DNA from: an uncultured candidate division Zixibacteria bacterium
GTDB lineage: Bacteria; Zixibacteria; MSB-5A5; RBG-16-43-9
Assembly: GCA_963713865.1 (NCBI GenBank)
Contig: OY970208.1
Location: 512,001 to 576,000 of the forward strand
Direction: 5' to 3'
DNA: 64,000 bases
Position numbers and translations under genes: made by a program
Notes under the pieces: model-generated
Told to the model about the DNA's origin: nothing
Seen by the model: the letters and a program-made list of their open reading frames with translations, nothing else
Databases searched by the model: none
Part shown: one piece after another, positions 1 to 64,000 of the stretch
Layout: each line of letters opens with the position of its first letter
Position numbering within the stretch: position 1 is the first letter of the stretch

Positions 1-217
1 CGAGCCGTAATGCTTTTATCGACTTGTCTGTTCCCTAAGATCAGGCCCTAACACAGGTCTGTAGGACAAGGTGCCTGACCCATCGTGGAGCGACTCTGCT
101 TGTCCCGCGGGATCAGGGTCGCAAAAAAAGAAGGACAGAACTCTGTTCTGTCCCTACAATTTTTTGTCAGACAGGAATGTCTGACATACCAGATATATTT
201 TAAACAGACCTTATCTA

Positions 218-760
218 CTATTTAGTCTTTCCTTTATTCAATTCTTCTAAAATCACCGCAGTCAAATCCATATCCTCTTTAGCATAGAGAACATTTCCTC
301 CAGAGGAATCTAAGATCAAAGCGTAGCCATCCCGGATTGCTACTAACTGGATAACCGCGTTTATCTTATCGATAAGGGGCTTGGAAAGCTCCTTTTCCCT
401 TCTGGCCGCTTCACCTTCAGGACCTAAAATCTTCGAAGCAAAATCCTGATATTCTTTTTGTTTGGCTATAATCAACTGCTGTTTTTCTTTTCTCTTGGCT
501 TCAGTCAAAAGTGAACCCTGTCTTTCTAATTCATTCTGCAGAGCAGCAACCTCTTTTTGCATAGTATCAGCCTGGCTCTGCCATATAGATAACTGCTGGT
601 TGAACCTCTCCTGAGCATCCTGAAACTCTTTATATTCTACTTTTAACCTTTCCACATCCACATAACCGATCTTGGGTTGCTGAGCTAAAAGCGCTTTAGA
701 TAAAGGAACTGCTAACAGGAGCACAAGCCCGAAAAGACATACTACTTTTTTTAACATCAA
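218..760 (-). CDS. skp: OmpH/Skp periplasmic chaperone
   Basis: Signal peptide, KIGYVD motif, long coiled coil, C-terminal GYALILD...VLYA...DLT; AGGAGG RBS. Confidence 0.9.
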   Translation of the reverse strand: MMLKKVVCLFGLVLLLAVPLSKALLAQQPKIGYVDVERLKVEYKEFQDAQERFNQQLSIWQSQADTMQKEVAALQNELERQGSLLTEAKRKEKQQLIIAKQKEYQDFASKILGPEGEAARREKELSKPLIDKINAVIQLVAIRDGYALILDSSGGNVLYAKEDMDLTAVILEELNKGKTK

Positions 761-804
761 AATCCTCCTTTTTTGTTATGCCAATATAGGTTGTTTATTT
801 TAAT

Positions 805-1458
805 TTACAAGAAAAGTTTTTTAAAGGTATCCTTAGCTTCTTTTCCCACTAAGGTTATTATGGTATCATTCTCCTTAAGGATCGTTTCACCCTTGGGAAT
901 GATTATCTGGTTCTCCCTTAAGGCTGCTATAATTATACAATCCTTGGGAAGGGTTAGTTTGGAAATTTTCTTATCAACTAAAGGAGAATCCGAAGAAAGC
1001 TGGGTCTGGAAGATTTCAACTTCACCTCCCCGTAGGGCTAAAAGGGGAATGAACATTCCAGCATCGATCTTCTCTTCGATAAGTGAGCCGATTATCCTGG
1101 TTGCCGAGACTGTAGCATCCACCCCTAAGGTTTGAAAGACCTCCTCATTATTCGGGTCATTTACCCGTGCAATGGTTTTTGGTATAATATATAATATTTT
1201 AGCCATCTGGCAGATAATCAGATTATCCTGGTCTGTGCCGGTTACAGCCACCAGGACATCCGCCCGATTAACCCCCATATCCATAAGAGTGCCAAGCTCT
1301 GTTCCATCACCCAGGATCACCTGTTCCCCTAACTCCTCTGAGAGTTTACTATATCTTGCCGGATCTTTCTCCACCAGCAATACCTCATGCTTCTCCGAGA
1401 TTAGCATCCGGGCAAGACTATGACCTACCTGACCACCACCTACTATGATAACGTACAT
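805..1458 (-). CDS. trkA: TrkA/KtrA-family K+ transport regulatory subunit (RCK_N + RCK_C)
   Basis: MYVIIVGGGQVG Rossmann motif, AVTGTDQDN, IARVNDP, C-terminal RCK_C (IIIPKGETIL). Confidence 0.9.
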   Translation of the reverse strand: MYVIIVGGGQVGHSLARMLISEKHEVLLVEKDPARYSKLSEELGEQVILGDGTELGTLMDMGVNRADVLVAVTGTDQDNLIICQMAKILYIIPKTIARVNDPNNEEVFQTLGVDATVSATRIIGSLIEEKIDAGMFIPLLALRGGEVEIFQTQLSSDSPLVDKKISKLTLPKDCIIIAALRENQIIIPKGETILKENDTIITLVGKEAKDTFKKLFL

Positions 1459-1486
1459 CTTGATTTCACCTACCTTTGGATTTCAT

Positions 1487-1892
1487 TCAAGTTTTTTCTG
1501 TAAGAAGAGTTTCAATCTTTTCAGCTGTATCAACGGTTGGGCAGATTATATTCAAATCCAGTTCTTTAAAAGCCTGAGCTCTTTTGGGATCATAAACTCT
1601 TAATAATATCTTGGGGGTTTTGAATTTCTCCCTTACCAGTTGAGCTGCCATTAAATTAGTATTATCTTCATTTGTTACCGCGATAAAGGCTTCAGCCTTA
1701 TCTATCCCGACACTTTTTAAAGCCTCCTCGTCGATCCCTATGCCCAGGATGGTTCTGCCTTTAAATTCTTTATCCAGCCTTTTAAAAGAACCGGGATTCT
1801 GGTCTATTATTGAGACCTCATTACCCTTAGCCGCAAGCTGATTGGCAAGTAACGAGCCTACCAGAACTGCATCCTAAAATTACCACTTTCAT
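1487..1892 (-). pseudogene. TrkA-N (RCK_N only) protein with +1 frameshift near codon 10, probably a sequencing error
   Basis: ATG AAA GTG GTA ATT TTA GGA TGC AGT (T) CTG GTA GGC gives MKVVILGCS/LVGSLLANQL...AVTNEDNTNL...RVYDPKRA; the span is 406 nt = 3n+1; absent from the ORF track. Confidence 0.85.
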
Positions 1893-1913
1893 ATTTTTTC
1901 TCCCAAATAAATT

Positions 1914-2477
1914 TTATCCCTCAGGAAGCTTATCAATGATGACTTCACAGGGTGCTTTTCGAATCAAGATATCAGTTGTCCTTCCCCAGAGTGCTTGAAC
2001 ACCCCGTAGATTGGTGCTCATACCTAAAACAATCGCATCCGCCTGTTTATCCTTGGCTACTCGTATTATCCCCTCCCCTGCTTCCCGCGCCCTTTCAATT
2101 AGGGGAACTGGAGAAAGATTATGAAGCTTTACAATTTCTTTACCCCGATTTAAAGCCTGGTTGGCTTTCTCCTCAGCTTCAGGCATAGGAGCATTTAAGG
2201 GAAGAGTGCGAGGGATTTCTATCACATAGGTCAACACTATTTCCGCCTGATGTTCAGCTCCTAACCGACAGGCTAACTCAATCCCTCTTTCTGAATATGG
2301 CATACCTGATGTAGGAACTAAAATCCTTTTCAATGCTTCAACTGACCTGTGAGCCTTAGCTACCTCTGGTTTTATCTGAGGTGGAGGGTGCAGCATCCAC
2401 CACAGAATCCCGCCCATAGAAAAGGCAAAGACTATAGCAATAATTACTCCTAAAAGTGATACCTGAACCTGCATCAA
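1914..2477 (-). CDS. Membrane-anchored universal stress protein (Usp) domain protein
   Basis: N-terminal TM helix; RILVPT, ADAIVLG, GRTTDILIRKAPCEVII Usp motifs. Confidence 0.85.
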   Translation of the reverse strand: MMQVQVSLLGVIIAIVFAFSMGGILWWMLHPPPQIKPEVAKAHRSVEALKRILVPTSGMPYSERGIELACRLGAEHQAEIVLTYVIEIPRTLPLNAPMPEAEEKANQALNRGKEIVKLHNLSPVPLIERAREAGEGIIRVAKDKQADAIVLGMSTNLRGVQALWGRTTDILIRKAPCEVIIDKLPEG

Positions 2478-2695
2478 TTTTTTCTTTTTTTCAGATACTT
2501 ATAAACAAAATTCAAGCGATAAATCCCTAAACCTAAAAGCCCTCCACCCACTAAAAGAGTGAGGATGAAAATTCCAGAGAATAAAGCTCTCAGAAGAATT
2601 ATCCCTCCCGAAACAGTCATTAAAATACTGGTGATTATCTGGTAATAGTCCAGACGGGTTAAATTCTTAGTCGAATTTACAGTCAAGCTTCTCAT
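2474..2695 (-). CDS. Small two-TM membrane protein
   Basis: 73 aa, two hydrophobic helices, overlaps both neighbours in the operon. Confidence 0.6.
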   Translation of the reverse strand: MRSLTVNSTKNLTRLDYYQIITSILMTVSGGIILLRALFSGIFILTLLVGGGLLGLGIYRLNFVYKYLKKRKN

Positions 2696-4269
2696 TTTAT
2701 CCCCATTCTCTTTTTATCCCTTTCAGCCAAAGCATTCTTATACTGTTCTAATGAATCAAATTCTTCGGCTGAGGTCAAAACCTCTATCTGCTCTTTCTCC
2801 CAGTTATGTTTGATGCTTTTAAATAGGGGAAGCCCTTCTTTTTTCCTATACCAGGTATAATAGATAAAACACAATAAGACCCAGGAAGGGCCTGCTATTC
2901 TTCCAATAGTATGAGTCAGGATTACCTCAAAAAGAATAGTAGCCACGCCTAACATCCCGATAACTCCAAGTATAGGAAAATAGACTTTTCTTCCCTGATA
3001 ATTTAATTTTAAATTTAGAGGCATCTTATAAGGTCTGGGAGTGTAAGGATCTGAAAACCTGAGTTTTATCAAAGCGATAAAGACTAAAGTGTACCCTAAG
3101 GTAGCACCGAAGGCGTACATATTCCCTAAAGTATCCATAGCTTTAGGAGTTAGAAACGATAAAACAGTTTGGATCACTGCGACCATAGAAAAAATAACTA
3201 TAGTCCTGACCGGTGTATGAAATTTGGGATGAACTGAATAAAACCAGGGACTGATTATCCCGAACTGGCTCAAGGAATAAGTTAGCCGGGAAGCTCCCAT
3301 AACTCCAGCATTGGAGGAGATAAAAAGGATAGTAGCACCTAAGATGGCAGCAAAAGGTCCAGCGATTAATCCAATATAGGGAATAGTGCTGGCAAGTTTA
3401 GCCACAGGATCCCCTATATGGTCTGCAAAAACCTGCCAGGGCAATACTCCTAAACCCAGAGTAGAAAATGACACTGCGAAGATAAAGACGGTTAAGATTA
3501 AAGTTAGAGAAGTGCGAGGGATTATAGTAGCTGGCCTTTTGGTTTCCTGAGCTGCCTGAGAGATAGACTCTAAACCAACAAAGGAAATGATAGCCAGAGA
3601 AGAACCATACATAAAATTATGTAGCGTTGGGAACTGAGTATGCCATTGATGGGCAAGAAGTTCAGGCTTCCAGGCAAACAGAAAGCCAAAGATTATGATA
3701 CTCCCTTCAGCTAAAAGATCAACTGCTCCTATTATCGAATTCAAAAGGGATGATTCCCTTATACCCCTAATATTTACCAGGATCAAAATCCCAATGAGGA
3801 CAAGGGTTTCCAGACACCAGACCGGGTTTATATTATGCAGTGGACCTAAAGTGATGGCGAAACTCTCAATACTTCTTCCCAGCAGATAAGGCATAAAGAA
3901 GTTAATATAACCGGCTGAACCAACTGCGAAGAGAGCAATATCTATGGTGTAATCTAAAAGCAGAGCTGATCCCCCTACAAATCCCCAGAAATCCCCTAAG
4001 CCTCTTAAGGTGAAGTAAGGACCTCCTCCTGCTACAGGATAGGCGGAGGCAAGCTCAGTATAGGCAAGCCCGATCATTATATAAACAATCCCGGCTAAGG
4101 CAAAGACCAGGCTGGCAGCCCCTTGAGCATAAGCCATCACCAGTCCTAAAGCCACATATATATCAGCACCCACATCTGCATAACCCCAGGTAAAGGAGCC
4201 CCAGACTGTTACATCCCGACGAAGCTCTATTTTTTCAGTTGAATGAATTTGAGCAATTTTGTTCTTCAA
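2692..4269 (-). CDS. APC-superfamily permease (KimA/YdaO-like, probably K+ related)
   Basis: ~12 TM helices; GYADVGADIY, AYTELASAYPVAGG, SFVGLESISQAAQE; lies below a ydaO riboswitch and next to trkA genes. Confidence 0.85.
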   Translation of the reverse strand: MKNKIAQIHSTEKIELRRDVTVWGSFTWGYADVGADIYVALGLVMAYAQGAASLVFALAGIVYIMIGLAYTELASAYPVAGGGPYFTLRGLGDFWGFVGGSALLLDYTIDIALFAVGSAGYINFFMPYLLGRSIESFAITLGPLHNINPVWCLETLVLIGILILVNIRGIRESSLLNSIIGAVDLLAEGSIIIFGFLFAWKPELLAHQWHTQFPTLHNFMYGSSLAIISFVGLESISQAAQETKRPATIIPRTSLTLILTVFIFAVSFSTLGLGVLPWQVFADHIGDPVAKLASTIPYIGLIAGPFAAILGATILFISSNAGVMGASRLTYSLSQFGIISPWFYSVHPKFHTPVRTIVIFSMVAVIQTVLSFLTPKAMDTLGNMYAFGATLGYTLVFIALIKLRFSDPYTPRPYKMPLNLKLNYQGRKVYFPILGVIGMLGVATILFEVILTHTIGRIAGPSWVLLCFIYYTWYRKKEGLPLFKSIKHNWEKEQIEVLTSAEEFDSLEQYKNALAERDKKRMGIK

Positions 4270-4286
4270 GTTGCTATCTTTCCCTT

Positions 4287-4320
4287 AAAGAAAAAAGACC
4301 AATGAAAACCCAGTGGTCTA
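4287..4320 (-). terminator. Riboswitch expression-platform terminator
   Basis: Minus strand AGACCA-CTGGGTTTTCAT-TGGTCT followed by TTTTTCTTT, just upstream of the permease start. Confidence 0.7.
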
Positions 4321-4339
4321 TCCTATTTGATCTTCACTC

Positions 4340-4465
4340 CTCTCTTTACGCCTGCGAAGTTAGCTAAAAGGCTCGGGTCAAGAGCTAACCCTATCTCCCA
4401 TTTAGGAAAAATTCGCCCTAGAATTTTATGGTTCCTCCGTCCCCCGTATGGGGATTAGGCGATTT
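4340..4465 (-). ncRNA. c-di-AMP (ydaO/yuaA) riboswitch
   Basis: Minus strand AATCGCCTAATCCC..GGGGACGGAGGAACCA..GGGCGAAT..TAGGGTT..GACCCGAGCC..AGCTAACTTCGCAGGCGT..AGAGAG matches the ydaO consensus; upstream of K+ genes. Confidence 0.92.
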
Positions 4466-4476
4466 ATTGAAGATTG

Positions 4477-4504
4477 AATATATGAGGTAGTAAAAGATTG
4501 TCAA
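4477..4504 (-). promoter_or_regulatory. sigma70-type promoter of the riboswitch operon
   Basis: TTGACA-N16-TATATT directly upstream of the aptamer. Confidence 0.65.
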
Positions 4505-4544
4505 TACAAATCTTAAACTAATGTCAAGCCAAAATAGAAATATC

Positions 4545-5877
4545 CTATTTGTTTAATATCCACATACTTTTCTTTTTTGCAACGGGATTGAAGTTCAACC
4601 ATCTTCTCCAGGGGTGATTTTTTCCAGGTTTAATAGGTCGGTGAAATCTTTCCCGGACTATGGTATCCTCAGTCTTAACAGGTTTTTCGGCGATCTCCCT
4701 ATACCGCAGACTGGTTCCCTTACCCATTATATACAGGGAGCTGCTGAGCTTCTCCTCCATGATCACCTTATTGGCCTTCACTACATCCTCCCTACGGGGG
4801 ACGAAGCCCGGCGTAGCCGTCGTAAAGCTTTTATCGACTATCTGATAAAGCCCGCCGTTATGAGTTATGGTGTTATCGTTTCTTACCGTGCGTTCAGTCT
4901 TTATGCAGAGATATTTATCCAGATAAAAATGATTGGGAAGTTTCACATGCACATCCGTGTCATTTGCCGGGCATACCCTGAACCTCTGGTTAAACTTCGG
5001 CAGATACTCCCTGAGAAATTCATTGGCGGACTCTTTGGTCTTTATCCCTCTAAGCCTCATCTCCTTAATAAGTCTGTCCTGAAGGACTCCAAAAAGCCTT
5101 TCTACCCTTCCCTTTGCCTGTGGAGAATAGGCATGGATTACGTCTACCCCAAGCTCTTTAAGTGCTCTCTCAAACTGGCTCAAAGGTTCTATCCTCTCGA
5201 ACTCCTCCCACTCGGTAAGCTTCTTAGTTGATTTGTAGGTGGTGTGCCTGTCCAGATAAATACTTAGTGAAAGCCCATATCTTCTCACATAACGCTTAAA
5301 ACTATCCATCCCAGGGATAGTCCCCCTCATAATCGTAAAACCTCGCAAAAACATGGTTGGTGGCATCATCTATGTAGGCCATCAGCACAAGCTCAGGACC
5401 CCTGCCTTCAAGCCAGTCATGATGAGAACCATCCATCTGAACCATTTCTCCAAAACATTCCTTCCTTTGTCTCCACTGTCTGTGCCTTGACCTCTTACGT
5501 CTCCTCTGCCATAGACCCGCCTCCATAAGCCATTTCCTCAGGGTCTCATCGCTTAACTTAATGCCGTCCAGTTCACCTAACTTCTCAGTTGCAAGGGTTG
5601 GACCAAAACCACTATACTTGCTTCTGTAGAACATTAATACCTTGGCTTTAACTTCAGCCAGTATCCGCCTGTTTGAAAAACGACCTCGTAACCTGTGAAT
5701 TACTCCTTCTTCTCCCTCCTCACGCACTGCCCTAACCAGCCTTCTTGTCTGTCTCTCTGAAAGCCCTATCAGGGAGGCAGCTACCCTCTGGGTTATGTGT
5801 CTCTCTATTGCCTCCTGGATTACCTTTAACCGCTTAACCTCTCTTATGCTCATCCTGATAATGTCCTTTTCTGCCAT
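4545..5877 (-). pseudogene. ISNCY/IS1202-family DDE transposase, +1 frameshift in a G run near 5322
   Basis: HTH, GFGPTLATEKL, QMDGSHHDWLEGRG, IDDAT, IYLDRH, SPQAKGRVERLF..LQDRL; GAG GGG G ACT joins ORFs 5302-5877 and 4545-5369. Confidence 0.88.
4791..4838 (-). repeat. 48-nt dispersed repeat inserted in frame in the transposase
   Basis: GTCGATAAAAGCTTTACGACGGCTACGCC..CTTCGTCCCCCGTA closely matches intergenic 19719-19761 and, in part, 1-23. Confidence 0.75.
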
Positions 5878-5968
5878 AATCCTCCCTGTCTTTTAAGGGA
5901 AAATTATAGCTATGTCTTAGGACATTTCTACTTTAGTTAATTAGGACATTATCACTTTGGTGTAACAT

Positions 5969-6337
5969 ATTGCAGTTAAGAAGATCTCCAATCGTTATAA
6001 TGTAATATCAAACTATGAACCCAGATTAAAACCATTTAGATTATATCAAAGAGTTTTAAAATATGACCTTTTAGGGTCGTTTGAGAACAACCATGAGTAT
6101 TTTACCTATATTCTTGATACTCCAACAAGAAGAGTGAAAATTGTAGTAAACTTTCCTGAGAACAGACCATGTAAAGAAAGGAGCGTCAAGGGCAGTTTAC
6201 ATGCGGAAAGTAGTAGGGGTGAATTAGAGAACAGGGAAATGAACAAGCCCGAAAATATAGACAATGGCCAGAAAATCGAATGGTACCTAAATAATGTAAG
6301 AGAAGGAGAGTTATATTATTTAGAATGGGATTGGTAG
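5969..6337 (+). pseudogene. 5'-truncated hypothetical gene cut at the IS end
   Basis: The frame of ORF 6134-6337 stays open with no start/RBS back to the IS terminus (IAVKKISNRYNV...LYYLEWDW). Confidence 0.6.
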
Positions 6338-6406
6338 AATCTATATGTTTCTATTATTATATAGATTTGAATTTTTGGAACCTCATGGCTGGATAAATTC
6401 TCATGT

Positions 6407-7264
6407 CTAATAATTAATCACCTGGTCGATCTTCCCCTTTTTGCGGGCAACATATTCAATAGATTTATAGATATAATCGGAGAACAGGGCAAGTAGAATA
6501 GTTGTTCCAAGCATTATAAGAAGAAGCTGGAAATCAGAATACTTAGCTAAGGTCTGGCTTAAGCTTTTACCCAAGATCGACCTTCTAAGAAGCTCTAACC
6601 AGTAAGTTAAAGGTAAAGCCTTGGAGATATATTGTAACCAATTAGGCAACAGGTCAATCTGGAAAATTGCTCCACAGGCTAAATAAAAAATCCCTCCTAA
6701 GCCCTCGGTCAAAGCAAAACTGTGATGAGCAGTTAGCATAGTTATCCCGGCCAAAAGGATTCCAAGACAGGTTATCACAAACAGTCCTACTATAAGGGTG
6801 ATAAAGAATAGTGGATAATTTACCTTTAACAAATCGATCGGTATCTTCAAAACAAGCATACCGAAGGCTAAGGTTATGATAATGGCAATGGTGGTGGTTA
6901 TCAGTTTGGCCATCCCTCTACCAAAAAGATAATAATACATTCTGATGGGGGCGATATAGATATATCTTAACATCTCATAATGTTCCCGGTCTTCGTGGAT
7001 CACCCAGGATATCCCGAACAAAACATTATAGACATACATAAAGAAAGTATTCCCCAGAAATATGTAGGCGAAAAGGTCAAATGAGGTCTTCCCACGGGTT
7101 ACTACTAAATACATAAAGACTAAAATCAAGGATGAGGCGATCGGTCGGATTATGGAATAGATTGCAAACAAAAACGGGTCAGCCCAGTTAGCTTCCATTG
7201 CCCAGCCCAGTTTTCCTGCTAATCTGGTGGTTCTTAAATTTTCTTTTAACTTTTGTATGAACAT
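6407..7264 (-). CDS. ABC-2 type exporter permease
   Basis: 6 TM helices, GAIFQIDLLPNWLQYISKALPLTYWLELLR ABC-2 signature. Confidence 0.85.
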   Translation of the reverse strand: MFIQKLKENLRTTRLAGKLGWAMEANWADPFLFAIYSIIRPIASSLILVFMYLVVTRGKTSFDLFAYIFLGNTFFMYVYNVLFGISWVIHEDREHYEMLRYIYIAPIRMYYYLFGRGMAKLITTTIAIIITLAFGMLVLKIPIDLLKVNYPLFFITLIVGLFVITCLGILLAGITMLTAHHSFALTEGLGGIFYLACGAIFQIDLLPNWLQYISKALPLTYWLELLRRSILGKSLSQTLAKYSDFQLLLIMLGTTILLALFSDYIYKSIEYVARKKGKIDQVINY

Positions 7265-7304
7265 ACAAAGTACCTCTGTTTGTCAAAAATATTAGAGTAC
7301 TGTC

Positions 7305-7342
7305 GTAGGGGCACGTTGTCCGCCTCTGGCGGATGCCCCTAC
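7305..7342. repeat. GTAG-type REP palindrome with internal CCGCC-N3-GGCGG
   Basis: GTAGGGGCA..TCCGCCTCTGGCGGA..TGCCCCTAC. Confidence 0.7.
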
Positions 7343-8112
7343 CCTTCTCTCTTTTTTGCCACAAAAATCATAAATGGGCTTTTTGCCTCAAAAGATGATT
7401 TATCATAATCTCCAAAAAGCTCCTCAGTTTCAAATCCGTTAGAAAAAAGTATCCTTTCAAACTCAGCCGGGAAAAAATACCTCATCTTCAAGTCTATGGT
7501 TTTGCGAAAAAACCTACCATTTGGTTTGTTGGTTTCCACAAAGAGTCTGACCTTCAAAATCTGCTTAGGTTTATCATAAAATTGATTGGAGTAAATTTGA
7601 GTTAAGTCCTCTTTTTCCGGATAGCCCTTTAAAATATCTCCTTCACTTCTTAACACCCCCTCTGCTCTGGTAAGGTCCGGATGAAACACGCTGATTATTA
7701 ACCGTCCCTGAGAAGAAAGATGTTTATAGACTGAGCGAATACAGTTATTCTGCTCTTCCATTGAAAGAAGGACCTGAAAAGAATTAAAAGGAATAAAAAT
7801 AAGATTAAACTCCTTTTTCAGATGAAAATTCCTCATATCACCCTGAAGCAGAGTTACTCTTTTTTTAATCTGTTCTGTTTCTTTATTCAACTTCTCCCTG
7901 GCTTTCTCTAACATCTTCTCGGAAATATCCAAACCAGTGATCTCTATACCCTCTTTAGCTAAAGGAAAGAGAATCCGTCCAGTTCCACAGCACAGCTCTA
8001 AAACTGGAGAGCCGCATCTTTTAGCATACTCCAACCATAAAGGGATGTCGGAGACAAAACTCTGGTTCCACTTGTCATAGAAATCCGCATAAAGGTCAAA
8101 TTCGTTTTTCAT
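7339..8112 (-). CDS. Class I SAM-dependent methyltransferase
   Basis: VLELCCGTGR, GLDISEKML, QGDMRNF, FNSFQ. Confidence 0.9.
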   Translation of the reverse strand: MKNEFDLYADFYDKWNQSFVSDIPLWLEYAKRCGSPVLELCCGTGRILFPLAKEGIEITGLDISEKMLEKAREKLNKETEQIKKRVTLLQGDMRNFHLKKEFNLIFIPFNSFQVLLSMEEQNNCIRSVYKHLSSQGRLIISVFHPDLTRAEGVLRSEGDILKGYPEKEDLTQIYSNQFYDKPKQILKVRLFVETNKPNGRFFRKTIDLKMRYFFPAEFERILFSNGFETEELFGDYDKSSFEAKSPFMIFVAKKREG

Positions 8113-8121
8113 AGGTTCTCC

Positions 8122-8303
8122 TGTTGGAGTGTAAAGCTTCAGCTTTACCTCTTGGTAAACCTATCCTACGGATCCAAATTCTGAAAGGTTTACACTCCAA
8201 ATCGTGAATTAACGTAGGGCAAACCTTTAGGTTTGCTTTTATTTTAGCAAGGCTAAAGCCTCGCCCTACAGTAGAGGAGAGATGCATGCGATGCGTCTCT
8301 ACG
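8122..8303. repeat. Cluster of REP-like palindromes
   Basis: TTGGAGTGTAAA..TTTACACTCCAA; GTAGGGC..GCCCTAC; GTAGAG..CTCTAC. Confidence 0.7.
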
Positions 8304-8306
8304 GTT

Positions 8307-9125
8307 TTATTGCCATCTTAAAGTCAATCTCCCTTCTTTCTTACCCATATTCTCCATATACTTTAAAGCATAATGGGAGGCAATTAGAAAAACTATCGAG
8401 AGTATGACCAAAGCTCCGATCTCTAAATTGACATTCAAAAATCCAAACTCTTTCCCTCCTTTGAAAGCTAATTGCCTTATCCCATCCAACCCCAGGGTCA
8501 AAGGGATGAAAGATGCAATCAACCCAATGGTAAACCCTAAGCTTTTTATGGGGAAAAAGAACCCGGATAAAAGATAAATCGGCTCCTGAAAAAGGTTGGT
8601 GGTATGCCAGGCTTCCCTGCCAAAAAGCATAAATAAAGATGAGAACATCATTCCCAGGCCGTAAAGGGATACCTGAGTCAGAAAGAATATCAGGGCTAAT
8701 TTACCCCAGCTAATCAAAGCGAAATTTACTTTAAAGATTAAACTTCCCACGATAAAGACAAAAACCGCCCTGGTGCTTGCCAGGTAAAACCCGCCAGTTG
8801 CCATTCCCAGGAGTATTGCCATCCGGGAGATGGGCGCTACCAGATAAAGCTCTAAATTCCCCATCTCTTTCTCCCAGTAGAACTGGGCAGCCATAGACCA
8901 TAGAACATTCATCCAGTAAGCAGTCATCGCCCCACCCAGGACCACAAAACCGGTGAATTCTACAGGTGCTTTTAAAGCCTTGTAGACATAGACAAAAGCG
9001 GCTGTGGAAAGTAAAGGCAAAAGTGCCTCTGAGATAAGCCAGCTCGGTTCACGATGGGCGCCAACCAATCTCACATAACTTGGGCCAAAGATAGCTTTTA
9101 AGTTAGTTTTCAGCTCTGTTTTCAT
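8307..9125 (-). CDS. ABC-2 type exporter permease
   Basis: WEKEMGNLELYLVAP, LLSGFFFPI, IPLTLGLDGIRQL; ATG at 9125 overlaps the ATPase gene. Confidence 0.85.
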   Translation of the reverse strand: MKTELKTNLKAIFGPSYVRLVGAHREPSWLISEALLPLLSTAAFVYVYKALKAPVEFTGFVVLGGAMTAYWMNVLWSMAAQFYWEKEMGNLELYLVAPISRMAILLGMATGGFYLASTRAVFVFIVGSLIFKVNFALISWGKLALIFFLTQVSLYGLGMMFSSLFMLFGREAWHTTNLFQEPIYLLSGFFFPIKSLGFTIGLIASFIPLTLGLDGIRQLAFKGGKEFGFLNVNLEIGALVILSIVFLIASHYALKYMENMGKKEGRLTLRWQ

Positions 9126-10122
9126 TTTCCAATCCTTTACCACATAGGGATACAAAAACATCTTCTAAGGTCGGCTCAGCTTTGGAAAGACTCAATATCT
9201 CCGAGCCATTATTACTTATGGCCTCAGTTACCCCTGAGATATAAGAATCGTTCTCCAGGATAAATTTTAAATCAGTTCTGCCAATGTGGGGTTTATGCTC
9301 AAAGGCAAACTTTTTCACTCCGGGTATATTTACGAATCTGTCCAGATTCTCCAACATCAGATTCACCTCGATATGAAAGACCGCATCCTGTTTTAGAGAT
9401 TTCTTCAGATTAAAGGGAGAATCACTGGCTAAAACCTTTCCGTTGTCGATTACAGCAACACGGTCGCAAAGCTCATCTGCTTCAGCCATATAGTGAGTGG
9501 TTAAAAGTACAGTCTTTTCCTGATTCTCTTTCACCCACGATTTTATATATCTCCTTACCTCCCGGGAGATCTGTACATCTAATCCCAGGGTCGGCTCATC
9601 CAGGAACAGTATCTGGGGATCACAGACAAATCCACGAATGATATTCATCTTCTGTCTCATCCCGGTGGAAAGCTTGGCGATTTTGAGCCGGGCATACTCC
9701 TCCATACCCAAGAATTTCAATAGTTCATCGATCCTCTGTAAGGCTAATTTAGTACTCATACCATACAATTGAGAGAACAGCCATAAATTCTCCCTTACAG
9801 TTAAGATGCCATATCCAGAATGTTCGCCGCCTGAGACCATATTTATCTTTTTCCTTACCTTCTCTGGGTATTTTGACACATCGATATTATCCACCAGGGC
9901 AATTCCGGAAGTAGGTAGAAGAAGAGTCGATAATATCTTTATCAAAGTGGTTTTACCGGCACCATTTGGACCTAAAACTCCGAAAAGTTCTCCCGGGTTT
10001 ATGGTCAGGCTAACCTTGTCCAGTGCCATTATCAGATTAGTTTGTTTGGAATTGGAGTTGCTTTTCTTTTTGCCTTTTTTGAAAGTCCGGGTCAAATCCA
10101 AAGTCTCGACTGCGTAACTCAT
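9103..10122 (-). CDS. ABC exporter ATP-binding protein (DrrA-like)
   Basis: Walker A GPNGAGKTT, LSTGMRQK, LFLDEPTLGLD, TTHYMAEADELCDRV. Confidence 0.92.
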   Translation of the reverse strand: MSYAVETLDLTRTFKKGKKKSNSNSKQTNLIMALDKVSLTINPGELFGVLGPNGAGKTTLIKILSTLLLPTSGIALVDNIDVSKYPEKVRKKINMVSGGEHSGYGILTVRENLWLFSQLYGMSTKLALQRIDELLKFLGMEEYARLKIAKLSTGMRQKMNIIRGFVCDPQILFLDEPTLGLDVQISREVRRYIKSWVKENQEKTVLLTTHYMAEADELCDRVAVIDNGKVLASDSPFNLKKSLKQDAVFHIEVNLMLENLDRFVNIPGVKKFAFEHKPHIGRTDLKFILENDSYISGVTEAISNNGSEILSLSKAEPTLEDVFVSLCGKGLENENRAEN

Positions 10123-10144
10123 ATTAAATTCCTTTACGTAAATT

Positions 10145-10179
10145 AAAAAACCGTGACCTACTCTGGATAAGTCACGGTT
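10145..10179 (-). terminator. Intrinsic terminator within the 5' leader of the ABC operon (attenuator)
   Basis: AACCGTGACTTA-TCCAGAG-TAGGTCACGGTT+TTTT, 22 nt before the ATPase ATG and downstream of the promoter. Confidence 0.75.
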
Positions 10180-10204
10180 ATAATAAACCTTATTTTTCCT
10201 TACC

Positions 10205-10279
10205 TCATTTCAGCCTTTTACCCTTTGAAGCGGGCAGAGTTATCCCTCTGCAAAAATCTTTATTAATTCTAAGTCTCAC
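10205..10279 (-). CDS. Putative 24-aa leader peptide MRLRINKDFCRGITLPASKGKRLK
   Basis: Strong SD GGAGGTG (10286-10292), 6 nt, then GTG; lies between the promoter and the terminator. Confidence 0.55.
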   Translation of the reverse strand: MRLRINKDFCRGITLPASKGKRLK

Positions 10280-10316
10280 TCCATCCACCTCCGGACAAAA
10301 GGCTACAATTTTAATT

Positions 10317-10344
10317 ATTATACGTTGATATTTTATTTTGTCAA
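10317..10344 (-). promoter_or_regulatory. sigma70 promoter of the ABC operon
   Basis: Perfect TTGACA-N16-TATAAT. Confidence 0.8.
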
Positions 10345-10481
10345 GGAAAATTTTCGATTTTTTCTATTTTAAAGGCAGGTTTATCCTCAATTGAACTATT
10401 CTGGAAATCTTTTTTCAATTAACCTCGGTTCAAGCTCGTATTATTTTTAAAACCCTTTCTAAGCCGTAAAGGAGGTGATTT

Positions 10482-11075
10482 ATGAAGAAGGTTAGTTTAG
10501 TAACAAGCTTGACTTTCCTTTTTATCCTTCTGGTTTTCTCCTGGTCTTATGCCCAGATGGAGATGGGTAAGGGATGTTCTCACGAGATGAAGATGATGGG
10601 TGAGGAAAAGATGATGTCCCCGGAAAAGTGCGGAATGCCTCAGGAAGGGATGATGTCTCAGATGGGATGCTGCAAGATGGGTATGGAGAAAGGGATGAAG
10701 ATGTGCGGGATGATGGGAGAGAAAGAGGAGATGGGATGCTGTAAAATGGAGTTTTTCCTCTGCTGTAAAGATAAATTAGGTCTCACTGATAAACAGATCG
10801 AAAGCTTAAAATCCATGAAAATGGATTTTATGAAGACGAAAATCAAGATGGAGGCTGACCTGCAGATAGCCCATTTAGAGCTTAAAACCCTTATGGCTGA
10901 TGACAAAGCCAGCTTGAAAGACATAGAGGCTAAGTTAAGGGCAGTGGAAAAGATGAAAACAGATATGAAGATTACCCATCTGAAAGCTTTCAGAGATGCC
11001 AAAGCGCTTTTGACTCCGGAGCAGAAGGAAAAGATGATGAAGTGTGATAAAATGAAATCAGAAGAAGAAGATTAA
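10482..11075 (+). CDS. Spy/CpxP-like periplasmic protein with Met/Cys-rich N-terminus
   Basis: Signal peptide; LGLTDKQ and LLTPEQK LTxxQ motifs; AGGAGGTGA RBS. Confidence 0.8.
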   Translation: MKKVSLVTSLTFLFILLVFSWSYAQMEMGKGCSHEMKMMGEEKMMSPEKCGMPQEGMMSQMGCCKMGMEKGMKMCGMMGEKEEMGCCKMEFFLCCKDKLGLTDKQIESLKSMKMDFMKTKIKMEADLQIAHLELKTLMADDKASLKDIEAKLRAVEKMKTDMKITHLKAFRDAKALLTPEQKEKMMKCDKMKSEEED

Positions 11076-11113
11076 AGAATTTCTATTGTAATAGATCGAG
11101 GTGGTTTTGAAAT

Positions 11114-11146
11114 TTCAGCCAGGTTTTCCCTGGCTGATTTTTTTTG
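11114..11146 (+). terminator. Intrinsic terminator
   Basis: TCAGCCAGG-TTTTC-CCTGGCTGA followed by T8. Confidence 0.8.
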
Positions 11147-11157
11147 TTTTAAAAAAA

Positions 11158-11495
11158 GTCATTGCGAACCCGCCAAAGATAGGGTGAAGCAATCCTTTAA
11201 CTACTGGTTAATGGATTGCTTCGTCGTCCGCCTACGGCGAGACTCCCCGCAATGACAACATTGTTTAAATTCTGGGTGCAGGAGTTCAACTCCTGCACCA
11301 GCAGAAGGAGAGGGAATGTAGGGGTAATTTCCAACTGGATCCAATTGGACATGAATTGCCCTTACCATGTTTTTGCCCAAACAATCAAGGCAGACACGCG
11401 GTTCGACAGGCTCACCGTCCTGACTGTTCGATTGTGCTCACAGTCCCTGAGCGAAGTCGAAGGAAGCAAGGTCGAAGGAGGGGTCTGCCCCTACA
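11158..11495. repeat. Cluster of REP-like and nested palindromic elements
   Basis: GTCATTGCGA..GCAATGAC; GGTGCAGGAG..CTCCTGCACC; GTAGGGG..CCCTTAC; GGCAGAC[..]GTCTGCCCCTAC with nested TTCGA..CTCA..CCTGA..GTCGAAGG units. Confidence 0.75.
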
Positions 11496-11517
11496 AAAAT
11501 TTTCTCAAAGATCTGTA

Positions 11518-11545
11518 TTGACAACACCTGTTCACTTTATATATT
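11518..11545 (+). promoter_or_regulatory. Candidate cassette-array promoter (Pc-like)
   Basis: TTGACA-N16-TATATT about 150 nt upstream of the first GTT crossover. Confidence 0.55.
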
Positions 11546-11662
11546 GTTACTCTGAAACAAGAAGGCGTTGGGTGGCAAAAATTAGCAGAGGTAAAAATTT
11601 CTGGCACTTCAGCCAGAGTTGGTATAAACGAAACAGGTTCGTCTACAACCCCAAAATCAGGG

Positions 11663-11700
11663 GTATATACGCAATAATTGCGGATATAAACGAGTTAAGT
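11663..11700 (+). other. attI-like integron recombination site
   Basis: TATATACGCAATAATTGCGGATATAAACGA-GTTAAGT; the GTTAAGTG core complements the R'' box (CACTTAAC) of the first cassette; no long attC hairpin. Confidence 0.55.
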
Positions 11701-11734
11701 GAAATGGCAACTTAAAATTAAAAGGTGATATGAA

Positions 11735-12532
11735 ATGAAGAAACTGATAGAAGAAGCTAAAAAAACAGTGGTCTTTCTTGGGAAAATTGACCGTGAAGGA
11801 AAGCCACAATTTTATGCTACTGGATTTTTGGTTGGTGTCCAAAATATTTATCATCTTCTTACCGCAAGACATGTAGTTACAGATAGGGAAACTGGCGAGT
11901 TGCAGGATGACAAAATGCTTGCATTCTTTAACTCGAAAGATGGTAGAATCACCTCACGTTCTATAAAAGATATAAAGAGAAATTTTAACGTCAATTGGAT
12001 ATTCCATCAGAATGCAGAAGTTGATATTGCTATAATTCCTTTTGGTTTAGATCCCCAGAAAGACGATGTAAAAGTAATTCCTGATAACTTGTTCCTTTCT
12101 CCAGATAGCCTATTTGAGCTTTATGATGTTTTCTTTTTATCCTATCAACCGGGTGTCAAATTTCAGAAAGGAATTGCTCCTATCATTAGAGGCGGGACAA
12201 TAAGCACAATCAACGAAGACAAAACATTTTATGTAGATGCCTTTGCTTTCCCAGGAAATAGCGGTAGCCCTGTTTTTCTCAAACCTTCGCCTATAAGGTT
12301 TGACGAGAAAGGAATTTCTATTGGCGGGGATCCGTTAGGTGGCAAATTTATAGGAATTGTTGGGGAATATATTCCATATCAAGAGGTGGCTATAAGCACT
12401 CAGACAGGACGTCCTCGTGTTGTTTTTGAAGAGAACACAGGTCTTTCCAAGGTTTGGTCTGTGACTTTCATAAGGGAGATTTTGGAGTCAAGTGTATTTA
12501 AAGAACAACTTGATAAACTGGTGAAAAAATGA
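11735..12532 (+). CDS. Trypsin-like serine protease (gene cassette 1)
   Basis: ATGFLV, LTARHV (His), DIAII (Asp), PGNSGSPVF (Ser); no signal peptide. Confidence 0.85.
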   Translation: MKKLIEEAKKTVVFLGKIDREGKPQFYATGFLVGVQNIYHLLTARHVVTDRETGELQDDKMLAFFNSKDGRITSRSIKDIKRNFNVNWIFHQNAEVDIAIIPFGLDPQKDDVKVIPDNLFLSPDSLFELYDVFFLSYQPGVKFQKGIAPIIRGGTISTINEDKTFYVDAFAFPGNSGSPVFLKPSPIRFDEKGISIGGDPLGGKFIGIVGEYIPYQEVAISTQTGRPRVVFEENTGLSKVWSVTFIREILESSVFKEQLDKLVKK

Positions 12533-12545
12533 AGATGGCCACTTC

Positions 12546-12621
12546 ACTTAACAGCGTGTTTGCGGTTCGCTTCGCTCACCAAAATGCTTACGGCACTTCG
12601 CAAACACGCGAACTGTTATGT
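12546..12621 (+). other. attC site 1
   Basis: R'' ACTTAAC ... GCGTGTTTGCG / CGCAAACACGC arms ... R' GTTATGT. Confidence 0.85.
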
Positions 12622-12794
12622 GCAATTCGAAAACCTGCCTCTGCTTACGCAAAAGGAGACCGTAAATTATGATGATGTTGTTGCCTTCGTTTAATCGGGA
12701 AAGAATGTGGAAAATACGATTAGCTTATGGTATAATTTTTTATTATTTTTATTAAAAGGTTTATTTGAGAATAATAAAAGGATAAAAAGATATT

Positions 12795-13685
12795 ATGAAT
12801 ACTTCTACAATTTCACATGTTATTCAAGGTAATTGCTTATCACGATTTTCAGAAAAATATATTTCTGAAAGGATTGATCTAACTTTTTTAGATCCTCCTT
12901 TTAATCAGGATAAAGAGTACAACTCATGTAATGATAACCTACCAGAATACGAATACTGGCAAATGATGGAGCAAGTTTGCAAAGGAATTAATGAAATAAC
13001 TTCTGATGGTGGGGCAATTTATTTTATGCAGAGAGAAAAAAATACCGAATATGTTTTGCAGTGCTTGCATAAAACAGGATGGGTCTTGCAAAATCTTATT
13101 ATCTGGAAGAAAAAATCTTCAGCGGTTCCATGTTCAAATAAATTTGGTAAACATTATCAGATTATTGCTTTTGCCACAAAAGGTATGTCATCAAGAATTT
13201 TTAACCGTTTAAGAATTTCTCCTCCATTACCAGTAAATTATAAATACGAAAGGAAAAATGGAGTTTACTTAACAGATGTGTGGGATGATATTCGTGAACT
13301 AACATCAGGATATTTTGCTGGGGATGAGGCTATAAGGAAAGAAAATGGAGAGAGGTATCATAAACAGCAATCACCAATTGCGCTTCTTTTAAGAATAATT
13401 CTTTCTTCTACGAAAATTGGGGATACCGTACTAGACCCCTTTGCAGGTACAGGAACGACGTTGGTTGTTTCCGAGCAACTCGGGAGAAAATCCATTGGAA
13501 TTGAGATTGATATTGAAAATGTAAAATGTATTAAAAATCGTTTGAAACGAATTAGTAAATCAGATAATATATCTCGATTTTATAATGATTATATTTATAC
13601 GGAAAATCTGAAAGAAATATGGGATATTGAATTTGCACCAGCTATACCGAAAAAAGAAGAAATGTTAACATTGTTTGGAAAATAA
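12795..13685 (+). CDS. N4-C/N6-A DNA methyltransferase, beta-class (cassette 2)
   Basis: DPPF catalytic motif before LDPFAGTGTT SAM motif; TDVWDDI. Confidence 0.9.
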   Translation: MNTSTISHVIQGNCLSRFSEKYISERIDLTFLDPPFNQDKEYNSCNDNLPEYEYWQMMEQVCKGINEITSDGGAIYFMQREKNTEYVLQCLHKTGWVLQNLIIWKKKSSAVPCSNKFGKHYQIIAFATKGMSSRIFNRLRISPPLPVNYKYERKNGVYLTDVWDDIRELTSGYFAGDEAIRKENGERYHKQQSPIALLLRIILSSTKIGDTVLDPFAGTGTTLVVSEQLGRKSIGIEIDIENVKCIKNRLKRISKSDNISRFYNDYIYTENLKEIWDIEFAPAIPKKEEMLTLFGK

Positions 13686-14515
13686 TGTATTCTATTTATC
13701 ATTTTTTTCAATCCTTAGTCCAGCAAAAACATCTTTTTAAAAAGGTTAAAAAGCTGGATAAATTTCCATTTAATAAGAAACTTTTATCCTGTAAAAATGA
13801 TGGTGTTTTTCCTGATATGGCTATTCGTCTTAATAAAGATAGAAAAATATTTACAGGTGGTGAATTAATAGAGCTAAAAGACAGCGATTCTTATACTGTT
13901 TCATCTTTTAATTCAACCATCCCTTCCAGAAGTAAAAAGATTGGCGATATAATTTCTGGGGTGAATAGTATAATTAAGCAACAAATGGAAGATGCTGGCA
14001 ATGACATTTTCTCTTTACCTATAAGAGATGTATATTATCTTGTCAGAGGAAGAAAAAAGAACCATACAAAAATTTGTCTTATTTATGGCAGTTTTTTTGA
14101 AACAATTAGTATAGAGAACTTGATAAGCCAGTCTTTTTCACAGGTTTTAGAAGAACGATTAAAAGAGAGTGAAAAAATAGTTTCAGATGACTTTAAGCAA
14201 ACTCTTTTATCTATCTTTTCTCAACAGGATAATTTTAGTAAGGTTAGAAATGTAGAAAAGGCATCTGTAAAATTGCGGTTTAGGATTATGACCGAGGTAA
14301 AAGCAGAAGGGAATATATTAAATTCAAAAAAATATCCAGAAATAAAAGATGATACTTTGAATTTTGTTTTACCATGTCATGATGGAAATGAAGAAAATAA
14401 AATAATTGAAAAAGCGGAATATGTTTTTAGTAAAACTGAATTGAACCAATTTAGCATTTTTAAAATTAAACATCATTTTAATGGGTATTTTCTTGTTTTG
14501 CAAATACCATTATAG
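13685..14515 (+). CDS. Putative Type II restriction endonuclease (cassette 2)
   Basis: Coupled to the MTase (TAATG); FPD...ELIELKDS fits PD-(D/E)xK; SFNSTIPS. Confidence 0.65.
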   Translation: MYSIYHFFQSLVQQKHLFKKVKKLDKFPFNKKLLSCKNDGVFPDMAIRLNKDRKIFTGGELIELKDSDSYTVSSFNSTIPSRSKKIGDIISGVNSIIKQQMEDAGNDIFSLPIRDVYYLVRGRKKNHTKICLIYGSFFETISIENLISQSFSQVLEERLKESEKIVSDDFKQTLLSIFSQQDNFSKVRNVEKASVKLRFRIMTEVKAEGNILNSKKYPEIKDDTLNFVLPCHDGNEENKIIEKAEYVFSKTELNQFSIFKIKHHFNGYFLVLQIPL

Positions 14516-14593
14516 ATATTCGTTTATTTCTGCATTATAATTTTAAAAATAAACTATGGCAACAACATAATTTACGGCAGGTTTTCGAACAGC

Positions 14594-14680
14594 ACATAAC
14601 ATCGGATAAACGGCTCGGCTTTTGCAGAGTTTCGACCCAAATTGCCTTCGGCAACTTCGTTTATCCGCGAACTGTTAGCC
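14594..14680 (+). other. attC site 2
   Basis: R'' ACATAAC ... CGGATAAACG / CGTTTATCCG arms ... R' GTTAGCC; shares CGCGAACTGTTA with attC1. Confidence 0.85.
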
Positions 14681-14711
14681 AAAACTGTTATACTGTAGGA
14701 AGGAGAGAATT

Positions 14712-14882
14712 ATGGGAGCAACAAGCAGTGACATTAAGGGAGGGTACAGAATATGTCCTCATTGTAATGGAAAAACTACTTGCAAGTGTGGGTCATGTGC
14801 TGTTCCTCATCCTGAAGGCTTTAGTATTGTGGTAGAAGGTATTTGTAAGGTTTGTAAAGGATTAGGCCAAGTTCCCAAGTAG
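14712..14882 (+). CDS. 56-aa Cys-rich zinc-finger microprotein (cassette 3)
   Basis: AGGAG RBS; MGATSSDIKGGYRICPHCNGKTTCKCGSCAVPHPEGFSIVVEGICKVCKGLGQVPK; below the ORF-track cutoff. Confidence 0.7.
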   Translation: MGATSSDIKGGYRICPHCNGKTTCKCGSCAVPHPEGFSIVVEGICKVCKGLGQVPK

Positions 14883-14996
14883 AATACAGTAGTTTCTGAC
14901 TCGAAGCGGATGTTATCATCCGCATATTTTACTGCCTCAAGGTCAAATTCGACTGGGAGCAAGGCATTAACGTGGTTAATGCACTTAAATAAATAT

Positions 14997-15030
14997 AAAA
15001 AAAGGGGCGACCATAAGAGGTCGCCTCTAC
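14997..15030 (-). terminator. Terminator/REP-like hairpin after lon
   Basis: GGCGACC-N6-GGTCGCC stem with a T7 tract on the minus strand. Confidence 0.6.
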
Positions 15031-15061
15031 ACTTTATCTTCTTCCGTCTTACATCTTACTT

Positions 15062-17424
15062 CTAACCTTTTATTTTTTTCTTCTTATCCAGGGCCAGCCC
15101 TAAAACCTCATCCACTGTTTCCACGAAGACGAATTTTATTTTCTTTTTAATCTCCTCCGGGACTTCCTCTAAATCTTTCTCATTATGCTTGGATAAGATA
15201 ATCGTTTTTATACCAGCTCTATAGGCGGCTAATGTCTTCTCTTTTAACCCTCCGATCGGTAGAACCTGTCCCCGTAGGGTTATCTCACCGCTCATCGCCA
15301 GATAGGGCTTTACTGGCCGTTCAGAAAGAAGTGAAGTAATAGCAGTTGCCATAGTGATTCCAGCCGAAGGTCCATCCTTAGGGATAGAGCCGGCTGGAAC
15401 ATGCACGTGAATATCATATTTCTCAAAGAAATCCTCCGGGATCCCCATCTGTGGGAAGTTGAACGCACATAGGATAATGCAGTTTGAGCAGATTCCTTCA
15501 TCACCTCACCTAAATGACCGGTTAAAGTTAAAGACTTCTTCCCTCTCATTTTGGTAGCTTCCACAAATAAAATCTCTCCACCTGTAGAAGTCCAGGCTAA
15601 ACCTGGCACAACCCCAATCTGTGAAGTCCTTTCTAATACCTCCTGGAAAAATTTCGGAGCACCGAGGTACTCGTGTAGATTATCCGAGGTAAGCTCAACC
15701 TTTTTAACCTCATCTGAGGCAACCTTCTTAGCTACCTTCCTGCAAATAGTGGCAACCTCCCGGTCTAAGTTTCTTAATCCTGATTCTTTGGTATAATCAT
15801 TAATTATCTTTTTAAGCGCCTGGTCCTGAAAAGTAAGATTCTCCTCTTTTAGACCATGATTATCCAACTCCTTTGGTATCAGATATTTTTTGGCTATCTG
15901 CAATTTCTCTAAATCCGTATAGCCAGGAAGCTCTAAGACCTCCATCCTGTCTCTTAACACTGCCGGTATTGGATCCAGGATATTAGCAGTGGTAATGAAC
16001 ATAACCTTGGATAGATCAAATGGGACTTCTAAATAATGGTCTGAAAAGGTATAATTCTGTTCTGGATCTAATACCTCTAACAATGCCGCAGCCGGGTCTC
16101 CTCTGAAATCCTGCCCGATCTTATCCACTTCATCTAACATAAAAACCGGGTTATTAGACCCTGTCCTTCTAATCCCCTGGAGGACTCTTCCGGGTAAAGA
16201 GCCGATGTAAGTTCTTCTGTGTCCGCGAATTTCAGCCTCATCATGCATCCCCCCCAAGGAGATACGGTTGAACTTTCTACCTAAAGCCCGGGCTATGGAC
16301 ATACCCAATGAGGTCTTACCAACACCGGGAGGCCCAACAAAGCAGAGAATAGGACCCTTAAGGTCAGATTTAAGTTTTCTGACTGCTAAGTATTCTAATA
16401 TCCTTTCTTTTACTTTTTCTAAATCGTAATGGTCTTCATCCAGCACTCTTTTAGCTTCTTTTATGTCTAAATTATCCTGAGTCCCTGTGCTCCAGGGAAG
16501 GTTAACCAGCCAGTCCAGATAGGTTCTTGAGACTGTATATTCAGCTGCTGCCGGGTTCATCTTGGAAAGCCTGTCTAATTCCTTTAAAGCTGCCTCCCTG
16601 GCTTCCTGCGGCATTTTAGCTCCCTCAATCTTCTTCTTAAACTCCTCAACTTCCTGGGTTCTCTCATCTGACTCCCCTAATTCCTTTTGTATGGCTTTCA
16701 ACTGCTCCCTTAATATGTAATCTCTCTGCATCTTCCCCATCTCAGTTGCAGCTTGAGATTGAATCTTGCGGGAAAGCTCTAAGACTTCTACCTCTTTATT
16801 AAGATAAAGCGTCAGCTTTTTGAGTCTGTCTTTGACTTCTAAGGTCTCTAAAAGATCCTGCTTCTGAGCTAAGGTAATATTCAGGTTAGAGGAAATCAGA
16901 TCAGAAAGCTTACCCGGATCTTCAGTATTCAAAGCGGAGATCTGCAGATCGTCTGGAAGATAAGGAGCCAAGTTAACTACTCTCTTCAAAAGCTCCAGGA
17001 TAGTTCGGTTCAAAGCTTCCATTTCCACAGACTCTTCTATCAGATCTTCCAGGGGCTCTACCCTGGCAGTGAGGAAAGGATCCTCCTTTATGAATCTTTT
17101 GATCTTGATCCTGGTAAGACCCTGAACCAGAAAACGCACGCTCCCATCTGGAAATCTGAGCATCTTTAAAATCGTGCCAGCAGTCCCTATTTTATGGATA
17201 TCATTCGGGCCAGGATTTTCCAACTCCGGATCCTTCTGAGCAAAAAGCCCGATCACCTTCCCTCCCATCAGGGTATCGTCGATCAGCTTGGCATACCTCT
17301 GGTCAGTTATAACTAAAGGGATGATCAAAGAAGGAAAGACTACTGTTCCTTTCAGGGGCAGTATAGAAAGCTCCTCAGATATCTTTTTTATTTCATCCGC
17401 AATTTTAATCTCTTCTTTAACCAA
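15062..17424 (-). CDS. lon: ATP-dependent protease La; 1-nt deletion near 15452, likely a sequencing error
   Basis: LON N-domain, [15 protein letters not shown], and PKDGPSAG plus GGLKEK in the second frame. Confidence 0.92.
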
Positions 17425-17516
17425 GTTAAACCTCCTCCCTTTTTAGAATGCTTTTCGTGAATGAATTGAATCCATAAGTATACCCTTCATTGCCACAGGA
17501 GAGACGATGGTGCTGA

Positions 17517-18617
17517 TTACACATTAAACCTGAAAAAGATTAAGTCACCATCCTGAACCATATAATCCTTCCCTTCCAGCCTGACTAAACCTTTCTCCTT
17601 TGCCTGGTGTATCGACCCAGCCTCTATTAGTTTATCGTAATTTATCACCTCAGCTTTAATGAACCCTTTCTCCATATCAGTATGCACAGTTCCTGCTGCT
17701 TTTATTCCCCTGGTTCCATAAGGGATAGCCCAAGCTTTTACCTCATTCTGATTGGCAGTGAAAAAGGAGATAAGTCCTAAAAATTTATAAGATGAACTGA
17801 TCATCCTGTCCTTAGCTTGTTCTTTTAACCCTAACTCTTTCAAAAAAGAGGCACGGTCACCCTCCTCTAACTGGGAAAGCTCCATCTCTAATTTCCCACA
17901 GATGGCTGTGACCAGGGTATGTTTATATTTAATTGTTGAGGAAAAATCATTCTCCAGTCTCTCCTTCTCAGGAAGGTCTTCTTCACCTAGATTAAGGATT
18001 ATCAAAATCGGCTTAAGACTCAAAAAACAATAACCTCTCAATAATCTCATCTCCTCCGGTGCAAAATCCAAATCTCTCAAGGGAACACCCTTTTCCAGAC
18101 TCCCCTTGCATTTGATTAATAGATCATATTCTCTTTTCTCCTCCGGAGATTTGGTAGTATGATAACTTTTCTCTAACTTGCTCATCCTTTTTTCTATGGT
18201 CTCTAAATCAAGCAAAGCCAAGTCCAGATCGAAACTCTCCATATCCCTTATAGGATTTATGCTACCCAGGGGGTGGATTATGTTCTCGTCTCGGAAAAGT
18301 CTGTTTACGTAGGCTAAGGCATCCACTCCTCTTAAATGAAAGAAAAGCTCAGCTTCTTTTTCTTTTCCACCCTGGTCAGATTCCTTGGGTTTAATCATCC
18401 CGCCTACGTCGATATATTCTATTTCAGCCGGGGTTACCTTTTTTGGGTCGAACATCTCCGCTATCTTATAAACCCTCAGATCCGGAACCTTTACCACAGC
18501 TCGATTAGGCTCCTTTGAACCAGCAATAAACTCGCCAGTCTTTGCCTTAGCAGAAGTTAAGGCATTAAAAATGGTCGTCTTACCAACAAAGGGCAAGCCT
18601 ACGATACCTATATGCAT
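17517..18617 (-). CDS. ychF: Redox-regulated ATPase YchF
   Basis: GIVGLPFVGKTT, AAGTVHTDMEKGFIKAEV, EGKDYMVQDGD. Confidence 0.92.
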   Translation of the reverse strand: MHIGIVGLPFVGKTTIFNALTSAKAKTGEFIAGSKEPNRAVVKVPDLRVYKIAEMFDPKKVTPAEIEYIDVGGMIKPKESDQGGKEKEAELFFHLRGVDALAYVNRLFRDENIIHPLGSINPIRDMESFDLDLALLDLETIEKRMSKLEKSYHTTKSPEEKREYDLLIKCKGSLEKGVPLRDLDFAPEEMRLLRGYCFLSLKPILIILNLGEEDLPEKERLENDFSSTIKYKHTLVTAICGKLEMELSQLEEGDRASFLKELGLKEQAKDRMISSSYKFLGLISFFTANQNEVKAWAIPYGTRGIKAAGTVHTDMEKGFIKAEVINYDKLIEAGSIHQAKEKGLVRLEGKDYMVQDGDLIFFRFNV

Positions 18618-18618
18618 A

Positions 18619-19395
18619 TTAAATCTTTATCTCCGCTATACTTTTATAAATGAAATCAGGTCTATATTTTTTGCCCAAACTATTTAAGATCGACCGGTCA
18701 TATTTGCCAGAAAGGACAAAAGCTGTTTCTATTTTTGAGTTTTTGGCACCGACCAGGTCAGAAAGAGGGTCATCGCTGATAAAAAGACAATCCTGTGGTT
18801 TGCTTTTAAGCCTTTTTAAGATATTACGATAGAAATTCATACTCGGTTTACCCATAATATAGCCTTTCTTATCACAGGCATATTCCAAAGCTTTGACTAT
18901 ACTCCCCACCGAAGGTGAAATCTCACCCCTTGAATCCTTATAGACTTTGTTAGAGTGCAGGGCTACCAGAAGGGCATCATTTTCAAACAGGGCTCTGGCA
19001 GCAGTTTTAAGCTTCTGAAAATTTAGCTCTTCATCTAATCCTACAATCACCGCCTGAACCAGACTATCCTCTCTTAGTTCTATCCCCCTTTCTTTAATAT
19101 ATCCTTTTAAAACCTCATTCCCTATCACATAACAGGATTCGATATTTTTCTTTATTAGCCAGAATACTGTTACCATCATACAGGTATCTAAATTTTCCTC
19201 TTTTAATTCAAAACCTTTGCTATTCAGCAAATCTAAAAGCTCTTCTGGAGAATGGGTAGTGTTATTACTGACTAAACTGAACTTCTTCCTTGAGGATTTC
19301 ACCTTTTTCAGCCATTCAATTGCCCCTTCTGTCGGAGCATAGGATTTATCCTTAACAATCGTCCCCTCGATATCGATTAGGAAACAGTTGATCAT
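18619..19395 (-). CDS. HAD-superfamily IIA hydrolase (NagD-like)
   Basis: FLIDIEGT, SNNTT, GKPS, SDD..SDLVGA, VLSGKY; probable start is ATG 19395. Confidence 0.85.
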   Translation of the reverse strand: MINCFLIDIEGTIVKDKSYAPTEGAIEWLKKVKSSRKKFSLVSNNTTHSPEELLDLLNSKGFELKEENLDTCMMVTVFWLIKKNIESCYVIGNEVLKGYIKERGIELREDSLVQAVIVGLDEELNFQKLKTAARALFENDALLVALHSNKVYKDSRGEISPSVGSIVKALEYACDKKGYIMGKPSMNFYRNILKRLKSKPQDCLFISDDPLSDLVGAKNSKIETAFVLSGKYDRSILNSLGKKYRPDFIYKSIAEIKI

Positions 19396-19504
19396 AGTAA
19401 CTGGTGGAACAGGTATCTTGCCTGTTCGTAGTGCGACCCTTTTCCTCATAACGGAAACTATACCTGACGTAGCCACCGCAGGACAGGGTCGTTTTTTTAC
19501 TTTT

Positions 19505-19609
19505 GTCATTCTGAAGGAGTTCCTCATTTTGGGGAACGACTGAAGAATCTACCTCGTGTTAGAACTCAAGAGATTCTTCGTCCCGCATACTGCGGGACTC
19601 AGAATGACA
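19505..19609. repeat. GTCATTCTGA...TCAGAATGAC REP-like element
   Basis: Terminal inverted repeats and inner GAAGAATCT/AGATTCTTC; relatives at 11158 and 27887. Confidence 0.75.
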
Positions 19610-19718
19610 GCTATATGTATAGCATAATCAATTTAACACCTTCCAAAATCCTTTGTCAACAACAATTATGGAGTGTCCCGCCTTTGGCAGGATCAATGCT
19701 CATTCCTCTCCATTGAAG

Positions 19719-19761
19719 GTCGATAAAAGCTTTACGGTGGCTACGCCCTTCGCTCCTCGTA
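19719..19761 (+). repeat. Intergenic copy of the GTCGATAAAAGC repeat
   Basis: GTCGATAAAAGCTTTACGGTGGCTACGCCCTTCGCTCCTCGTA. Confidence 0.7.
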
Positions 19762-19817
19762 GAGGAGGGATAAAGGGAGGGTGTAGTATCGTCACGGAAA
19801 ATGTACTCCATATCAAA

Positions 19818-19850
19818 TAAAAAGGGAGGTCTTTTGACCTCCCTTAAAAA
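19818..19850 (-). terminator. Intrinsic terminator
   Basis: AAGGGAGGTC-loop-GACCTCCCTT with flanking A/T tracts. Confidence 0.7.
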
Positions 19851-19866
19851 AACTGCAGGGATATAA

Positions 19867-21039
19867 CTATTTTGCCTCTTCAGCTAAAGGTGGAATTTCA
19901 GGCTTAGGCTCCTCTTTTTTCTTTTCCTCCTCCAACCTGGCTTTTTCCTCCTCTTCTTCTTCGGTCTTTTTCTCCAGGAGGTTCTCATCATCTTTTTTCT
20001 TACGGAGGATGATATAGGTCAAAGTCTGTCCTACAGAAAGGGTGGCTAAAGCATAAGAGATGACCACGAAGACGATCAGGATAAAACTAATTCCAATCAG
20101 AAAAGCCGCTATCCCTTTTGACCAGTTCAACCCCATCCCCCAGACTGGCTCTGGCACAAGATAGGCAAAAGAAATTCCCGGGAAAATATTGGAGAAGAAA
20201 TAGAGTATCGACGGAGGCACAGTCAAATATCCTAAAGCTCCTTCGATTATCTCTGAGAGCTTATCTTTCATTAAAATCCCGATTGACCAGTTGACAAACT
20301 GCACGCCCCTGTAGCAAAAGTAGCCAAACACAAAGGCGCCCAATTTTGCCAGAATCCCTGAAAGCCCGGTATAGATAAAATATCTCCAGGGTTGACTCCA
20401 GATAGAGGAAAAAAGCTGAACGATTGTTTCAAAGACATCCTCTTTAGTTGTGGCTGCAATAGCCGGGGTCAGAAGCAAAGAGATAACGAAGATGAAAAGA
20501 GTATAAACGGTGAAGAGTGCCACAATGAAGATCGGAACCGCATAGAAAAGCCCTAAACCTAACTCTCCTACATAGGGTATCTTTCCCAAAAGCCCGATTA
20601 TAATTCCACAGATCAATAAGAATATAACCAGGATTAATATAGAAACCGGTGAGGCAAGAATAGTTTTCCAGTTCTTCTTCAGAAATTTGCAGGAATCCTT
20701 GCTGGAATAAAACTCATCCCCTTTAAGCTGTTCATAAGTAACCTTCCCCACTGCTGCATTGGATAGAAGGAAGCTGGAGATGAAGAAAAGACAACCGATT
20801 ATAAAGATTAGCCAGGGGATAAATCCTGTAAAGGAAAAATCATATAACGGGAAAAGACCGTAACTCCCCCAGACCTCAGAAAAACTCCTCCCGCTTAAAA
20901 GATGGGAGATGTAAGTCAGGATCAAATAGCCCAGATACCCGATCAAAAGCCCTGAGGTCTGCAAAATAAGTTTCTTTCCGGAAAGAGCTAACCGCGGTGC
21001 CCGAAAGATATCCCGGATATCAAAATAGAACTTCTGCAC
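19867..21039 (-). CDS. Polytopic membrane protein of unknown function
   Basis: Multiple TM helices, acidic C-tail, AGGAGGT RBS with GTG start. Confidence 0.75.
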   Translation of the reverse strand: MQKFYFDIRDIFRAPRLALSGKKLILQTSGLLIGYLGYLILTYISHLLSGRSFSEVWGSYGLFPLYDFSFTGFIPWLIFIIGCLFFISSFLLSNAAVGKVTYEQLKGDEFYSSKDSCKFLKKNWKTILASPVSILILVIFLLICGIIIGLLGKIPYVGELGLGLFYAVPIFIVALFTVYTLFIFVISLLLTPAIAATTKEDVFETIVQLFSSIWSQPWRYFIYTGLSGILAKLGAFVFGYFCYRGVQFVNWSIGILMKDKLSEIIEGALGYLTVPPSILYFFSNIFPGISFAYLVPEPVWGMGLNWSKGIAAFLIGISFILIVFVVISYALATLSVGQTLTYIILRKKKDDENLLEKKTEEEEEEKARLEEEKKKEEPKPEIPPLAEEAK

Positions 21040-21164
21040 CTTACCTCCTTTTTAAAAGTTAATTAACTAATCTTTCTTTCCATCCAAGATGAAACCTGTT
21101 AAAATATTAAATCATTAATAATTTTTCAGTTTGGATTTGTCAAGAGAAAAAGATAAAAGTTCAA

Positions 21165-21192
21165 TTGACATTAGTAAAATTTAACGTATATT
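21165..21192 (+). promoter_or_regulatory. sigma70 promoter
   Basis: TTGACA-N16-TATATT upstream of the nucleotide-sugar dehydrogenase. Confidence 0.65.
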
Positions 21193-21239
21193 ATTTAACC
21201 ATTAAAAGCTTAGTCTATCATAAATTTAAGGAGGTTAAA

Positions 21240-22547
21240 TTGTTCGAGAAGTTGAAAGAAAAAATAGAAAAGAAAAAAGCAGTTGTAGGTGTTATCGGCT
21301 TGGGTTATGTGGGATTGCCCTTAGCGGTGGAGTTTGGAGACCAGGGTTTTATGGTTTTAGGATTTGATATAAATAAAAAGAAAGTTGACTTGATAAACTC
21401 TGGCAGATCAGACATAGATGATATTAAAGATGTGCAGGTAAAAAAGCTGGTCCAAAAAGGGCTTCTCAAAGCCACAATTAATTTTGCTCTTTTGAGAAAA
21501 GCTGACTGTATTTCCATCTGCGTCCCTACCCCTTTAAGTAAAACCAAAGACCCGGATGTCTCCTACATCCTTTCTGCGGTCAATCAGGTGAGAAAATATC
21601 TCCATCCCGGACAATTAGTGGTTTTGGAAAGTACCACTTATCCTGGCACAACTGAAGAGCTTATTCTACCAATTTTAGAGGAAACTGGCTTGAAAGTGGG
21701 CAAGGATTTCTTCTTATCCTTCTCACCAGAAAGGGTTGATCCAGCCAACAAGAACTTCACAGTTAAAAACACACCCAGAGTGGTTGGAGGGATCACTCCT
21801 TTATGCACCCGGATCAGCAAGCTTTTCTATGAACAGATCATAAGTAAAGTCGTTCCGGTCTCGTCCACTCAAAGCGCAGAGATGGTTAAGCTTTTGGAGA
21901 ACACTTTCAGAAGTGTGAATATCGGGCTGGTGAATGAAGTGGCCCTGATGTGCGACCGGCTGAAAATCGATACCTGGGAGATAATCCATGCTGCTGATAC
22001 CAAGCCTTTCGGTTTTATGCCTTTTTATCCGGGACCGGGCTTGGGTGGTCATTGTATACCCATTGACCCTCATTACCTTTCTTGGAAACTGAAATCTCTG
22101 AATTACTATGCCCGTTTCATCGAATTAGCCGGGGAAATTAATTCCCATATGCCGGAATATGTGGTGGAAAGGGTAACCCGGATATTAAATCAGGTCAAGA
22201 AAACCCTTAAGGATTCGAATATCTTAGTCTTAGGAGTGGCTTATAAAAAGAATATAAGGGATGTTCGGGAATCACCAGCCTTAGATGTAATCAAACTTTT
22301 ACAAAATGCCGGGGCTAAGGTTAAATATAATGACCCTCATGTCCCATCTATTCTGATGGATTCTTATGTTATGAAATCAACTAAGCTGACTTCAGCTCTT
22401 CTGAAAAAAACAGATTGTGTGGTTATCGTTACGGATCATTCTGCTTATGATTATGACTGGATAGTGAGAAATTCCAAATTAATCTTCGATACCCGCAATG
22501 CTACTAAGCTGGTAAAGGATAACCGGGTGAGGATTATAAAATTATAA
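21240..22547 (+). CDS. UDP-N-acetyl-hexosamine 6-dehydrogenase (WbpA/WecC family)
   Basis: GLGYVGLP, ICVPTP, LESTTYPGTT, FSPERVDP, KLLEN, GGHCIPIDP; TTG start after AGGAGG. Confidence 0.9.
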   Translation: MFEKLKEKIEKKKAVVGVIGLGYVGLPLAVEFGDQGFMVLGFDINKKKVDLINSGRSDIDDIKDVQVKKLVQKGLLKATINFALLRKADCISICVPTPLSKTKDPDVSYILSAVNQVRKYLHPGQLVVLESTTYPGTTEELILPILEETGLKVGKDFFLSFSPERVDPANKNFTVKNTPRVVGGITPLCTRISKLFYEQIISKVVPVSSTQSAEMVKLLENTFRSVNIGLVNEVALMCDRLKIDTWEIIHAADTKPFGFMPFYPGPGLGGHCIPIDPHYLSWKLKSLNYYARFIELAGEINSHMPEYVVERVTRILNQVKKTLKDSNILVLGVAYKKNIRDVRESPALDVIKLLQNAGAKVKYNDPHVPSILMDSYVMKSTKLTSALLKKTDCVVIVTDHSAYDYDWIVRNSKLIFDTRNATKLVKDNRVRIIKL

Positions 22548-22563
22548 GTTTTCCAATCCTTTT

Positions 22564-24177
22564 TTGACCTTCTTTACTTTCTGTCGGATTAGGAATATCT
22601 TAAATTCAGTTGTAGGAGGAGATCTGAAGGTTATTAAAATTTTAATACTTTTTGTATTTTTTATGAAGCTTTTCTGTGAATCGAGTTTCCCAACCACTTT
22701 AGAGAATATTCCATTAGATAGCTGGGTCTATTCGAGTATAGAAGAGTTATATACCCAGGGATTTTTCCCTGAACTACATAGAAATGTAAAACCTTACACC
22801 CGTGGAAATATCGCTTCATACTTAAAAGAAATAAACTCCAGGAAGAAAAAAGGTGATTTAAATTTAACTCAGACACAATCCTGGATTATAGAAAAGCTTA
22901 ATCAGGAGTTTGAATTCGAACTAAGAAGCCTGTCCGTAAATGAAAAAGAGGAACCTAAAAAACTTAAAGCTCTTTTGAATCCTATTTTATATCTGGTCAA
23001 TAATGAGTTCAAGTCTGAATCAAGTGGAGATGACTCCTCTTACATCCGTGGGAAGTTGATTATGGAAGGTGCTTTTCAGTGGAAAAATTTCTTATTCAAA
23101 GATCGGGTTATAATCGACACTAAGGCCGAAAAGGAGAAAAACCTGTTTGGTCAGAGATGGAAAGGCGATTTAACCGGGATCTTCGACCAGGGATACCTAA
23201 AGGGAAATTTCAAATATTTTGAATTCCAATGGGGAAGAGATTATCTCCGCTGGGGACCAGGTTCAAAAGATTTCCTCTTGCTTTCAGGCTTCTCACCCCC
23301 TTTTGACATGTTAAAGCTTTCAAGCGAGATCGGGATTTTCAGATTCGATTTCTTCGCTACCGCCTTAGATGAGCTTTCTTTACCTGATTCCAATCATTCT
23401 TACAAAAGGTATCTTTCCGGGCACAGGATAAATCTGAAGCTAAAATCCGGAGTAGAATTAGGCCTTTCTGAAGTGGTAGTCTATGGTGGAGAGAAAAGAA
23501 AACTGGAGCCATATTATCTTAATCCCCTTTTCATCTTCTATGCTGAACAGTTTAACCATAATATAGACGACAACCTCCTCTGGAGCCTTGATTTTTCCTT
23601 AACCCGCTTTAAAAACAAAGAATTTTACGCTGAGCTTTTGATTGATGATTTCCAGTACGATTTCAAATCTGAACCTCAGCAGATAGGATTCCTTTTAGGT
23701 GCAAAAACATCAGACCTTTTTGGTTTCTCTAAAAGTTACCTGACTTTAGAATATGCCAGGGTTAATACCTGGGTCTATGGACAGAATAAGCCCTGGAATA
23801 TCTATACCTACCGGGAGGTAGGGATAGGGAGCTCTTCAGGTCCGGATGCAGACTATATCTATGCAAATCTGCTTTACCATTTTAACAAAAACTTACAGTT
23901 CTCTTTTTCATTCAAATCTAAAAGAAAAGGAGAAGGGAAAATCGGGGTTCAGCCCTCCCCCGTTCCAAAAAATGTGAAGTTTCCTTCGGGAACAGTTGAA
24001 AGTACCAAGGATTTTATTCTTGAAGGAGTATTCCAGCCGGATCCTCATCTTTTTCTGGAAGGGATAATCGGATATACCCATATAAAAAACTACCTGAATA
24101 TTTCTGAAGAAAAAGAAAATAACCTTTACTTTAAACTAAATTTCAATTATAATCTATGGAAGGAGCTCTGGTTCTAA
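22564..24177 (+). CDS. Capsule assembly Wzi-family outer membrane protein
   Basis: PYTRG, GRDYLRWGPG, YLSGHR, LSEVVVYGG, YYLNP, ELLIDD; the true start may be CTG 22624 (after AGGAGG) or ATG 22663. Confidence 0.75.
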   Translation: MTFFTFCRIRNILNSVVGGDLKVIKILILFVFFMKLFCESSFPTTLENIPLDSWVYSSIEELYTQGFFPELHRNVKPYTRGNIASYLKEINSRKKKGDLNLTQTQSWIIEKLNQEFEFELRSLSVNEKEEPKKLKALLNPILYLVNNEFKSESSGDDSSYIRGKLIMEGAFQWKNFLFKDRVIIDTKAEKEKNLFGQRWKGDLTGIFDQGYLKGNFKYFEFQWGRDYLRWGPGSKDFLLLSGFSPPFDMLKLSSEIGIFRFDFFATALDELSLPDSNHSYKRYLSGHRINLKLKSGVELGLSEVVVYGGEKRKLEPYYLNPLFIFYAEQFNHNIDDNLLWSLDFSLTRFKNKEFYAELLIDDFQYDFKSEPQQIGFLLGAKTSDLFGFSKSYLTLEYARVNTWVYGQNKPWNIYTYREVGIGSSSGPDADYIYANLLYHFNKNLQFSFSFKSKRKGEGKIGVQPSPVPKNVKFPSGTVESTKDFILEGVFQPDPHLFLEGIIGYTHIKNYLNISEEKENNLYFKLNFNYNLWKELWF

Positions 24178-24178
24178 A

Positions 24179-25030
24179 TTGTCAAGTCTTACCCTTAAAG
24201 CCCCGGCTAAGATAAATCTTTTCCTTAATATATTGAAGAAAAGAGAGGATGGTTATCATGACATCTTTACCTTAATGCAGAAGGTTGCTTTATACGACAC
24301 TCTCACTTTTTTCAAAATAAATGAGGGGATAATATTAAAAACTTATAATACCAGACTCCCCTTAGATCGAAGAAATTTAGCCTATCAAGCAGCTGAGCTG
24401 ATTTTAAAAGAGGGAAAAGTTGCCCAGGGGGTAAAGATAATCCTCAAAAAAAAGATCCCCATCTCCTCCGGTTTAGGAGGTGGCAGTTCAGATTCAGCCA
24501 CCACCCTCCTGGGCTTAAATCGATTACATAATCTGAATTACTCACTTAAGAGACTTCATCCCCTGGCAGAAAAGTTAGGCTCAGACGTCCCCTTCTTTTT
24601 ATATGATCAAACTGCTATAGCTGAAGGAAGAGGAGAGAGAATTACGCCGGTTAAAATCTTCACGGATTACTGGATAGTCTTAGTAACTTTCCCTTTTCAG
24701 GTCTTAACTTCCTGGGCATATCAGGATATTAGATTGAGCTTGACAACTAAAAAAGATTTTATTAATATGAAAAATCTTCAGAAAAAGGAAGATTTTTTGG
24801 AGGCTTTGAATTTTTGGAGAAATGATTTTGAGGGAAAGATCGTTGAAAGATACCCTCAGGTTAGATATGCCCTTAAGCTTTTATCAAAACTTGGAGCAAA
24901 AAAATCCTCCATGACGGGAAGCGGACCCACCGTCTATGGAATCTTTGAGCAAGAACCAGACAAAGAGGAGGTGAACAGGCTCTTCAAAAGTGGAGATTGG
25001 CAGGTTTTTGTAACCCGGCCAATTCCTTAG
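24179..25030 (+). CDS. ispE: 4-diphosphocytidyl-2-C-methyl-D-erythritol kinase
   Basis: APAKINLFL, KKIPISSGLGGGSSD, LGSDVPFF, MTGSGPTVYG. Confidence 0.95.
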   Translation: MSSLTLKAPAKINLFLNILKKREDGYHDIFTLMQKVALYDTLTFFKINEGIILKTYNTRLPLDRRNLAYQAAELILKEGKVAQGVKIILKKKIPISSGLGGGSSDSATTLLGLNRLHNLNYSLKRLHPLAEKLGSDVPFFLYDQTAIAEGRGERITPVKIFTDYWIVLVTFPFQVLTSWAYQDIRLSLTTKKDFINMKNLQKKEDFLEALNFWRNDFEGKIVERYPQVRYALKLLSKLGAKKSSMTGSGPTVYGIFEQEPDKEEVNRLFKSGDWQVFVTRPIP

Positions 25031-25112
25031 CACCAAAGGTCCGAGAGGATCAACCAATTTTCCGGGGCTGGTATCCGCCTTAGGAGGATACAGCTCGTAG
25101 AGAGGTGAAAAG

Positions 25113-25379
25113 GTGGAAATCACAGAGGTAAGGATTACCTTAAGAGATGAGGAAAAACTTAAAGCGTTTGCCAATATCACCTTTGATAACTCCTTTGTGA
25201 TCAGAGGTTTGAAAGTTATCAATGGCAACCAGGGCTACTTTGTCTCCATGCCCAGCCGGAAAAGGTCAGACGGTACTCATCAGGATATCGCTCATCCGGT
25301 AAACAATGAGATGAGGAGATTAATCGAAGAAAAAGTGTTACAGGCTTATGAAAGTGAATTGAAGACCCAAGGAGTTTGA
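25113..25379 (+). CDS. spoVG: SpoVG family nucleic-acid-binding protein
   Basis: MEITEVRI..KLKAFANITFD..FVSMPSRK..DIAHP. Confidence 0.95.
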   Translation: MEITEVRITLRDEEKLKAFANITFDNSFVIRGLKVINGNQGYFVSMPSRKRSDGTHQDIAHPVNNEMRRLIEEKVLQAYESELKTQGV

Positions 25380-25414
25380 TTTTTCAGTCCTGTCTTGTAG
25401 ATTGTTTTAGGCAT

Positions 25415-25486
25415 TGGGGCGTAGTCAAGTGGAAAGACACGAGACTTTGGATCTCGCATTCCCAGGTTCGAATCCTGGCGCCCCAG
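25415..25486 (+). tRNA. tRNA-Gln(UUG), CCA not encoded
   Basis: TGGGGCG/CGCCCCA acceptor stem, CGAGA-CTTTGGA-TCTCG anticodon arm, GGTTCGAATCC T-loop. Confidence 0.95.
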
Positions 25487-25567
25487 CAGGGTTAGTGATT
25501 AGTGAAAAGTGATTGGTGATTATGTAGTTCCGTCAGGAATTGCTCCTGTCGGAGGTAAATTTTTAAA

Positions 25568-26071
25568 ATGAAAAAAAGAACCTTATTTTTTATTCTACTC
25601 TCTTTATCTTTCATTTTCTTCTCCTGTATTAAGAAAAGAGAGATAAAAGTAGAGTCTGACAAGAATATTGTAGATAAAATAATCCGTGAATATGTCTCAA
25701 CTTTAGACTTGGCTGATACGGACAGACTCCTGAGCTTATACGCCAAGAGCCCGGATATAGTCGTTATTGGAACCGGGGAGGAATTTTATACTGGCTATGA
25801 CCAGGTCGAAAAATTTTACAAGGAATTCAAGCTGACCCTTTCTAAATGGGAAAAAAGAAGTTTCAAACTGGCTGGGTTGGAGACAAAGCTCGTAGATGGG
25901 ATAGGCTGGTTTTCCTCCAGACTGGACTTGAGTTTTGAACAGAAAGTAAAAGTAAGAGAGAGAACCAGAGTAAAACTAATAGAAAAAAATATTCGTTTCA
26001 CCGGAGTTTTAATCAAAGAAGAGGGGAACTGGAAATTAGTCCAGACCCATATGTCCCTTCCCTCACTTTAA
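25568..26071 (+). CDS. SnoaL/NTF2-like lipoprotein
   Basis: Lipobox-like FFSC; IRFTGVL..EEGNWKLVQTHMS. Confidence 0.75.
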   Translation: MKKRTLFFILLSLSFIFFSCIKKREIKVESDKNIVDKIIREYVSTLDLADTDRLLSLYAKSPDIVVIGTGEEFYTGYDQVEKFYKEFKLTLSKWEKRSFKLAGLETKLVDGIGWFSSRLDLSFEQKVKVRERTRVKLIEKNIRFTGVLIKEEGNWKLVQTHMSLPSL

Positions 26072-26086
26072 ACCACATAAAATCTT

Positions 26087-27022
26087 ATGCCAACCGATCT
26101 AAAATTAATCACTGGTAACTCTAATCGACCCTTAGCTGAGAAAATCAGCCAGTTCTTAGGTGTACCTTTGTCCCAGGCTGAAGTGGCAAGATTCTCAGAT
26201 GGAGAGATAAGGGTAAAGATAAATGAAAATGTCAGAGGTGCAGACCTTTTCATCATTCAATCCACAGGGGCTCCAGCCGAAAACCTTTTAGAGCTTTTAG
26301 TCCTTTTAGATGCAGCCAGGAGAGCTTCAGCCAAAAGGATAACCGCAGTTCTGCCTTATTTTGGATATGCCCGGCAGGATCGAAAAGATCAGCCCAGAGT
26401 TCCCATCACTGCTAAGTTAGTGGCTAATTTGATTGCTGAAGCTGGAGCTAATCGGGTCTTGACGATGGACCTGCATGCCGCCCAGATCCAGGGATTTTTC
26501 GATATCCCCACAGATCACCTTTTCTCCAATCCGGTTTTCTACGATTATGTTATTAAATTAAATCTTTCTGATCTGGTGGTGATCTCTGATCTCGGTAGCA
26601 TCAAAATGGTTCGTAATTTCGCCAAGAAATTGGGTTGTCCTATGGCGGTGATGGATAAAAGAAGACCTGCCCCTAATCAGGCTGAAGTCTTAAATATCAT
26701 CGGAGAGGTTAAAGATAAGAATGTTATCATCCGGGATGACATAATCGATACCGCAGGCACTTTAGTTGAATTCGCTTATGCCCTGGAGAGAAACGGTGCC
26801 AAAGATATTTACGCCTGCTGCACCCATGCGGTTTTATCTGGACAGGCTTTAGATAAGATAGAAAAGTCTCCCATAAAAAAATTAGCGATCTCCGATACTA
26901 TCTGCCAGAATAAAAGAAATTTCACCAATAAGATCGAGGTGCTCTCCGTAGCAGAGCTATTTGGTGAGGCGGTAATCCGAACTGATAAAGAGGAATCAAT
27001 AAGTTCACTATTTGAATATTAA
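26087..27022 (+). CDS. prs: Ribose-phosphate pyrophosphokinase
   Basis: FSDGEI, PYFGYARQDRK, DLHAAQIQGFF, DDIIDTAGT. Confidence 0.95.
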   Translation: MPTDLKLITGNSNRPLAEKISQFLGVPLSQAEVARFSDGEIRVKINENVRGADLFIIQSTGAPAENLLELLVLLDAARRASAKRITAVLPYFGYARQDRKDQPRVPITAKLVANLIAEAGANRVLTMDLHAAQIQGFFDIPTDHLFSNPVFYDYVIKLNLSDLVVISDLGSIKMVRNFAKKLGCPMAVMDKRRPAPNQAEVLNIIGEVKDKNVIIRDDIIDTAGTLVEFAYALERNGAKDIYACCTHAVLSGQALDKIEKSPIKKLAISDTICQNKRNFTNKIEVLSVAELFGEAVIRTDKEESISSLFEY

Positions 27023-27063
27023 CTGATTTTATGAACGAGAGTATGTGAAAGGAGTAAAAAAAG

Positions 27064-27849
27064 ATGAAGGAGATTTTGCTTGAGGCCGAGAGAAGGGGTA
27101 AAACTGGTAAGGAGATTGCTAAAAAGTTACGAAAAGAAGGGTTGATCCCGGCAGTGCTCTATGGACCAGGAGACGAGCCTACCCCCTTGCAAGTTGAATC
27201 CAAATCGTTAGTTTCAATCCTGCGAACAGGTAAGGGTGAAAATGTCATAATCACCCTGAAAATCGATGGTGATAAAAACGTAACAAAAAAGGTCCTAATC
27301 CGGGAGATCCAGCACGACCCTCTATTAGGAAATATTTTACACGTTGATTTTCAACATATACTTCTGACCAAGAAAATTACAGTTAAAATCCCGGTTCACC
27401 TGGTGGGAATACCTATAGGAGTACAGACAGATGGGGGAATATTACAGCATGTTTTAAGAGAGCTGGAGATCGAATGTCTGCCTTCAGATATACCGGAGAA
27501 AGTGGAGTTAGATGTTACCGCTCTCAAAATAGGCGATTCCATCCATGTGAAGGATGTAAAGTTAGAGAAGGTTGAGATATTATCTGATCCTGAAGGCTCT
27601 ATTATAACTGTGGTGCCACCCACCGTCTTCAAGGAAGAGGTAGTTCCTGCAGCTGAAGAGGTCAAAGAGCCTGAGGTTATAACTGAAAAGAAGGCTGAGG
27701 AAGGTGAAGAGGAGAAAACAGAAGAGGGCAAGGAAACCAAGGCTAAAGAAGCTGTAAAACCTGGTAAAGAGGCAAAAGCTGAGAAGTCCGAACACGGAGC
27801 CAAGGGAAAAGAAGAGAAAAAGGAAGAAAAAAAGAAGGGGGAGAAATAA
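27064..27849 (+). CDS. rplY: 50S ribosomal protein L25/Ctc
   Basis: LRKEGLIPAVLYG, ILHVDF, GGILQ; long charged tail. Confidence 0.95.
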   Translation: MKEILLEAERRGKTGKEIAKKLRKEGLIPAVLYGPGDEPTPLQVESKSLVSILRTGKGENVIITLKIDGDKNVTKKVLIREIQHDPLLGNILHVDFQHILLTKKITVKIPVHLVGIPIGVQTDGGILQHVLRELEIECLPSDIPEKVELDVTALKIGDSIHVKDVKLEKVEILSDPEGSIITVVPPTVFKEEVVPAAEEVKEPEVITEKKAEEGEEEKTEEGKETKAKEAVKPGKEAKAEKSEHGAKGKEEKKEEKKKGEK

Positions 27850-27886
27850 AGAAGACAGCTTAGTTATTGAGTATAAATTGGTTTCT

Positions 27887-27978
27887 TGTCATTCTGAGGG
27901 AGTCCCCTACGGGGGCGACCGAATTCGCCTCAGATGGATGTCTATTCTTCCCCTGCCAAAGGCGGGGTCAGAATGACA
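27887..27978. repeat. TGTCATTCTGA...TCAGAATGACA REP-like element
   Basis: Terminal inverted repeat; sits at the left edge of the glycan region. Confidence 0.7.
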
Positions 27979-27998
27979 GAGGAGATTAAGGAGCATGA

Positions 27999-28736
27999 AT
28001 GAAGGGAATTATCTTAGCTGGTGGGTTGGGAACCAGGCTATATCCTTTAACCAAGATCACTAATAAACACCTCCTTCCGGTCTATGACCGCCCTATGATT
28101 TTCCATCCTGTTCAGACCCTGATCAATGCCGGGATAAGAGATATCTTGATCGTTACTGGCGGTAATAATGCTGGAGATTTTTTGCGTCTCTTAGGAAACG
28201 GAAAAAGTTTTGGACTCAAACACATAAATTACACCTATCAGGAAAAAGAAGGTGGGATAGCAGAAGCAGTCAGCCTGGCTGAGCATTTTGCCGAAGGGGA
28301 GAAAGTTTTGATTATGTTGGGAGATAACATAATCGAGGGGAATCTCCAGAAAGCAGTGGAGGATTTTAAATCCCAGAGAAGTGGAGCTAAAATCCTTTTA
28401 AAAGAGGTCGATAATCCCAAAGAGTACGGTATCGCTCAGATCAAGAACGGCAAGATTATAAAAATAGAGGAAAAGCCAAAAAGACCTAAAAGTAACTATG
28501 CGGTTATCGGAATCTATATGTATGATAACCAGGTATTTGATATAGTTCGAACTTTAAAACCTTCAGCTCGAGGGGAATTAGAGATAACTGATGTGAACAA
28601 TGCTTATCTCGAAGAGGGGAACCTTACCTACTCTTTTCTAAAAGGTTACTGGCTGGATGCGGGGGAATCAATCGATGCTCTATTAAAAGCCAATAAAATT
28701 GTGGCTCAAAAAGGGGCGAACAAAAAGTATTTTTAG
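27999..28736 (+). CDS. rmlA: Glucose-1-phosphate thymidylyltransferase
   Basis: GIILAGGLGTRLYPLT, KHLLPVYDRPMI, RGELEITD. Confidence 0.9.
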   Translation: MKGIILAGGLGTRLYPLTKITNKHLLPVYDRPMIFHPVQTLINAGIRDILIVTGGNNAGDFLRLLGNGKSFGLKHINYTYQEKEGGIAEAVSLAEHFAEGEKVLIMLGDNIIEGNLQKAVEDFKSQRSGAKILLKEVDNPKEYGIAQIKNGKIIKIEEKPKRPKSNYAVIGIYMYDNQVFDIVRTLKPSARGELEITDVNNAYLEEGNLTYSFLKGYWLDAGESIDALLKANKIVAQKGANKKYF

Positions 28737-28745
28737 GGATTAAAG

Positions 28746-29201
28746 ATGATTCAGGGAGTGAGGCAGAAAAAACTTAAAATCATCCCGGATGAGAGGGGAA
28801 AGCTAATGGAGCTTTTAAGATCGGATGAAGAGCTTTTCATACAGTTCGGGCAGGTATATATGACCACTGCCTATCCCGGGGTGGTAAAAGGCTGGCATTT
28901 CCATAAGAAGCAGATCGACAATTTCATCGTGATAAAGGGGATGATTAAGTTAGTCTTATATGATAACCGGGATGATTCCCCTACCAAAGGGGAGATCAAT
29001 GAATTTTTCCTCGGAGAGGACAACCCGCTCTTAATTCAGATACCACCTCTGGTATTACACGGGTTCAAATGTATAAGTCCTGAAGAGGCGATCTGCATCA
29101 ACTGCCCAACTGAAGCTTATAATTATCTTCAGCCGGACGAATATCGCATCCCTCCTCATACGGATGAGGTCCCCTATAAATGGGAAAGAAAGGATGGATG
29201 A
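28746..29201 (+). CDS. rmlC: dTDP-4-dehydrorhamnose 3,5-epimerase
   Basis: DERG, GWHFH, IPPLVLHGF cupin motifs. Confidence 0.85.
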   Translation: MIQGVRQKKLKIIPDERGKLMELLRSDEELFIQFGQVYMTTAYPGVVKGWHFHKKQIDNFIVIKGMIKLVLYDNRDDSPTKGEINEFFLGEDNPLLIQIPPLVLHGFKCISPEEAICINCPTEAYNYLQPDEYRIPPHTDEVPYKWERKDG

Positions 29202-30238
29202 TGAAGCTTCTGGTCACCGGGGGGGCGGGCTTTATCGGTTCCAACTTCATCTATTATATTTTAAAGAATTATCCCCGATATCAAATCGTAAACTTAGATA
29301 AGCTTACCTATGCTGGTAATTTAGATAACCTTTCTGATATAGATTCTTCCCCTGATTATAAGTTTATCAAAGGTGATATCTGCGATCAGAAACTGGTGGA
29401 AGAGATTCTCTCACAAAATATTGATGTAATTATAAATTTCGCTGCAGAAAGCCATGTTGACCGGAGTTTGTATGACCCTAAAAGCTTTGTCCAATCTAAT
29501 ATTTTAGGCACTCAGGTTTTATTAGAATCAGCCTTAAAGTTCAAACTTAAAAGATTTATTCAGATCTCCACAGATGAAGTATATGGAAGCATAGAGAAAG
29601 GGAAATTTTTTACTGAAGAAAGTCAGCTTCTACCCAATAGCCCCTATTCAGCCAGCAAAGCTGGTGCAGACCTTTTAGTCCGGTCCTATTTTAAAACTTT
29701 TAAACTTCCTGCTTTGATTACCCGCTCATCTAATAATTACGGGTCTTACCAGTTCCCGGAAAAGTTGATCCCCTTGTTTATCACCAACGCCTTAGAGGAT
29801 AAAGAACTCCCGATTTACGGTGATGGACTTTATATCCGGGACTGGATTTACGTAGAAGATAATTGCCAGGGTATTGATTTAGTCCTACATAAAGGTAAAG
29901 AGGGTGAGATCTATAATCTCGGTGGGGGTGCGGAAAAAACCAACCTAGAGATAACAAATCTTATCCTTGAATATCTGAATAAACCCCAGAGTTTAATAAA
30001 ATATGTCAAAGACCGACCAGCCCACGATAGAAGGTATGCTCTAAATTCCGCTAAAAGCGAAAAAGAATTAGGGTTCAGACCGAAAGCAAAGTTGGAGCAA
30101 GGGCTTAAAAAGACTGTGGAGTGGTATCTTAAAAATAGAAGCTGGTGGGAAAAAGTAAAAAGCGGAGAATATCTTAAATACTATGAGAAACATTATCTAT
30201 CCAGAATGGAACCATTCGGAAAAAGAGAAAAGGTATGA
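29198..30238 (+). CDS. rmlB: dTDP-glucose 4,6-dehydratase
   Basis: GGAGFIGSN, DKLTYAGN, AAESHVDRS, STDEVYG, YSASK. Confidence 0.95.
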   Translation: MMKLLVTGGAGFIGSNFIYYILKNYPRYQIVNLDKLTYAGNLDNLSDIDSSPDYKFIKGDICDQKLVEEILSQNIDVIINFAAESHVDRSLYDPKSFVQSNILGTQVLLESALKFKLKRFIQISTDEVYGSIEKGKFFTEESQLLPNSPYSASKAGADLLVRSYFKTFKLPALITRSSNNYGSYQFPEKLIPLFITNALEDKELPIYGDGLYIRDWIYVEDNCQGIDLVLHKGKEGEIYNLGGGAEKTNLEITNLILEYLNKPQSLIKYVKDRPAHDRRYALNSAKSEKELGFRPKAKLEQGLKKTVEWYLKNRSWWEKVKSGEYLKYYEKHYLSRMEPFGKREKV

Positions 30239-31131
30239 GGGTTTTAATCACCGGCTCTAATGGCCTTTTAGGTCAGAAGCTGGTTAAAATTTTTTCTTCT
30301 GATCATCAGACCACAGGAATCGATCTCCAGATTGAGTCTTTCATTCCAGAAGAAAATTTTACTTATCAAAATCTTAGCATCTTTCAGACAGAAAATCTCG
30401 CAGGGTTTATTTATACTTTAAATCCAGAGGTGGTGATAAATACTGCCGCATACACGGATGTGGATGGTTGTGAGGATAACAAAGAGTCAGCCTGGGAAAC
30501 AAATGTGGAAGGAGTAAAAAATCTTGCAGATTTATGCAGGATAATGAACGCTAAATTGGTACAACTTTCCACTGATTATATCTTCGATGGAAAAAATGGA
30601 CCCTATTCAGAAGAGGATATTCCAAATCCGGTTGGTTATTACGGTCTTACCAAGTTAGAAAGCGAGAAGGAAATTTTCGAAAGTAAGATAGATTTCTTAA
30701 TCGTTCGCACCAATGTCCTTTATGGAAAAGGTGAAAATTTAAGACCAAATTTTGTCTTGTGGTTAATCCAGAAACTATCAAATAAAGAAAAAGTTAGAAT
30801 AGTCACTGACCAGTATAATAACCCCACTTTAGCAGACAACTTAGCAGATGCCATAAAAGAATCAGTGCAAAAGAATATCTCCGGGATTTTGAATATCGCT
30901 GGAAGCGAATACCTTTCCCGTTATGATTTCGCTTTGAAAGTATCAAAAAAATTTAATTTCGACAAAAATCTAATTTCTCCTGCCCTAACTTCAGAGTTAA
31001 AACAGAATGCCCCACGACCTTTTAGGGGCGGTCTCAAAATCGATAAAGCCAAAAAACTCCTTAAAACCGAGCTTCTGGACATAGAAAAAGGATTGGAATT
31101 TATGAAGCAGGGACGTGTTTTCCTGCAATAG
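30235..31131 (+). CDS. rmlD: dTDP-4-dehydrorhamnose reductase
   Basis: TGSNGLLG, AAYTDVD, STDYIFDG, YGLTK. Confidence 0.92.
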   Translation: MRVLITGSNGLLGQKLVKIFSSDHQTTGIDLQIESFIPEENFTYQNLSIFQTENLAGFIYTLNPEVVINTAAYTDVDGCEDNKESAWETNVEGVKNLADLCRIMNAKLVQLSTDYIFDGKNGPYSEEDIPNPVGYYGLTKLESEKEIFESKIDFLIVRTNVLYGKGENLRPNFVLWLIQKLSNKEKVRIVTDQYNNPTLADNLADAIKESVQKNISGILNIAGSEYLSRYDFALKVSKKFNFDKNLISPALTSELKQNAPRPFRGGLKIDKAKKLLKTELLDIEKGLEFMKQGRVFLQ

Positions 31132-31237
31132 GCGGATGCCGTAATAAGGTTTTCGTACCGCGGCCCTTTCAGGGTCGCCCCCTGCTTATAGTTTTGTAGG
31201 TCAAGCATGCCCTTAAGACTGCTTGATATAATAGCTT

Positions 31238-31918
31238 ATGAAGAATAAATTTACTGAAATTACTAAAAAAATGAACATATCTAAGATTCTAAAAGAGAAC
31301 AAACGATTCTGGGAGAAATGCTTTGCAGATTTAGATTTCAAATCTACCCCCAGCGAAAATGTGTTAGAGGTTATTGAACGGTTGAAAAAATACAATGTCA
31401 ATAAAGTATTGGATTTGGGTTGTGGTTTCGGCAGGTGGAGCGTGGCACTCGCTCAGGCTGGCTTTCAAGTTAAAGCAGTTGATATCTCCTCAGAAGCGAT
31501 AAAAAAAGTTCAAAAATGGGCAGAAGAAGAAGGCCTTTCCATTAAGACTCAGGTATGCTCTGCCCAGGAACTTGTCTCTGAGAATGAAAGTTTAGATGCA
31601 ATTATCTGCAATTCAGTCTTAGACCATATGCCTCTGGCTGAAGCTTACAAGAGTATGCTAAATATTAAAAATGTCTTAAAGCCAGGTGGCATCGCTTATA
31701 TCTCTTTCGATGGATTAGAGGAGGATCCAAAAGAGTTTGTGCTACTTAATGATGGAACCAGAAGATATATATCCGGGAAGCGCAAAGGAATGCTGTGGAG
31801 GTTTTATAACGACGAAGAAATCAAAGACTTATGTGAAAAAATGGAGATATTAGAGTTTAGAGTAAAAAGGAATGGGAAAAGAGAGATCTGGGTACGCAAA
31901 AAGCAAAATGCAGAATAA
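31238..31918 (+). CDS. Class I SAM-dependent methyltransferase
   Basis: VLDLGCGFGR, AVDIS, LKPGG. Confidence 0.85.
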   Translation: MKNKFTEITKKMNISKILKENKRFWEKCFADLDFKSTPSENVLEVIERLKKYNVNKVLDLGCGFGRWSVALAQAGFQVKAVDISSEAIKKVQKWAEEEGLSIKTQVCSAQELVSENESLDAIICNSVLDHMPLAEAYKSMLNIKNVLKPGGIAYISFDGLEEDPKEFVLLNDGTRRYISGKRKGMLWRFYNDEEIKDLCEKMEILEFRVKRNGKREIWVRKKQNAE

Positions 31919-31962
31919 TCTAGTGGGTCAAGCCAGAGTGGAAAGCTACGGATTTCTAAAAT

Positions 31963-31992
31963 AAAAAAGTCCGCTTTCTTCGCGGACTTTTT
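31963..31992. terminator. Bidirectional terminator
   Basis: AAAAAAGTCCGC-TTTCTTC-GCGGACTTTTT between convergent genes. Confidence 0.75.
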
Positions 31993-32015
31993 CATAAAAC
32001 TATGTTACTCAGATT

Positions 32016-32783
32016 TTATTTTCTTCTTCTTATGTAATTAAACGCTCCTAAACCTAAAAGACCGCTCCCCAGAAGGATTATTGTTCCTGGTTCAGGCTGG
32101 GCTATTAGATATCTTTCATCCACTCCAGTTATATTAGAAGCATCTGCCATAAAATTATCATAATGAACTTCGACTGCCGGAGCATTTCCTGCGCTACCAT
32201 CATTACCTGCTTCCATAAAAACCCTTACAGACGAATTATACCCGTAAGGAAGTACAATACTATTTACTAACTGCCAATCACCAGCGGAATAATAATAAGC
32301 GGAAAGTGTAGAACCAAATCTACCCAATCTGAATTTACCATTAAAATCTGATGTGACTGAAACATATCCAGTTTGCCAGCTTCCATCCACCATAAAATCA
32401 ACCTGTTCGTAATACTGAAGGTTATTCACATCAAATTTTCGAGACATTAGCATTGCGAAAGTATTATCTTTTGCCCATATCCCTAAAGTAGCGCTACTAA
32501 AATAAGTATCAAAATCAATTAAATCAAAATCAACATTTGTAATGAAATCACCTGCAAGATTGAAATTGGAAGATACCTGACCTCTACCCCCTCTTCTACC
32601 TTCTGTTGTTTTTAAGTTAAGATAACCATTTTCCACAGATGCATAACCATAGTCATGTGAATAATCATTCCACAGAGCTGGATCAAATGAATCAAAATTA
32701 TCATTTAACAGGATCTGGGAATAGGCTGAAGTAGCTAATAAAAGGATGATTGCTAAGCTTAAAACTGTTATTTTCTTTTTCAT
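32016..32783 (-). CDS. PEP-CTERM sorting-domain protein
   Basis: Signal peptide; C-terminus QPEPGTIILLGSGLLGLGAFNYIRRRK (PEP, TM helix, Arg cluster). Confidence 0.92.
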   Translation of the reverse strand: MKKKITVLSLAIILLLATSAYSQILLNDNFDSFDPALWNDYSHDYGYASVENGYLNLKTTEGRRGGRGQVSSNFNLAGDFITNVDFDLIDFDTYFSSATLGIWAKDNTFAMLMSRKFDVNNLQYYEQVDFMVDGSWQTGYVSVTSDFNGKFRLGRFGSTLSAYYYSAGDWQLVNSIVLPYGYNSSVRVFMEAGNDGSAGNAPAVEVHYDNFMADASNITGVDERYLIAQPEPGTIILLGSGLLGLGAFNYIRRRK

Positions 32784-32822
32784 ATCTCACTCTCCTTATC
32801 TAATTTTTCCATAATAAATACC

Positions 32823-32839
32823 AGCAATTAATATGCCAA
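32823..32839 (-). promoter_or_regulatory. sigma54 (-24/-12) promoter of the PEP-CTERM gene
   Basis: TTGGCATATTAATTGCT, GG-N10-GC. Confidence 0.8.
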
Positions 32840-32863
32840 AACCCTGAATTATGTTTAAAGCCA

Positions 32864-32929
32864 TAACTTATTGATATAAAACAAATTAAAAGTACCAATA
32901 TCCGCCAAAATTATTTAATCAAAATCTTG
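32864..32929. promoter_or_regulatory. Two IHF consensus sites
   Basis: TATCAATAAGTTA (minus strand, 32864-32876) and AATCAAAATCTTG (32917-32929) match WATCAANNNNTTR. Confidence 0.6.
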
Positions 32930-33203
32930 AGCTTTAAATATGTTCAATTTGCTGACAGACTCAATTCAACAAAATCGGGATTTTAGGCTTAACTCATTGA
33001 ACATTAGAAGATTAAAGATTCACTTTTTTGAGTTCAGACAAATGACATTTTTAATATTAATCTGACACAGGAAAAAATTACTTCTTTGATTGAAATATAT
33101 TCCATTTTTTGATCATTGTTTATTCACATTTCTAAAAACCTATAAAACCTTAATTCTTTAACATTCAAAGAGATACATCCAAAACTTGTATAGTTATTTA
33201 GTG

Positions 33204-33220
33204 TAGGCATACCTTTTGCT
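33204..33220 (+). promoter_or_regulatory. sigma54 promoter of glycan operon 1
   Basis: TAGGCATACCTTTTGCT, GG-N10-GC. Confidence 0.75.
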
Positions 33221-33227
33221 AAAAATT

Positions 33228-33402
33228 TGAACAGAATTTAGTTAAGATTTTCTTAATGTTGCCGAATTGACTCAAAAGGATAAGCTATGTCCCAGGAAGG
33301 GGCGATAAAAAGCAAAAGAGCTTGTCCACTAAAAATGGACTCAAGCAACTTTAGCAGGAGGCTAAAGACAAACTGCCGGAGAAGAAAAGGGGGGTTTTTC
33401 AA
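33228..33402 (+). ncRNA. Conserved structured 5' leader, copy 1 (unassigned family)
   Basis: Paralog at 50290-50465; hairpins GTCCC-AGGAA-GGGGC, GTCCA-N7-TGGAC, CTTTAGC-AGGAG-GCTAAAG. Confidence 0.6.
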
Positions 33403-33456
33403 GTCATTTAGAATCCAGGATATTACTTAAACTGTTTTTAATTAAAAAACAATTCT

Positions 33457-34203
33457 ATGATCGATTTACATACACATCTTCTTCCGGGAATAGATGATGG
33501 AGCAAAATCTATGGAGGAAGCAATCCAGATGATAAAAGAAGGAAGGGAAATAGGGATAACTGCAATCTGCACCACACCCCATCTTTCAACCAATTTTAAG
33601 AAAACTAAAACGGAAAAAGTTGTAGAGATTTTCTTAAAACTTCAGGAAAGAATGGCTCAAGAAAAAATTGATATCCAGCTCTATTTGGGAAGCGAGATAG
33701 ATTTGAGGGAGGATCTTAGCTCAATGAAAGACCTCCCTTGCTTTTTCCTGAACCATACTCAGAAATATTTATTCCTGGAACTCCCCTTAGGAGAATTCCC
33801 TTCCTTTACAGAGAGGATACTTTTCTCCTTACTGATAGAAGGTCTATCTCCAATTCTGGCACATCCGGAAAGAAGTTTAAATCAAGAAATTGACTTTGAA
33901 AGATTAGGGAAGCTAAAAGATTCAGGAATTCTAATCCAGCTTAACGCTGGTTCCCTTTTAGGAAGTTTCGGTAAAAAAGTTCAAAGGTCAGCTTTGAAGT
34001 TATTAGAAAAAGATCTGGTGGATCTGTTAGCCAGTGATGCACATGACTCAAATAACCGACCTATAACCATTCTATCAGAAGCTTTTAAAAGGATAAAAAA
34101 TGATTTTGGGGAGGAAAAAGCAAGAGAACTTTTTGAGGAGAATCCCCAAAAAATCCTTCAAGCGGAAGATATTGAAAGAAAAATGAGAATAAAATACTTC
34201 TAA
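33457..34203 (+). CDS. CpsB/YwqE-family PHP protein-tyrosine phosphatase
   Basis: MIDLHTHLLPGIDDG, TPH, LAHPER, ASDAH. Confidence 0.9.
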   Translation: MIDLHTHLLPGIDDGAKSMEEAIQMIKEGREIGITAICTTPHLSTNFKKTKTEKVVEIFLKLQERMAQEKIDIQLYLGSEIDLREDLSSMKDLPCFFLNHTQKYLFLELPLGEFPSFTERILFSLLIEGLSPILAHPERSLNQEIDFERLGKLKDSGILIQLNAGSLLGSFGKKVQRSALKLLEKDLVDLLASDAHDSNNRPITILSEAFKRIKNDFGEEKARELFEENPQKILQAEDIERKMRIKYF

Positions 34204-34216
34204 CCAAGGTGGAAAA

Positions 34217-34714
34217 ATGAAAAGAGTAAAAAAGTTAATCAGCCTGGGTTTAGTATTCTACCTATTCTTTTTTCAGGTATCAAGTTTAGTCTGGGCTCAG
34301 GTGGAAGAAAAAGAGGGAACTCTGAGGAATGCCGGCTCAAACTATTTTCTTGCTCCCGGAACTAATAACCAGCTTTTAATTAAAGTGAATGTCTGGGGTG
34401 AGGTATTTAAGCCAGGGATTGTGGAGGTGCCGGATAATACTGATCTGCTCTCTCTGCTTTCCATAGCAGGAGGACCGACTGAAAATGCCCGGCTCAGCAA
34501 AGTTAAAATCCTGAGACATTTTTCCCAGAACAAAACCATCACCGTGAATGTCAAAGATTTTGTTCGAGATGGCAAAGCTGAAGAGATACCTTTAATCAAA
34601 CCGGGGGACACAGTTATAGTTCCTCGAAACAGCTTCCATACGGTTACAAAATATATAACCTTTGTCTATAATTTAGCAGTGATAGCCAGCGTGATTAAAC
34701 TTTTTACTCAATAA
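34217..34714 (+). CDS. SLBB-domain polysaccharide export accessory protein (Wza-like fragment)
   Basis: VNVWGEVFKPG, LLSIAGG, IKPGDTVIVP. Confidence 0.75.
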   Translation: MKRVKKLISLGLVFYLFFFQVSSLVWAQVEEKEGTLRNAGSNYFLAPGTNNQLLIKVNVWGEVFKPGIVEVPDNTDLLSLLSIAGGPTENARLSKVKILRHFSQNKTITVNVKDFVRDGKAEEIPLIKPGDTVIVPRNSFHTVTKYITFVYNLAVIASVIKLFTQ

Positions 34715-34728
34715 TAAGGAGTAGTAAA

Positions 34729-36997
34729 TTGGAAGAGCAGAATAGAATAGCCCAGGTTCAAAAAGAGATCTCCTTTCAGGACTACCTGATAATCCTGAAG
34801 AGGAGAGGGTGGATCATAATCAGTTCTTTTTTAATAATCCTTCTCTCCGCTGGAATCTTTTCTTTTATCGCTCAGCCGATCTACGAGTCTTTTACTACCT
34901 TGATGATCGAGGAAGATGGAGGGATGAAGAAAGATATTTTTGAGATCTCCTCTTACTTAAAGCAGGAGACGATGATCAAAAACCAGGTGGAGATACTTAA
35001 AAGTCGAACTCTGACTGAATCGGTTCTACAGGTCCTTTTATCCTCCCCTTATAAAAGAGTCTGGGAAGAAAAAGCTCTGGGGAAAAGAGCCGATAGGGTC
35101 AAAACTAACGATATGGTCTTGATCCTGCAGAACAATATCAAGGTGGTACCTTTAAAGGAGACTGATATAATTCAGGTTAAAGCAACCGCTCCGGATCCTG
35201 ATCTGGCTGCATTTTTAGTCAACACCATTGCAGAAGAATACTATAAACAAAGCCTCCAGGTCAGCCGGGGAGAGATCACCGAGGTACGCCAGTTCTTAGA
35301 GGAACAGCTTTTGAGCATTCAAAAAGAGTTGCAGCAAGCTGAAGAGGCTCTAAGAACATATAAAGAGCAAGAAAAGGTTGCCGCCCTACCTGAAGAAACC
35401 GAAGAGCTGGTAAAACAGTTAGCCGGTTTTGAGTCCATGTATAATGAAGCAAAAACCGATCTGGAAGCCAATCAGAAAAGACTTACCTATATGCAAAACC
35501 AGCTTTCGGAGAGAAAAAGTCATTTAGTGGAAGATGTATCTCAGGTCTCCAGTCCTTTGATAACTCAATTACGGCAGGAGATGGCAAATTTAGAAGGGAT
35601 GAGAGCGGGATTTTTAGCCCAGGGTTTCCCGGAAGACCATCCCAAGATGGTAGAAACAGTCAATCGCATAGAGGATATAAAGCAGAAACTCATAAAGGAA
35701 ACCACCCAGTTAATTTCTAAAGAGCTTTCTTCTTCGGACCCTTTAGCCTATTCCCGGGAGTTAGTGGAGAAGATTTTAACCCTGGATATAGAGATTCAAT
35801 CTTTAACTGCTAAATCAGAGGCATTAAAGAGAATTGTGGATACCTACTCAGATAATCTCAACACCCTGCCGGAAAAAAGCCTTAAATTAGTTCGCCTGGA
35901 GAGAAATGCCAAGGTGGGAGAAAATATCTTCTTAATGTTAAAGGAAAAATATGAGGAATCACGCATAAGTGAGGCTGGACAGATCGGAAGTGTGAGGATC
36001 ATAGATAAAGCCTTACCTCCGGAGAGCCCCATAAAACCTAAAAAGAAAATAAACATTCTTTTAGGTGCGCTCCTGGGTCTGGGATTAGGATTGGGAATGG
36101 CATTTTTTGTGGAGAGGCTGGATAATTCCCTAAAGAGTATAGAGGATGTGGAAAGAGCTGGCCTTTCGATCTTAGGCTCGATACCTCTGATAAAAAGCAG
36201 TAAAGATAAAAAATCAAAGAAAAAAGAAGAGAAGTCTGAAGACTATCAAATAAAAAGAATTGCCTCAAATTTAGTAACTCATTTCGAGCCAAAGTCACCT
36301 ATCTCTGAGGCATATCGTACCTTCAGGACTAATCTGCAATTTGCCAGAACTTGATTCACCCTTGAGGACTATTCTGGTAACCAGTTCAGGGCCAGGCGAG
36401 GGTAAATCTACCACTGTAGCTAATTTGGCAATTACCATGGCTCAGATGGGAACCAAAACTCTTTTAATCGATTCAGACTTAAGGCGTCCGGTCTTACACT
36501 CTATCTTTAGTCTCCAGAGAAATCCGGGGTTGACCAACTATCTGGCAGGAAACGTTCCCTTAGTAGAAATTATCCAAGCAACTCCTATAGAAAACTTAAG
36601 TGTCTTAACCTGTGGAGTCCTGCCTCCTAACCCTTCTGAGCTTTTAGGCTCAAAGAAAATGAAGACCCTTTTAGAAGAGCTGAAAGGAAAATATGAGATG
36701 ATCCTGTTTGATTCTCCACCGGTAATAGCAGTAACTGATGCCGCAGTGTTATCGACCTTATTGGATGGAGTGGTTTTAATAGCATCATCCGGACATACTT
36801 CCAGAGAGGCATTAGTAAGAGCGACTACTTTGTTGCAGAATGTCAATAGCAGGTTAATAGGCGGAGTCCTAAATAAGATCAAAGTGGAAAACATTTACGG
36901 TTCATATCACTATTACTACTATTACCACTACTATGGAGGAACTAAACAGAAGAGGAAAAAAAGAACGGCAGAAGAGGTAAAGGTTAATGTCTCATAG
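34729..36997 (+). CDS. wzc: Wzc polysaccharide co-polymerase/BY-kinase; +1 frameshift near 36348, likely an error
   Basis: Wzz domain, PESPIKPKK, EAYRTFRTNL, then GPGEGKST, DSDLRRP, DSPP and a Tyr cluster YHYYYYYHYY. Confidence 0.88.
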
Positions 36998-38429
36998 CAA
37001 AGCCTTTGTCATTTTTAAAAACTCAGGTACCTTGGGGATTTCCACATTTGTAGGAAAGATTTTTTACTTATTATTATTCATTATAATCGGAAGGTATTTA
37101 GGACCTTCGGATTTAGGGAAGTTCAGTTTTGCTATGTCCTTCGCTGCCATATTCTTTTTGGTAAATGATTTAGGGATAAGAATCCTGGCAGTAAGAGATG
37201 TTTCCCAAGATAAAAACTTGACTGGAAAATATCTAGGGAATTTAGTATTACTAAAGCTCTTCTTGGCTGCCTTTGCCTTCTTAGGGGTATTTGCTATGAT
37301 TAACCTTATGGGATATCCCAAGGAAACGGTTATCATTGTTACCCTTATAGGCTTAGCTTCTCTCTTGATTCACTTTTCTACGAGCTTTAGATGGATTTTT
37401 CAGGCTTATCAGAGGCTGGAGTATGAGTCACTAATTGGTGTTATTGAGAACTTGGGTAACTTAATTCTAGGATGTTTGGCAATGATACTCAACTTACGAA
37501 TTGTTGGCATCGGCTATGGCATGATTATTGTGGGAGCTTTTATTGTTATTATCTCCTGGTTTGTAGTGAACAGAAAATTCCACAGAGTAAAAATCGAAAT
37601 AGATTTACCATTCTGGAAAGATTTGTTGAGTAAGTCCATCCCTTTTGCTTTGATGCTGGTCTTCGCCACTTTATATCTTAATGCAGACACAGTTCTGCTC
37701 TCCTTATTCAAAGGTGACCATGCAGTGGGGCTTTACAATGCGGCTAATCGGTTAGCCCTAGCTTTAAGAATGTTTCCTGCAGTATTTATCTCCGCTTTTT
37801 TCCCGATAGCCTCTGAGCTCTCTAAAGTCTCTAAAGTTGAGCTTAGTAGCTTTTTAGAAAAATCCTTAGCTTTGATGGTTTCCTTAGCTTTACCCTTGTG
37901 CGTTGGCACAACTTTTCTTGCAGAAAAAATTATTACTTTCTTTTATGGTCAAAAATTTAGTGGTTCGGCATTAGTTCTACAGATAACTATTTGGGGCACC
38001 TTCTGCATGTTTTTAAGTGTCGTTTTGGGATACACTTTGATATCTCTGGGAAAACAAAAAATATATACTCTGATAACTGGTTTGGGTTTAGGAGTTAACC
38101 TAGTGATTAATTTCAGCTTGATCCCTAGATTTGCTCAGTCTGGAAGTGCCATAGCCATTCTATGTACTGAGCTTTTTATCCTAGTGGCAGTATTTTACTC
38201 AATTGTAAAATTACTTGATTTCAAGATGAAAGGATTTCTGCCCTCGGTCATGAAAATAAGTGCCGCCTGTTTGGTTATGCTGGGAGTGATATACTTAACT
38301 AAAGATTTTCATCTCCTGTTGTCTGTTGGATTAGGAACAATAAGCTATTTCACCGCTCTTTTCGCATTCAAAGGGATATATGGATATAATCTATATAGAA
38401 TTAAAGAACTAATTTTAGTGCGACTTTAA
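36987..38429 (+). CDS. wzx: Wzx flippase
   Basis: RYLGPSDLG, DLGI, VGLYNAA; ~14 TM helices. Confidence 0.88.
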   Translation: MSHSKAFVIFKNSGTLGISTFVGKIFYLLLFIIIGRYLGPSDLGKFSFAMSFAAIFFLVNDLGIRILAVRDVSQDKNLTGKYLGNLVLLKLFLAAFAFLGVFAMINLMGYPKETVIIVTLIGLASLLIHFSTSFRWIFQAYQRLEYESLIGVIENLGNLILGCLAMILNLRIVGIGYGMIIVGAFIVIISWFVVNRKFHRVKIEIDLPFWKDLLSKSIPFALMLVFATLYLNADTVLLSLFKGDHAVGLYNAANRLALALRMFPAVFISAFFPIASELSKVSKVELSSFLEKSLALMVSLALPLCVGTTFLAEKIITFFYGQKFSGSALVLQITIWGTFCMFLSVVLGYTLISLGKQKIYTLITGLGLGVNLVINFSLIPRFAQSGSAIAILCTELFILVAVFYSIVKLLDFKMKGFLPSVMKISAACLVMLGVIYLTKDFHLLLSVGLGTISYFTALFAFKGIYGYNLYRIKELILVRL

Positions 38430-38443
38430 AAGGAATTTATAGG

Positions 38444-39817
38444 ATGATAACTGACTTTCTGTTAATAACAGTGATTTCTTTGTTTGTCTTTCTTTGGGTA
38501 GGTAAGAGCTTTAAAAGAGTAGTTCTCTTTCTGGCATTTTTTATGCCTTTTGAGGAGTTCATCCTGAAATTTATTCCAGTCTCAGATGAGCTATATTCTC
38601 TTTTGAGATATGGAAGTGAGGTTTTATTACTTATAACCCTTGTAGCTTTGATTATTAATAAAATAATCCAGAAAAAGCCATTTGTTAAAACTGTAGCGGA
38701 TATTCCGGTTTTGACATTTGCAGGAATTGCCTTCCTATCCGGAATCTTGAATCAAACCCCTCTATTAGAAATTGTGCTATTTTTAAGAATAGTACTACGA
38801 TACTATGCTTTGTATTTCCTTTTGGTAAATATTGAGCTGGATGAAAAATTTACCAAAAAACTTATATATGGACTCGTGACCATAGCTTCTCTTCAATTCT
38901 TTATAGGATTAGCCCAGGTTTTAATTGGTGGGGCTGTGAATGACCTACTCATGCCCAAACCTTCAACTCTTATAGTTGGGAGTTACTCTAAAGAGTGGGT
39001 ACTTCTTCAGGGTTTCAGGGAAAAGGGATATTTATTCTTTGGCACTTTTGGTGATACGGTAAATCTTGGTCTTTTTATCTTTGTAATTTTTGTGATGATG
39101 TTGGGGGTTTATTTTATCTGGGAAAAACCTATAAAGAGGATGTGGTTATTCTTCCTTTTATCCTTTTTTACCCTTCTTTACACCTATTCTGTCGGTTTAA
39201 TATTTTCCTTATTCGTAAGTTTATTATTTATCACTATAATAAAAAGAAAGTGGACTCTAATGGTAAGCACTTCCCTAATTGTTCTATTATTCTTTCTAAT
39301 ATTGACTTTCTATCCAGCCGAATTTGCAGAGGTAGCTACATCACATTATATGGTTTCACCCTTAAAAAATCTCTCCGCAACCTTTTCAACTACGTTCCTT
39401 GAAAGTATTCAAAAGAATAGAATTTTCACACTTATAGAAGTTCCAAAAGTGATCTTATTTCAATCACCTCTGTTTGGTTTTGGACCGGGCTGGCGCCTAA
39501 TTAAAGATAGAATCTCAAGTTATTGGTTAGGAGATGTATATTGGGCTCAAATGGTTGCCCAGGTGGGTCTAATGGGACTTTTTGCCTTTTTATGGATAAT
39601 TTTAAGATTTTATAAAACCAGTTTCAAGGTTTATAAAAATTCAAATGATTTGCTAAAGAAAGGAATTGCCCTTGGATTTTTAGGAGTAATAGCTGGATTC
39701 TTTTTTTATAACTTCATTTGTGGAACTTTCGAGACTCGACCCTCAGCTCTTTGTTTCTGGTTGTTTGCCGGGCTAATTGGAAACTGGTCAAAATCTATTC
39801 CGGGAAATGAAATATGA
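38444..39817 (+). CDS. Wzy polymerase / O-antigen ligase family protein
   Basis: Polytopic; GTFG..N, PLFGFGPG, AQVGLMG. Confidence 0.7.
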   Translation: MITDFLLITVISLFVFLWVGKSFKRVVLFLAFFMPFEEFILKFIPVSDELYSLLRYGSEVLLLITLVALIINKIIQKKPFVKTVADIPVLTFAGIAFLSGILNQTPLLEIVLFLRIVLRYYALYFLLVNIELDEKFTKKLIYGLVTIASLQFFIGLAQVLIGGAVNDLLMPKPSTLIVGSYSKEWVLLQGFREKGYLFFGTFGDTVNLGLFIFVIFVMMLGVYFIWEKPIKRMWLFFLLSFFTLLYTYSVGLIFSLFVSLLFITIIKRKWTLMVSTSLIVLLFFLILTFYPAEFAEVATSHYMVSPLKNLSATFSTTFLESIQKNRIFTLIEVPKVILFQSPLFGFGPGWRLIKDRISSYWLGDVYWAQMVAQVGLMGLFAFLWIILRFYKTSFKVYKNSNDLLKKGIALGFLGVIAGFFFYNFICGTFETRPSALCFWLFAGLIGNWSKSIPGNEI

Positions 39818-40890
39818 AAAAGATATTAATGGTAGTTGGTTGCAAAGTTCAGAGTTTAAAAGAGGATGACAAAAGTAAGCATCCGGCTGACATTTTGTTG
39901 CCAAACCAGAGATACTGGTTTTTCAAATACTGGTCCGGAGACAATTTGAAGATAGAGGTTATAGGTTATAAAAGAATCCCTTTTTTGAGCAAAATCGAGA
40001 AAAAGATTTTACATTTTCATCTTTTTCAATCCTTAAGGATTTTGCCAAAGATGAAAAAATATGACCTTGTGATTTTCTTTCATTCGCAGATAGGGATAAT
40101 CCCGGCTTTATTTAAGAGCATCTTTAAAATAAAGACTCCTCTGGTGTTGATAGATGTGGAGGGTTTAGGCAGAAAAAACAAGGGGTATATGTTGCCCTTT
40201 ATTAGAAAAGCCCTACGGGGAATAGACCAGCTTTTCTATTTAGCTTCAATTCAAAAAGAAGACTATCAGAGATATTTGCCTGAAATCATCAACAAAAGCG
40301 ATTTTCTCCCTCTGGGAATAGACCTGACCAGATTTTCATCTAACAGAGCAAAAGAAGATGATTATATCGTCTCCATAGGATATCAAGGTCCTGATTTCAG
40401 AGACTGGAAAACCTTGATAAAAGCTTATGGACAGTTGAAGACCAAGACAAAGCTCTTAATTGTAGGAAGAGAGAAGTTTAAACCAGAGGAAGTTGATTAT
40501 GAGAAAATCCCTTTAGGGGTAGAATTTGTTGGGAAAACAGACCTTTTGACTTTGAATGAAATCACTTCAAAAGCCAAATTCGTGGTATTGCCACTTCCTG
40601 AGAGGAGACATGCTTTTGGGCAGATGACACTTTTAGGATGTATGGCAATGGGGAAAGCGGTGATTGTAAGCCGGGTGCCAGGGATTATTGATTATGTCAA
40701 AGCTAATGAAAATGTTTTGTTAGTGGAACCAAGCAACATTTTAGATTTGAAGAGCAAAATGGAATACTTGTTAGCTGAACCTGAAAAGAAGAAGGTCCTT
40801 GAGACAAAAGCCAGAGAAACGATTGAAAAAGAGTTTAACGAGATTAAAATGGCGAAAGGGATTTATGAAGCAGTTTCTAAAATTATTTGA
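39814..40890 (+). CDS. GT4 glycosyltransferase
   Basis: RDWKTLI, VVLPL, GQMTLLGCMAMGKAVIVS. Confidence 0.85.
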   Translation: MKKILMVVGCKVQSLKEDDKSKHPADILLPNQRYWFFKYWSGDNLKIEVIGYKRIPFLSKIEKKILHFHLFQSLRILPKMKKYDLVIFFHSQIGIIPALFKSIFKIKTPLVLIDVEGLGRKNKGYMLPFIRKALRGIDQLFYLASIQKEDYQRYLPEIINKSDFLPLGIDLTRFSSNRAKEDDYIVSIGYQGPDFRDWKTLIKAYGQLKTKTKLLIVGREKFKPEEVDYEKIPLGVEFVGKTDLLTLNEITSKAKFVVLPLPERRHAFGQMTLLGCMAMGKAVIVSRVPGIIDYVKANENVLLVEPSNILDLKSKMEYLLAEPEKKKVLETKARETIEKEFNEIKMAKGIYEAVSKII

Positions 40891-40902
40891 AGATATTAGA
40901 GA

Positions 40903-41673
40903 ATGCAAAAAAAACAAGGGGTAGGAATGGATCAAGAGTTCTTAAAACAATTAGATGAAATTCAATTATCCAGATGTCTTCCTTTTTTGAGAAAATACTA
41001 TCAAAAATTGAGAGGACAATTCAAAGATTTCCAGGAGTTGGTGAGTTATAATCTCCATCCCGAACTCAAAGTTTTAGATGCTGGCTGTGGAGATGGTCAA
41101 TGGGGTGATATTTCTCAACTAATCCACTCTCATCCATTTGTGGTGGGCATAGATGAAAGTGAAGAATCTTTGAAGAAGAATACCACTATAAAGCGATTGT
41201 TTAAAGGGGATCTACATCAGCTTCCTTTTGGTCCTTCTGAGTTTGATCTGGTGATCTGTCGTTCAGTCTTTGAGCATTTAGAAAATCCTCAAAAGGTTAT
41301 TGCGGAATTCAAGAGAGTACTAAGTGACCACGGTCGGGTGATCATCTCTACTCAGAACCGATATAATCCCATAATGTTTTTAAGTTCGATATTGCCGGCC
41401 TGGTTAAGAAAAATTTTAAAACTGTTTATTATTAGTCAGGGTTGTGATGAGGGGACTTATAAGACTTTTTACCGCTGCAATACCAAATCAAAATTTCACC
41501 AACTTTTCCACGGAAACGGTTTTAAAGAAATTAAGTTTGTAAGACTTGGACAATGTCCGGACTACTGGAAGAATTCAGCGTTTCTTAATTTCTTTTTAAT
41601 TTTTGAAAAGCTGACTGATTGGAAAAGGCTCAATTTTTTGAAAGCACATATAGTAGCGGTGTACGAAAAATAA
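40903..41673 (+). CDS. Class I SAM-dependent methyltransferase
   Basis: VLDAGCGDG, GDLHQLPF, FDLV, FEHL. Confidence 0.88.
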   Translation: MQKKQGVGMDQEFLKQLDEIQLSRCLPFLRKYYQKLRGQFKDFQELVSYNLHPELKVLDAGCGDGQWGDISQLIHSHPFVVGIDESEESLKKNTTIKRLFKGDLHQLPFGPSEFDLVICRSVFEHLENPQKVIAEFKRVLSDHGRVIISTQNRYNPIMFLSSILPAWLRKILKLFIISQGCDEGTYKTFYRCNTKSKFHQLFHGNGFKEIKFVRLGQCPDYWKNSAFLNFFLIFEKLTDWKRLNFLKAHIVAVYEK

Positions 41674-41688
41674 AAGGAATTAGAAGGA

Positions 41689-42911
41689 ATGCAAACAGGT
41701 ACAAGTTGTGAAAAAGGGTGTTTTAAAAATGTTTTGCTGCTCGGGTTCGGATTTTATCTCCATAGAAATAGTGGGGATAAGAATTTCTGGCTGGGACTTT
41801 CCAGGGAGTTGTCTTTTATGCTGGATAAAATAGTTATAGTTTCAGCTAATTCCTCGCCAACTAAATTTGAGCAGGAAGGGAATATTTACCAGTATAATTT
41901 TCAGTCCTCATTTCACCGAAAGAAAGCTGGTGGAAAGGATGAAAGATTTCAATTCTTGAAGAATTCTCCTCCTTGGAGGGCTGTACAAAGATCTGCTACT
42001 TTGCTAAAGTTAATTCCTTTCTTGAAAAAGTTAGTTAAACATCACAATATCCAGGTAATTCATCTGATGGACAATTTTGGATTTTTGACCGGATTGGTTA
42101 AACTGTTTTTTCCTAAACTGAAAGTCTATGCCACTGCTATCACATATAATATCCATAGTTTCCCTGCTAAGCCTTATTCTTTTTATCAAAAGATAGTTTT
42201 TGGAAATCTGGATAAGGTGGTGGTCAGTTCAAACGCTTATAAGCAGAAATTAATCGAGCATAACTTTTCAAGAGAAAAGCTTAAAGTCATCCGGTGGGGA
42301 ATTCCTGTTTCAAATGGAGAAGAGAGGATGCCAGAGAATGGAAAAGCTTATCGTTCTAAAAAAGTGATCTTATGGACAGGCTTTACCCAACAGGTAAAGG
42401 AAAAAAGTTTTTATCTCTCCTTATCCCTGGCAAAAAATATACTAAAGAAAAACCCATTTGTTGATTTCATTTTCGCCTTTAAGCCGGAATGTTTTGACAA
42501 AAAGTATGAATATTTCAGGGGTGAGCATATCCAGGTTTTAACTACAAAACCTGAAGATTTCAAAAATCTTTTACCGAAGGTTGACCTTCTACTTGCCCCG
42601 ATTGATAACTATAGCTCAACTGTAGCTCCTCCTCTGACCTGGATAGAGTGCATGAGCTTGGGAATACCAGTTATAAGCACACCGGTACCGGAGTAGATGA
42701 GATTCTTATCCACAACCAGACCGGTTTTGTGGCTAAATCTAAACAGGAGTTAGAGGAGCTAATAGAAAGGGTCTTAGAAGAAAGAGATTTGCTGACAAAA
42801 GTATCAACCAGAGCAAAAGAATGGGTCAGAGAAAATTATAATTTGAAAGATATCGCTGGGGATTACCTGAAATTATGGAGGGAAGATGGTAGAGCTATCT
42901 TATCCAGCTAA
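41689..42911 (+). CDS. GT4 glycosyltransferase; 1-nt deletion near 42690, likely an error
   Basis: IECMSLGIPVISTPVP continues as GVDEILIHNQTGF in the next frame. Confidence 0.78.
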
Positions 42912-43533
42912 AACTGCCTATCAGTCTGAAGAATCGGCTGAAACCTACGACAGGATTAGATTTGATAGTTTTAAAGGGAAACTGGCAGATAGAAGGGAGA
43001 AAAAGATAATAGGAAAGTTTCTCAAAGACCTTCCTAAAGGTAGCCTGGTTTTGGATTTGGCTTGTGGAACCGGAAGAATCGCTGAGTTTTTATTATCTCA
43101 AGGTCATAGAGTCTGGGGAGTAGATATCTCAAAAGAAATGCTGAAAGTTGCAGAAGAAAAACTTAGCTCCTTTGGAAAATCAGTTAATTTCTACCAGGCA
43201 GAAGCAGAGAATCTGCCTTTTGAAAAAAAGTTATTTGATAGTGCTACCTGTATCAAGCTTTTGGGACACATCCCACCTGAAACCAGGATTAAAATCCTTC
43301 AGGAGTTAAAAAGGGTTACTAAAGGTTCTCTTGTTGTGGCTTATTACCTCTCTGGACCGATTGCGAATGCCAAAAGGAAAATCAGGAAATTCATTACAGG
43401 TAATAAAGCTCCCTGGTATCCAATTAGCAGAAAGTGTTTAAAAGAAGAGATAACTTTAGCTAATCTGAGAATTCTTAAAGAAAAACCGGTATTAGCATTT
43501 GTTTCTGAAACCTTGATTCTTTTGTTAGATTGA
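42886..43533 (+). CDS. Class I SAM-dependent methyltransferase
   Basis: VLDLACGTGR, GVDISKEML, AENLPF. Confidence 0.88.
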   Translation: MVELSYPAKTAYQSEESAETYDRIRFDSFKGKLADRREKKIIGKFLKDLPKGSLVLDLACGTGRIAEFLLSQGHRVWGVDISKEMLKVAEEKLSSFGKSVNFYQAEAENLPFEKKLFDSATCIKLLGHIPPETRIKILQELKRVTKGSLVVAYYLSGPIANAKRKIRKFITGNKAPWYPISRKCLKEEITLANLRILKEKPVLAFVSETLILLLD

Positions 43534-43579
43534 AGTTAAGAGGTTATACAGTAGAGTAGTGTCAAGAAAGAAGTAAATT

Positions 43580-44839
43580 ATGGTTCATTATTTCGATAAC
43601 AAAAAAGAAATCGTGTTATGCCTTTTGATGATTTTCTTTCTTGCTTTTGCTTTAAGATTTATTTGGGTTTCAAAGCTGGGGTCTAAATTTTATTGGTCAG
43701 ATGAATATGAATATAACAAAATTGCCACTAACCTATTGGAAGGGAAAGGATATTCCTTGGATGGGGTCAAACCAACCGCCTATAGACCACCTGGACAATC
43801 AATTTTTCTGGCGCTTTTATATTTTACCTTCGGTCATAACCTTTTCTTAGTAAGGATCTTCCAAAGCATAATGGGGTCTTTAGCCTGCTTCTTAGTATAT
43901 TTAATCTGTTCCAAACTTAGTTTTAGCTCATCCGCTTCACTCCTATCTAGTTTATTAGCTGCTCTTTATCCATATTATATCTATGCGGCCGGGAGTTTAT
44001 ATCCTATAATTCTTTTGACCCTCCTACTCCTTTTGGCCTCACTTTTCTTAATTGATGCTTATGGTCGATATAAAAATCTCAGCTTAATAAGTGCAGGTAT
44101 TTGTTTAGGCTTAGGAACGTTAACAACTCCCCACTTATTTATATTATTTCTCTATGTTCCATTTTGGTTGATATTGAACCCAAGAATATCCACATTGAAG
44201 AAAAAGTTGGCTTATTTCTCAATAATTTCGATAACCTTTATTTTAACAGTATCACCCTGGCTTGGACGGAATTACTATGTCTTTCACAAAATCACTTTTT
44301 CAACTAATGGCGGTTATAATTTTTGGTTAGGCAACAACCAAGAAGCTACTCCAACCAGTGGAAATAAAGTCTCAGTACCAGCAGAACTAAATAAAAAATT
44401 AGGTTTAGCTATCAGTGAAGTAGAAAAAGAAGAAATTTTCGTAAAAGAAGCTTTAGGTTTTATTAAAGAGCATCCGATAAGATTTGCTTATCTCAGTCTG
44501 GGCAAGGCTTTAAATTTCTTTAGCTTTTATCCGGAGACCGCTACTCAAAATGAACATACTTCTTATAAATTCAAGATTATTTCAATTCTATCCTACAGTC
44601 CAATTCTGATTTTTGGAATATTGGGAATGTTTGTCCTTCGGAGACGTTGGAAAGAACTATCGATTTTCTTATGGTATCTTATCTCTTTTGTGTTGCTTTG
44701 CAGTTTTTCTATTTCTAAGATCAGATTTCGTTTACCCTTAGATGTTTATTTAATAATTTTTAGTAGCTACTTTATTGTTCTCTTGATGGAAAAGACTTTT
44801 GTTAGATTTCATATAGCAACGATAAAAAGCGAGTATTGA
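43580..44839 (+). CDS. ArnT/PMT-like GT-C membrane glycosyltransferase
   Basis: WSDEYEY, PTAYRPPG, PWLGRNY, GYNFWLGNN, RFRLP. Confidence 0.8.
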   Translation: MVHYFDNKKEIVLCLLMIFFLAFALRFIWVSKLGSKFYWSDEYEYNKIATNLLEGKGYSLDGVKPTAYRPPGQSIFLALLYFTFGHNLFLVRIFQSIMGSLACFLVYLICSKLSFSSSASLLSSLLAALYPYYIYAAGSLYPIILLTLLLLLASLFLIDAYGRYKNLSLISAGICLGLGTLTTPHLFILFLYVPFWLILNPRISTLKKKLAYFSIISITFILTVSPWLGRNYYVFHKITFSTNGGYNFWLGNNQEATPTSGNKVSVPAELNKKLGLAISEVEKEEIFVKEALGFIKEHPIRFAYLSLGKALNFFSFYPETATQNEHTSYKFKIISILSYSPILIFGILGMFVLRRRWKELSIFLWYLISFVLLCSFSISKIRFRLPLDVYLIIFSSYFIVLLMEKTFVRFHIATIKSEY

Positions 44840-44889
44840 AATATGTTTCTGAGACATCGATTCTTTTATTGAATTGAGGTAAACTATTT

Positions 44890-44934
44890 ATGAAGATTTT
44901 ATTTGTAAACAGATACTATCGAGGCTATAAATGA
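44890..44934 (+). CDS. 14-aa mini-ORF MKILFVNRYYRGYK coupled to the downstream MTase
   Basis: GAGGT RBS; stop overlaps the ATG (ATGA); second copy at 46686. Confidence 0.45.
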   Translation: MKILFVNRYYRGYK

Positions 44935-46670
44935 ATACGGTAATAACTGAGCAAAAGCCAAAAACTGAGTTAGAATATACCAATTGTGATTTCTGCGGTG
45001 AGGACAAAACCAGCCTCTTTCTGGAAGCAATGTCTGAGGATACCCCGGAGAAATTTAAGATTGTAAGATGCAATAATTGTGGATTACTCTATCTAAATCC
45101 TAGGCCGGTCAAGGAGATTATTGGAAGATATTACCCTGTAGATAGCTATTATGCTTATCAAGATTTCTCAAACAAAAAATTCAATTATCGGGAATGGTTA
45201 AAGAAAATCTCCTTAGATGGGTATTACAATTCAAAAAATAGTTTTAAAAAACTTCTCTCTCTGCTTTTAGTCAGAAATTTTATGATTGTGGTTCCGAACG
45301 AAAAAAGGGGAAGACTCTTAGACATAGGTTGTGGGAGTGGGGAATTTTTGTACCAGATGAGAAATTTTGGCTGGGATGTCTCTGGAGTAGAGATAAATCA
45401 AGCATCTGCTAATTTGGGAAACAAACAGGGGCTTAATATCTTCTGCGGAGAATTAGGGGGTGCTGATTTCTCAGATAACTTTTTCGATGTAGTGGTCTTA
45501 AACCAGACCTTGGAACATGTTTACTCCCCCGGTTCATATCTGAAAGAAATACATAGAATTCTCAAACCAGAAGGGACTTTAATAATCGCCGTGCCTAATA
45601 TCGGGTGTATGGAGAGCAAAATGTTTAAAGAAAACTGGCACCTTTTAGATGTTCCGACACACCTTTATTTTTTTAATACCACTTCTCTAAGGCGGTATTT
45701 GGAAAAGTATGGATTTGCAGTTGAGGAAGTTCTTTCCAAAAGATTTAGTCTCCCTCTTAACGAAATAAGAGCTGATTTAAAAGCAGTTATTCAAAATGAA
45801 TGTAGAGATAAAAGTTTTTTAAATAAAACACTGATGAGCATTCGAGTAATTTCTCGATTGATCATTGCAAAAAGTTTAAGATTTCTCTTCATTCGAGATA
45901 AGGTTGAGGAATTAGGTGTATATATCTCTTTCTATGTCCGAAAACCGAGAATAAGAAATGTAATTCCTTGCACGAGGGAACTCTCAACTCAAAAAGACAG
46001 GGGGCTAAATAGCATGAATAACTTTATGCTGAAGACTAATAAAAGAAGAATACTCAGGTACAGCAAACGGTATAAGATAGTTCAAAAGTATTGTTTCGGC
46101 AAAACAGTTTTAGACCTGGGTTGTGTTGATCACTCCGCTGAGGCGGAAGAGAACTTCAATGACTGGCTTCATAAAGGAATAAAGGATGTGGCTAAAGAAG
46201 TGGTAGGGCTGGACAATGCCGAGAAAGAAGTAAAGCTTCTAAATCAACGAGGATATGACATCTTAGCGGGAGACGTGGAGAACTTCAATTTAGGTAGACG
46301 TTTTGAGGTAGTTGTTTGTGGAGAATTGATTGAACATGTCAACAACCCGGGGCTAGTTCTACAAAATATCAAGAAGCACCTACTAAAAGAAGGTACTCTT
46401 ATTGTTACAACCCCGAATTCTGAATCGATGTTGTGGGTTCTGTATAACCTGGTTTATGGAAGAGTGCCCTGTAATCCAACCCATGTTTTTTGGTATAATT
46501 ACCAAACCCTTACAGAACTTTGTAGAAGATACGATTTCGAGGTTGTAACCACCTATTACGAAGTAGGTAATCCTAATAACAGGGTGCTGTACAACATTGA
46601 GCGATGTATGCGTTCCATCAGGAAGAATTGGGCTCACGAACTGATTGTGATATTTAAGAACAAACATTGA
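44931..46670 (+). CDS. Zn-ribbon methyltransferase fused to a second methyltransferase domain
   Basis: CDFC..CNNCGLLYLNPRP, LLDIGCGSG, LEH; second domain VLDLGC, GELIEH. Confidence 0.8.
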   Translation: MNTVITEQKPKTELEYTNCDFCGEDKTSLFLEAMSEDTPEKFKIVRCNNCGLLYLNPRPVKEIIGRYYPVDSYYAYQDFSNKKFNYREWLKKISLDGYYNSKNSFKKLLSLLLVRNFMIVVPNEKRGRLLDIGCGSGEFLYQMRNFGWDVSGVEINQASANLGNKQGLNIFCGELGGADFSDNFFDVVVLNQTLEHVYSPGSYLKEIHRILKPEGTLIIAVPNIGCMESKMFKENWHLLDVPTHLYFFNTTSLRRYLEKYGFAVEEVLSKRFSLPLNEIRADLKAVIQNECRDKSFLNKTLMSIRVISRLIIAKSLRFLFIRDKVEELGVYISFYVRKPRIRNVIPCTRELSTQKDRGLNSMNNFMLKTNKRRILRYSKRYKIVQKYCFGKTVLDLGCVDHSAEAEENFNDWLHKGIKDVAKEVVGLDNAEKEVKLLNQRGYDILAGDVENFNLGRRFEVVVCGELIEHVNNPGLVLQNIKKHLLKEGTLIVTTPNSESMLWVLYNLVYGRVPCNPTHVFWYNYQTLTELCRRYDFEVVTTYYEVGNPNNRVLYNIERCMRSIRKNWAHELIVIFKNKH

Positions 46671-46685
46671 GAATACACACAGAGT

Positions 46686-46730
46686 ATGAAGATTTTATTT
46701 ATAAACAAATACTATCGAGGTAATAAATGA
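46686..46730 (+). CDS. 14-aa mini-ORF MKILFINKYYRGNK coupled to the downstream MTase
   Basis: Paralog of 44890-44934 with the same ATGA overlap. Confidence 0.4.
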   Translation: MKILFINKYYRGNK

Positions 46731-47773
46731 ACACAGCAATAACTGAACAAAAACCAAAAACTGAGTTAGAATATACTAATTGTGATTTCTGTGGAGAGAA
46801 TAGAACTAATATCTTTCTGGAAGCAGAGTCTGAAGTCAATAAAGAGAAATTTACAATAGTCAGATGTGATAACTGTGGATTAATCTATCTTAATCCTAGG
46901 CCAACTAAGGATATCATTGGAAGATATTATCCTGAAGATAGCTATTATTCTTATCAGGATTTCACAGAAAAAAGATTGAATTACCGGGAATGGCTGAAGA
47001 AGATCTCTTTGGAGGGATATTATAATTCAAAAAATATATTTAAAAAACTCATCGCCAAACTTTTAGTTAGAAATTTCCTGGTCGTGATACCCAAAGAAAG
47101 AAAAGGGAGGCTTTTAGACATAGGTTGTGGGAGTGGGGAATTTTTGTACCAGATGAGAAATTTTGGTTGGGATGTCTCAGGAGTGGAGATAAATCGAGCA
47201 TCTTCTAATTTGGGAAACAAACAGGGGCTTAATATTTTCTGTGGCGAATTGGGGGAAGCTGATTTTCCAGATAACTTTTTTAATGTAGTTGTCCTAAGCC
47301 AAACCTTGGAACATGTTTATTCTCCGGGTAATTATCTGAGAGAAATATATAGAATTCTGAAACCTGAAGGAACTTTAATTATTGGAGTGCCAAACATTGG
47401 GTGTATGGAGAGCAAAATATTTAAAGAAAGCTGGCATGCCTTAGAGGTTCCCAAGCACCTTTACTTTTTTACATGTGACACTTTAAGACGTTATCTGGAG
47501 AAATACGGATTTGAAGTGGAGAAAATTCTTTCTAAAAAATTTAGCTTGCCCCTTAAAGGAATAAAGGCTGATCTAAAAGCATTTATTCAAAATAAAGGTA
47601 AAAATAAAAGTTCTTTGAACAAGATCTGGATGAGATTTCTGGTTGTTTTTCATTTAATATTTTTAAAAAGCTTAAGATGTCTCTTCATTCGAGATAAGCT
47701 TGAGGAATTAGGTGTACATATCTCTTTTTATGCTAATAAACCAGTGAACAAAAAGAAAGAAAAAGTCCATTAG
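46727..47773 (+). CDS. Zn-ribbon methyltransferase, paralog of the 44931 N-terminal domain
   Basis: Near-identical stretches (EQKPKTELEYTNCDFCGE, GRLLDIGCGSGEFLYQMRNFGWDVSGVEIN). Confidence 0.85.
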   Translation: MNTAITEQKPKTELEYTNCDFCGENRTNIFLEAESEVNKEKFTIVRCDNCGLIYLNPRPTKDIIGRYYPEDSYYSYQDFTEKRLNYREWLKKISLEGYYNSKNIFKKLIAKLLVRNFLVVIPKERKGRLLDIGCGSGEFLYQMRNFGWDVSGVEINRASSNLGNKQGLNIFCGELGEADFPDNFFNVVVLSQTLEHVYSPGNYLREIYRILKPEGTLIIGVPNIGCMESKIFKESWHALEVPKHLYFFTCDTLRRYLEKYGFEVEKILSKKFSLPLKGIKADLKAFIQNKGKNKSSLNKIWMRFLVVFHLIFLKSLRCLFIRDKLEELGVHISFYANKPVNKKKEKVH

Positions 47774-47780
47774 GGAATTT

Positions 47781-49028
47781 ATGAAAGTCTTGATGTGCAA
47801 TAAATTCTTGTTTGAAGATGGTGGACCAGAGAGATATATCCTGGAGCTCTCCCGGATGTTGGAAAAACATGGGAACCAGGTTGCCTATTTTGCTATGCAA
47901 CACTCTGAGAACATAAAGACTGAGTACTCAAAATATTTTGTCTGCCAAGTCTCCTTAGGGAATCCTAAAGAGGGAAGTTTACTGGAAAAGATGAAGGCCG
48001 GATTAAGGATAATCTATTCTACCGAAGCTAAGAGAAAGATGGAAAAATTAATCTCAGAGCAGAAGCCGGATCTGGCTCATCTGCATAATATCTATCATCA
48101 GATCTCTCCTTCCATTTTACCAGTTTTACATCAGAAGGGGATTCCGGTGGTTATGAGCTTGCATGATTATAAACTTATCTGCCCGAATTATAGACTTATG
48201 ACCCAGGGGAACATCTGTGAAAAATGCAACTCCACTAAATACTATCAGGCAGTTTTCCATAAATGCGTAAAAGATTCTTTCTCTGCCAGTTTGCTAAATT
48301 GTTTGGAGATGTATGTTCACAAGTTTTTAAAGTTCTACGAGAAAAATGTGGACCTCTTTATTTCACCCAGTCTTTTTATGAAGGAAAAGCTTTCTGAATT
48401 TGGATTTGATAAATCCAAAATCGTTTATCTCCCCCCCTGGGTTAAAGAGATCAAATCTACTCCATCTTATACCTATTCTGATTTCATCCTCTATTTCGGA
48501 AAGATAAACAAAGAAAAAGGAGTGGAGATTTTGATTAAGGCAATGGAAAGAATAAAAGAGGAACAATTGTTTATCGTGGGTGAAGGAGAGGAAAAAAACA
48601 GATTGCAAAATTATATTAGTCAAAATGGAATTGATAATGTAAAGTTTATGGGATTTGCAGAAAAAGCAAAATTAAATGAGCTAATCCAAGAATCAAGATT
48701 TGTGGTCTTACCTTCGCAATGGTATGAGAACTCTCCTTCTGTTATCTATGAGTCTTTTTCTCTTGGGAAACCGGTAATTGGTTCACGTATCGGAGGAATC
48801 CCTGAACTAATTGAAGATGGAATAACAGGACTTTTGTTCGAGCCTTCGAATGTGGAAGATTTAGCGGAGAAGATACACTATCTTTATCACCATCCGCTCT
48901 TAGCTCAGAAGATGGGGATTTCTGCCCGGAAAAAGGTTGAAGAAAAATATTCAGAGGAGGGATATTATAAAAAACTTTTAAGGATATATAACGATCTTAT
49001 TGAAAACGGGGGGGAAAGTTATGTTTAA
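47781..49028 (+). CDS. GT4 glycosyltransferase
   Basis: HLHNIYHQISPS, LHDYKLICP, PSQWYEN, GKPVIGSRIGGIPE. Confidence 0.9.
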   Translation: MKVLMCNKFLFEDGGPERYILELSRMLEKHGNQVAYFAMQHSENIKTEYSKYFVCQVSLGNPKEGSLLEKMKAGLRIIYSTEAKRKMEKLISEQKPDLAHLHNIYHQISPSILPVLHQKGIPVVMSLHDYKLICPNYRLMTQGNICEKCNSTKYYQAVFHKCVKDSFSASLLNCLEMYVHKFLKFYEKNVDLFISPSLFMKEKLSEFGFDKSKIVYLPPWVKEIKSTPSYTYSDFILYFGKINKEKGVEILIKAMERIKEEQLFIVGEGEEKNRLQNYISQNGIDNVKFMGFAEKAKLNELIQESRFVVLPSQWYENSPSVIYESFSLGKPVIGSRIGGIPELIEDGITGLLFEPSNVEDLAEKIHYLYHHPLLAQKMGISARKKVEEKYSEEGYYKKLLRIYNDLIENGGESYV

Positions 49029-50100
49029 AAACACAGAACTCGCTATAATGCCTACTTTTCGCTGTAATGCCCATTGTCAGATGTGTCATATCTGGCAGCA
49101 TCCGAGCAAAAGAGAAGAGGAGCTAACCCTGGAGGATATAGATAAACTTCCTGAAGGTTTTGCGCGCATCAATCTCGGAGGAGGAGAACCAACTCTTCGC
49201 AAGGACATTATTGAAATAGTAGATATTCTCTCAAAAAAAACAAAACATCTTGAGATCAGCACCAATGGTTATTTTACAGAGAAATTAGTCTCCATCGCTA
49301 AAAAACATCCGGATATAAGGATAAGGATTAGCCTGGAAGGTCTGCCCAGGAAAAATGACCAGATCCGTGGAATCAGAAACGGATTTGACCGGGCAATGAG
49401 AAGCATGCTTAAACTAAAAGAACTGGGGATAAAAGATATCGGTTTTGCCATAACCATATCCCATCGGAATGCGGATGAACTGGTAAATTTATACCATCTC
49501 TGTACCTATCTGGGAATTGAGTTCAGCCAGTGCGTGGTTCATAATGCCTGGCAATTCCGCATACCGGATAATCTGATTGACGATAAGGGAAAGGTCATAG
49601 GCGAGATTAAAAACTTCATCCGGGAATTACTTCGATCAAAACGAAGAAATTATTTTTTAAAAGTTAAAGACTGGTATCGGGCTTATATGAACAGAGGATT
49701 TATAAATTTCATATTGGGGGATAAAAGGCTCCTTCCCTGTGGGGCAGGAACAGACATAGTATTCATTGACCCCTATGGTGAAGTTTATCCCTGTAATGCT
49801 CTTAAGGAATCGATGGGTAACATAAAGGAGAAAAGTTTTGAACAGATCTGGAACGGCTCTCAGGTAAAAATGGTTCGAGAAATAGTTTCCAGATGCCCGG
49901 AGAACTGCTGGATGACCGGAACTGCCAAACCTGCACTCAGAAGAAATATACTGAAGCCAAGTTTGTGGATTTTAAAAAACAAGATAAGGCTTTTTTTGGG
50001 GAAAGATCTTATTGGGGACCTTGAGGGAGGAGAAGACCTTAAAAAACTTAAGAGAATTGAAGAAAAGGAAGAAAGTTATTGCCAGCTGATAAACTCTTAA
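49021..50100 (+). CDS. Radical SAM protein with SPASM/twitch domain
   Basis: CNAHCQMC, GGGEP, CGAG..IDPYGEVYPC, CPENC. Confidence 0.9.
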   Translation: MFKNTELAIMPTFRCNAHCQMCHIWQHPSKREEELTLEDIDKLPEGFARINLGGGEPTLRKDIIEIVDILSKKTKHLEISTNGYFTEKLVSIAKKHPDIRIRISLEGLPRKNDQIRGIRNGFDRAMRSMLKLKELGIKDIGFAITISHRNADELVNLYHLCTYLGIEFSQCVVHNAWQFRIPDNLIDDKGKVIGEIKNFIRELLRSKRRNYFLKVKDWYRAYMNRGFINFILGDKRLLPCGAGTDIVFIDPYGEVYPCNALKESMGNIKEKSFEQIWNGSQVKMVREIVSRCPENCWMTGTAKPALRRNILKPSLWILKNKIRLFLGKDLIGDLEGGEDLKKLKRIEEKEESYCQLINS

Positions 50101-50265
50101 GTTAAATGTTATTTTCTAAATAAATCCCCTAACGGAAAAAATTACTTTTTTTAAGAAATATATTCCTGTTGTACTCAAAATCTGAACTTTATTTCAAAAA
50201 ATATCTCCAAAGCTTATTCTTTGATATTCAATGAGTTACATATTAAACTCAACGGGAAACTCCTA

Positions 50266-50282
50266 TAGGCACGCCTTTTGCT
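50266..50282 (+). promoter_or_regulatory. sigma54 promoter of glycan operon 2
   Basis: TAGGCACGCCTTTTGCT, GG-N10-GC; IHF-like ATTCAATGAGTTA at 50226-50238. Confidence 0.8.
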
Positions 50283-50289
50283 AAAATAT

Positions 50290-50465
50290 TGAACAGAATT
50301 TGTTAAGATTTTCAGGATGATGTCGATTAAAGCAAAAGGATAAGCTATGTCCAGGGAAGGGGCGAAAAAAAGTAAAAAGGCTCGTCCAGAAAGAATGGAC
50401 TCAGTCGAGCTTAGCTGGAAGCTAAAGCTAAACTGCCGGAGAAAAAAATGGGGGGTTACTTTCAA
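50290..50465 (+). ncRNA. Conserved structured 5' leader, copy 2 (unassigned family)
   Basis: Paralog of 33228-33402; stems conserved, loops varied. Confidence 0.6.
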
Positions 50466-50539
50466 CTGTTTCCAAATAATCTTTCTCTGTAATTTATCAG
50501 TAACAGTGAGTATTATTAAACTTTTTACTTCATAAAAAT

Positions 50540-51499
50540 ATGCGTTATTTTATTACCGGCGGAGCCGGTTTCATTGGAAGCCACCTGGTGGATAGGTTAA
50601 TTCTTGAAGGAAAGGTTACGGTTTTTGATAACCTCTCCTCAGGTAGAATTGAGTTCATCACCCACCATTTTGGTAATCCAAATTTTGAATTTATACAAAA
50701 AGACCTGCTAGACTTGGATGATTTAAAAGAAGCCATAAAAGACCATGACGTAGTTTTCCATTTAGCTGCAAACCCTGATGCTCGTTTAGGGATTGATGAT
50801 ACCAGCCTGGATTTGAAACAGGAGACCTTAGCCACCTATAACGTTTTAGAAGCGATGAGAGAAGCTGGTATAAAAAAGATTGTCTTCTCCTCCTCTGGCA
50901 CTATCTATGGAGAGACTCCAGTTATCCCTCTTCCAGAAAACTATGGTCCGGTTCTTCCCATCTCCCTCTATGGTGCAGGAAAGGTAGCCAGTGAGGCTTT
51001 GCTCTCTGCTTTCTGTCATACGTTTGACATGCAAAGCTGGATTTACAGATTTGCCAATATCGTTGGTCCACGAGGGACCCATGGGGTAATTTTCGATTTC
51101 CTGCATAAACTGAAAAGAAACCCAAATGAATTAGAGATACTGGGAGATGGAAATCAGAAGAAACCTTACCTCTCAGTAGAAGATTGTGTGGAGGGGATAC
51201 TGTTCGGTTTTGAAAATTCAAACGAGAGGGTGAATTTCTTCAATCTGGGCTGTGAATCTACGACGGATGTGAGGACAATTGCCAAGATGGTTGTAAAAGA
51301 GATGGGTTTGGAAAGCGTTAAATTCGAATACACCGGTGGTGATAGAGGCTGGCCCGGTGATGTCCCGCAGGTGAGGTTTAATACAGAAAAGATGGAAAAG
51401 TTAGGATGGAAACCCAGATACACATCCGACCAGGCAGTTGAAAGAGCTGTAAAATTCCTGGTTGAAGAGATCATAGGAGAGAAAGTATGCAGTTGGTAA
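50540..51499 (+). CDS. NAD-dependent epimerase/dehydratase (extended SDR)
   Basis: TGGAGFIGSH, HLAANPD, YGAGK, GWPGDV. Confidence 0.9.
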   Translation: MRYFITGGAGFIGSHLVDRLILEGKVTVFDNLSSGRIEFITHHFGNPNFEFIQKDLLDLDDLKEAIKDHDVVFHLAANPDARLGIDDTSLDLKQETLATYNVLEAMREAGIKKIVFSSSGTIYGETPVIPLPENYGPVLPISLYGAGKVASEALLSAFCHTFDMQSWIYRFANIVGPRGTHGVIFDFLHKLKRNPNELEILGDGNQKKPYLSVEDCVEGILFGFENSNERVNFFNLGCESTTDVRTIAKMVVKEMGLESVKFEYTGGDRGWPGDVPQVRFNTEKMEKLGWKPRYTSDQAVERAVKFLVEEIIGEKVCSW

Positions 51500-52200
51500 T
51501 CTTAGCTGGAGGTTTAGCCACAAGGCTTTTCCCTTTAACTTCAAAAGTGCCTAAATCTATGCTCGAGATAAATAAACGTCCTTTTCTGGAATATCAGTTA
51601 GAGCTTTTAAAAGAGTATGAGATAAAAGATGTTCTTCTCTGCCTGGGATATAAAGGTGAATTAATTAAAAACCATTTCGGAGATGGGAAAAAATTTGGAG
51701 TTAACCTCTCTTACAGCTTTGATGGGGAGAAACTTTTAGGCACTGCTGGTGCCCTTAAAAAGGCTTATAAGATTTTAAATGATAATTTCATTCTGATGTA
51801 TGGAGATTCCTATCTCCCTTATGACTATTGGAAAATAGAAGAAGCCTTTAAAAACTCTGAGAAACTCTCTTTGATGGTGGTGTATAAAAATCAGAACCGG
51901 TTTGATAAAAGCAATATTCTAATCGCAGATGACTTGGTAAAAGTTTATGATAAAACTCTTAAAGGTGAGAATTTAGAATATATCGATGCTGGGCTTTCGA
52001 TTCTCAAAAAAGAGGTCTTAAGCCTTGTGCCGGAGGATGAGCCTTTCGATTTACAGGAACTCTATAAAACCTTGATCTCTGAACAGGAGATGTTAGCCTA
52101 CGAAGTTAAACAGAGGTTCTACCAAATCGGTTCTCTCGAGGGGTTAGAGGAATTTAAAAACTTAGTTGAAAAGGGGGCAAAAATCTATGATCGTTACTAG
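51487..52200 (+). CDS. Sugar-phosphate nucleotidyltransferase (HddC-like)
   Basis: LAGGLATRL, PKSML, LLGTAGAL, YGDSY; next to hddA/gmhA/gmhB. Confidence 0.85.
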   Translation: MQLVILAGGLATRLFPLTSKVPKSMLEINKRPFLEYQLELLKEYEIKDVLLCLGYKGELIKNHFGDGKKFGVNLSYSFDGEKLLGTAGALKKAYKILNDNFILMYGDSYLPYDYWKIEEAFKNSEKLSLMVVYKNQNRFDKSNILIADDLVKVYDKTLKGENLEYIDAGLSILKKEVLSLVPEDEPFDLQELYKTLISEQEMLAYEVKQRFYQIGSLEGLEEFKNLVEKGAKIYDRY

Positions 52201-53170
52201 AACACCATTACGCATACCCTTAGGTGGAGGAGGAACAGACCTTCCTTCTTATTATACTCAATATGGCGGCTTTTTGATCAGTGCTGCTATTGATAAATAT
52301 ATCTATATCACTTTAAACAAAAGATTTGAGAAAAGCATCCGGCTAAGTTATTCCTTAACCGAGATAGTAGATTCAGTAGAGGAGATCAAGCACCCCATTG
52401 TCAAAGAGGCACTGAAACTTCTGAAGATCGACTCAGGTATCGAGATCACCTCTATAGCAGATGTCCCATCTAATACCGGTCTGGGAACCTCATCCGCCTT
52501 TACCGTCGGGCTTTTAAACGCACTTCATACTTACAAAAACGAAAAGGTTAATGCCAGAGATTTGGCTGAGGAGGCTTGCTATATTGAGATAGAGCTTCTA
52601 AAAGAACCAATCGGAAAACAGGACCAGTACCTGGCTGCATTCGGAGGGATAATCTGCTTGGATATTGACAGGTTAGGTACTGTCAGAGTGCTCCCGCTGA
52701 AACTATCTGAGGACACTTTAGACCAATTAGAAAGTAATACTTTAATTTTCTATACTGGAATCAAGCGATCTGCCTCAGAGGTCTTGGGTTCTCAGAGTAA
52801 AGATGCCAGCCTGAATCAGGATAAGGTAATTCAAGGAATGCACGAGATTAAAAAGATCGGTTTGGAGATAAAGGAATGTTTTGAAAAAGAGGATCTGGAG
52901 AGGTTTGGAAACCTGTTAGATCTGCACTGGCAGACCAAGAAAACTCTTTCGGATAAGATGACTAAGGAAAGGATAGACCAGTGGTATGAAATTGCCAGGA
53001 AGAATGGAGCTTTAGGAGGAAAACTTATGGGCGCGGGGGGTGGAGGATTCTTTATGTTTTACTGCAATAATGGTAAAAACGGCTTACGAAAGACAATGGA
53101 ACAGGAGAATCTGAAGGAGATGAGGTTCAGGTTGGATTTTGAAGGTTCAAAAGTTTTAATAAATATCTAA
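52187..53170 (+). CDS. hddA: D-glycero-alpha-D-manno-heptose-7-phosphate kinase (GHMP)
   Basis: TPLRIPLGGGGTD, TGLGTSSA, GKQDQY, KLMGAGGGGF. Confidence 0.85.
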   Translation: MIVTRTPLRIPLGGGGTDLPSYYTQYGGFLISAAIDKYIYITLNKRFEKSIRLSYSLTEIVDSVEEIKHPIVKEALKLLKIDSGIEITSIADVPSNTGLGTSSAFTVGLLNALHTYKNEKVNARDLAEEACYIEIELLKEPIGKQDQYLAAFGGIICLDIDRLGTVRVLPLKLSEDTLDQLESNTLIFYTGIKRSASEVLGSQSKDASLNQDKVIQGMHEIKKIGLEIKECFEKEDLERFGNLLDLHWQTKKTLSDKMTKERIDQWYEIARKNGALGGKLMGAGGGGFFMFYCNNGKNGLRKTMEQENLKEMRFRLDFEGSKVLINI

Positions 53171-53182
53171 TGGGGGGAAATT

Positions 53183-53849
53183 ATGAATAAAACCTTGACT
53201 CTTGCTACTACTTTTGAGGAAAGGCTTTCTAACCAGAACCTTTACTGAATCCTATCTGGAAGATATGAAAGAGATAGTCGATAAGCTCTCCGTCGAGAAA
53301 ATCGACAGGATAATCGAGCTTCTTTTTTCAGCCTGGGAAAAGGGAAGAACTATCTTCGTTATGGGGAATGGCGGTTCCGCCTCAACTGCTACTCATTTTG
53401 CTTGCGACCTGTCTAAATGCACCACTGTAGAGGGGAAGAAAAGGTTCCGGGTCATCTGTTTAAATGAAAATATCCCGCTGATGAGCGCTCTAATAAATGA
53501 CAACGGCTTTGACAATCTTTTCTCTGAACAGCTCAAAAATCTAATACAGAAAAAAGATTTTCTGGTAGCCTTTTCAGTTCACGGGGGGTCTGGCAAAGAC
53601 AAAGCCGGGTTATGGTCTCAGAATTTACTTAAAGCTATGCTCCTGGCTAAGGAGGAATATCAGGCAACTTTAATCGGATTCTCCGGGTTTGAGGGAGGAG
53701 CGATGAAAGAGGTTGCAGATGAATGTTTGGTGATACCCGCTAATTCCACACCGCAGGTGGAATCGTTTCATCTGGCTATGGAACATCTTATCTGCAACTG
53801 TTTAAGAAAAAAGATAGAGGATTATGAACCGGGCAGTATTTTTAGATAG
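53183..53849 (+). CDS. gmhA: Sedoheptulose-7-phosphate isomerase (SIS); probable +1 frameshift near 53231
   Basis: GNGGSASTATHFACD, QVESFH; the RBS-supported ATG 53183 is out of frame with the body by 1 nt. Confidence 0.82.
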
Positions 53850-54426
53850 AGATGGGGTTATAAACCGGATAGTCTATCATTCGGATATGGGGGTTTTAGA
53901 TACCCCTTTTCATCCCTCTCAATTCAAGCTTTTGCCCGGAGTTGAAAAAGCTTTAAGGAAGATAAATAGACTCGGTTTCAAAACTATAATAATATCCAAC
54001 CAGCCTGGTGTTGCCAAAAAGCATATGAGCCTGGAAAATTTTCACCAGATAGATTTAAAAATGAGAAAAGAATTAGCTGAAAAGAAAGTGTTTTTGGATG
54101 CAGTCTATTATTGCCTGCATCATCCTCAGGGGGTCGATAAAAGGTTTAAGAAAATTTGCAGTTGCCGTAAGCCTAAATCCGGCTTAATCCTTAAAGCCGC
54201 GAAAGAGCAAAAAATTGATCTTGAAAACTCCTATATGATAGGTGATAGCCTTACTGATATCCAGGCCGGTGGAAAAGCAGGCTGTACAACTTTTCTATTA
54301 GGTAATCACAAATGTGACCTGTGTAAATTTATGGAAGAAAAAAATGCTAAGCCGGATTTCATCGTCAAAAACCTTTATCAGGCAGCTAAGTTTATAGAAA
54401 AAATGGTCCAAAATAATAACTCATAG
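53824..54426 (+). CDS. gmhB: Heptose-1,7-bisphosphate phosphatase
   Basis: AVFLDRDGVIN, SNQPG, CLHHP, CSCRKPKSG, MIGD. Confidence 0.9.
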   Translation: MNRAVFLDRDGVINRIVYHSDMGVLDTPFHPSQFKLLPGVEKALRKINRLGFKTIIISNQPGVAKKHMSLENFHQIDLKMRKELAEKKVFLDAVYYCLHHPQGVDKRFKKICSCRKPKSGLILKAAKEQKIDLENSYMIGDSLTDIQAGGKAGCTTFLLGNHKCDLCKFMEEKNAKPDFIVKNLYQAAKFIEKMVQNNNS

Positions 54427-54444
54427 GATAGGAAGGGGGAAAAA

Positions 54445-55167
54445 ATGGAACTTTACATCGACACTGCCAATATCCAGGAGATCAAAGAGGCGTTAAGCTG
54501 GGGCTGTATCTCCGGCGCAACCACCAATCCCAAGATTATGTCCAATGAAAAAGGTGGATATAGTTTCAAACAGAAGATTCTGGAGATTGTGGAGTTAGTT
54601 AAAAACCCGGTAAGCGTGGAAGTAACCGAAGAGGATTTTCAAGGTATGGTAGATGAAGCAAAAATCTATGCCTCCTGGGATGAAAAGATCGTCATCAAAA
54701 TACCGATGGGGATTGAAGGTTTAAAAGCTGTAACTCAACTGGAAAGATCTGAAGGGGTAAGGACGAATGTCACTGCGATTATGTCTACTAATCAGGCTAT
54801 CTTAACTGCTCTATCCGGAGCATCTTATGCCAGCATCTTCTATGGAAGGGTCTCGGATATGGGGTACGATCCAGCGGAAGTTATAAAGGATACTTCCAGA
54901 CTTTTTAATGAGTTTAATATTAAAACCAAACTGATTGTGGGAAGTATCCGCTCCATGTTAGATGTCAACAAAGCCTTTTTTGCCGGAGCAGACATAGTAA
55001 CAGTTCCTTTCCCCATTTTGAAGAAGATGACGCAGAATCCAAAGACTGAGGAGACTGTAAAAGAGTTCAACTCAATTTGGAGAGAGATGAAAGAAAAGGG
55101 ATTAATTAAATTAGATGAGGAGATCCCTTCCAGAACCTTAACCTTTACCCTGGCAAAAGAGGCATGA
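54445..55167 (+). CDS. tal: Transaldolase (TalC/FSA-type fold)
   Basis: IDTAN, TTNP, VSVEV, VIKIP, NVT, SIFYGR, GSIR. Confidence 0.85.
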   Translation: MELYIDTANIQEIKEALSWGCISGATTNPKIMSNEKGGYSFKQKILEIVELVKNPVSVEVTEEDFQGMVDEAKIYASWDEKIVIKIPMGIEGLKAVTQLERSEGVRTNVTAIMSTNQAILTALSGASYASIFYGRVSDMGYDPAEVIKDTSRLFNEFNIKTKLIVGSIRSMLDVNKAFFAGADIVTVPFPILKKMTQNPKTEETVKEFNSIWREMKEKGLIKLDEEIPSRTLTFTLAKEA

Positions 55168-56264
55168 AAATAGCTTTTATCGGACAGAAGGGGATACCTG
55201 CTACTTATGGAGGAGTAGAAGATTTTACTGAAAAAGTAGCGCTCAGACTCTCAAAAAAAGGGCACCAGGTAACAGTCTATTGCCGACCCTATTACACTCA
55301 AATCGAAGGGGAGTATAAAGGGGTAGCTCTGAAGAAAATAAAAAGTATTAAAACCAAGCACTTGGATGCAATCTCTCATACTCTATTCTCAAGTCTGGAT
55401 ACGCTTTTTAAGGATTATGACCTGATAAATTATCAGGGGATAGGACCTTCTTCTTTATCTTTCCTTCCAAGACTAAATAGTAAAACTAAAGTAGTGGTGA
55501 CGATCCATAGCTTAGACTGGAAAAGGAAAAAATGGGGTCCCTTGGCTAAAACCCTTTTGAGAGTAGCCGAGTATCCCTCTGTCTTTTTCCCGCATAGGGT
55601 AGCCACAGTCTCTCAGGAGTTGAAAAGTTACCTGGAGAAAAGATTCAGAAGGGAAATTTTTAAATTTACACCCGGGATCGACCCTCCGAATTATAGAGAG
55701 CCCCAGAGGATTAAAAGGTTTGGCCTGGAAAAGGAGAAGTTCATTCTTTTTTTAGGAAGATTAGTCCCGGAAAAAGGATGCCAGTATCTTTTAGAAGCTT
55801 TTAAGTATTTAGATACTGATTACAAGCTTTTCATAGCTGGAAACGGATTTTTCTCAGAGGATTACCTGAAAAAACTTCACCAGTATAAAAGCGAGCGGAT
55901 TATTTTCGGCGGTTTTGTAGAAAAAGAGGTTTTAGAGGAGCTTTTCTCCAATGCTTACCTGTATCTCCTTCCTTCGGAAATCGAAGGGGTTCCTCAGTCT
56001 TTACTTCAGGCTTTAAGCTACGGCAGATGCGTCTTAGCCAGCGATATTCCTGAGAACAAGGAGGCTATGGGTAAATGGGGTTTCTATTTCAGAAACAAAG
56101 ATGTAAAAGATTTAAGAGAGAATTTAACCTCTCTTTTAAGCGATAAAGAATTAGTGCTCAATGGAGGAAATCAAAGGAGCAGTTACGTCAGATCAAGATT
56201 CTCCTGGGACAGAACCGCAGAGGACTTAGAGAAACTTTTCATCCAGTGTCTGGAAAAGTGCTAA
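55164..56264 (+). CDS. GT4 glycosyltransferase
   Basis: GQKGIPATYGGVE, LGRLVPEKG, PSEIEG, ASDIPEN. Confidence 0.9.
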   Translation: MKIAFIGQKGIPATYGGVEDFTEKVALRLSKKGHQVTVYCRPYYTQIEGEYKGVALKKIKSIKTKHLDAISHTLFSSLDTLFKDYDLINYQGIGPSSLSFLPRLNSKTKVVVTIHSLDWKRKKWGPLAKTLLRVAEYPSVFFPHRVATVSQELKSYLEKRFRREIFKFTPGIDPPNYREPQRIKRFGLEKEKFILFLGRLVPEKGCQYLLEAFKYLDTDYKLFIAGNGFFSEDYLKKLHQYKSERIIFGGFVEKEVLEELFSNAYLYLLPSEIEGVPQSLLQALSYGRCVLASDIPENKEAMGKWGFYFRNKDVKDLRENLTSLLSDKELVLNGGNQRSSYVRSRFSWDRTAEDLEKLFIQCLEKC

Positions 56265-56277
56265 AAGGAAAAATAAT

Positions 56278-56946
56278 ATGAAGAAAATTTTTATTCCTAC
56301 AAATGGACCAGAAGATTGGAGGAAATTTTTAGCTGATCCCAATAAACACTGGAAACCAGGTTATTCAGCTCATGAACTGGCACGCTGTTGGGAAGAGACA
56401 GATGATTTCCCTGAGTCGGTGCGGAGAGTATTTAAAGATTCTGGAATAGATTTATTTCAAGATGTAAAATTATTGTTGGCTTTTCCTGAATACAAGGTAG
56501 AATTACCACCAACTGGAGGACACCCCTCACAAAATGATATTTTCATTTTGGCAAAAGGAAATTGTCAATTAATCTCTATAGCTGTAGAAGGAAAGGTGTC
56601 AGAAGGTTTTGGTGAAACTATAGCTGAGTGGAGAGTAAGCAATAAAGAAGGAAAACAAGAAAGATTGAAGTTTTTGCTCAGCAAATTACAATTGAGTGAA
56701 GATAATATTCTTCATGTTCGTTATCAACTTCTACATAGAATAGCTTCAGCCATAATTGAAGCAGAAAAGTTTGGGGCAAAAAATGCTTTAATGTTAGTTC
56801 ACTCTTTTAGTCAAAACGATGAGGGGTTTGATCATTATCGGCAATTTTCAAAACTATTCAATTCGGATGGTAAAATAAATTCTTTAGTATTTGCAAAAAA
56901 TATAAGAGGAATAGACTTATATCTTGGCTGGGTTAAAGAAGTGTGA
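56278..56946 (+). CDS. Hypothetical protein, DUF6946-like, PD-(D/E)xK nuclease-like
   Basis: HWKPGYSAHELARCWE, FPEYKV, SQNDIF, AVEGK, RYQLLHR. Confidence 0.6.
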   Translation: MKKIFIPTNGPEDWRKFLADPNKHWKPGYSAHELARCWEETDDFPESVRRVFKDSGIDLFQDVKLLLAFPEYKVELPPTGGHPSQNDIFILAKGNCQLISIAVEGKVSEGFGETIAEWRVSNKEGKQERLKFLLSKLQLSEDNILHVRYQLLHRIASAIIEAEKFGAKNALMLVHSFSQNDEGFDHYRQFSKLFNSDGKINSLVFAKNIRGIDLYLGWVKEV

Positions 56947-58520
56947 AGATAAAGGGTTTTATTAAATTTCTTTATAGGAAGATGAGAAAGAGATTAATTT
57001 TTCTATTCTTTTTACTACTAACTATCCCCTATCTGCCAATCAGAGCCGGTCAGATGGAGACTTTGCCGGTCGGGGATAAAAGCTATAGCTGGATATACGA
57101 TTTCATAGAAAAACTCTACCTCCGGGGTTATTTGAAAGAGATCCATATAGGGACCAAACCTTATTATCGGGGTGAGATTGCTTCTGCATTGCTTAATTTA
57201 AAAACAAAGATAGAAAAAGAGAGTCTTCAACTAAACCCTTTTGAAAAATATGTTTTTTCAGAGTTAGAAACAGAATTTGAGCCGGAGATGAAAAGCTTAG
57301 GTGATAAAAACAGATTAAAATGGGGGATAGATTTTCTGGAGAACAGCAATCTTACTTCCAACCACAAATCTATCTTCTATGAATCTTTTCTACCCTATCT
57401 CCAGGCAGATATGGGAGACAAATTCTCCTTAATCTGTCGTTACAGCATTGATGAAAATTTAGCTAAAGATTCCACTTATACTGGAAAGGTCTGGAAAGGT
57501 TTTGCCGGGGATGCGGTTCAAGCTTATCTTTCCTTTAAGTTACCCTGGTTTAATTTATTTCTGGGCAGAGAAAATCTTTCCTGGGGACAAAACTTGATAT
57601 TATCTCCTTCCTCACCACCTATGGATATGCTGAAGCTTGAAGGAAAATGGGGCTTTTTAAAGGCAACCTCCTTTTTTGCTCAACTCGACCCTGTGGAAAT
57701 AACTGATAGCACCGGCACGAGCGAGATTCGAAGATACCTGTCAGCCCACAGATTAAGTTTTAAGATAAAAGAGTTTTTGCAAGTCGGCTTTTCGGAGACG
57801 GTTATCTACGGAGGTAAGAACAGATGGTTTGAGCTTTATTATCTTAATCCCTTATTATGGTTTCACGGTTCTCAATTGAATGAGGGCGAAGATGACAATA
57901 CCTTTATAGGATTTGATTTCAATTTTACCCCATTAAAAAAATTTATACTTTATGGAGAGCTTTTGATAGATGATTTTCAGATAGAGAATAAAAGCGCCTC
58001 AGACAAAGAGCCGAACGAGCTCGGATATTCCATTGGCTTAAAAGCTGGCGACCTTTTAGGCTTGAACGGTTCTGAGTTCAACTTTGAATACTTGAGGGTA
58101 AACAACTGGACCTATAACCAGAAATATCCCTGGAATAGATACCTCTTCAAAAATAAGACGATTGGAAACCCCTTGGGTCCGGACGCAGACAATCTTTTCA
58201 TCTTAATTGGAGGTTATCTCAGAAAAGGGTTGGAAGCCAGACTTTCTTATGAGTTAACCCATAAAGGGGAAGGAAAAATTACTTCTGTATGGTACGAGCC
58301 CTGGCTTTATGTAGAAGATTACCGGGAAAAATTCCCCAGCGGGATTGTGGAGAGGACTGATGATTTCCAGCTTTCCCTTACTTATCATTACAGAAATTTG
58401 CTCAAGGCAACCCTTGCCGGTGAGTTTGTCAAAATTTCAAATAGTAATAATATCTCAGGATCAGACGATAATCAAACGGGACTCTCGCTTTTCATCCATT
58501 ATCATTTTGTAAGAAGATAG
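56943..58520 (+). CDS. Capsule assembly Wzi-family protein (paralog of 22564)
   Basis: KPYYRG, RYLSAHR, SETVIYGG, YYLNP, ELLIDD, GPDAD, FPSG. Confidence 0.75.
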   Translation: MKIKGFIKFLYRKMRKRLIFLFFLLLTIPYLPIRAGQMETLPVGDKSYSWIYDFIEKLYLRGYLKEIHIGTKPYYRGEIASALLNLKTKIEKESLQLNPFEKYVFSELETEFEPEMKSLGDKNRLKWGIDFLENSNLTSNHKSIFYESFLPYLQADMGDKFSLICRYSIDENLAKDSTYTGKVWKGFAGDAVQAYLSFKLPWFNLFLGRENLSWGQNLILSPSSPPMDMLKLEGKWGFLKATSFFAQLDPVEITDSTGTSEIRRYLSAHRLSFKIKEFLQVGFSETVIYGGKNRWFELYYLNPLLWFHGSQLNEGEDDNTFIGFDFNFTPLKKFILYGELLIDDFQIENKSASDKEPNELGYSIGLKAGDLLGLNGSEFNFEYLRVNNWTYNQKYPWNRYLFKNKTIGNPLGPDADNLFILIGGYLRKGLEARLSYELTHKGEGKITSVWYEPWLYVEDYREKFPSGIVERTDDFQLSLTYHYRNLLKATLAGEFVKISNSNNISGSDDNQTGLSLFIHYHFVRR

Positions 58521-58528
58521 GGGGCAAT

Positions 58529-59926
58529 ATGATAAAGGAAAACGAATTTTTTTATAAAAGACTACATTTCTTGACAGACCTTTTTCTCACCATCCTGGCT
58601 TTATATTTATCCTTATATCTGGGTAGCCAAGACCAGTACCTGGAAAATATCTTTGTCCAGGAACTCTTACTTTTTATCCTTCCGGTCTGGAGTTTCTTTT
58701 TCTTAACTGATAAAACCGCCTATAAATATCGCCAGACCAGCTTAGCCCGGATATTTAAAAACCTTCTTTCTCCATATTTAAAAAGCTTTACCCTCTTTAT
58801 CCTGCTTCTTTTTATCTCAAATTCTCTGAACCAGAATTTTAAAATTACAGCTTTATTCTTTGGGTTCAATCTATTATTCCTGTCCTCTATAAGAGGAGGA
58901 ATCAAGCTTTTCTTAAAGATAAGAAATTCCAATGGAAATCATCTAAAGTATGTCTTGCTAATTGGAACCGGTAGCCTGGCTCAGGACTTTATTCAGAAAG
59001 TAAAAGAGAATAAGGACTGGAGAGTTAAAATCTCAGGTCTTTTAGACTGGGAGGAGTCTAAAAAAGGAAAGTTAATTTCCGGGATAAAGGTAATTGGTAC
59101 TCTGGCAGACCTGCCTCAGATTATAAAAAACTCTCATTTAGATTATATAGTCTATGCAGTTCCCAAAAGGTTTTTGAATACAATCGAGGATAGCCTTTCC
59201 ATCTGCGAGAAGATGGGTGTTTCAACCTGTATCTCAGCAGATTATTTCCCTAAAAGTTCTGCTAATCAGAAACTCTTAACCCTTGAGGATAAACCATTTA
59301 TTCTGAACAAACCTGCTCCAGGAAAAGATGAGATGATTTTAGCTAAAGAATTTTTAGACCGAATTTTATCTTTCGTCTTTATAGCTTTATTCTCTCCTCT
59401 TTTTCTTTTAACTGCTCTTTTGGTGAAATTAAGCTCAAAAGGTCCTGTTCTCTTCAAGCAGCAAAGAGTGGGATTAAACGGCAGAAAGTTCACTTTATAT
59501 AAATTCAGGACTATGGTGAAGAATGCAGAACAGCTTCAAAAAACTCTCTTGGATAAAAACGAGATGGATGGTCCTGTTTTCAAGATAAAAGAAGACCCCC
59601 GGATCACCAGACTGGGCAAAACCTTAAGAAGAACCAGCCTGGATGAACTACCTCAGCTTTTTAATGTGCTTTTAGGCGATATGTCTTTAGTTGGTCCCCG
59701 ACCACCGCTGCCAGAGGAGGTAATCCAGTACGACCTGTATCATAGAAAAAGACTTTGTGTAAAGCCTGGTTTAACCTGTCTCTGGCAGGTAAATGGCAGA
59801 AACAAGCTAAACTTTGAGAAATGGATGGAGCTGGACTTAGAGTATATTGACAACTGGTCTTTGCTTTTAGATTTCAAGATTTTACTCAAGACCATCCCGG
59901 CAGTTCTTTCTGGAAGTGGAGTTTAA
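58529..59926 (+). CDS. Priming polyprenyl-phosphate glycosylphosphotransferase (WcaJ-like)
   Basis: GPVLFKQQRVG, KFRTM, DPRIT, SLDELPQL, GDMSLVGPRP, KPGLTCLWQV. Confidence 0.92.
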   Translation: MIKENEFFYKRLHFLTDLFLTILALYLSLYLGSQDQYLENIFVQELLLFILPVWSFFFLTDKTAYKYRQTSLARIFKNLLSPYLKSFTLFILLLFISNSLNQNFKITALFFGFNLLFLSSIRGGIKLFLKIRNSNGNHLKYVLLIGTGSLAQDFIQKVKENKDWRVKISGLLDWEESKKGKLISGIKVIGTLADLPQIIKNSHLDYIVYAVPKRFLNTIEDSLSICEKMGVSTCISADYFPKSSANQKLLTLEDKPFILNKPAPGKDEMILAKEFLDRILSFVFIALFSPLFLLTALLVKLSSKGPVLFKQQRVGLNGRKFTLYKFRTMVKNAEQLQKTLLDKNEMDGPVFKIKEDPRITRLGKTLRRTSLDELPQLFNVLLGDMSLVGPRPPLPEEVIQYDLYHRKRLCVKPGLTCLWQVNGRNKLNFEKWMELDLEYIDNWSLLLDFKILLKTIPAVLSGSGV

Positions 59927-60084
59927 AATATAAAGAGACTTTCATGTGACCGTCGTCCGCCTCAGGTGGACTGACCCGACGAAAAAAGTAGGGAGTGTAA
60001 ACCTTCAGGTTTACCAGTTTATTTCCGATATTAAAAAAGAAGTAGGTTTTATCGAAAAACATCTATTTAGAAGGAGTAATTAAA

Positions 60085-61488
60085 ATGAAAAAGGGGAGAA
60101 TAATACTTTGTTCTTTGTTGGTTCTTTCTGCAGCCTGGTTAAGCTTATCATATGCATATGATAATTCAGGATATGGTGCCAGAGCTACAGGTTTAGGGGC
60201 TTTTGTAGGACTGGCAGATGACCCCAGTGCTATTTTCTATAACCCAGCAGGGATTTCCCAGATAGATAATCCCCAGATCTATTTTATGTATGACAGGAGG
60301 TCAAAATTTACTTTCGCAGAGAGTGAAAACCCATACCTTTTATCCGGAGTTGGGGTTTATCCTTTAAACCAGAAAATAAGAGTTTTTATGGGTGGAAGCC
60401 AGAAAGGTTCTTGGGCAGATCCTACTAACATTGTTACTAATAACCAGGGAATTATCGGAGTTTCCGGATGGGTTATTCCTGACCTCTCCCTGGGAATTAA
60501 TGGAAAATTTCTCTACAATTCAAATTATGGCAAGAAAAAAGGGGCTGACTTCGATTTGGGTCTATTTTACAGAGTCTCCCCGAAGTTCTCTTTCGGAATT
60601 GCTTTAGAGAATGCATTAGCCACAGAGATGATCCCGGAAAACTCTGACACCTTAGGATATGCAGTCAGGGAGGGAAAATTGGGTTTAGCTTATCATCTTG
60701 ACCTGGAAAGACATTCAACCATCTTAGCTTGGGATTTAAAGGTAAAAAATTCAACTAAGCCGGAGAGCAAAACCTATACTTTGACCTCCCTTGGGATTGA
60801 AGAATGGATTTTGACTGGAAATGATTTGAGCTTTGGGTTAAGGGGTGGGTATACCGTTGGAAAAGAGTATGAGCAGGACTTAAGCCAGCCCAGTGCTGGA
60901 TTATCCATCAAATATAAAGGCGAAAGCCAAACCTTCCAGTTAGATTACAGCTTCCAGAAATATCCTTATAAAAGCGATGAAGGACTGACTGGTGACCACC
61001 GGCTCTCCTTCTCCATACTATTCGGAGGTACAGGCAAGAAAAAACAAGAATATGATTTTAGCCAGAAAGATATTTACGAAAGAGTTCCTGAACAAATAAT
61101 TTTCCCAGAAAAGAAAGCAGAAGAGAAAAAACCTATCGCTGTTCCTACGGGCATTCAGACCTTTAATCTCACCTCTTCAGTTGAGGAGCTATCTTCTGGC
61201 AGGAATCGCACCCTGATGTTTATGCTAAAACCGGAGTTCGAAGAGCAGATAGATTCCTGGAAACTTTATGTCTGCCAGGATAAGCCCTCTGGATTTGAGA
61301 CTGACCAATTAAAACCAGTCCTGTTAAAAATTGTAGATGGAAAAGGCCTACCCTCTTCCGGCATCATCTGGGATTGCAGATATAACGGAAAAACACTCAA
61401 AAAAGGAACCTACTATTATGCTATGGAATTAGTTGATACCAATGGTCAGAAATGGTATTCCCCCTGGAAAACCTTTAAGCTGAAATAA
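60085..61488 (+). CDS. Outer-membrane beta-barrel (PorV/PorQ/FadL-like) with C-terminal Ig-like domain
   Basis: Signal peptide; GARATGLGAFVGLADDPSAIFYNPAG; C-terminal WD..GKTLKKGTYYY. Confidence 0.7.
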   Translation: MKKGRIILCSLLVLSAAWLSLSYAYDNSGYGARATGLGAFVGLADDPSAIFYNPAGISQIDNPQIYFMYDRRSKFTFAESENPYLLSGVGVYPLNQKIRVFMGGSQKGSWADPTNIVTNNQGIIGVSGWVIPDLSLGINGKFLYNSNYGKKKGADFDLGLFYRVSPKFSFGIALENALATEMIPENSDTLGYAVREGKLGLAYHLDLERHSTILAWDLKVKNSTKPESKTYTLTSLGIEEWILTGNDLSFGLRGGYTVGKEYEQDLSQPSAGLSIKYKGESQTFQLDYSFQKYPYKSDEGLTGDHRLSFSILFGGTGKKKQEYDFSQKDIYERVPEQIIFPEKKAEEKKPIAVPTGIQTFNLTSSVEELSSGRNRTLMFMLKPEFEEQIDSWKLYVCQDKPSGFETDQLKPVLLKIVDGKGLPSSGIIWDCRYNGKTLKKGTYYYAMELVDTNGQKWYSPWKTFKLK

Positions 61489-61491
61489 ACC

Positions 61492-61880
61492 GTAGGGGCG
61501 AAACTGCGTGTTCGCCCTAAACGTTGGGGCAGGACATCGTCCTGCCCTTTTTTATTTATAGACATTAGGTTATCGTAGAGGGTTATGGTATACCGTGTTC
61601 CTCCCTTCAGGTAATCCCACCTTGCACGCAAGGTGGGACAATTAGATGTAGGATCTGCTCAGTCAGTATGTAGTTAACCCATATCCGCCCTTCGAGTACC
61701 TCAGGGTGGTGACAGTTCGATTTCTCTCACTGTCCCTGAGCACACTCGAAGGGAGTAAAGTCGAACTAAAGGACTGGTTGACAACCTGTTTTTATTTTTT
61801 TTGTCAAGCAGACTTTGCCATGCTTGACCTACATATTGTCCGATAAGTTTTTTTTCGTCGGGCATGAAATCCGACGCTAC
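61492..61880. repeat. Cluster of REP-like palindromes
   Basis: GTAGGGGCGAA..TTCGCCC; GGGCAGGAC..GTCCTGCCC; TCCCACCTTGC..GCAAGGTGGGA; TTCGA..CTCA..CCTGAG..TCGAAGG; TCAAGCA..TGCTTGACCTAC (relative at 31196). Confidence 0.7.
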
Positions 61881-61904
61881 ACCACGAAAAAATTCCATTT
61901 TCCC

Positions 61905-61932
61905 TTGACAACCCCCAAACTATCCCTATTTT
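61905..61932 (+). promoter_or_regulatory. sigma70 promoter of the pth-rpsF operon
   Basis: TTGACA-N16-TATTTT. Confidence 0.55.
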
Positions 61933-61996
61933 ATTACCCATCATAAATTTTGTTATTTTGTTTTTGTATTTTAAATTCAGACTTTGTGATTGAGAG

Positions 61997-62560
61997 ATGG
62001 TGAGATTAGTAGTAGGATTAGGAAATCCGGGTAGAAGGTATCAGAAGACTAGGCATAACTTAGGCTACCGGGTAGTTGACCTTTTAAGCGAGAAATATAA
62101 AAAGGGCTTCAAGGCAGGAAAGGGGGAATACCTTTACTGTCAGCTAAAAATTGAAGGTAAAGAGGTCTATCTTTTAAAACCTCTTACCTTTATGAACGAC
62201 AGCGGTCAGGCGGTTTTTGACTCCCTGAGTTTTTTTAACTTGACTCCGTCTGATCTTTTTGTTATATGTGATGATATAAATCTCCCCTTAGGTAAGCTAA
62301 GGCTAAGAGAGAAAGGAAGTGATGGAGGACATAAAGGCTTAAGCTCAATTATCTATCATCTGGTCTCGGAGGAGTTCCCCAGACTGAGACTGGGAATAGG
62401 TCCTCTTCCAGAGGATGAAGTATTAGAGAACTTTGTTCTAAAAAAGTTCAAAAAAGAAGAGGAAAAAAGCGTAGAAGAGATGATTTGTAAGGGGGCTTTA
62501 GCCGTTGAGAGTTCGATTATATTCGGATTAAAAGAAAGTATGAACCGATTAAATATGTAA
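61997..62560 (+). CDS. pth: Peptidyl-tRNA hydrolase
   Basis: GLGNPG, TRHNLG, KPLTFMN, GGHKG, RLRLGIG. Confidence 0.95.
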   Translation: MVRLVVGLGNPGRRYQKTRHNLGYRVVDLLSEKYKKGFKAGKGEYLYCQLKIEGKEVYLLKPLTFMNDSGQAVFDSLSFFNLTPSDLFVICDDINLPLGKLRLREKGSDGGHKGLSSIIYHLVSEEFPRLRLGIGPLPEDEVLENFVLKKFKKEEEKSVEEMICKGALAVESSIIFGLKESMNRLNM

Positions 62561-62571
62561 GGAGGTGAGTT

Positions 62572-62922
62572 TTGAAGAAATACGAGACTGTTTTTATCCT
62601 GGACCCGGGATTAGATGAGATCACCTGGGATAAAGAGGTAAAAAAACTTGAGGAGCTGATAGAAAACAATAAAGGTAAAATCATCCAGACCCAGCGCTGG
62701 GGATTGAGGAAACTATCCTACCACATAAAGAAAAAAAACGAGGGATATTACGTTTTAATCCAGTTTGAAGCTCCTGTAAGCCTGATCCGGGAACTTGACC
62801 GGTATTATAAACTGAACGAGAGCTGTCTTAGGTTCCTGAATGTTGTCCTGGAGGAGAAAAAAACTGTTCTGGAAAAAGATAAAGAGATTTCCCCTGTGGG
62901 TGGAAGTAAAGAGAAGGTGTAA
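62572..62922 (+). CDS. rpsF: 30S ribosomal protein S6
   Basis: KYETVFILDP, WGLRKLSYHIKK, GYY. Confidence 0.95.
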   Translation: MKKYETVFILDPGLDEITWDKEVKKLEELIENNKGKIIQTQRWGLRKLSYHIKKKNEGYYVLIQFEAPVSLIRELDRYYKLNESCLRFLNVVLEEKKTVLEKDKEISPVGGSKEKV

Positions 62923-62959
62923 ATCTAAGTTGAAAAAATGAGGATATAAGGAGGATTCG

Positions 62960-63403
62960 ATGTCCAATACCAGGCTGCCCCATCTGAACCGGGTTTTGAT
63001 CGTGGGAAACCTGACCAAGGACCCGGAATTGCGTTACACTTCGACTGGCGTTCCCGTGGCAAATTTCAGAATAGCTTCCAATAAGAAATACAAGGACAAC
63101 CTGGGGGAAAACAAGGAGGATGTCTGCTTTATTGGGGTAGTGGCTTGGCAGAAATTAGCTGAAAGCTGTACCAAATTTTTAAAAAAAGGGAGCGCAGTCT
63201 TAGTCGAAGGAGAACTGCGGAGCAGATTCAAAGAAAATGATGATGGTAGCAAAAGAAATTTAATCGAGATAAGAGCCTTCCAGATACAGTTTTTAGACAA
63301 AAAGACTGAAACTGTCCCGGTGGAGGAAACCAGCCTTTTTGATTTAAAATTTTCTGGAGAGGAAAACATCTCAGACTTAAGGAGCTCAATTGAGAATTTA
63401 TAA
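62960..63403 (+). CDS. ssb: Single-stranded DNA-binding protein
   Basis: [34 protein letters not shown]. Confidence 0.92.
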
Positions 63404-63425
63404 AAAGGAGGATAAAATTAAAACT

Positions 63426-63662
63426 ATGTTAGATGATCTGGAAAGAAGGAAAAAAAAGGTCTGTCGTTTCTGCGAGGATAAATTGAAGGTCATTGATTAT
63501 AAAGACGAAAAGCTGCTTAGAAGATTTATCACTGACCGGGGGAAGATAATCCCCAGGCGAATCACTGGCAACTGTGCCAGCCATCAAAGGGAGATAACCC
63601 ACGCCATAAAGCGAGCCCGGCATATAGCTCTGCTCCCCTTCACCACCGAGACCTATAGATAA
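63426..63662 (+). CDS. rpsR: 30S ribosomal protein S18 (Zn-binding type)
   Basis: [26 protein letters not shown]. Confidence 0.95.
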
Positions 63663-63683
63663 GATAAAGATGCAGAGGAGAAA

Positions 63684-64000
63684 ATGAAGATAATCTTAAA
63701 AGAGGATTTAAAGGATTTGGGAAAATGCGGTGAGGTAATCCAGGTCAAAGATGGTTATGCCCGGAATTACCTTTTCCCCAAGAACTTAGCCATACCTGCT
63801 ACTAAAGGAAACCTCAGGTCGATAAATGAGGTCACCCGTCAGAAGAAGATCCGGGACGATAAAAAGATAAAAGGGGATGAGAAGCTAAAAGCTGATTTGG
63901 AGAAGATTTCCATCACGGCTGAGGTCAGGGTGGGAGAAGAGGATCGGATCTTCGGCTCCGTAACCTCTCAGGATATAGCCGGGCTTTTAAAAGAGAAGGG
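63684..64000 (+). CDS. rplI: 50S ribosomal protein L9 (runs off the window end)
   Basis: MKIILKEDLKDLGKCGEVIQVKDGYARNYLFP, IFGSVT. Confidence 0.95.
   Translation, partial: MKIILKEDLKDLGKCGEVIQVKDGYARNYLFPKNLAIPATKGNLRSINEVTRQKKIRDDKKIKGDEKLKADLEKISITAEVRVGEEDRIFGSVTSQDIAGLLKEK

Follow-up and report, generated by a model that had tools for sequence, protein, structure and literature searches.

The window (the whole stretch of 64,000 nt analysed, from an uncultured Zixibacteria bacterium) contains two exopolysaccharide operons, each preceded by one copy, A or B, of the same control region. Operon A starts with a cpsB gene and operon B with a gene for a sugar epimerase; a PEP-CTERM protein gene is transcribed divergently from operon A (Table 1). 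The operons headed by the two copies are ~17 kb (A) and at least 6 kb (B) long.

Table 1. Features of control regions A and B and of the adjacent genes, in window coordinates
Feature	Position (strand)	Description
PEP-CTERM protein gene	32783-32016	PEP-CTERM domain found
Divergent sigma-54 promoter	32823..32838 (-)	TGGCAT-N5-TTGCT; promoter of the PEP-CTERM protein gene
Activator site A	33070..33103 (+)	Inverted repeat GGAAAAAATTAC-N10-GAAATATATTCC; from conservation at a fixed distance
Sigma-54 promoter A	33206..33220 (+)	-24 GG at 33206-7, -12 GC at 33218-9
Predicted transcription start A	~33230-33232	Within TTGAACA; predicted from spacing only
Leader RNA, operon A	33231..33456 (+)	~226 nt; CM matches and alignments
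SD of uORF A	33276..33280 (+)	AAGGA, also GGA site 1; 6 nt before AUG
uORF A	33287..33430 (+)	47 codons and stop; stop 26 nt before cpsB start
H1, copy A	33289..33303 (+)	GUCCC-AGGAA-GGGGC; loop and closing pair CAGGAAG, GGA site 2
H2, copy A	33320..33346 (+)	Outer GCUU(G)/(C)AAGC, inner (G)UCCA/UGGA(C), loop CUAAAAA; GGA site 3 in 3' arm
H3, copy A	33351..33365 (+)	UUAGC-AGGAG-GCUAA; loop is GGA site 4
Near-invariant single-stranded block, copy A	33372..33383 (+)	ACUGCCGGAGAA; GGA site 5, GGA kept in 26/28
H4, copy A	33384..33400 (+)	A-tract / G6 loop / U-tract; GAAAAG-GGGG-UUUUUC in register
First gene, operon A	33457..34203 (+)	CpsB/CapC-type PHP tyrosine phosphatase; Pfam PF19567, E 1.3e-54, from residue 1
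Activator site B	50134..50166 (+)	Same inverted repeat; from sequence and conservation
Sigma-54 promoter B	50268..50282 (+)	GG at 50268-9, GC at 50280-1
Predicted transcription start B	~50292-50294	Predicted
Leader RNA, operon B	50293..50539 (+)	~247 nt; CM matches
SD of uORF B	50336-50340 (+)	AAGGA
uORF B	50347..50535 (+)	62 codons and stop; stop 4 nt before epimerase start
H1, H2, H3, H4, copy B	50349-50363, 50380-50410, 50411-50425, ~50442-50463
Invariant block, copy B	50432-50443
First gene, operon B	50540..51499 (+)	NAD-dependent sugar epimerase/dehydratase; Pfam PF01370, E 9.4e-45

Extent and distribution of the repeat

In a blastn search of the whole genome, region 33204-33402 matched 50266-50465 with 82% identity across the full 199 nt (E = 1.1e-47); the ~190-nt alignment described in an earlier, sequence-only reading of this DNA thus holds. 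The same search revealed no third copy of the leader in the 2.72 Mb genome, the remaining 21 matches having E values of 0.47 or higher. A repeat finder gave 81% identity over 132 nt, with a 36-nt promoter block at 89%. The flanks had been described as unrelated, which needs correction: they are not wholly so. Similarity extends ~140 nt farther upstream (75% identity over 333 nt) and takes in the conserved inverted repeat of both activator sites, while the 63 nt located 3' of copy B (50476-50538) match positions 34655-34717, the 3'-terminal part of operon A's SLBB export gene, at 78%.

A CM search of related genomes detected the module in all eight other genomes of the same family; neither 25 further genomes from the order nor 147 from the phylum gave a genuine leader match. 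Metagenomes yielded 17 further full copies. The conservation counts given below refer to 28 unique sequences from the family genomes and metagenomes. The two gene types that follow the paralogues are the same in one metagenome contig and at least three genera; leader identities between genera are 54-87%.

Activator sites and sigma-54 promoters

The activator sites of both copies are inverted repeats of the form GGAAAAAATTAC-N10/11-GAAATATATTCC. In all 28 homologues the activator site and the -24/-12 elements are present at a fixed distance, and within the genome the two half-sites occur together only at these two loci. The GG-N10-GC elements, in the register TGGCAC-N5-TTGCW, are likewise found in 28/28, and the genome encodes rpoN and 18 full-length enhancer-binding proteins; the promoters had thus been correctly assigned to sigma-54. 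A PrsR equivalog (score above the cut-off) and an exosortase are also encoded.

The activator site of copy A sits between two divergent sigma-54 promoters, and may be shared by operon A and the PEP-CTERM gene. The latter has a short leader with a strong AAGGAGAG SD; other sigma-54 genes also have short leaders with strong SDs.

A similar arrangement is the PEP-CTERM box, an activator site with a sigma-54 promoter before PEP-CTERM genes, described together with PrsR/PrsK/PrsT (Haft et al. 2006, PMC1569441). In both cases an enhancer motif is followed by -24/-12 elements in an exosortase/EPS setting, and the Zixibacteria locus shares with that system the PrsR equivalog, the exosortase and, next to operon A, a PEP-CTERM gene served by a separate sigma-54 promoter. 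However, Haft et al. describe the box from Proteobacteria alone and ahead of individual PEP-CTERM genes, whereas the Zixibacteria module has another enhancer sequence, occurs at two loci only, heads biosynthesis operons and is followed by a structured leader.

Hairpins, GGA sites and an open frame in the leader

The RNA was predicted to be structured, and four hairpins indeed covary. In a MAFFT alignment (A3) of the 28 sequences, 87.5% of 712 hairpin cells were paired versus 34-53% with slid partners used as a control, although the hairpin model was drawn from the very sequences used to test it. Pair changes on both sides numbered 11 (1-6 when slid). The covariation score was 0.205 (at most 0.066 when slid; reached in 0 of 500 shuffles), behind which stand perhaps 10-12 independent changes, since the sequences are close kin. 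A CM-fitted alignment gave the same picture of pairing. All the elements quoted in the sequence-only reading were found: the stems (GTCCA-CTAAAAA-TGGAC vs GTCCA-GAAAGAA-TGGAC; TTAGC-AGGAG-GCTAA vs TTAGC-TGGAA-GCTAA), the extension GCTTG/CAAGC vs GCTCG/CGAGC, and, in both copies, the invariant blocks and the G6 run.

H1, whose 5' arm begins at the G of the uORF AUG, is paired in 95.6% of cells and has compensatory AUCCC/GGGAU and UCU/AGA variants. The outer and inner stems of H2 are paired in 86.8% and 93.3% of cells, with a C-G / U.G / U-A series among B copies. In H3 three inner pairs are kept in 26-27/28, and the loop GGA in 27/28 though adjacent loop bases vary. Two H4 pairs change repeatedly: 157-178 (AU 19, GC 6, UA 2, GU 1) and 161-174 (AU 13, GC 11). 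A terminator scan did not classify H4, an A-U stem with 0-2 G-C pairs, as terminator-like; across the region terminator-like sites are not enriched (14 vs 14.9 in shuffles). Single-sequence folds are no more stable than those of shuffled sequences (z = -1.38 and -0.96), and RNAalifold gave only -5.8 kcal/mol for the first 12 sequences. Loops and linkers (AGGAA, GAAAGAAUGGAC, ACUGCCGGAGAA, G6) are more conserved than stems, and the distance from promoter to G run is 189 nt in most copies. The leader has no match in Rfam, in agreement with the earlier impression that it belongs to no known family.

Copy A contains five GGA motifs and copy B six. Of the five positions that 26-28 of the 28 sequences retain, two lie in hairpin loops; the spacings between consecutive sites are 18, 42, 21 and 21 nt. 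The H1 loop corresponds to the CsrB repeat CAGGA(U/A/C)G in 21/28; one sequence carries AAGAA in this loop. The description of the leader as GGA-rich is only mildly accurate. The leader holds 4-5 motifs per 130 nt, the genome on average 2.3-2.5 (sd 1.7); this density ranks in the top 5-10% of genome windows and is no outlier, and ~5% of genome windows have six or more. The genome does contain csrA, adjoined by a flagellar context (FliW/FlgN). Given csrA, the retained GGA positions, the CsrB-like H1 loop and the described rules of CsrA binding (PMC7652899, PMC5574718), putative binding of CsrA to the leader is plausible. Against it stand the unexceptional GGA density, the flagellar context and the distribution: of 34 genomes in the order 30 have csrA, but the leader is confined to one family.

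Three features had escaped the sequence-only reading: the activator site, a conserved uORF across the structured region and the lack of an SD before the first gene of both operons. An SD-like 4-mer followed by the uORF AUG is found in 27/28 sequences, the SD and AUG being kept while the spacer between them varies; one copy (G005_B) has no AUG at this position. In all 27 AUG-bearing sequences the frame is open for 35-62 codons and spans all four hairpins, whereas in the other two frames a stop follows 1-27 codons (52 in a single case). In 24/27 the uORF ends 4-27 nt 5' of the first gene, and in two copies 41 and 64 nt away; its stop never overlaps the start codon of that gene. No SD-like 4-mer precedes the first gene in 27/28 homologues.

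Stops are scarce in every reading of the purine-rich core, and part of the open frame therefore comes free. The frame also stays open beyond the G run, where the sequence is AU-rich and prone to stops (off-frame stop count over nine sequence clusters, (2/3)^k = 9e-5), and the H3 loop shows a +1 indel that a -1 in the A tract compensates. The last 18 codons of uORF B are homologous to the C-terminus of the operon A SLBB export protein (11/18 identical, E = 3e-5); as this tail descended from the 3' end of a real gene, its openness may be inherited. The block ACUGCCGGAGAA is read in three uORF frames depending on lineage (NCRRRK, LPEKK or TAGEEK), and a second conserved block, after H4, in two. 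Codon positions 2 and 3 are equally variable (entropy 0.40 and 0.42). For the first 19 codons pN/pS is 0.56 (0.78 and 1.09 in the other frames), which is compatible with a functional N-terminal peptide. The product has no Pfam or NCBIfam match, and types A and B show no relationship in their C-terminal halves. Conservation acts on the RNA and on the openness of the frame; most of the uORF amino-acid sequence is free to change.

A proposed translated leader and competing explanations

Each copy of the repeat is best read as one composite control module of an exopolysaccharide operon that combines enhancer site, sigma-54 promoter and a folded, uORF-bearing leader; the module probably decides post-transcriptionally on operon expression. 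As a tentative mechanism we propose that the translated, structured leader couples the uORF to the first gene and is gated by CsrA at the uORF start. An enhancer-binding protein on the palindromic site ~115 nt upstream would fire the sigma-54 promoter; it would be one of the 18 encoded, with the PrsR-type regulator beside the exosortase locus as a candidate. The transcript would open with a 226-247 nt leader, folded into H1-H4 in series and translated, with AAGGA-N6/7-AUG launching the uORF through the hairpins. Since the first gene lacks an SD and the uORF stop is a few nt upstream, its expression most likely needs ribosomes coming from the uORF, which may act by termination-reinitiation and by unfolding the leader, possibly also by shielding it from Rho. 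The control point would be the uORF start, which has a GGA site on either side: the SD and, 18 nt from it, the H1 loop CAGGAAG. CsrA, encoded here together with FliW, would be the most likely gatekeeper, and the three other conserved GGA sites would add avidity.

Arguably, the leader could be an untranslated CsrA-binding RNA (a cis repressor or stabiliser, or a sponge), its open frame a by-product of purine composition, as the stop-poor core would allow. The presence of csrA, the conserved GGA sites and the CsrB-like H1 fit this explanation, and the pgaA and psl polysaccharide leaders are described as CsrA/RsmA targets (PMC7652899). Still, with the final GGA site 55-85 nt before it, the start of the first gene cannot be occluded directly; the frame persists through the AU-rich stretch, the SD-spacer-AUG arrangement is kept despite its variable spacer, GGA density is unexceptional and no terminator delimits a separate small RNA. 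We consider this explanation unlikely. That the uORF encodes a functional small protein, the true first gene of both operons (N-terminus MSQEGAxKxxRACPERMDS, basic middle), appears quite improbable: the good SD and AUG, the open frame, the pN/pS below that of other frames and the hydrophobic tail of copy B, homologous to the C-terminus of a real protein, agree with it, but the lineage-dependent translation of the conserved blocks, the equal variation of codon positions 2 and 3, the unrelated C-terminal halves, the lack of domain matches and the AUG lost in one copy do not.

A riboswitch, suggested earlier, is not supported: the leader has serial hairpins only, with no multi-helix junction, supported long-range pairing, terminator or SD-sequestering platform found. 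In a broader form, a ligand or a protein would read the loops, with H4 and its U tract as a weak terminator or pause; such an attenuator would be new, given the lack of an Rfam match. The loops and linkers that outconserve the stems and the constant promoter-to-G-run distance point in this direction, but a candidate pairing 33-35/149-151 shows no covariation, H4 is not terminator-like and the first gene has no SD to sequester, which makes the attenuator rather improbable. Long polysaccharide operons have EAR, ops/JUMPStart-RfaH and LoaP leaders at their start or close to it. The Zixibacteria leader shares this position, before operons of ~17 kb and at least 6 kb, and has conserved blocks in the non-template strand; processive antitermination had accordingly been suggested. 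It is very unlikely, as the only NusG-family gene in the genome leaves no specialised paralogue; the leader matches neither EAR nor another Rfam family, and terminator-like sites are not enriched. We give almost no credence to a neutral duplicate functionless beyond the promoter. One duplication could in principle give both copies, and copy B carries the remnant of the SLBB gene 3' end; but paralogues kept before the same gene types across genera rule out a recent neutral event, raised earlier as an objection, and conserved blocks and compensated stems persist while flanks diverged beyond alignment, a pattern that already contradicts this explanation.

The proposed CsrA-gated coupling resembles the E. 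coli iraD leader, where CsrA represses via a translationally coupled uORF (Park et al. 2017, PMC5574718). As described there, CsrA sites are far upstream of the regulated start and one overlaps the uORF SD, a placement matched by the putative sites here; the regulated gene depends on uORF translation, a dependence that we infer for the Zixibacteria leader. In iraD the stop codon of a short uORF overlaps the start of the gene, whose SD is sequestered by a structure (PMC5574718). Here the uORF has 35-62 codons and mostly ends 4-27 nt before a gene that lacks any SD; the promoter is of sigma-54 type, the lineage is far from Proteobacteria and CsrA binding is putative. The leaders of pgaA (E. coli) and psl (P. 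aeruginosa) are also long biofilm-polysaccharide leaders with several GGA motifs, some in loops, and control by CsrA/RsmA is described at the level of translation, Rho termination or stability (PMC7652899). In pgaA two sites cover the gene's own SD and start codon, according to the same source, whereas here GGA sites flank the uORF start; neither leader has a sequence or Rfam relationship to the Zixibacteria one. With CsrB/RsmY/RsmZ the leader shares serial hairpins, GGA loops, A-rich linkers and the H1 repeat; it differs in having only two GGA loops, in being part of an mRNA, probably translated, and in lacking an Rfam match. As the leader contains no terminator, no separate small RNA is predicted. 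The genome also carries rho, and a role of Rho in the leader is possible.

Extent, distribution and age of the repeat

Copy B, the module that heads the second operon, is the sole other match to copy A in the whole genome (82% identity over all 199 nt, E 1.1e-47, blastn). No third copy exists in the 2.72 Mb one-contig genome: the other 21 blastn matches have E values of at least 0.47. All stems and loops quoted in the sequence-only reading, as well as its invariant blocks and G6 run, were found in both copies; the extent given there for the repeat was too short, as similarity continues ~140 nt farther upstream (75% identity over 333 nt). This upstream extension includes an inverted repeat, GGAAAAAATTAC-N10/11-GAAATATATTCC, at 33070-33103 and 50134-50166.

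The tail of the copy-B leader (50476-50538) is 78% identical over 63 nt to the 3′ end of the gene for SLBB export in operon A (34655-34717); the repeated segment takes in the stop codon of that gene and the boundary with the gene that follows. Homology to the SLBB protein's C-terminus is also seen in the final 18 codons of the upstream open reading frame (uORF) of copy B (11 of 18 residues identical, E 3e-5). Because of this match, the sequences suggest that copy B originated as a duplicate of the head of operon A with an internal deletion.

Zixibacteria are uncultured bacteria of sediment and soil, and to our knowledge nothing is known of their gene regulation. The module was detected by blastn in all eight other genomes of the family of the window genome and in none of 52 genomes from other families of the order and class. 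A covariance model built on 12 copies (R1) found it in the same eight genomes and added a second copy in one of them, 13 copies in total; the sole further R1 matches, in genomes G006 and G010, were rejected as lying inside coding regions. A second model (R2), run on 151 genomes sampled across the phylum, matched the three other sampled genomes of the family (3/3), the window's own genome and one genome outside the family, where the match fell on the Shine-Dalgarno sequence (SD) and start of an HU-like gene and was rejected. Model matches at L039, L034 and G115/L184, inside or at the start of ordinary genes, were likewise false positives.

Scanning genome contigs with the promoter pattern gave 43 stretches, 10 of them with a strong model match; submitter titles of these 10 loci name Zixibacteria or Zixiibacteriota (5), 'uncultured Ignavibacteria' (4) and 'Terriglobales' (1). 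Going by these titles, we assign the lineage to Zixibacteria. Metagenome contigs yielded 98 stretches with the same pattern, and among the 80 listed and scanned there were 17 full copies and two cut by contig ends. The resulting homologue set holds 30 copies (28 unique sequences). A search of sequencing runs listed DNA metagenomes and no RNA data set. As a side observation, loci L048, L050, L069, L079 and L074 belong to MAGs that are assigned to the family of the window genome and were deposited under conflicting submitter labels (Ignavibacteria, Terriglobales, Zixiibacteriota).

Type A copies always precede the gene of a CpsB-type phosphatase and type B copies always precede an epimerase gene; genomes of three genera, and one metagenome contig, carry both. 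Since the two types co-occur before fixed gene types across three genera, both copies appear to be old and maintained. In a poorly resolved tree of A and B copies, the B copies require three changes; all B copies may have one origin.

Promoter, hairpins and open reading frame

The sigma-54 promoter assignment of the sequence-only reading is borne out. The promoters read GGCAT-ACCT-TTTGCT (copy A) and GGCAC-GCCT-TTTGCT (copy B); the −24 GG and −12 GC (GG-N10-GC), the TGGCAC-N5-TTGCW register and a fixed distance from the leader are kept in all 28 homologues. The genome encodes rpoN (Sigma54_DBD match at 188 bits) and 18 full-length enhancer-binding proteins with a Sigma54_activat domain, none of them in the window. 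A PrsR equivalog (580.7 bits versus a curated cut-off of 502.6) adjoins an exosortase gene. The palindrome, a predicted activator site, lies 112-115 nt before the −24 GG in 28/28 homologues (range tested, roughly 100-150 bp upstream), and within the whole genome its two halves occur together only at the copy A and copy B loci. By spacing alone, transcription would start at ~33231 (copy A) and ~50293 (copy B). Two other Zixibacteria sigma-54 promoters from the pattern scan share the TTGAACA start region; since they have short leaders and ordinary SDs, the long leader is specific to the polysaccharide operons.

Positions of the leader hairpins in the alignment and of features in the window
Feature	Position	Strand	Remark
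H1	A3 columns 61-65 with 71-75		
H2 outer stem	A3 columns 92-95 with 119-122		
H2 inner stem	A3 columns 96-100 with 108-112		
H3	A3 columns 123-127 with 134-138		
H4	A3 columns 156-162 with 173-179		
Copy A	33204-33402		
Copy B	50266-50465		
Operon A	33457 to 50100	+	17 kb, headed by copy A
PEP-CTERM protein gene	32783-32016	−	divergent from copy A
Sigma-54 promoter of PEP-CTERM gene	32823-32838	−	TGGCAT-N5-TTGCT (perfect)

Single-sequence folds of the two leaders are unremarkable (z −1.38 and −0.96), and RNAalifold on 12 sequences gave a weak consensus fold. Support for structure comes from the homologues. On A3, the MAFFT alignment of the 28 unique sequences, a model with four hairpins (H1 to H4) has standard pairs in 87.5% of 712 cells versus 34-53% when partners are slid by 1-3 columns; 11 of 26 hairpin pairs change on both sides versus 1-6 when slid, and the covariation score is 0.205 versus at most 0.066. 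None of 500 shuffles reached the observed pairing and covariation values, and an alignment fitted to the covariance model gave the same figures. These figures come from a model derived from the same 28 sequences on which it was tested; the sequences are closely related, and the covariation signal may stem from about a dozen independent changes. Four hairpins in series are supported across the 28 sequences compared, in line with the structured RNA proposed at the outset.

Individual changes illustrate the pattern. Most copies have GUCCC/GGGGC as their H1 stem; the two leaders of genome G005 differ, with AUCCC/GGGAU in G005_B and UCU/AGA in G005_A. One pair of the H2 outer stem appears among B copies as C-G, U.G and U-A, with GCCUGU/ACAGGC in G003_B; the H4 pair 157-178 is AU in 19 sequences, GC in six, UA in two and GU in one. 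The outer two pairs of H3 hold in less than half of the sequences. Several further pairings were rejected: a long-range CCG/CGG helix proposed by RNAalifold (columns 33-35 with 149-151 of alignment A2) shows no covariation and is broken in the homologues G005_A and m091_A; an extension of H4 (GGAG/CUCC) seen in one genus fails at its two ends in m091_A; and an AGAAU-AUUCU pairing of the 5′ and 3′ ends of the copy A leader is, by eye, lost in copy B and in other genera. Scanning every column against every other for covariation proved too noisy for use.

The hairpins lie within an open frame. An AAGGA stands 6-7 nt before an AUG in 27/28 sequences, the SD and AUG being constant and the spacer variable. 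From this AUG the uORF stays open for 35-62 codons in all 27 sequences that have it; in either of the other frames a stop follows after 1-27 codons, or in a single case after 52. The uORF stop precedes the first gene by 4-27 nt in 24/27 cases (by 41 and 64 nt in the exceptions) and never overlaps the start codon of that gene. In the 28th copy, which has no AUG at this position, an internal AUG opens a shorter frame. Because the purine-rich core makes part of the openness free, the count of off-frame stops was confined to the AU-rich part that follows the G run, with the lowest value used for each of nine sequence clusters; the chance of the AUG frame escaping all of them is ~9e-5, or ~7e-4 if two related B tails count once.

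The peptide itself is probably not what is conserved, judging by the codons. The invariant ACUGCCGGAGAA is translated as NCRRRK, LPEKK or TAGEEK depending on lineage, a +1 indel in the H3 loop is compensated by a −1 in the A tract, and codon positions 2 and 3 are equally variable. The first 19 uORF codons have a pN/pS of 0.56 (the other frames give 0.78 and 1.09), a signal too weak to be conclusive. In 27/28 sequences no SD-like 4-mer is present at −20 to −4 before the first gene, in both operons; the starts of these genes are secure because both proteins match Pfam families from residue 1-4. Judged on the missing SD, the first gene would be poor at initiating alone.

CsrA and alternative explanations

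Five GGA positions are each kept in 26-28 of the 28 sequences: the uORF SD, the H1 loop, the 3′ arm of H2, the H3 loop and a CCGGAG block, spaced by 18, 42, 21 and 21 nt. The H1 loop has its GGA in 27/28 sequences (one sequence lacks it), and with its closing pair H1 reads CAGGA[ACU]G in 21/28. The H3 loop keeps GGA in 27/28 while the neighbouring bases vary. GGA overlaps the SD of the uORF (AAGGA, 27/28), not one for the first gene. According to PMC7652899, CsrA sites, several of them per RNA, have GGA in the loop of a short hairpin (ANGGAN), the CsrB repeat is CAGGA(U/A/C)G, and a CsrA dimer bridges two sites, one of them on an SD. The leader features fit these rules, and CsrA is the candidate binder. 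The sequence-only reading had called the leader GGA-rich: with 4-5 GGA per 130 nt it is above the genome mean of 2.3-2.5 (sd 1.7), but by only ~1.5 sd, and it is no genomic outlier, as ~5% of windows have at least six.

The same reading had named csrA and NusG paralogues as genes to look for, and only the former was found. The gene csrA (86.7 bits) adjoins fliW and flgN; at locus L025 (C1:1965097-1968255 of the window's own genome) flgN, a 103-aa ORF, csrA and fliW stand in a row. This is a flagellar context. Across the order csrA is present in 30/34 genomes, so its occurrence does not follow that of the leader. Neither a Flagellin_N nor a Flagellin_C domain was found anywhere in the window's own genome (94% complete); either flagellin is divergent or missing, or CsrA-FliW has a different partner here. 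The only family member without detected csrA, G005 (90% complete), carries the two most degenerate leaders (L019, L038): in one, 21 nt are deleted and the uORF stops early; in the other, the AUG, one GGA site and the 5′ side of the H2 stem are lost. This coincidence, a single case, is at most a hint.

We propose that an enhancer-binding protein and sigma-54 would start the transcript. Ribosomes would load at the SD and AUG of the uORF, partly buried by H1, pass through H1-H4 while translating and stop just short of the SD-less start, so that the first gene is translated; uORF translation would perhaps also shield the leader from Rho (rho is encoded in the genome). A GGA-binding protein, most likely CsrA, would block initiation at the uORF and shut down the operon; to do so it would span the SD and the H1 loop, and the remaining GGA sites would add avidity. 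The motifs with their conservation, the hairpins, the open frame and the missing SD are observed; the remaining steps of this scheme are inferred. This composite reading, a sigma-54 module with a translated, structured leader that couples the uORF to the first gene and has CsrA as its likely gate, is tentative, and we put it at somewhat less than an even chance. A wider claim is less likely than not: that the leaders form an undescribed class, in which a long uORF with an unconstrained peptide runs through four conserved hairpins and delivers ribosomes to an SD-less gene. Their RNA would be read by CsrA or by another ligand or protein, a post-transcriptional switch stacked on the sigma-54 switch of both exopolysaccharide operons in one Zixibacteria family; a FliW-type CsrA of a non-proteobacterial lineage would thereby gain a non-flagellar target.

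Several other explanations account for part of these observations. An untranslated CsrA-binding leader or sponge would use the same GGA sites, and next to the frame test we consider it rather unlikely. A riboswitch-like element or other protein-binding attenuator (a riboswitch was among the initial suggestions) would also be a structured RNA ahead of an operon, but neither leader has an expression platform: both lack terminator-like sites on their + strand, the first gene offers no SD for a helix to sequester, and the serial hairpins alone are supported in homologues. We regard it as distinctly improbable. A functional small protein encoded by the uORF is about as improbable, or slightly more so, given its variable codons.

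Rfam offers no known family, as had been expected: at gathering score the window matches are a c-di-AMP riboswitch and a tRNA only, none on the leaders, and a permissive search with both leaders gave best E values of 0.55-8 to unrelated families, with no match to EAR, CsrB/Rsm RNAs or riboswitches. Processive antitermination (of the RfaH/ops, LoaP or UpxY kind), also raised for these long operons, is very improbable: the whole genome has one NusG N-terminal domain match and no specialised paralogue. Neutral duplication is hardly credible, as both types are kept before the same gene types in several genera.

Parallels, significance and neighbouring genes

Control of a gene by CsrA through a coupled uORF is established for iraD, to which we liken the present leader (PMC5574718). 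The polysaccharide leaders of pgaA and psl are under CsrA/RsmA control (PMC7652899), and sigma-54 enhancer control like that proposed here is outlined for the PEP-CTERM box (PMC1569441). By analogy, the module would combine known kinds of regulation (sigma-54 enhancer control; a CsrA/uORF-coupled leader) in a new, lineage-restricted form. The element is not described in the literature searched, supplements aside, and no paper naming Zixibacteria was among the matches listed for sigma-54, exopolysaccharide, CsrA, PEP-CTERM, riboswitches or leader RNA.

The element is real and conserved, and it is unusual in that RNA structure and an open frame share the same nucleotides; if the reading is true, both are selected there and the peptide is not. 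One lineage would be seen pairing an all-or-none sigma-54 switch with a second mRNA checkpoint for a costly extracellular polysaccharide. If uORF coupling and CsrA hold true, a mechanism of the iraD type, established for a single E. coli gene, extends to entire biosynthetic operons of a distant phylum. The known reach is narrow: one uncultured family, with two loci per genome.

Operon A encodes the CpsB-type phosphatase, the SLBB export protein, a Wzz/GNVR chain-length protein, a tyrosine-kinase-type ATPase, a flippase, a Wzy-like polymerase, glycosyl- and methyltransferases and a radical-SAM protein. The next operon, headed by copy B, encodes the epimerase, a nucleotidyltransferase, a GHMP kinase and a SIS protein. 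The divergent PEP-CTERM gene has a leader of ~30 nt with a strong AAGGAGAG SD, and its promoter and copy A may use one palindromic activator site in common.

Some smaller repeats were seen in the same region. Two methyltransferase genes that lie side by side, 44931-46670 and 46727-47773, form a pair of tandem paralogues (79-82% DNA identity); the repeat pairs 44889-45188 / 46685-46984 and 45685-45936 / 47481-47732 include ~40 nt before each start. The 38 nt before the cpsB start (33422-33459, ATTACTTAAACTGTTTTT...CTATG) are 74% identical to 42093-42130, which falls within the glycosyltransferase ORF 41689-42696 and likewise ends in ATG; the starts at 34729 and 50540 are preceded by a related motif, TTAAACT(N)TTTTTA. 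The two Rfam matches of the window are a c-di-AMP riboswitch of ydaO/yuaA type at 4335-4471 on the − strand (76 bits versus a gathering score of 38) and a tRNA gene at 25415-25486 on the + strand.
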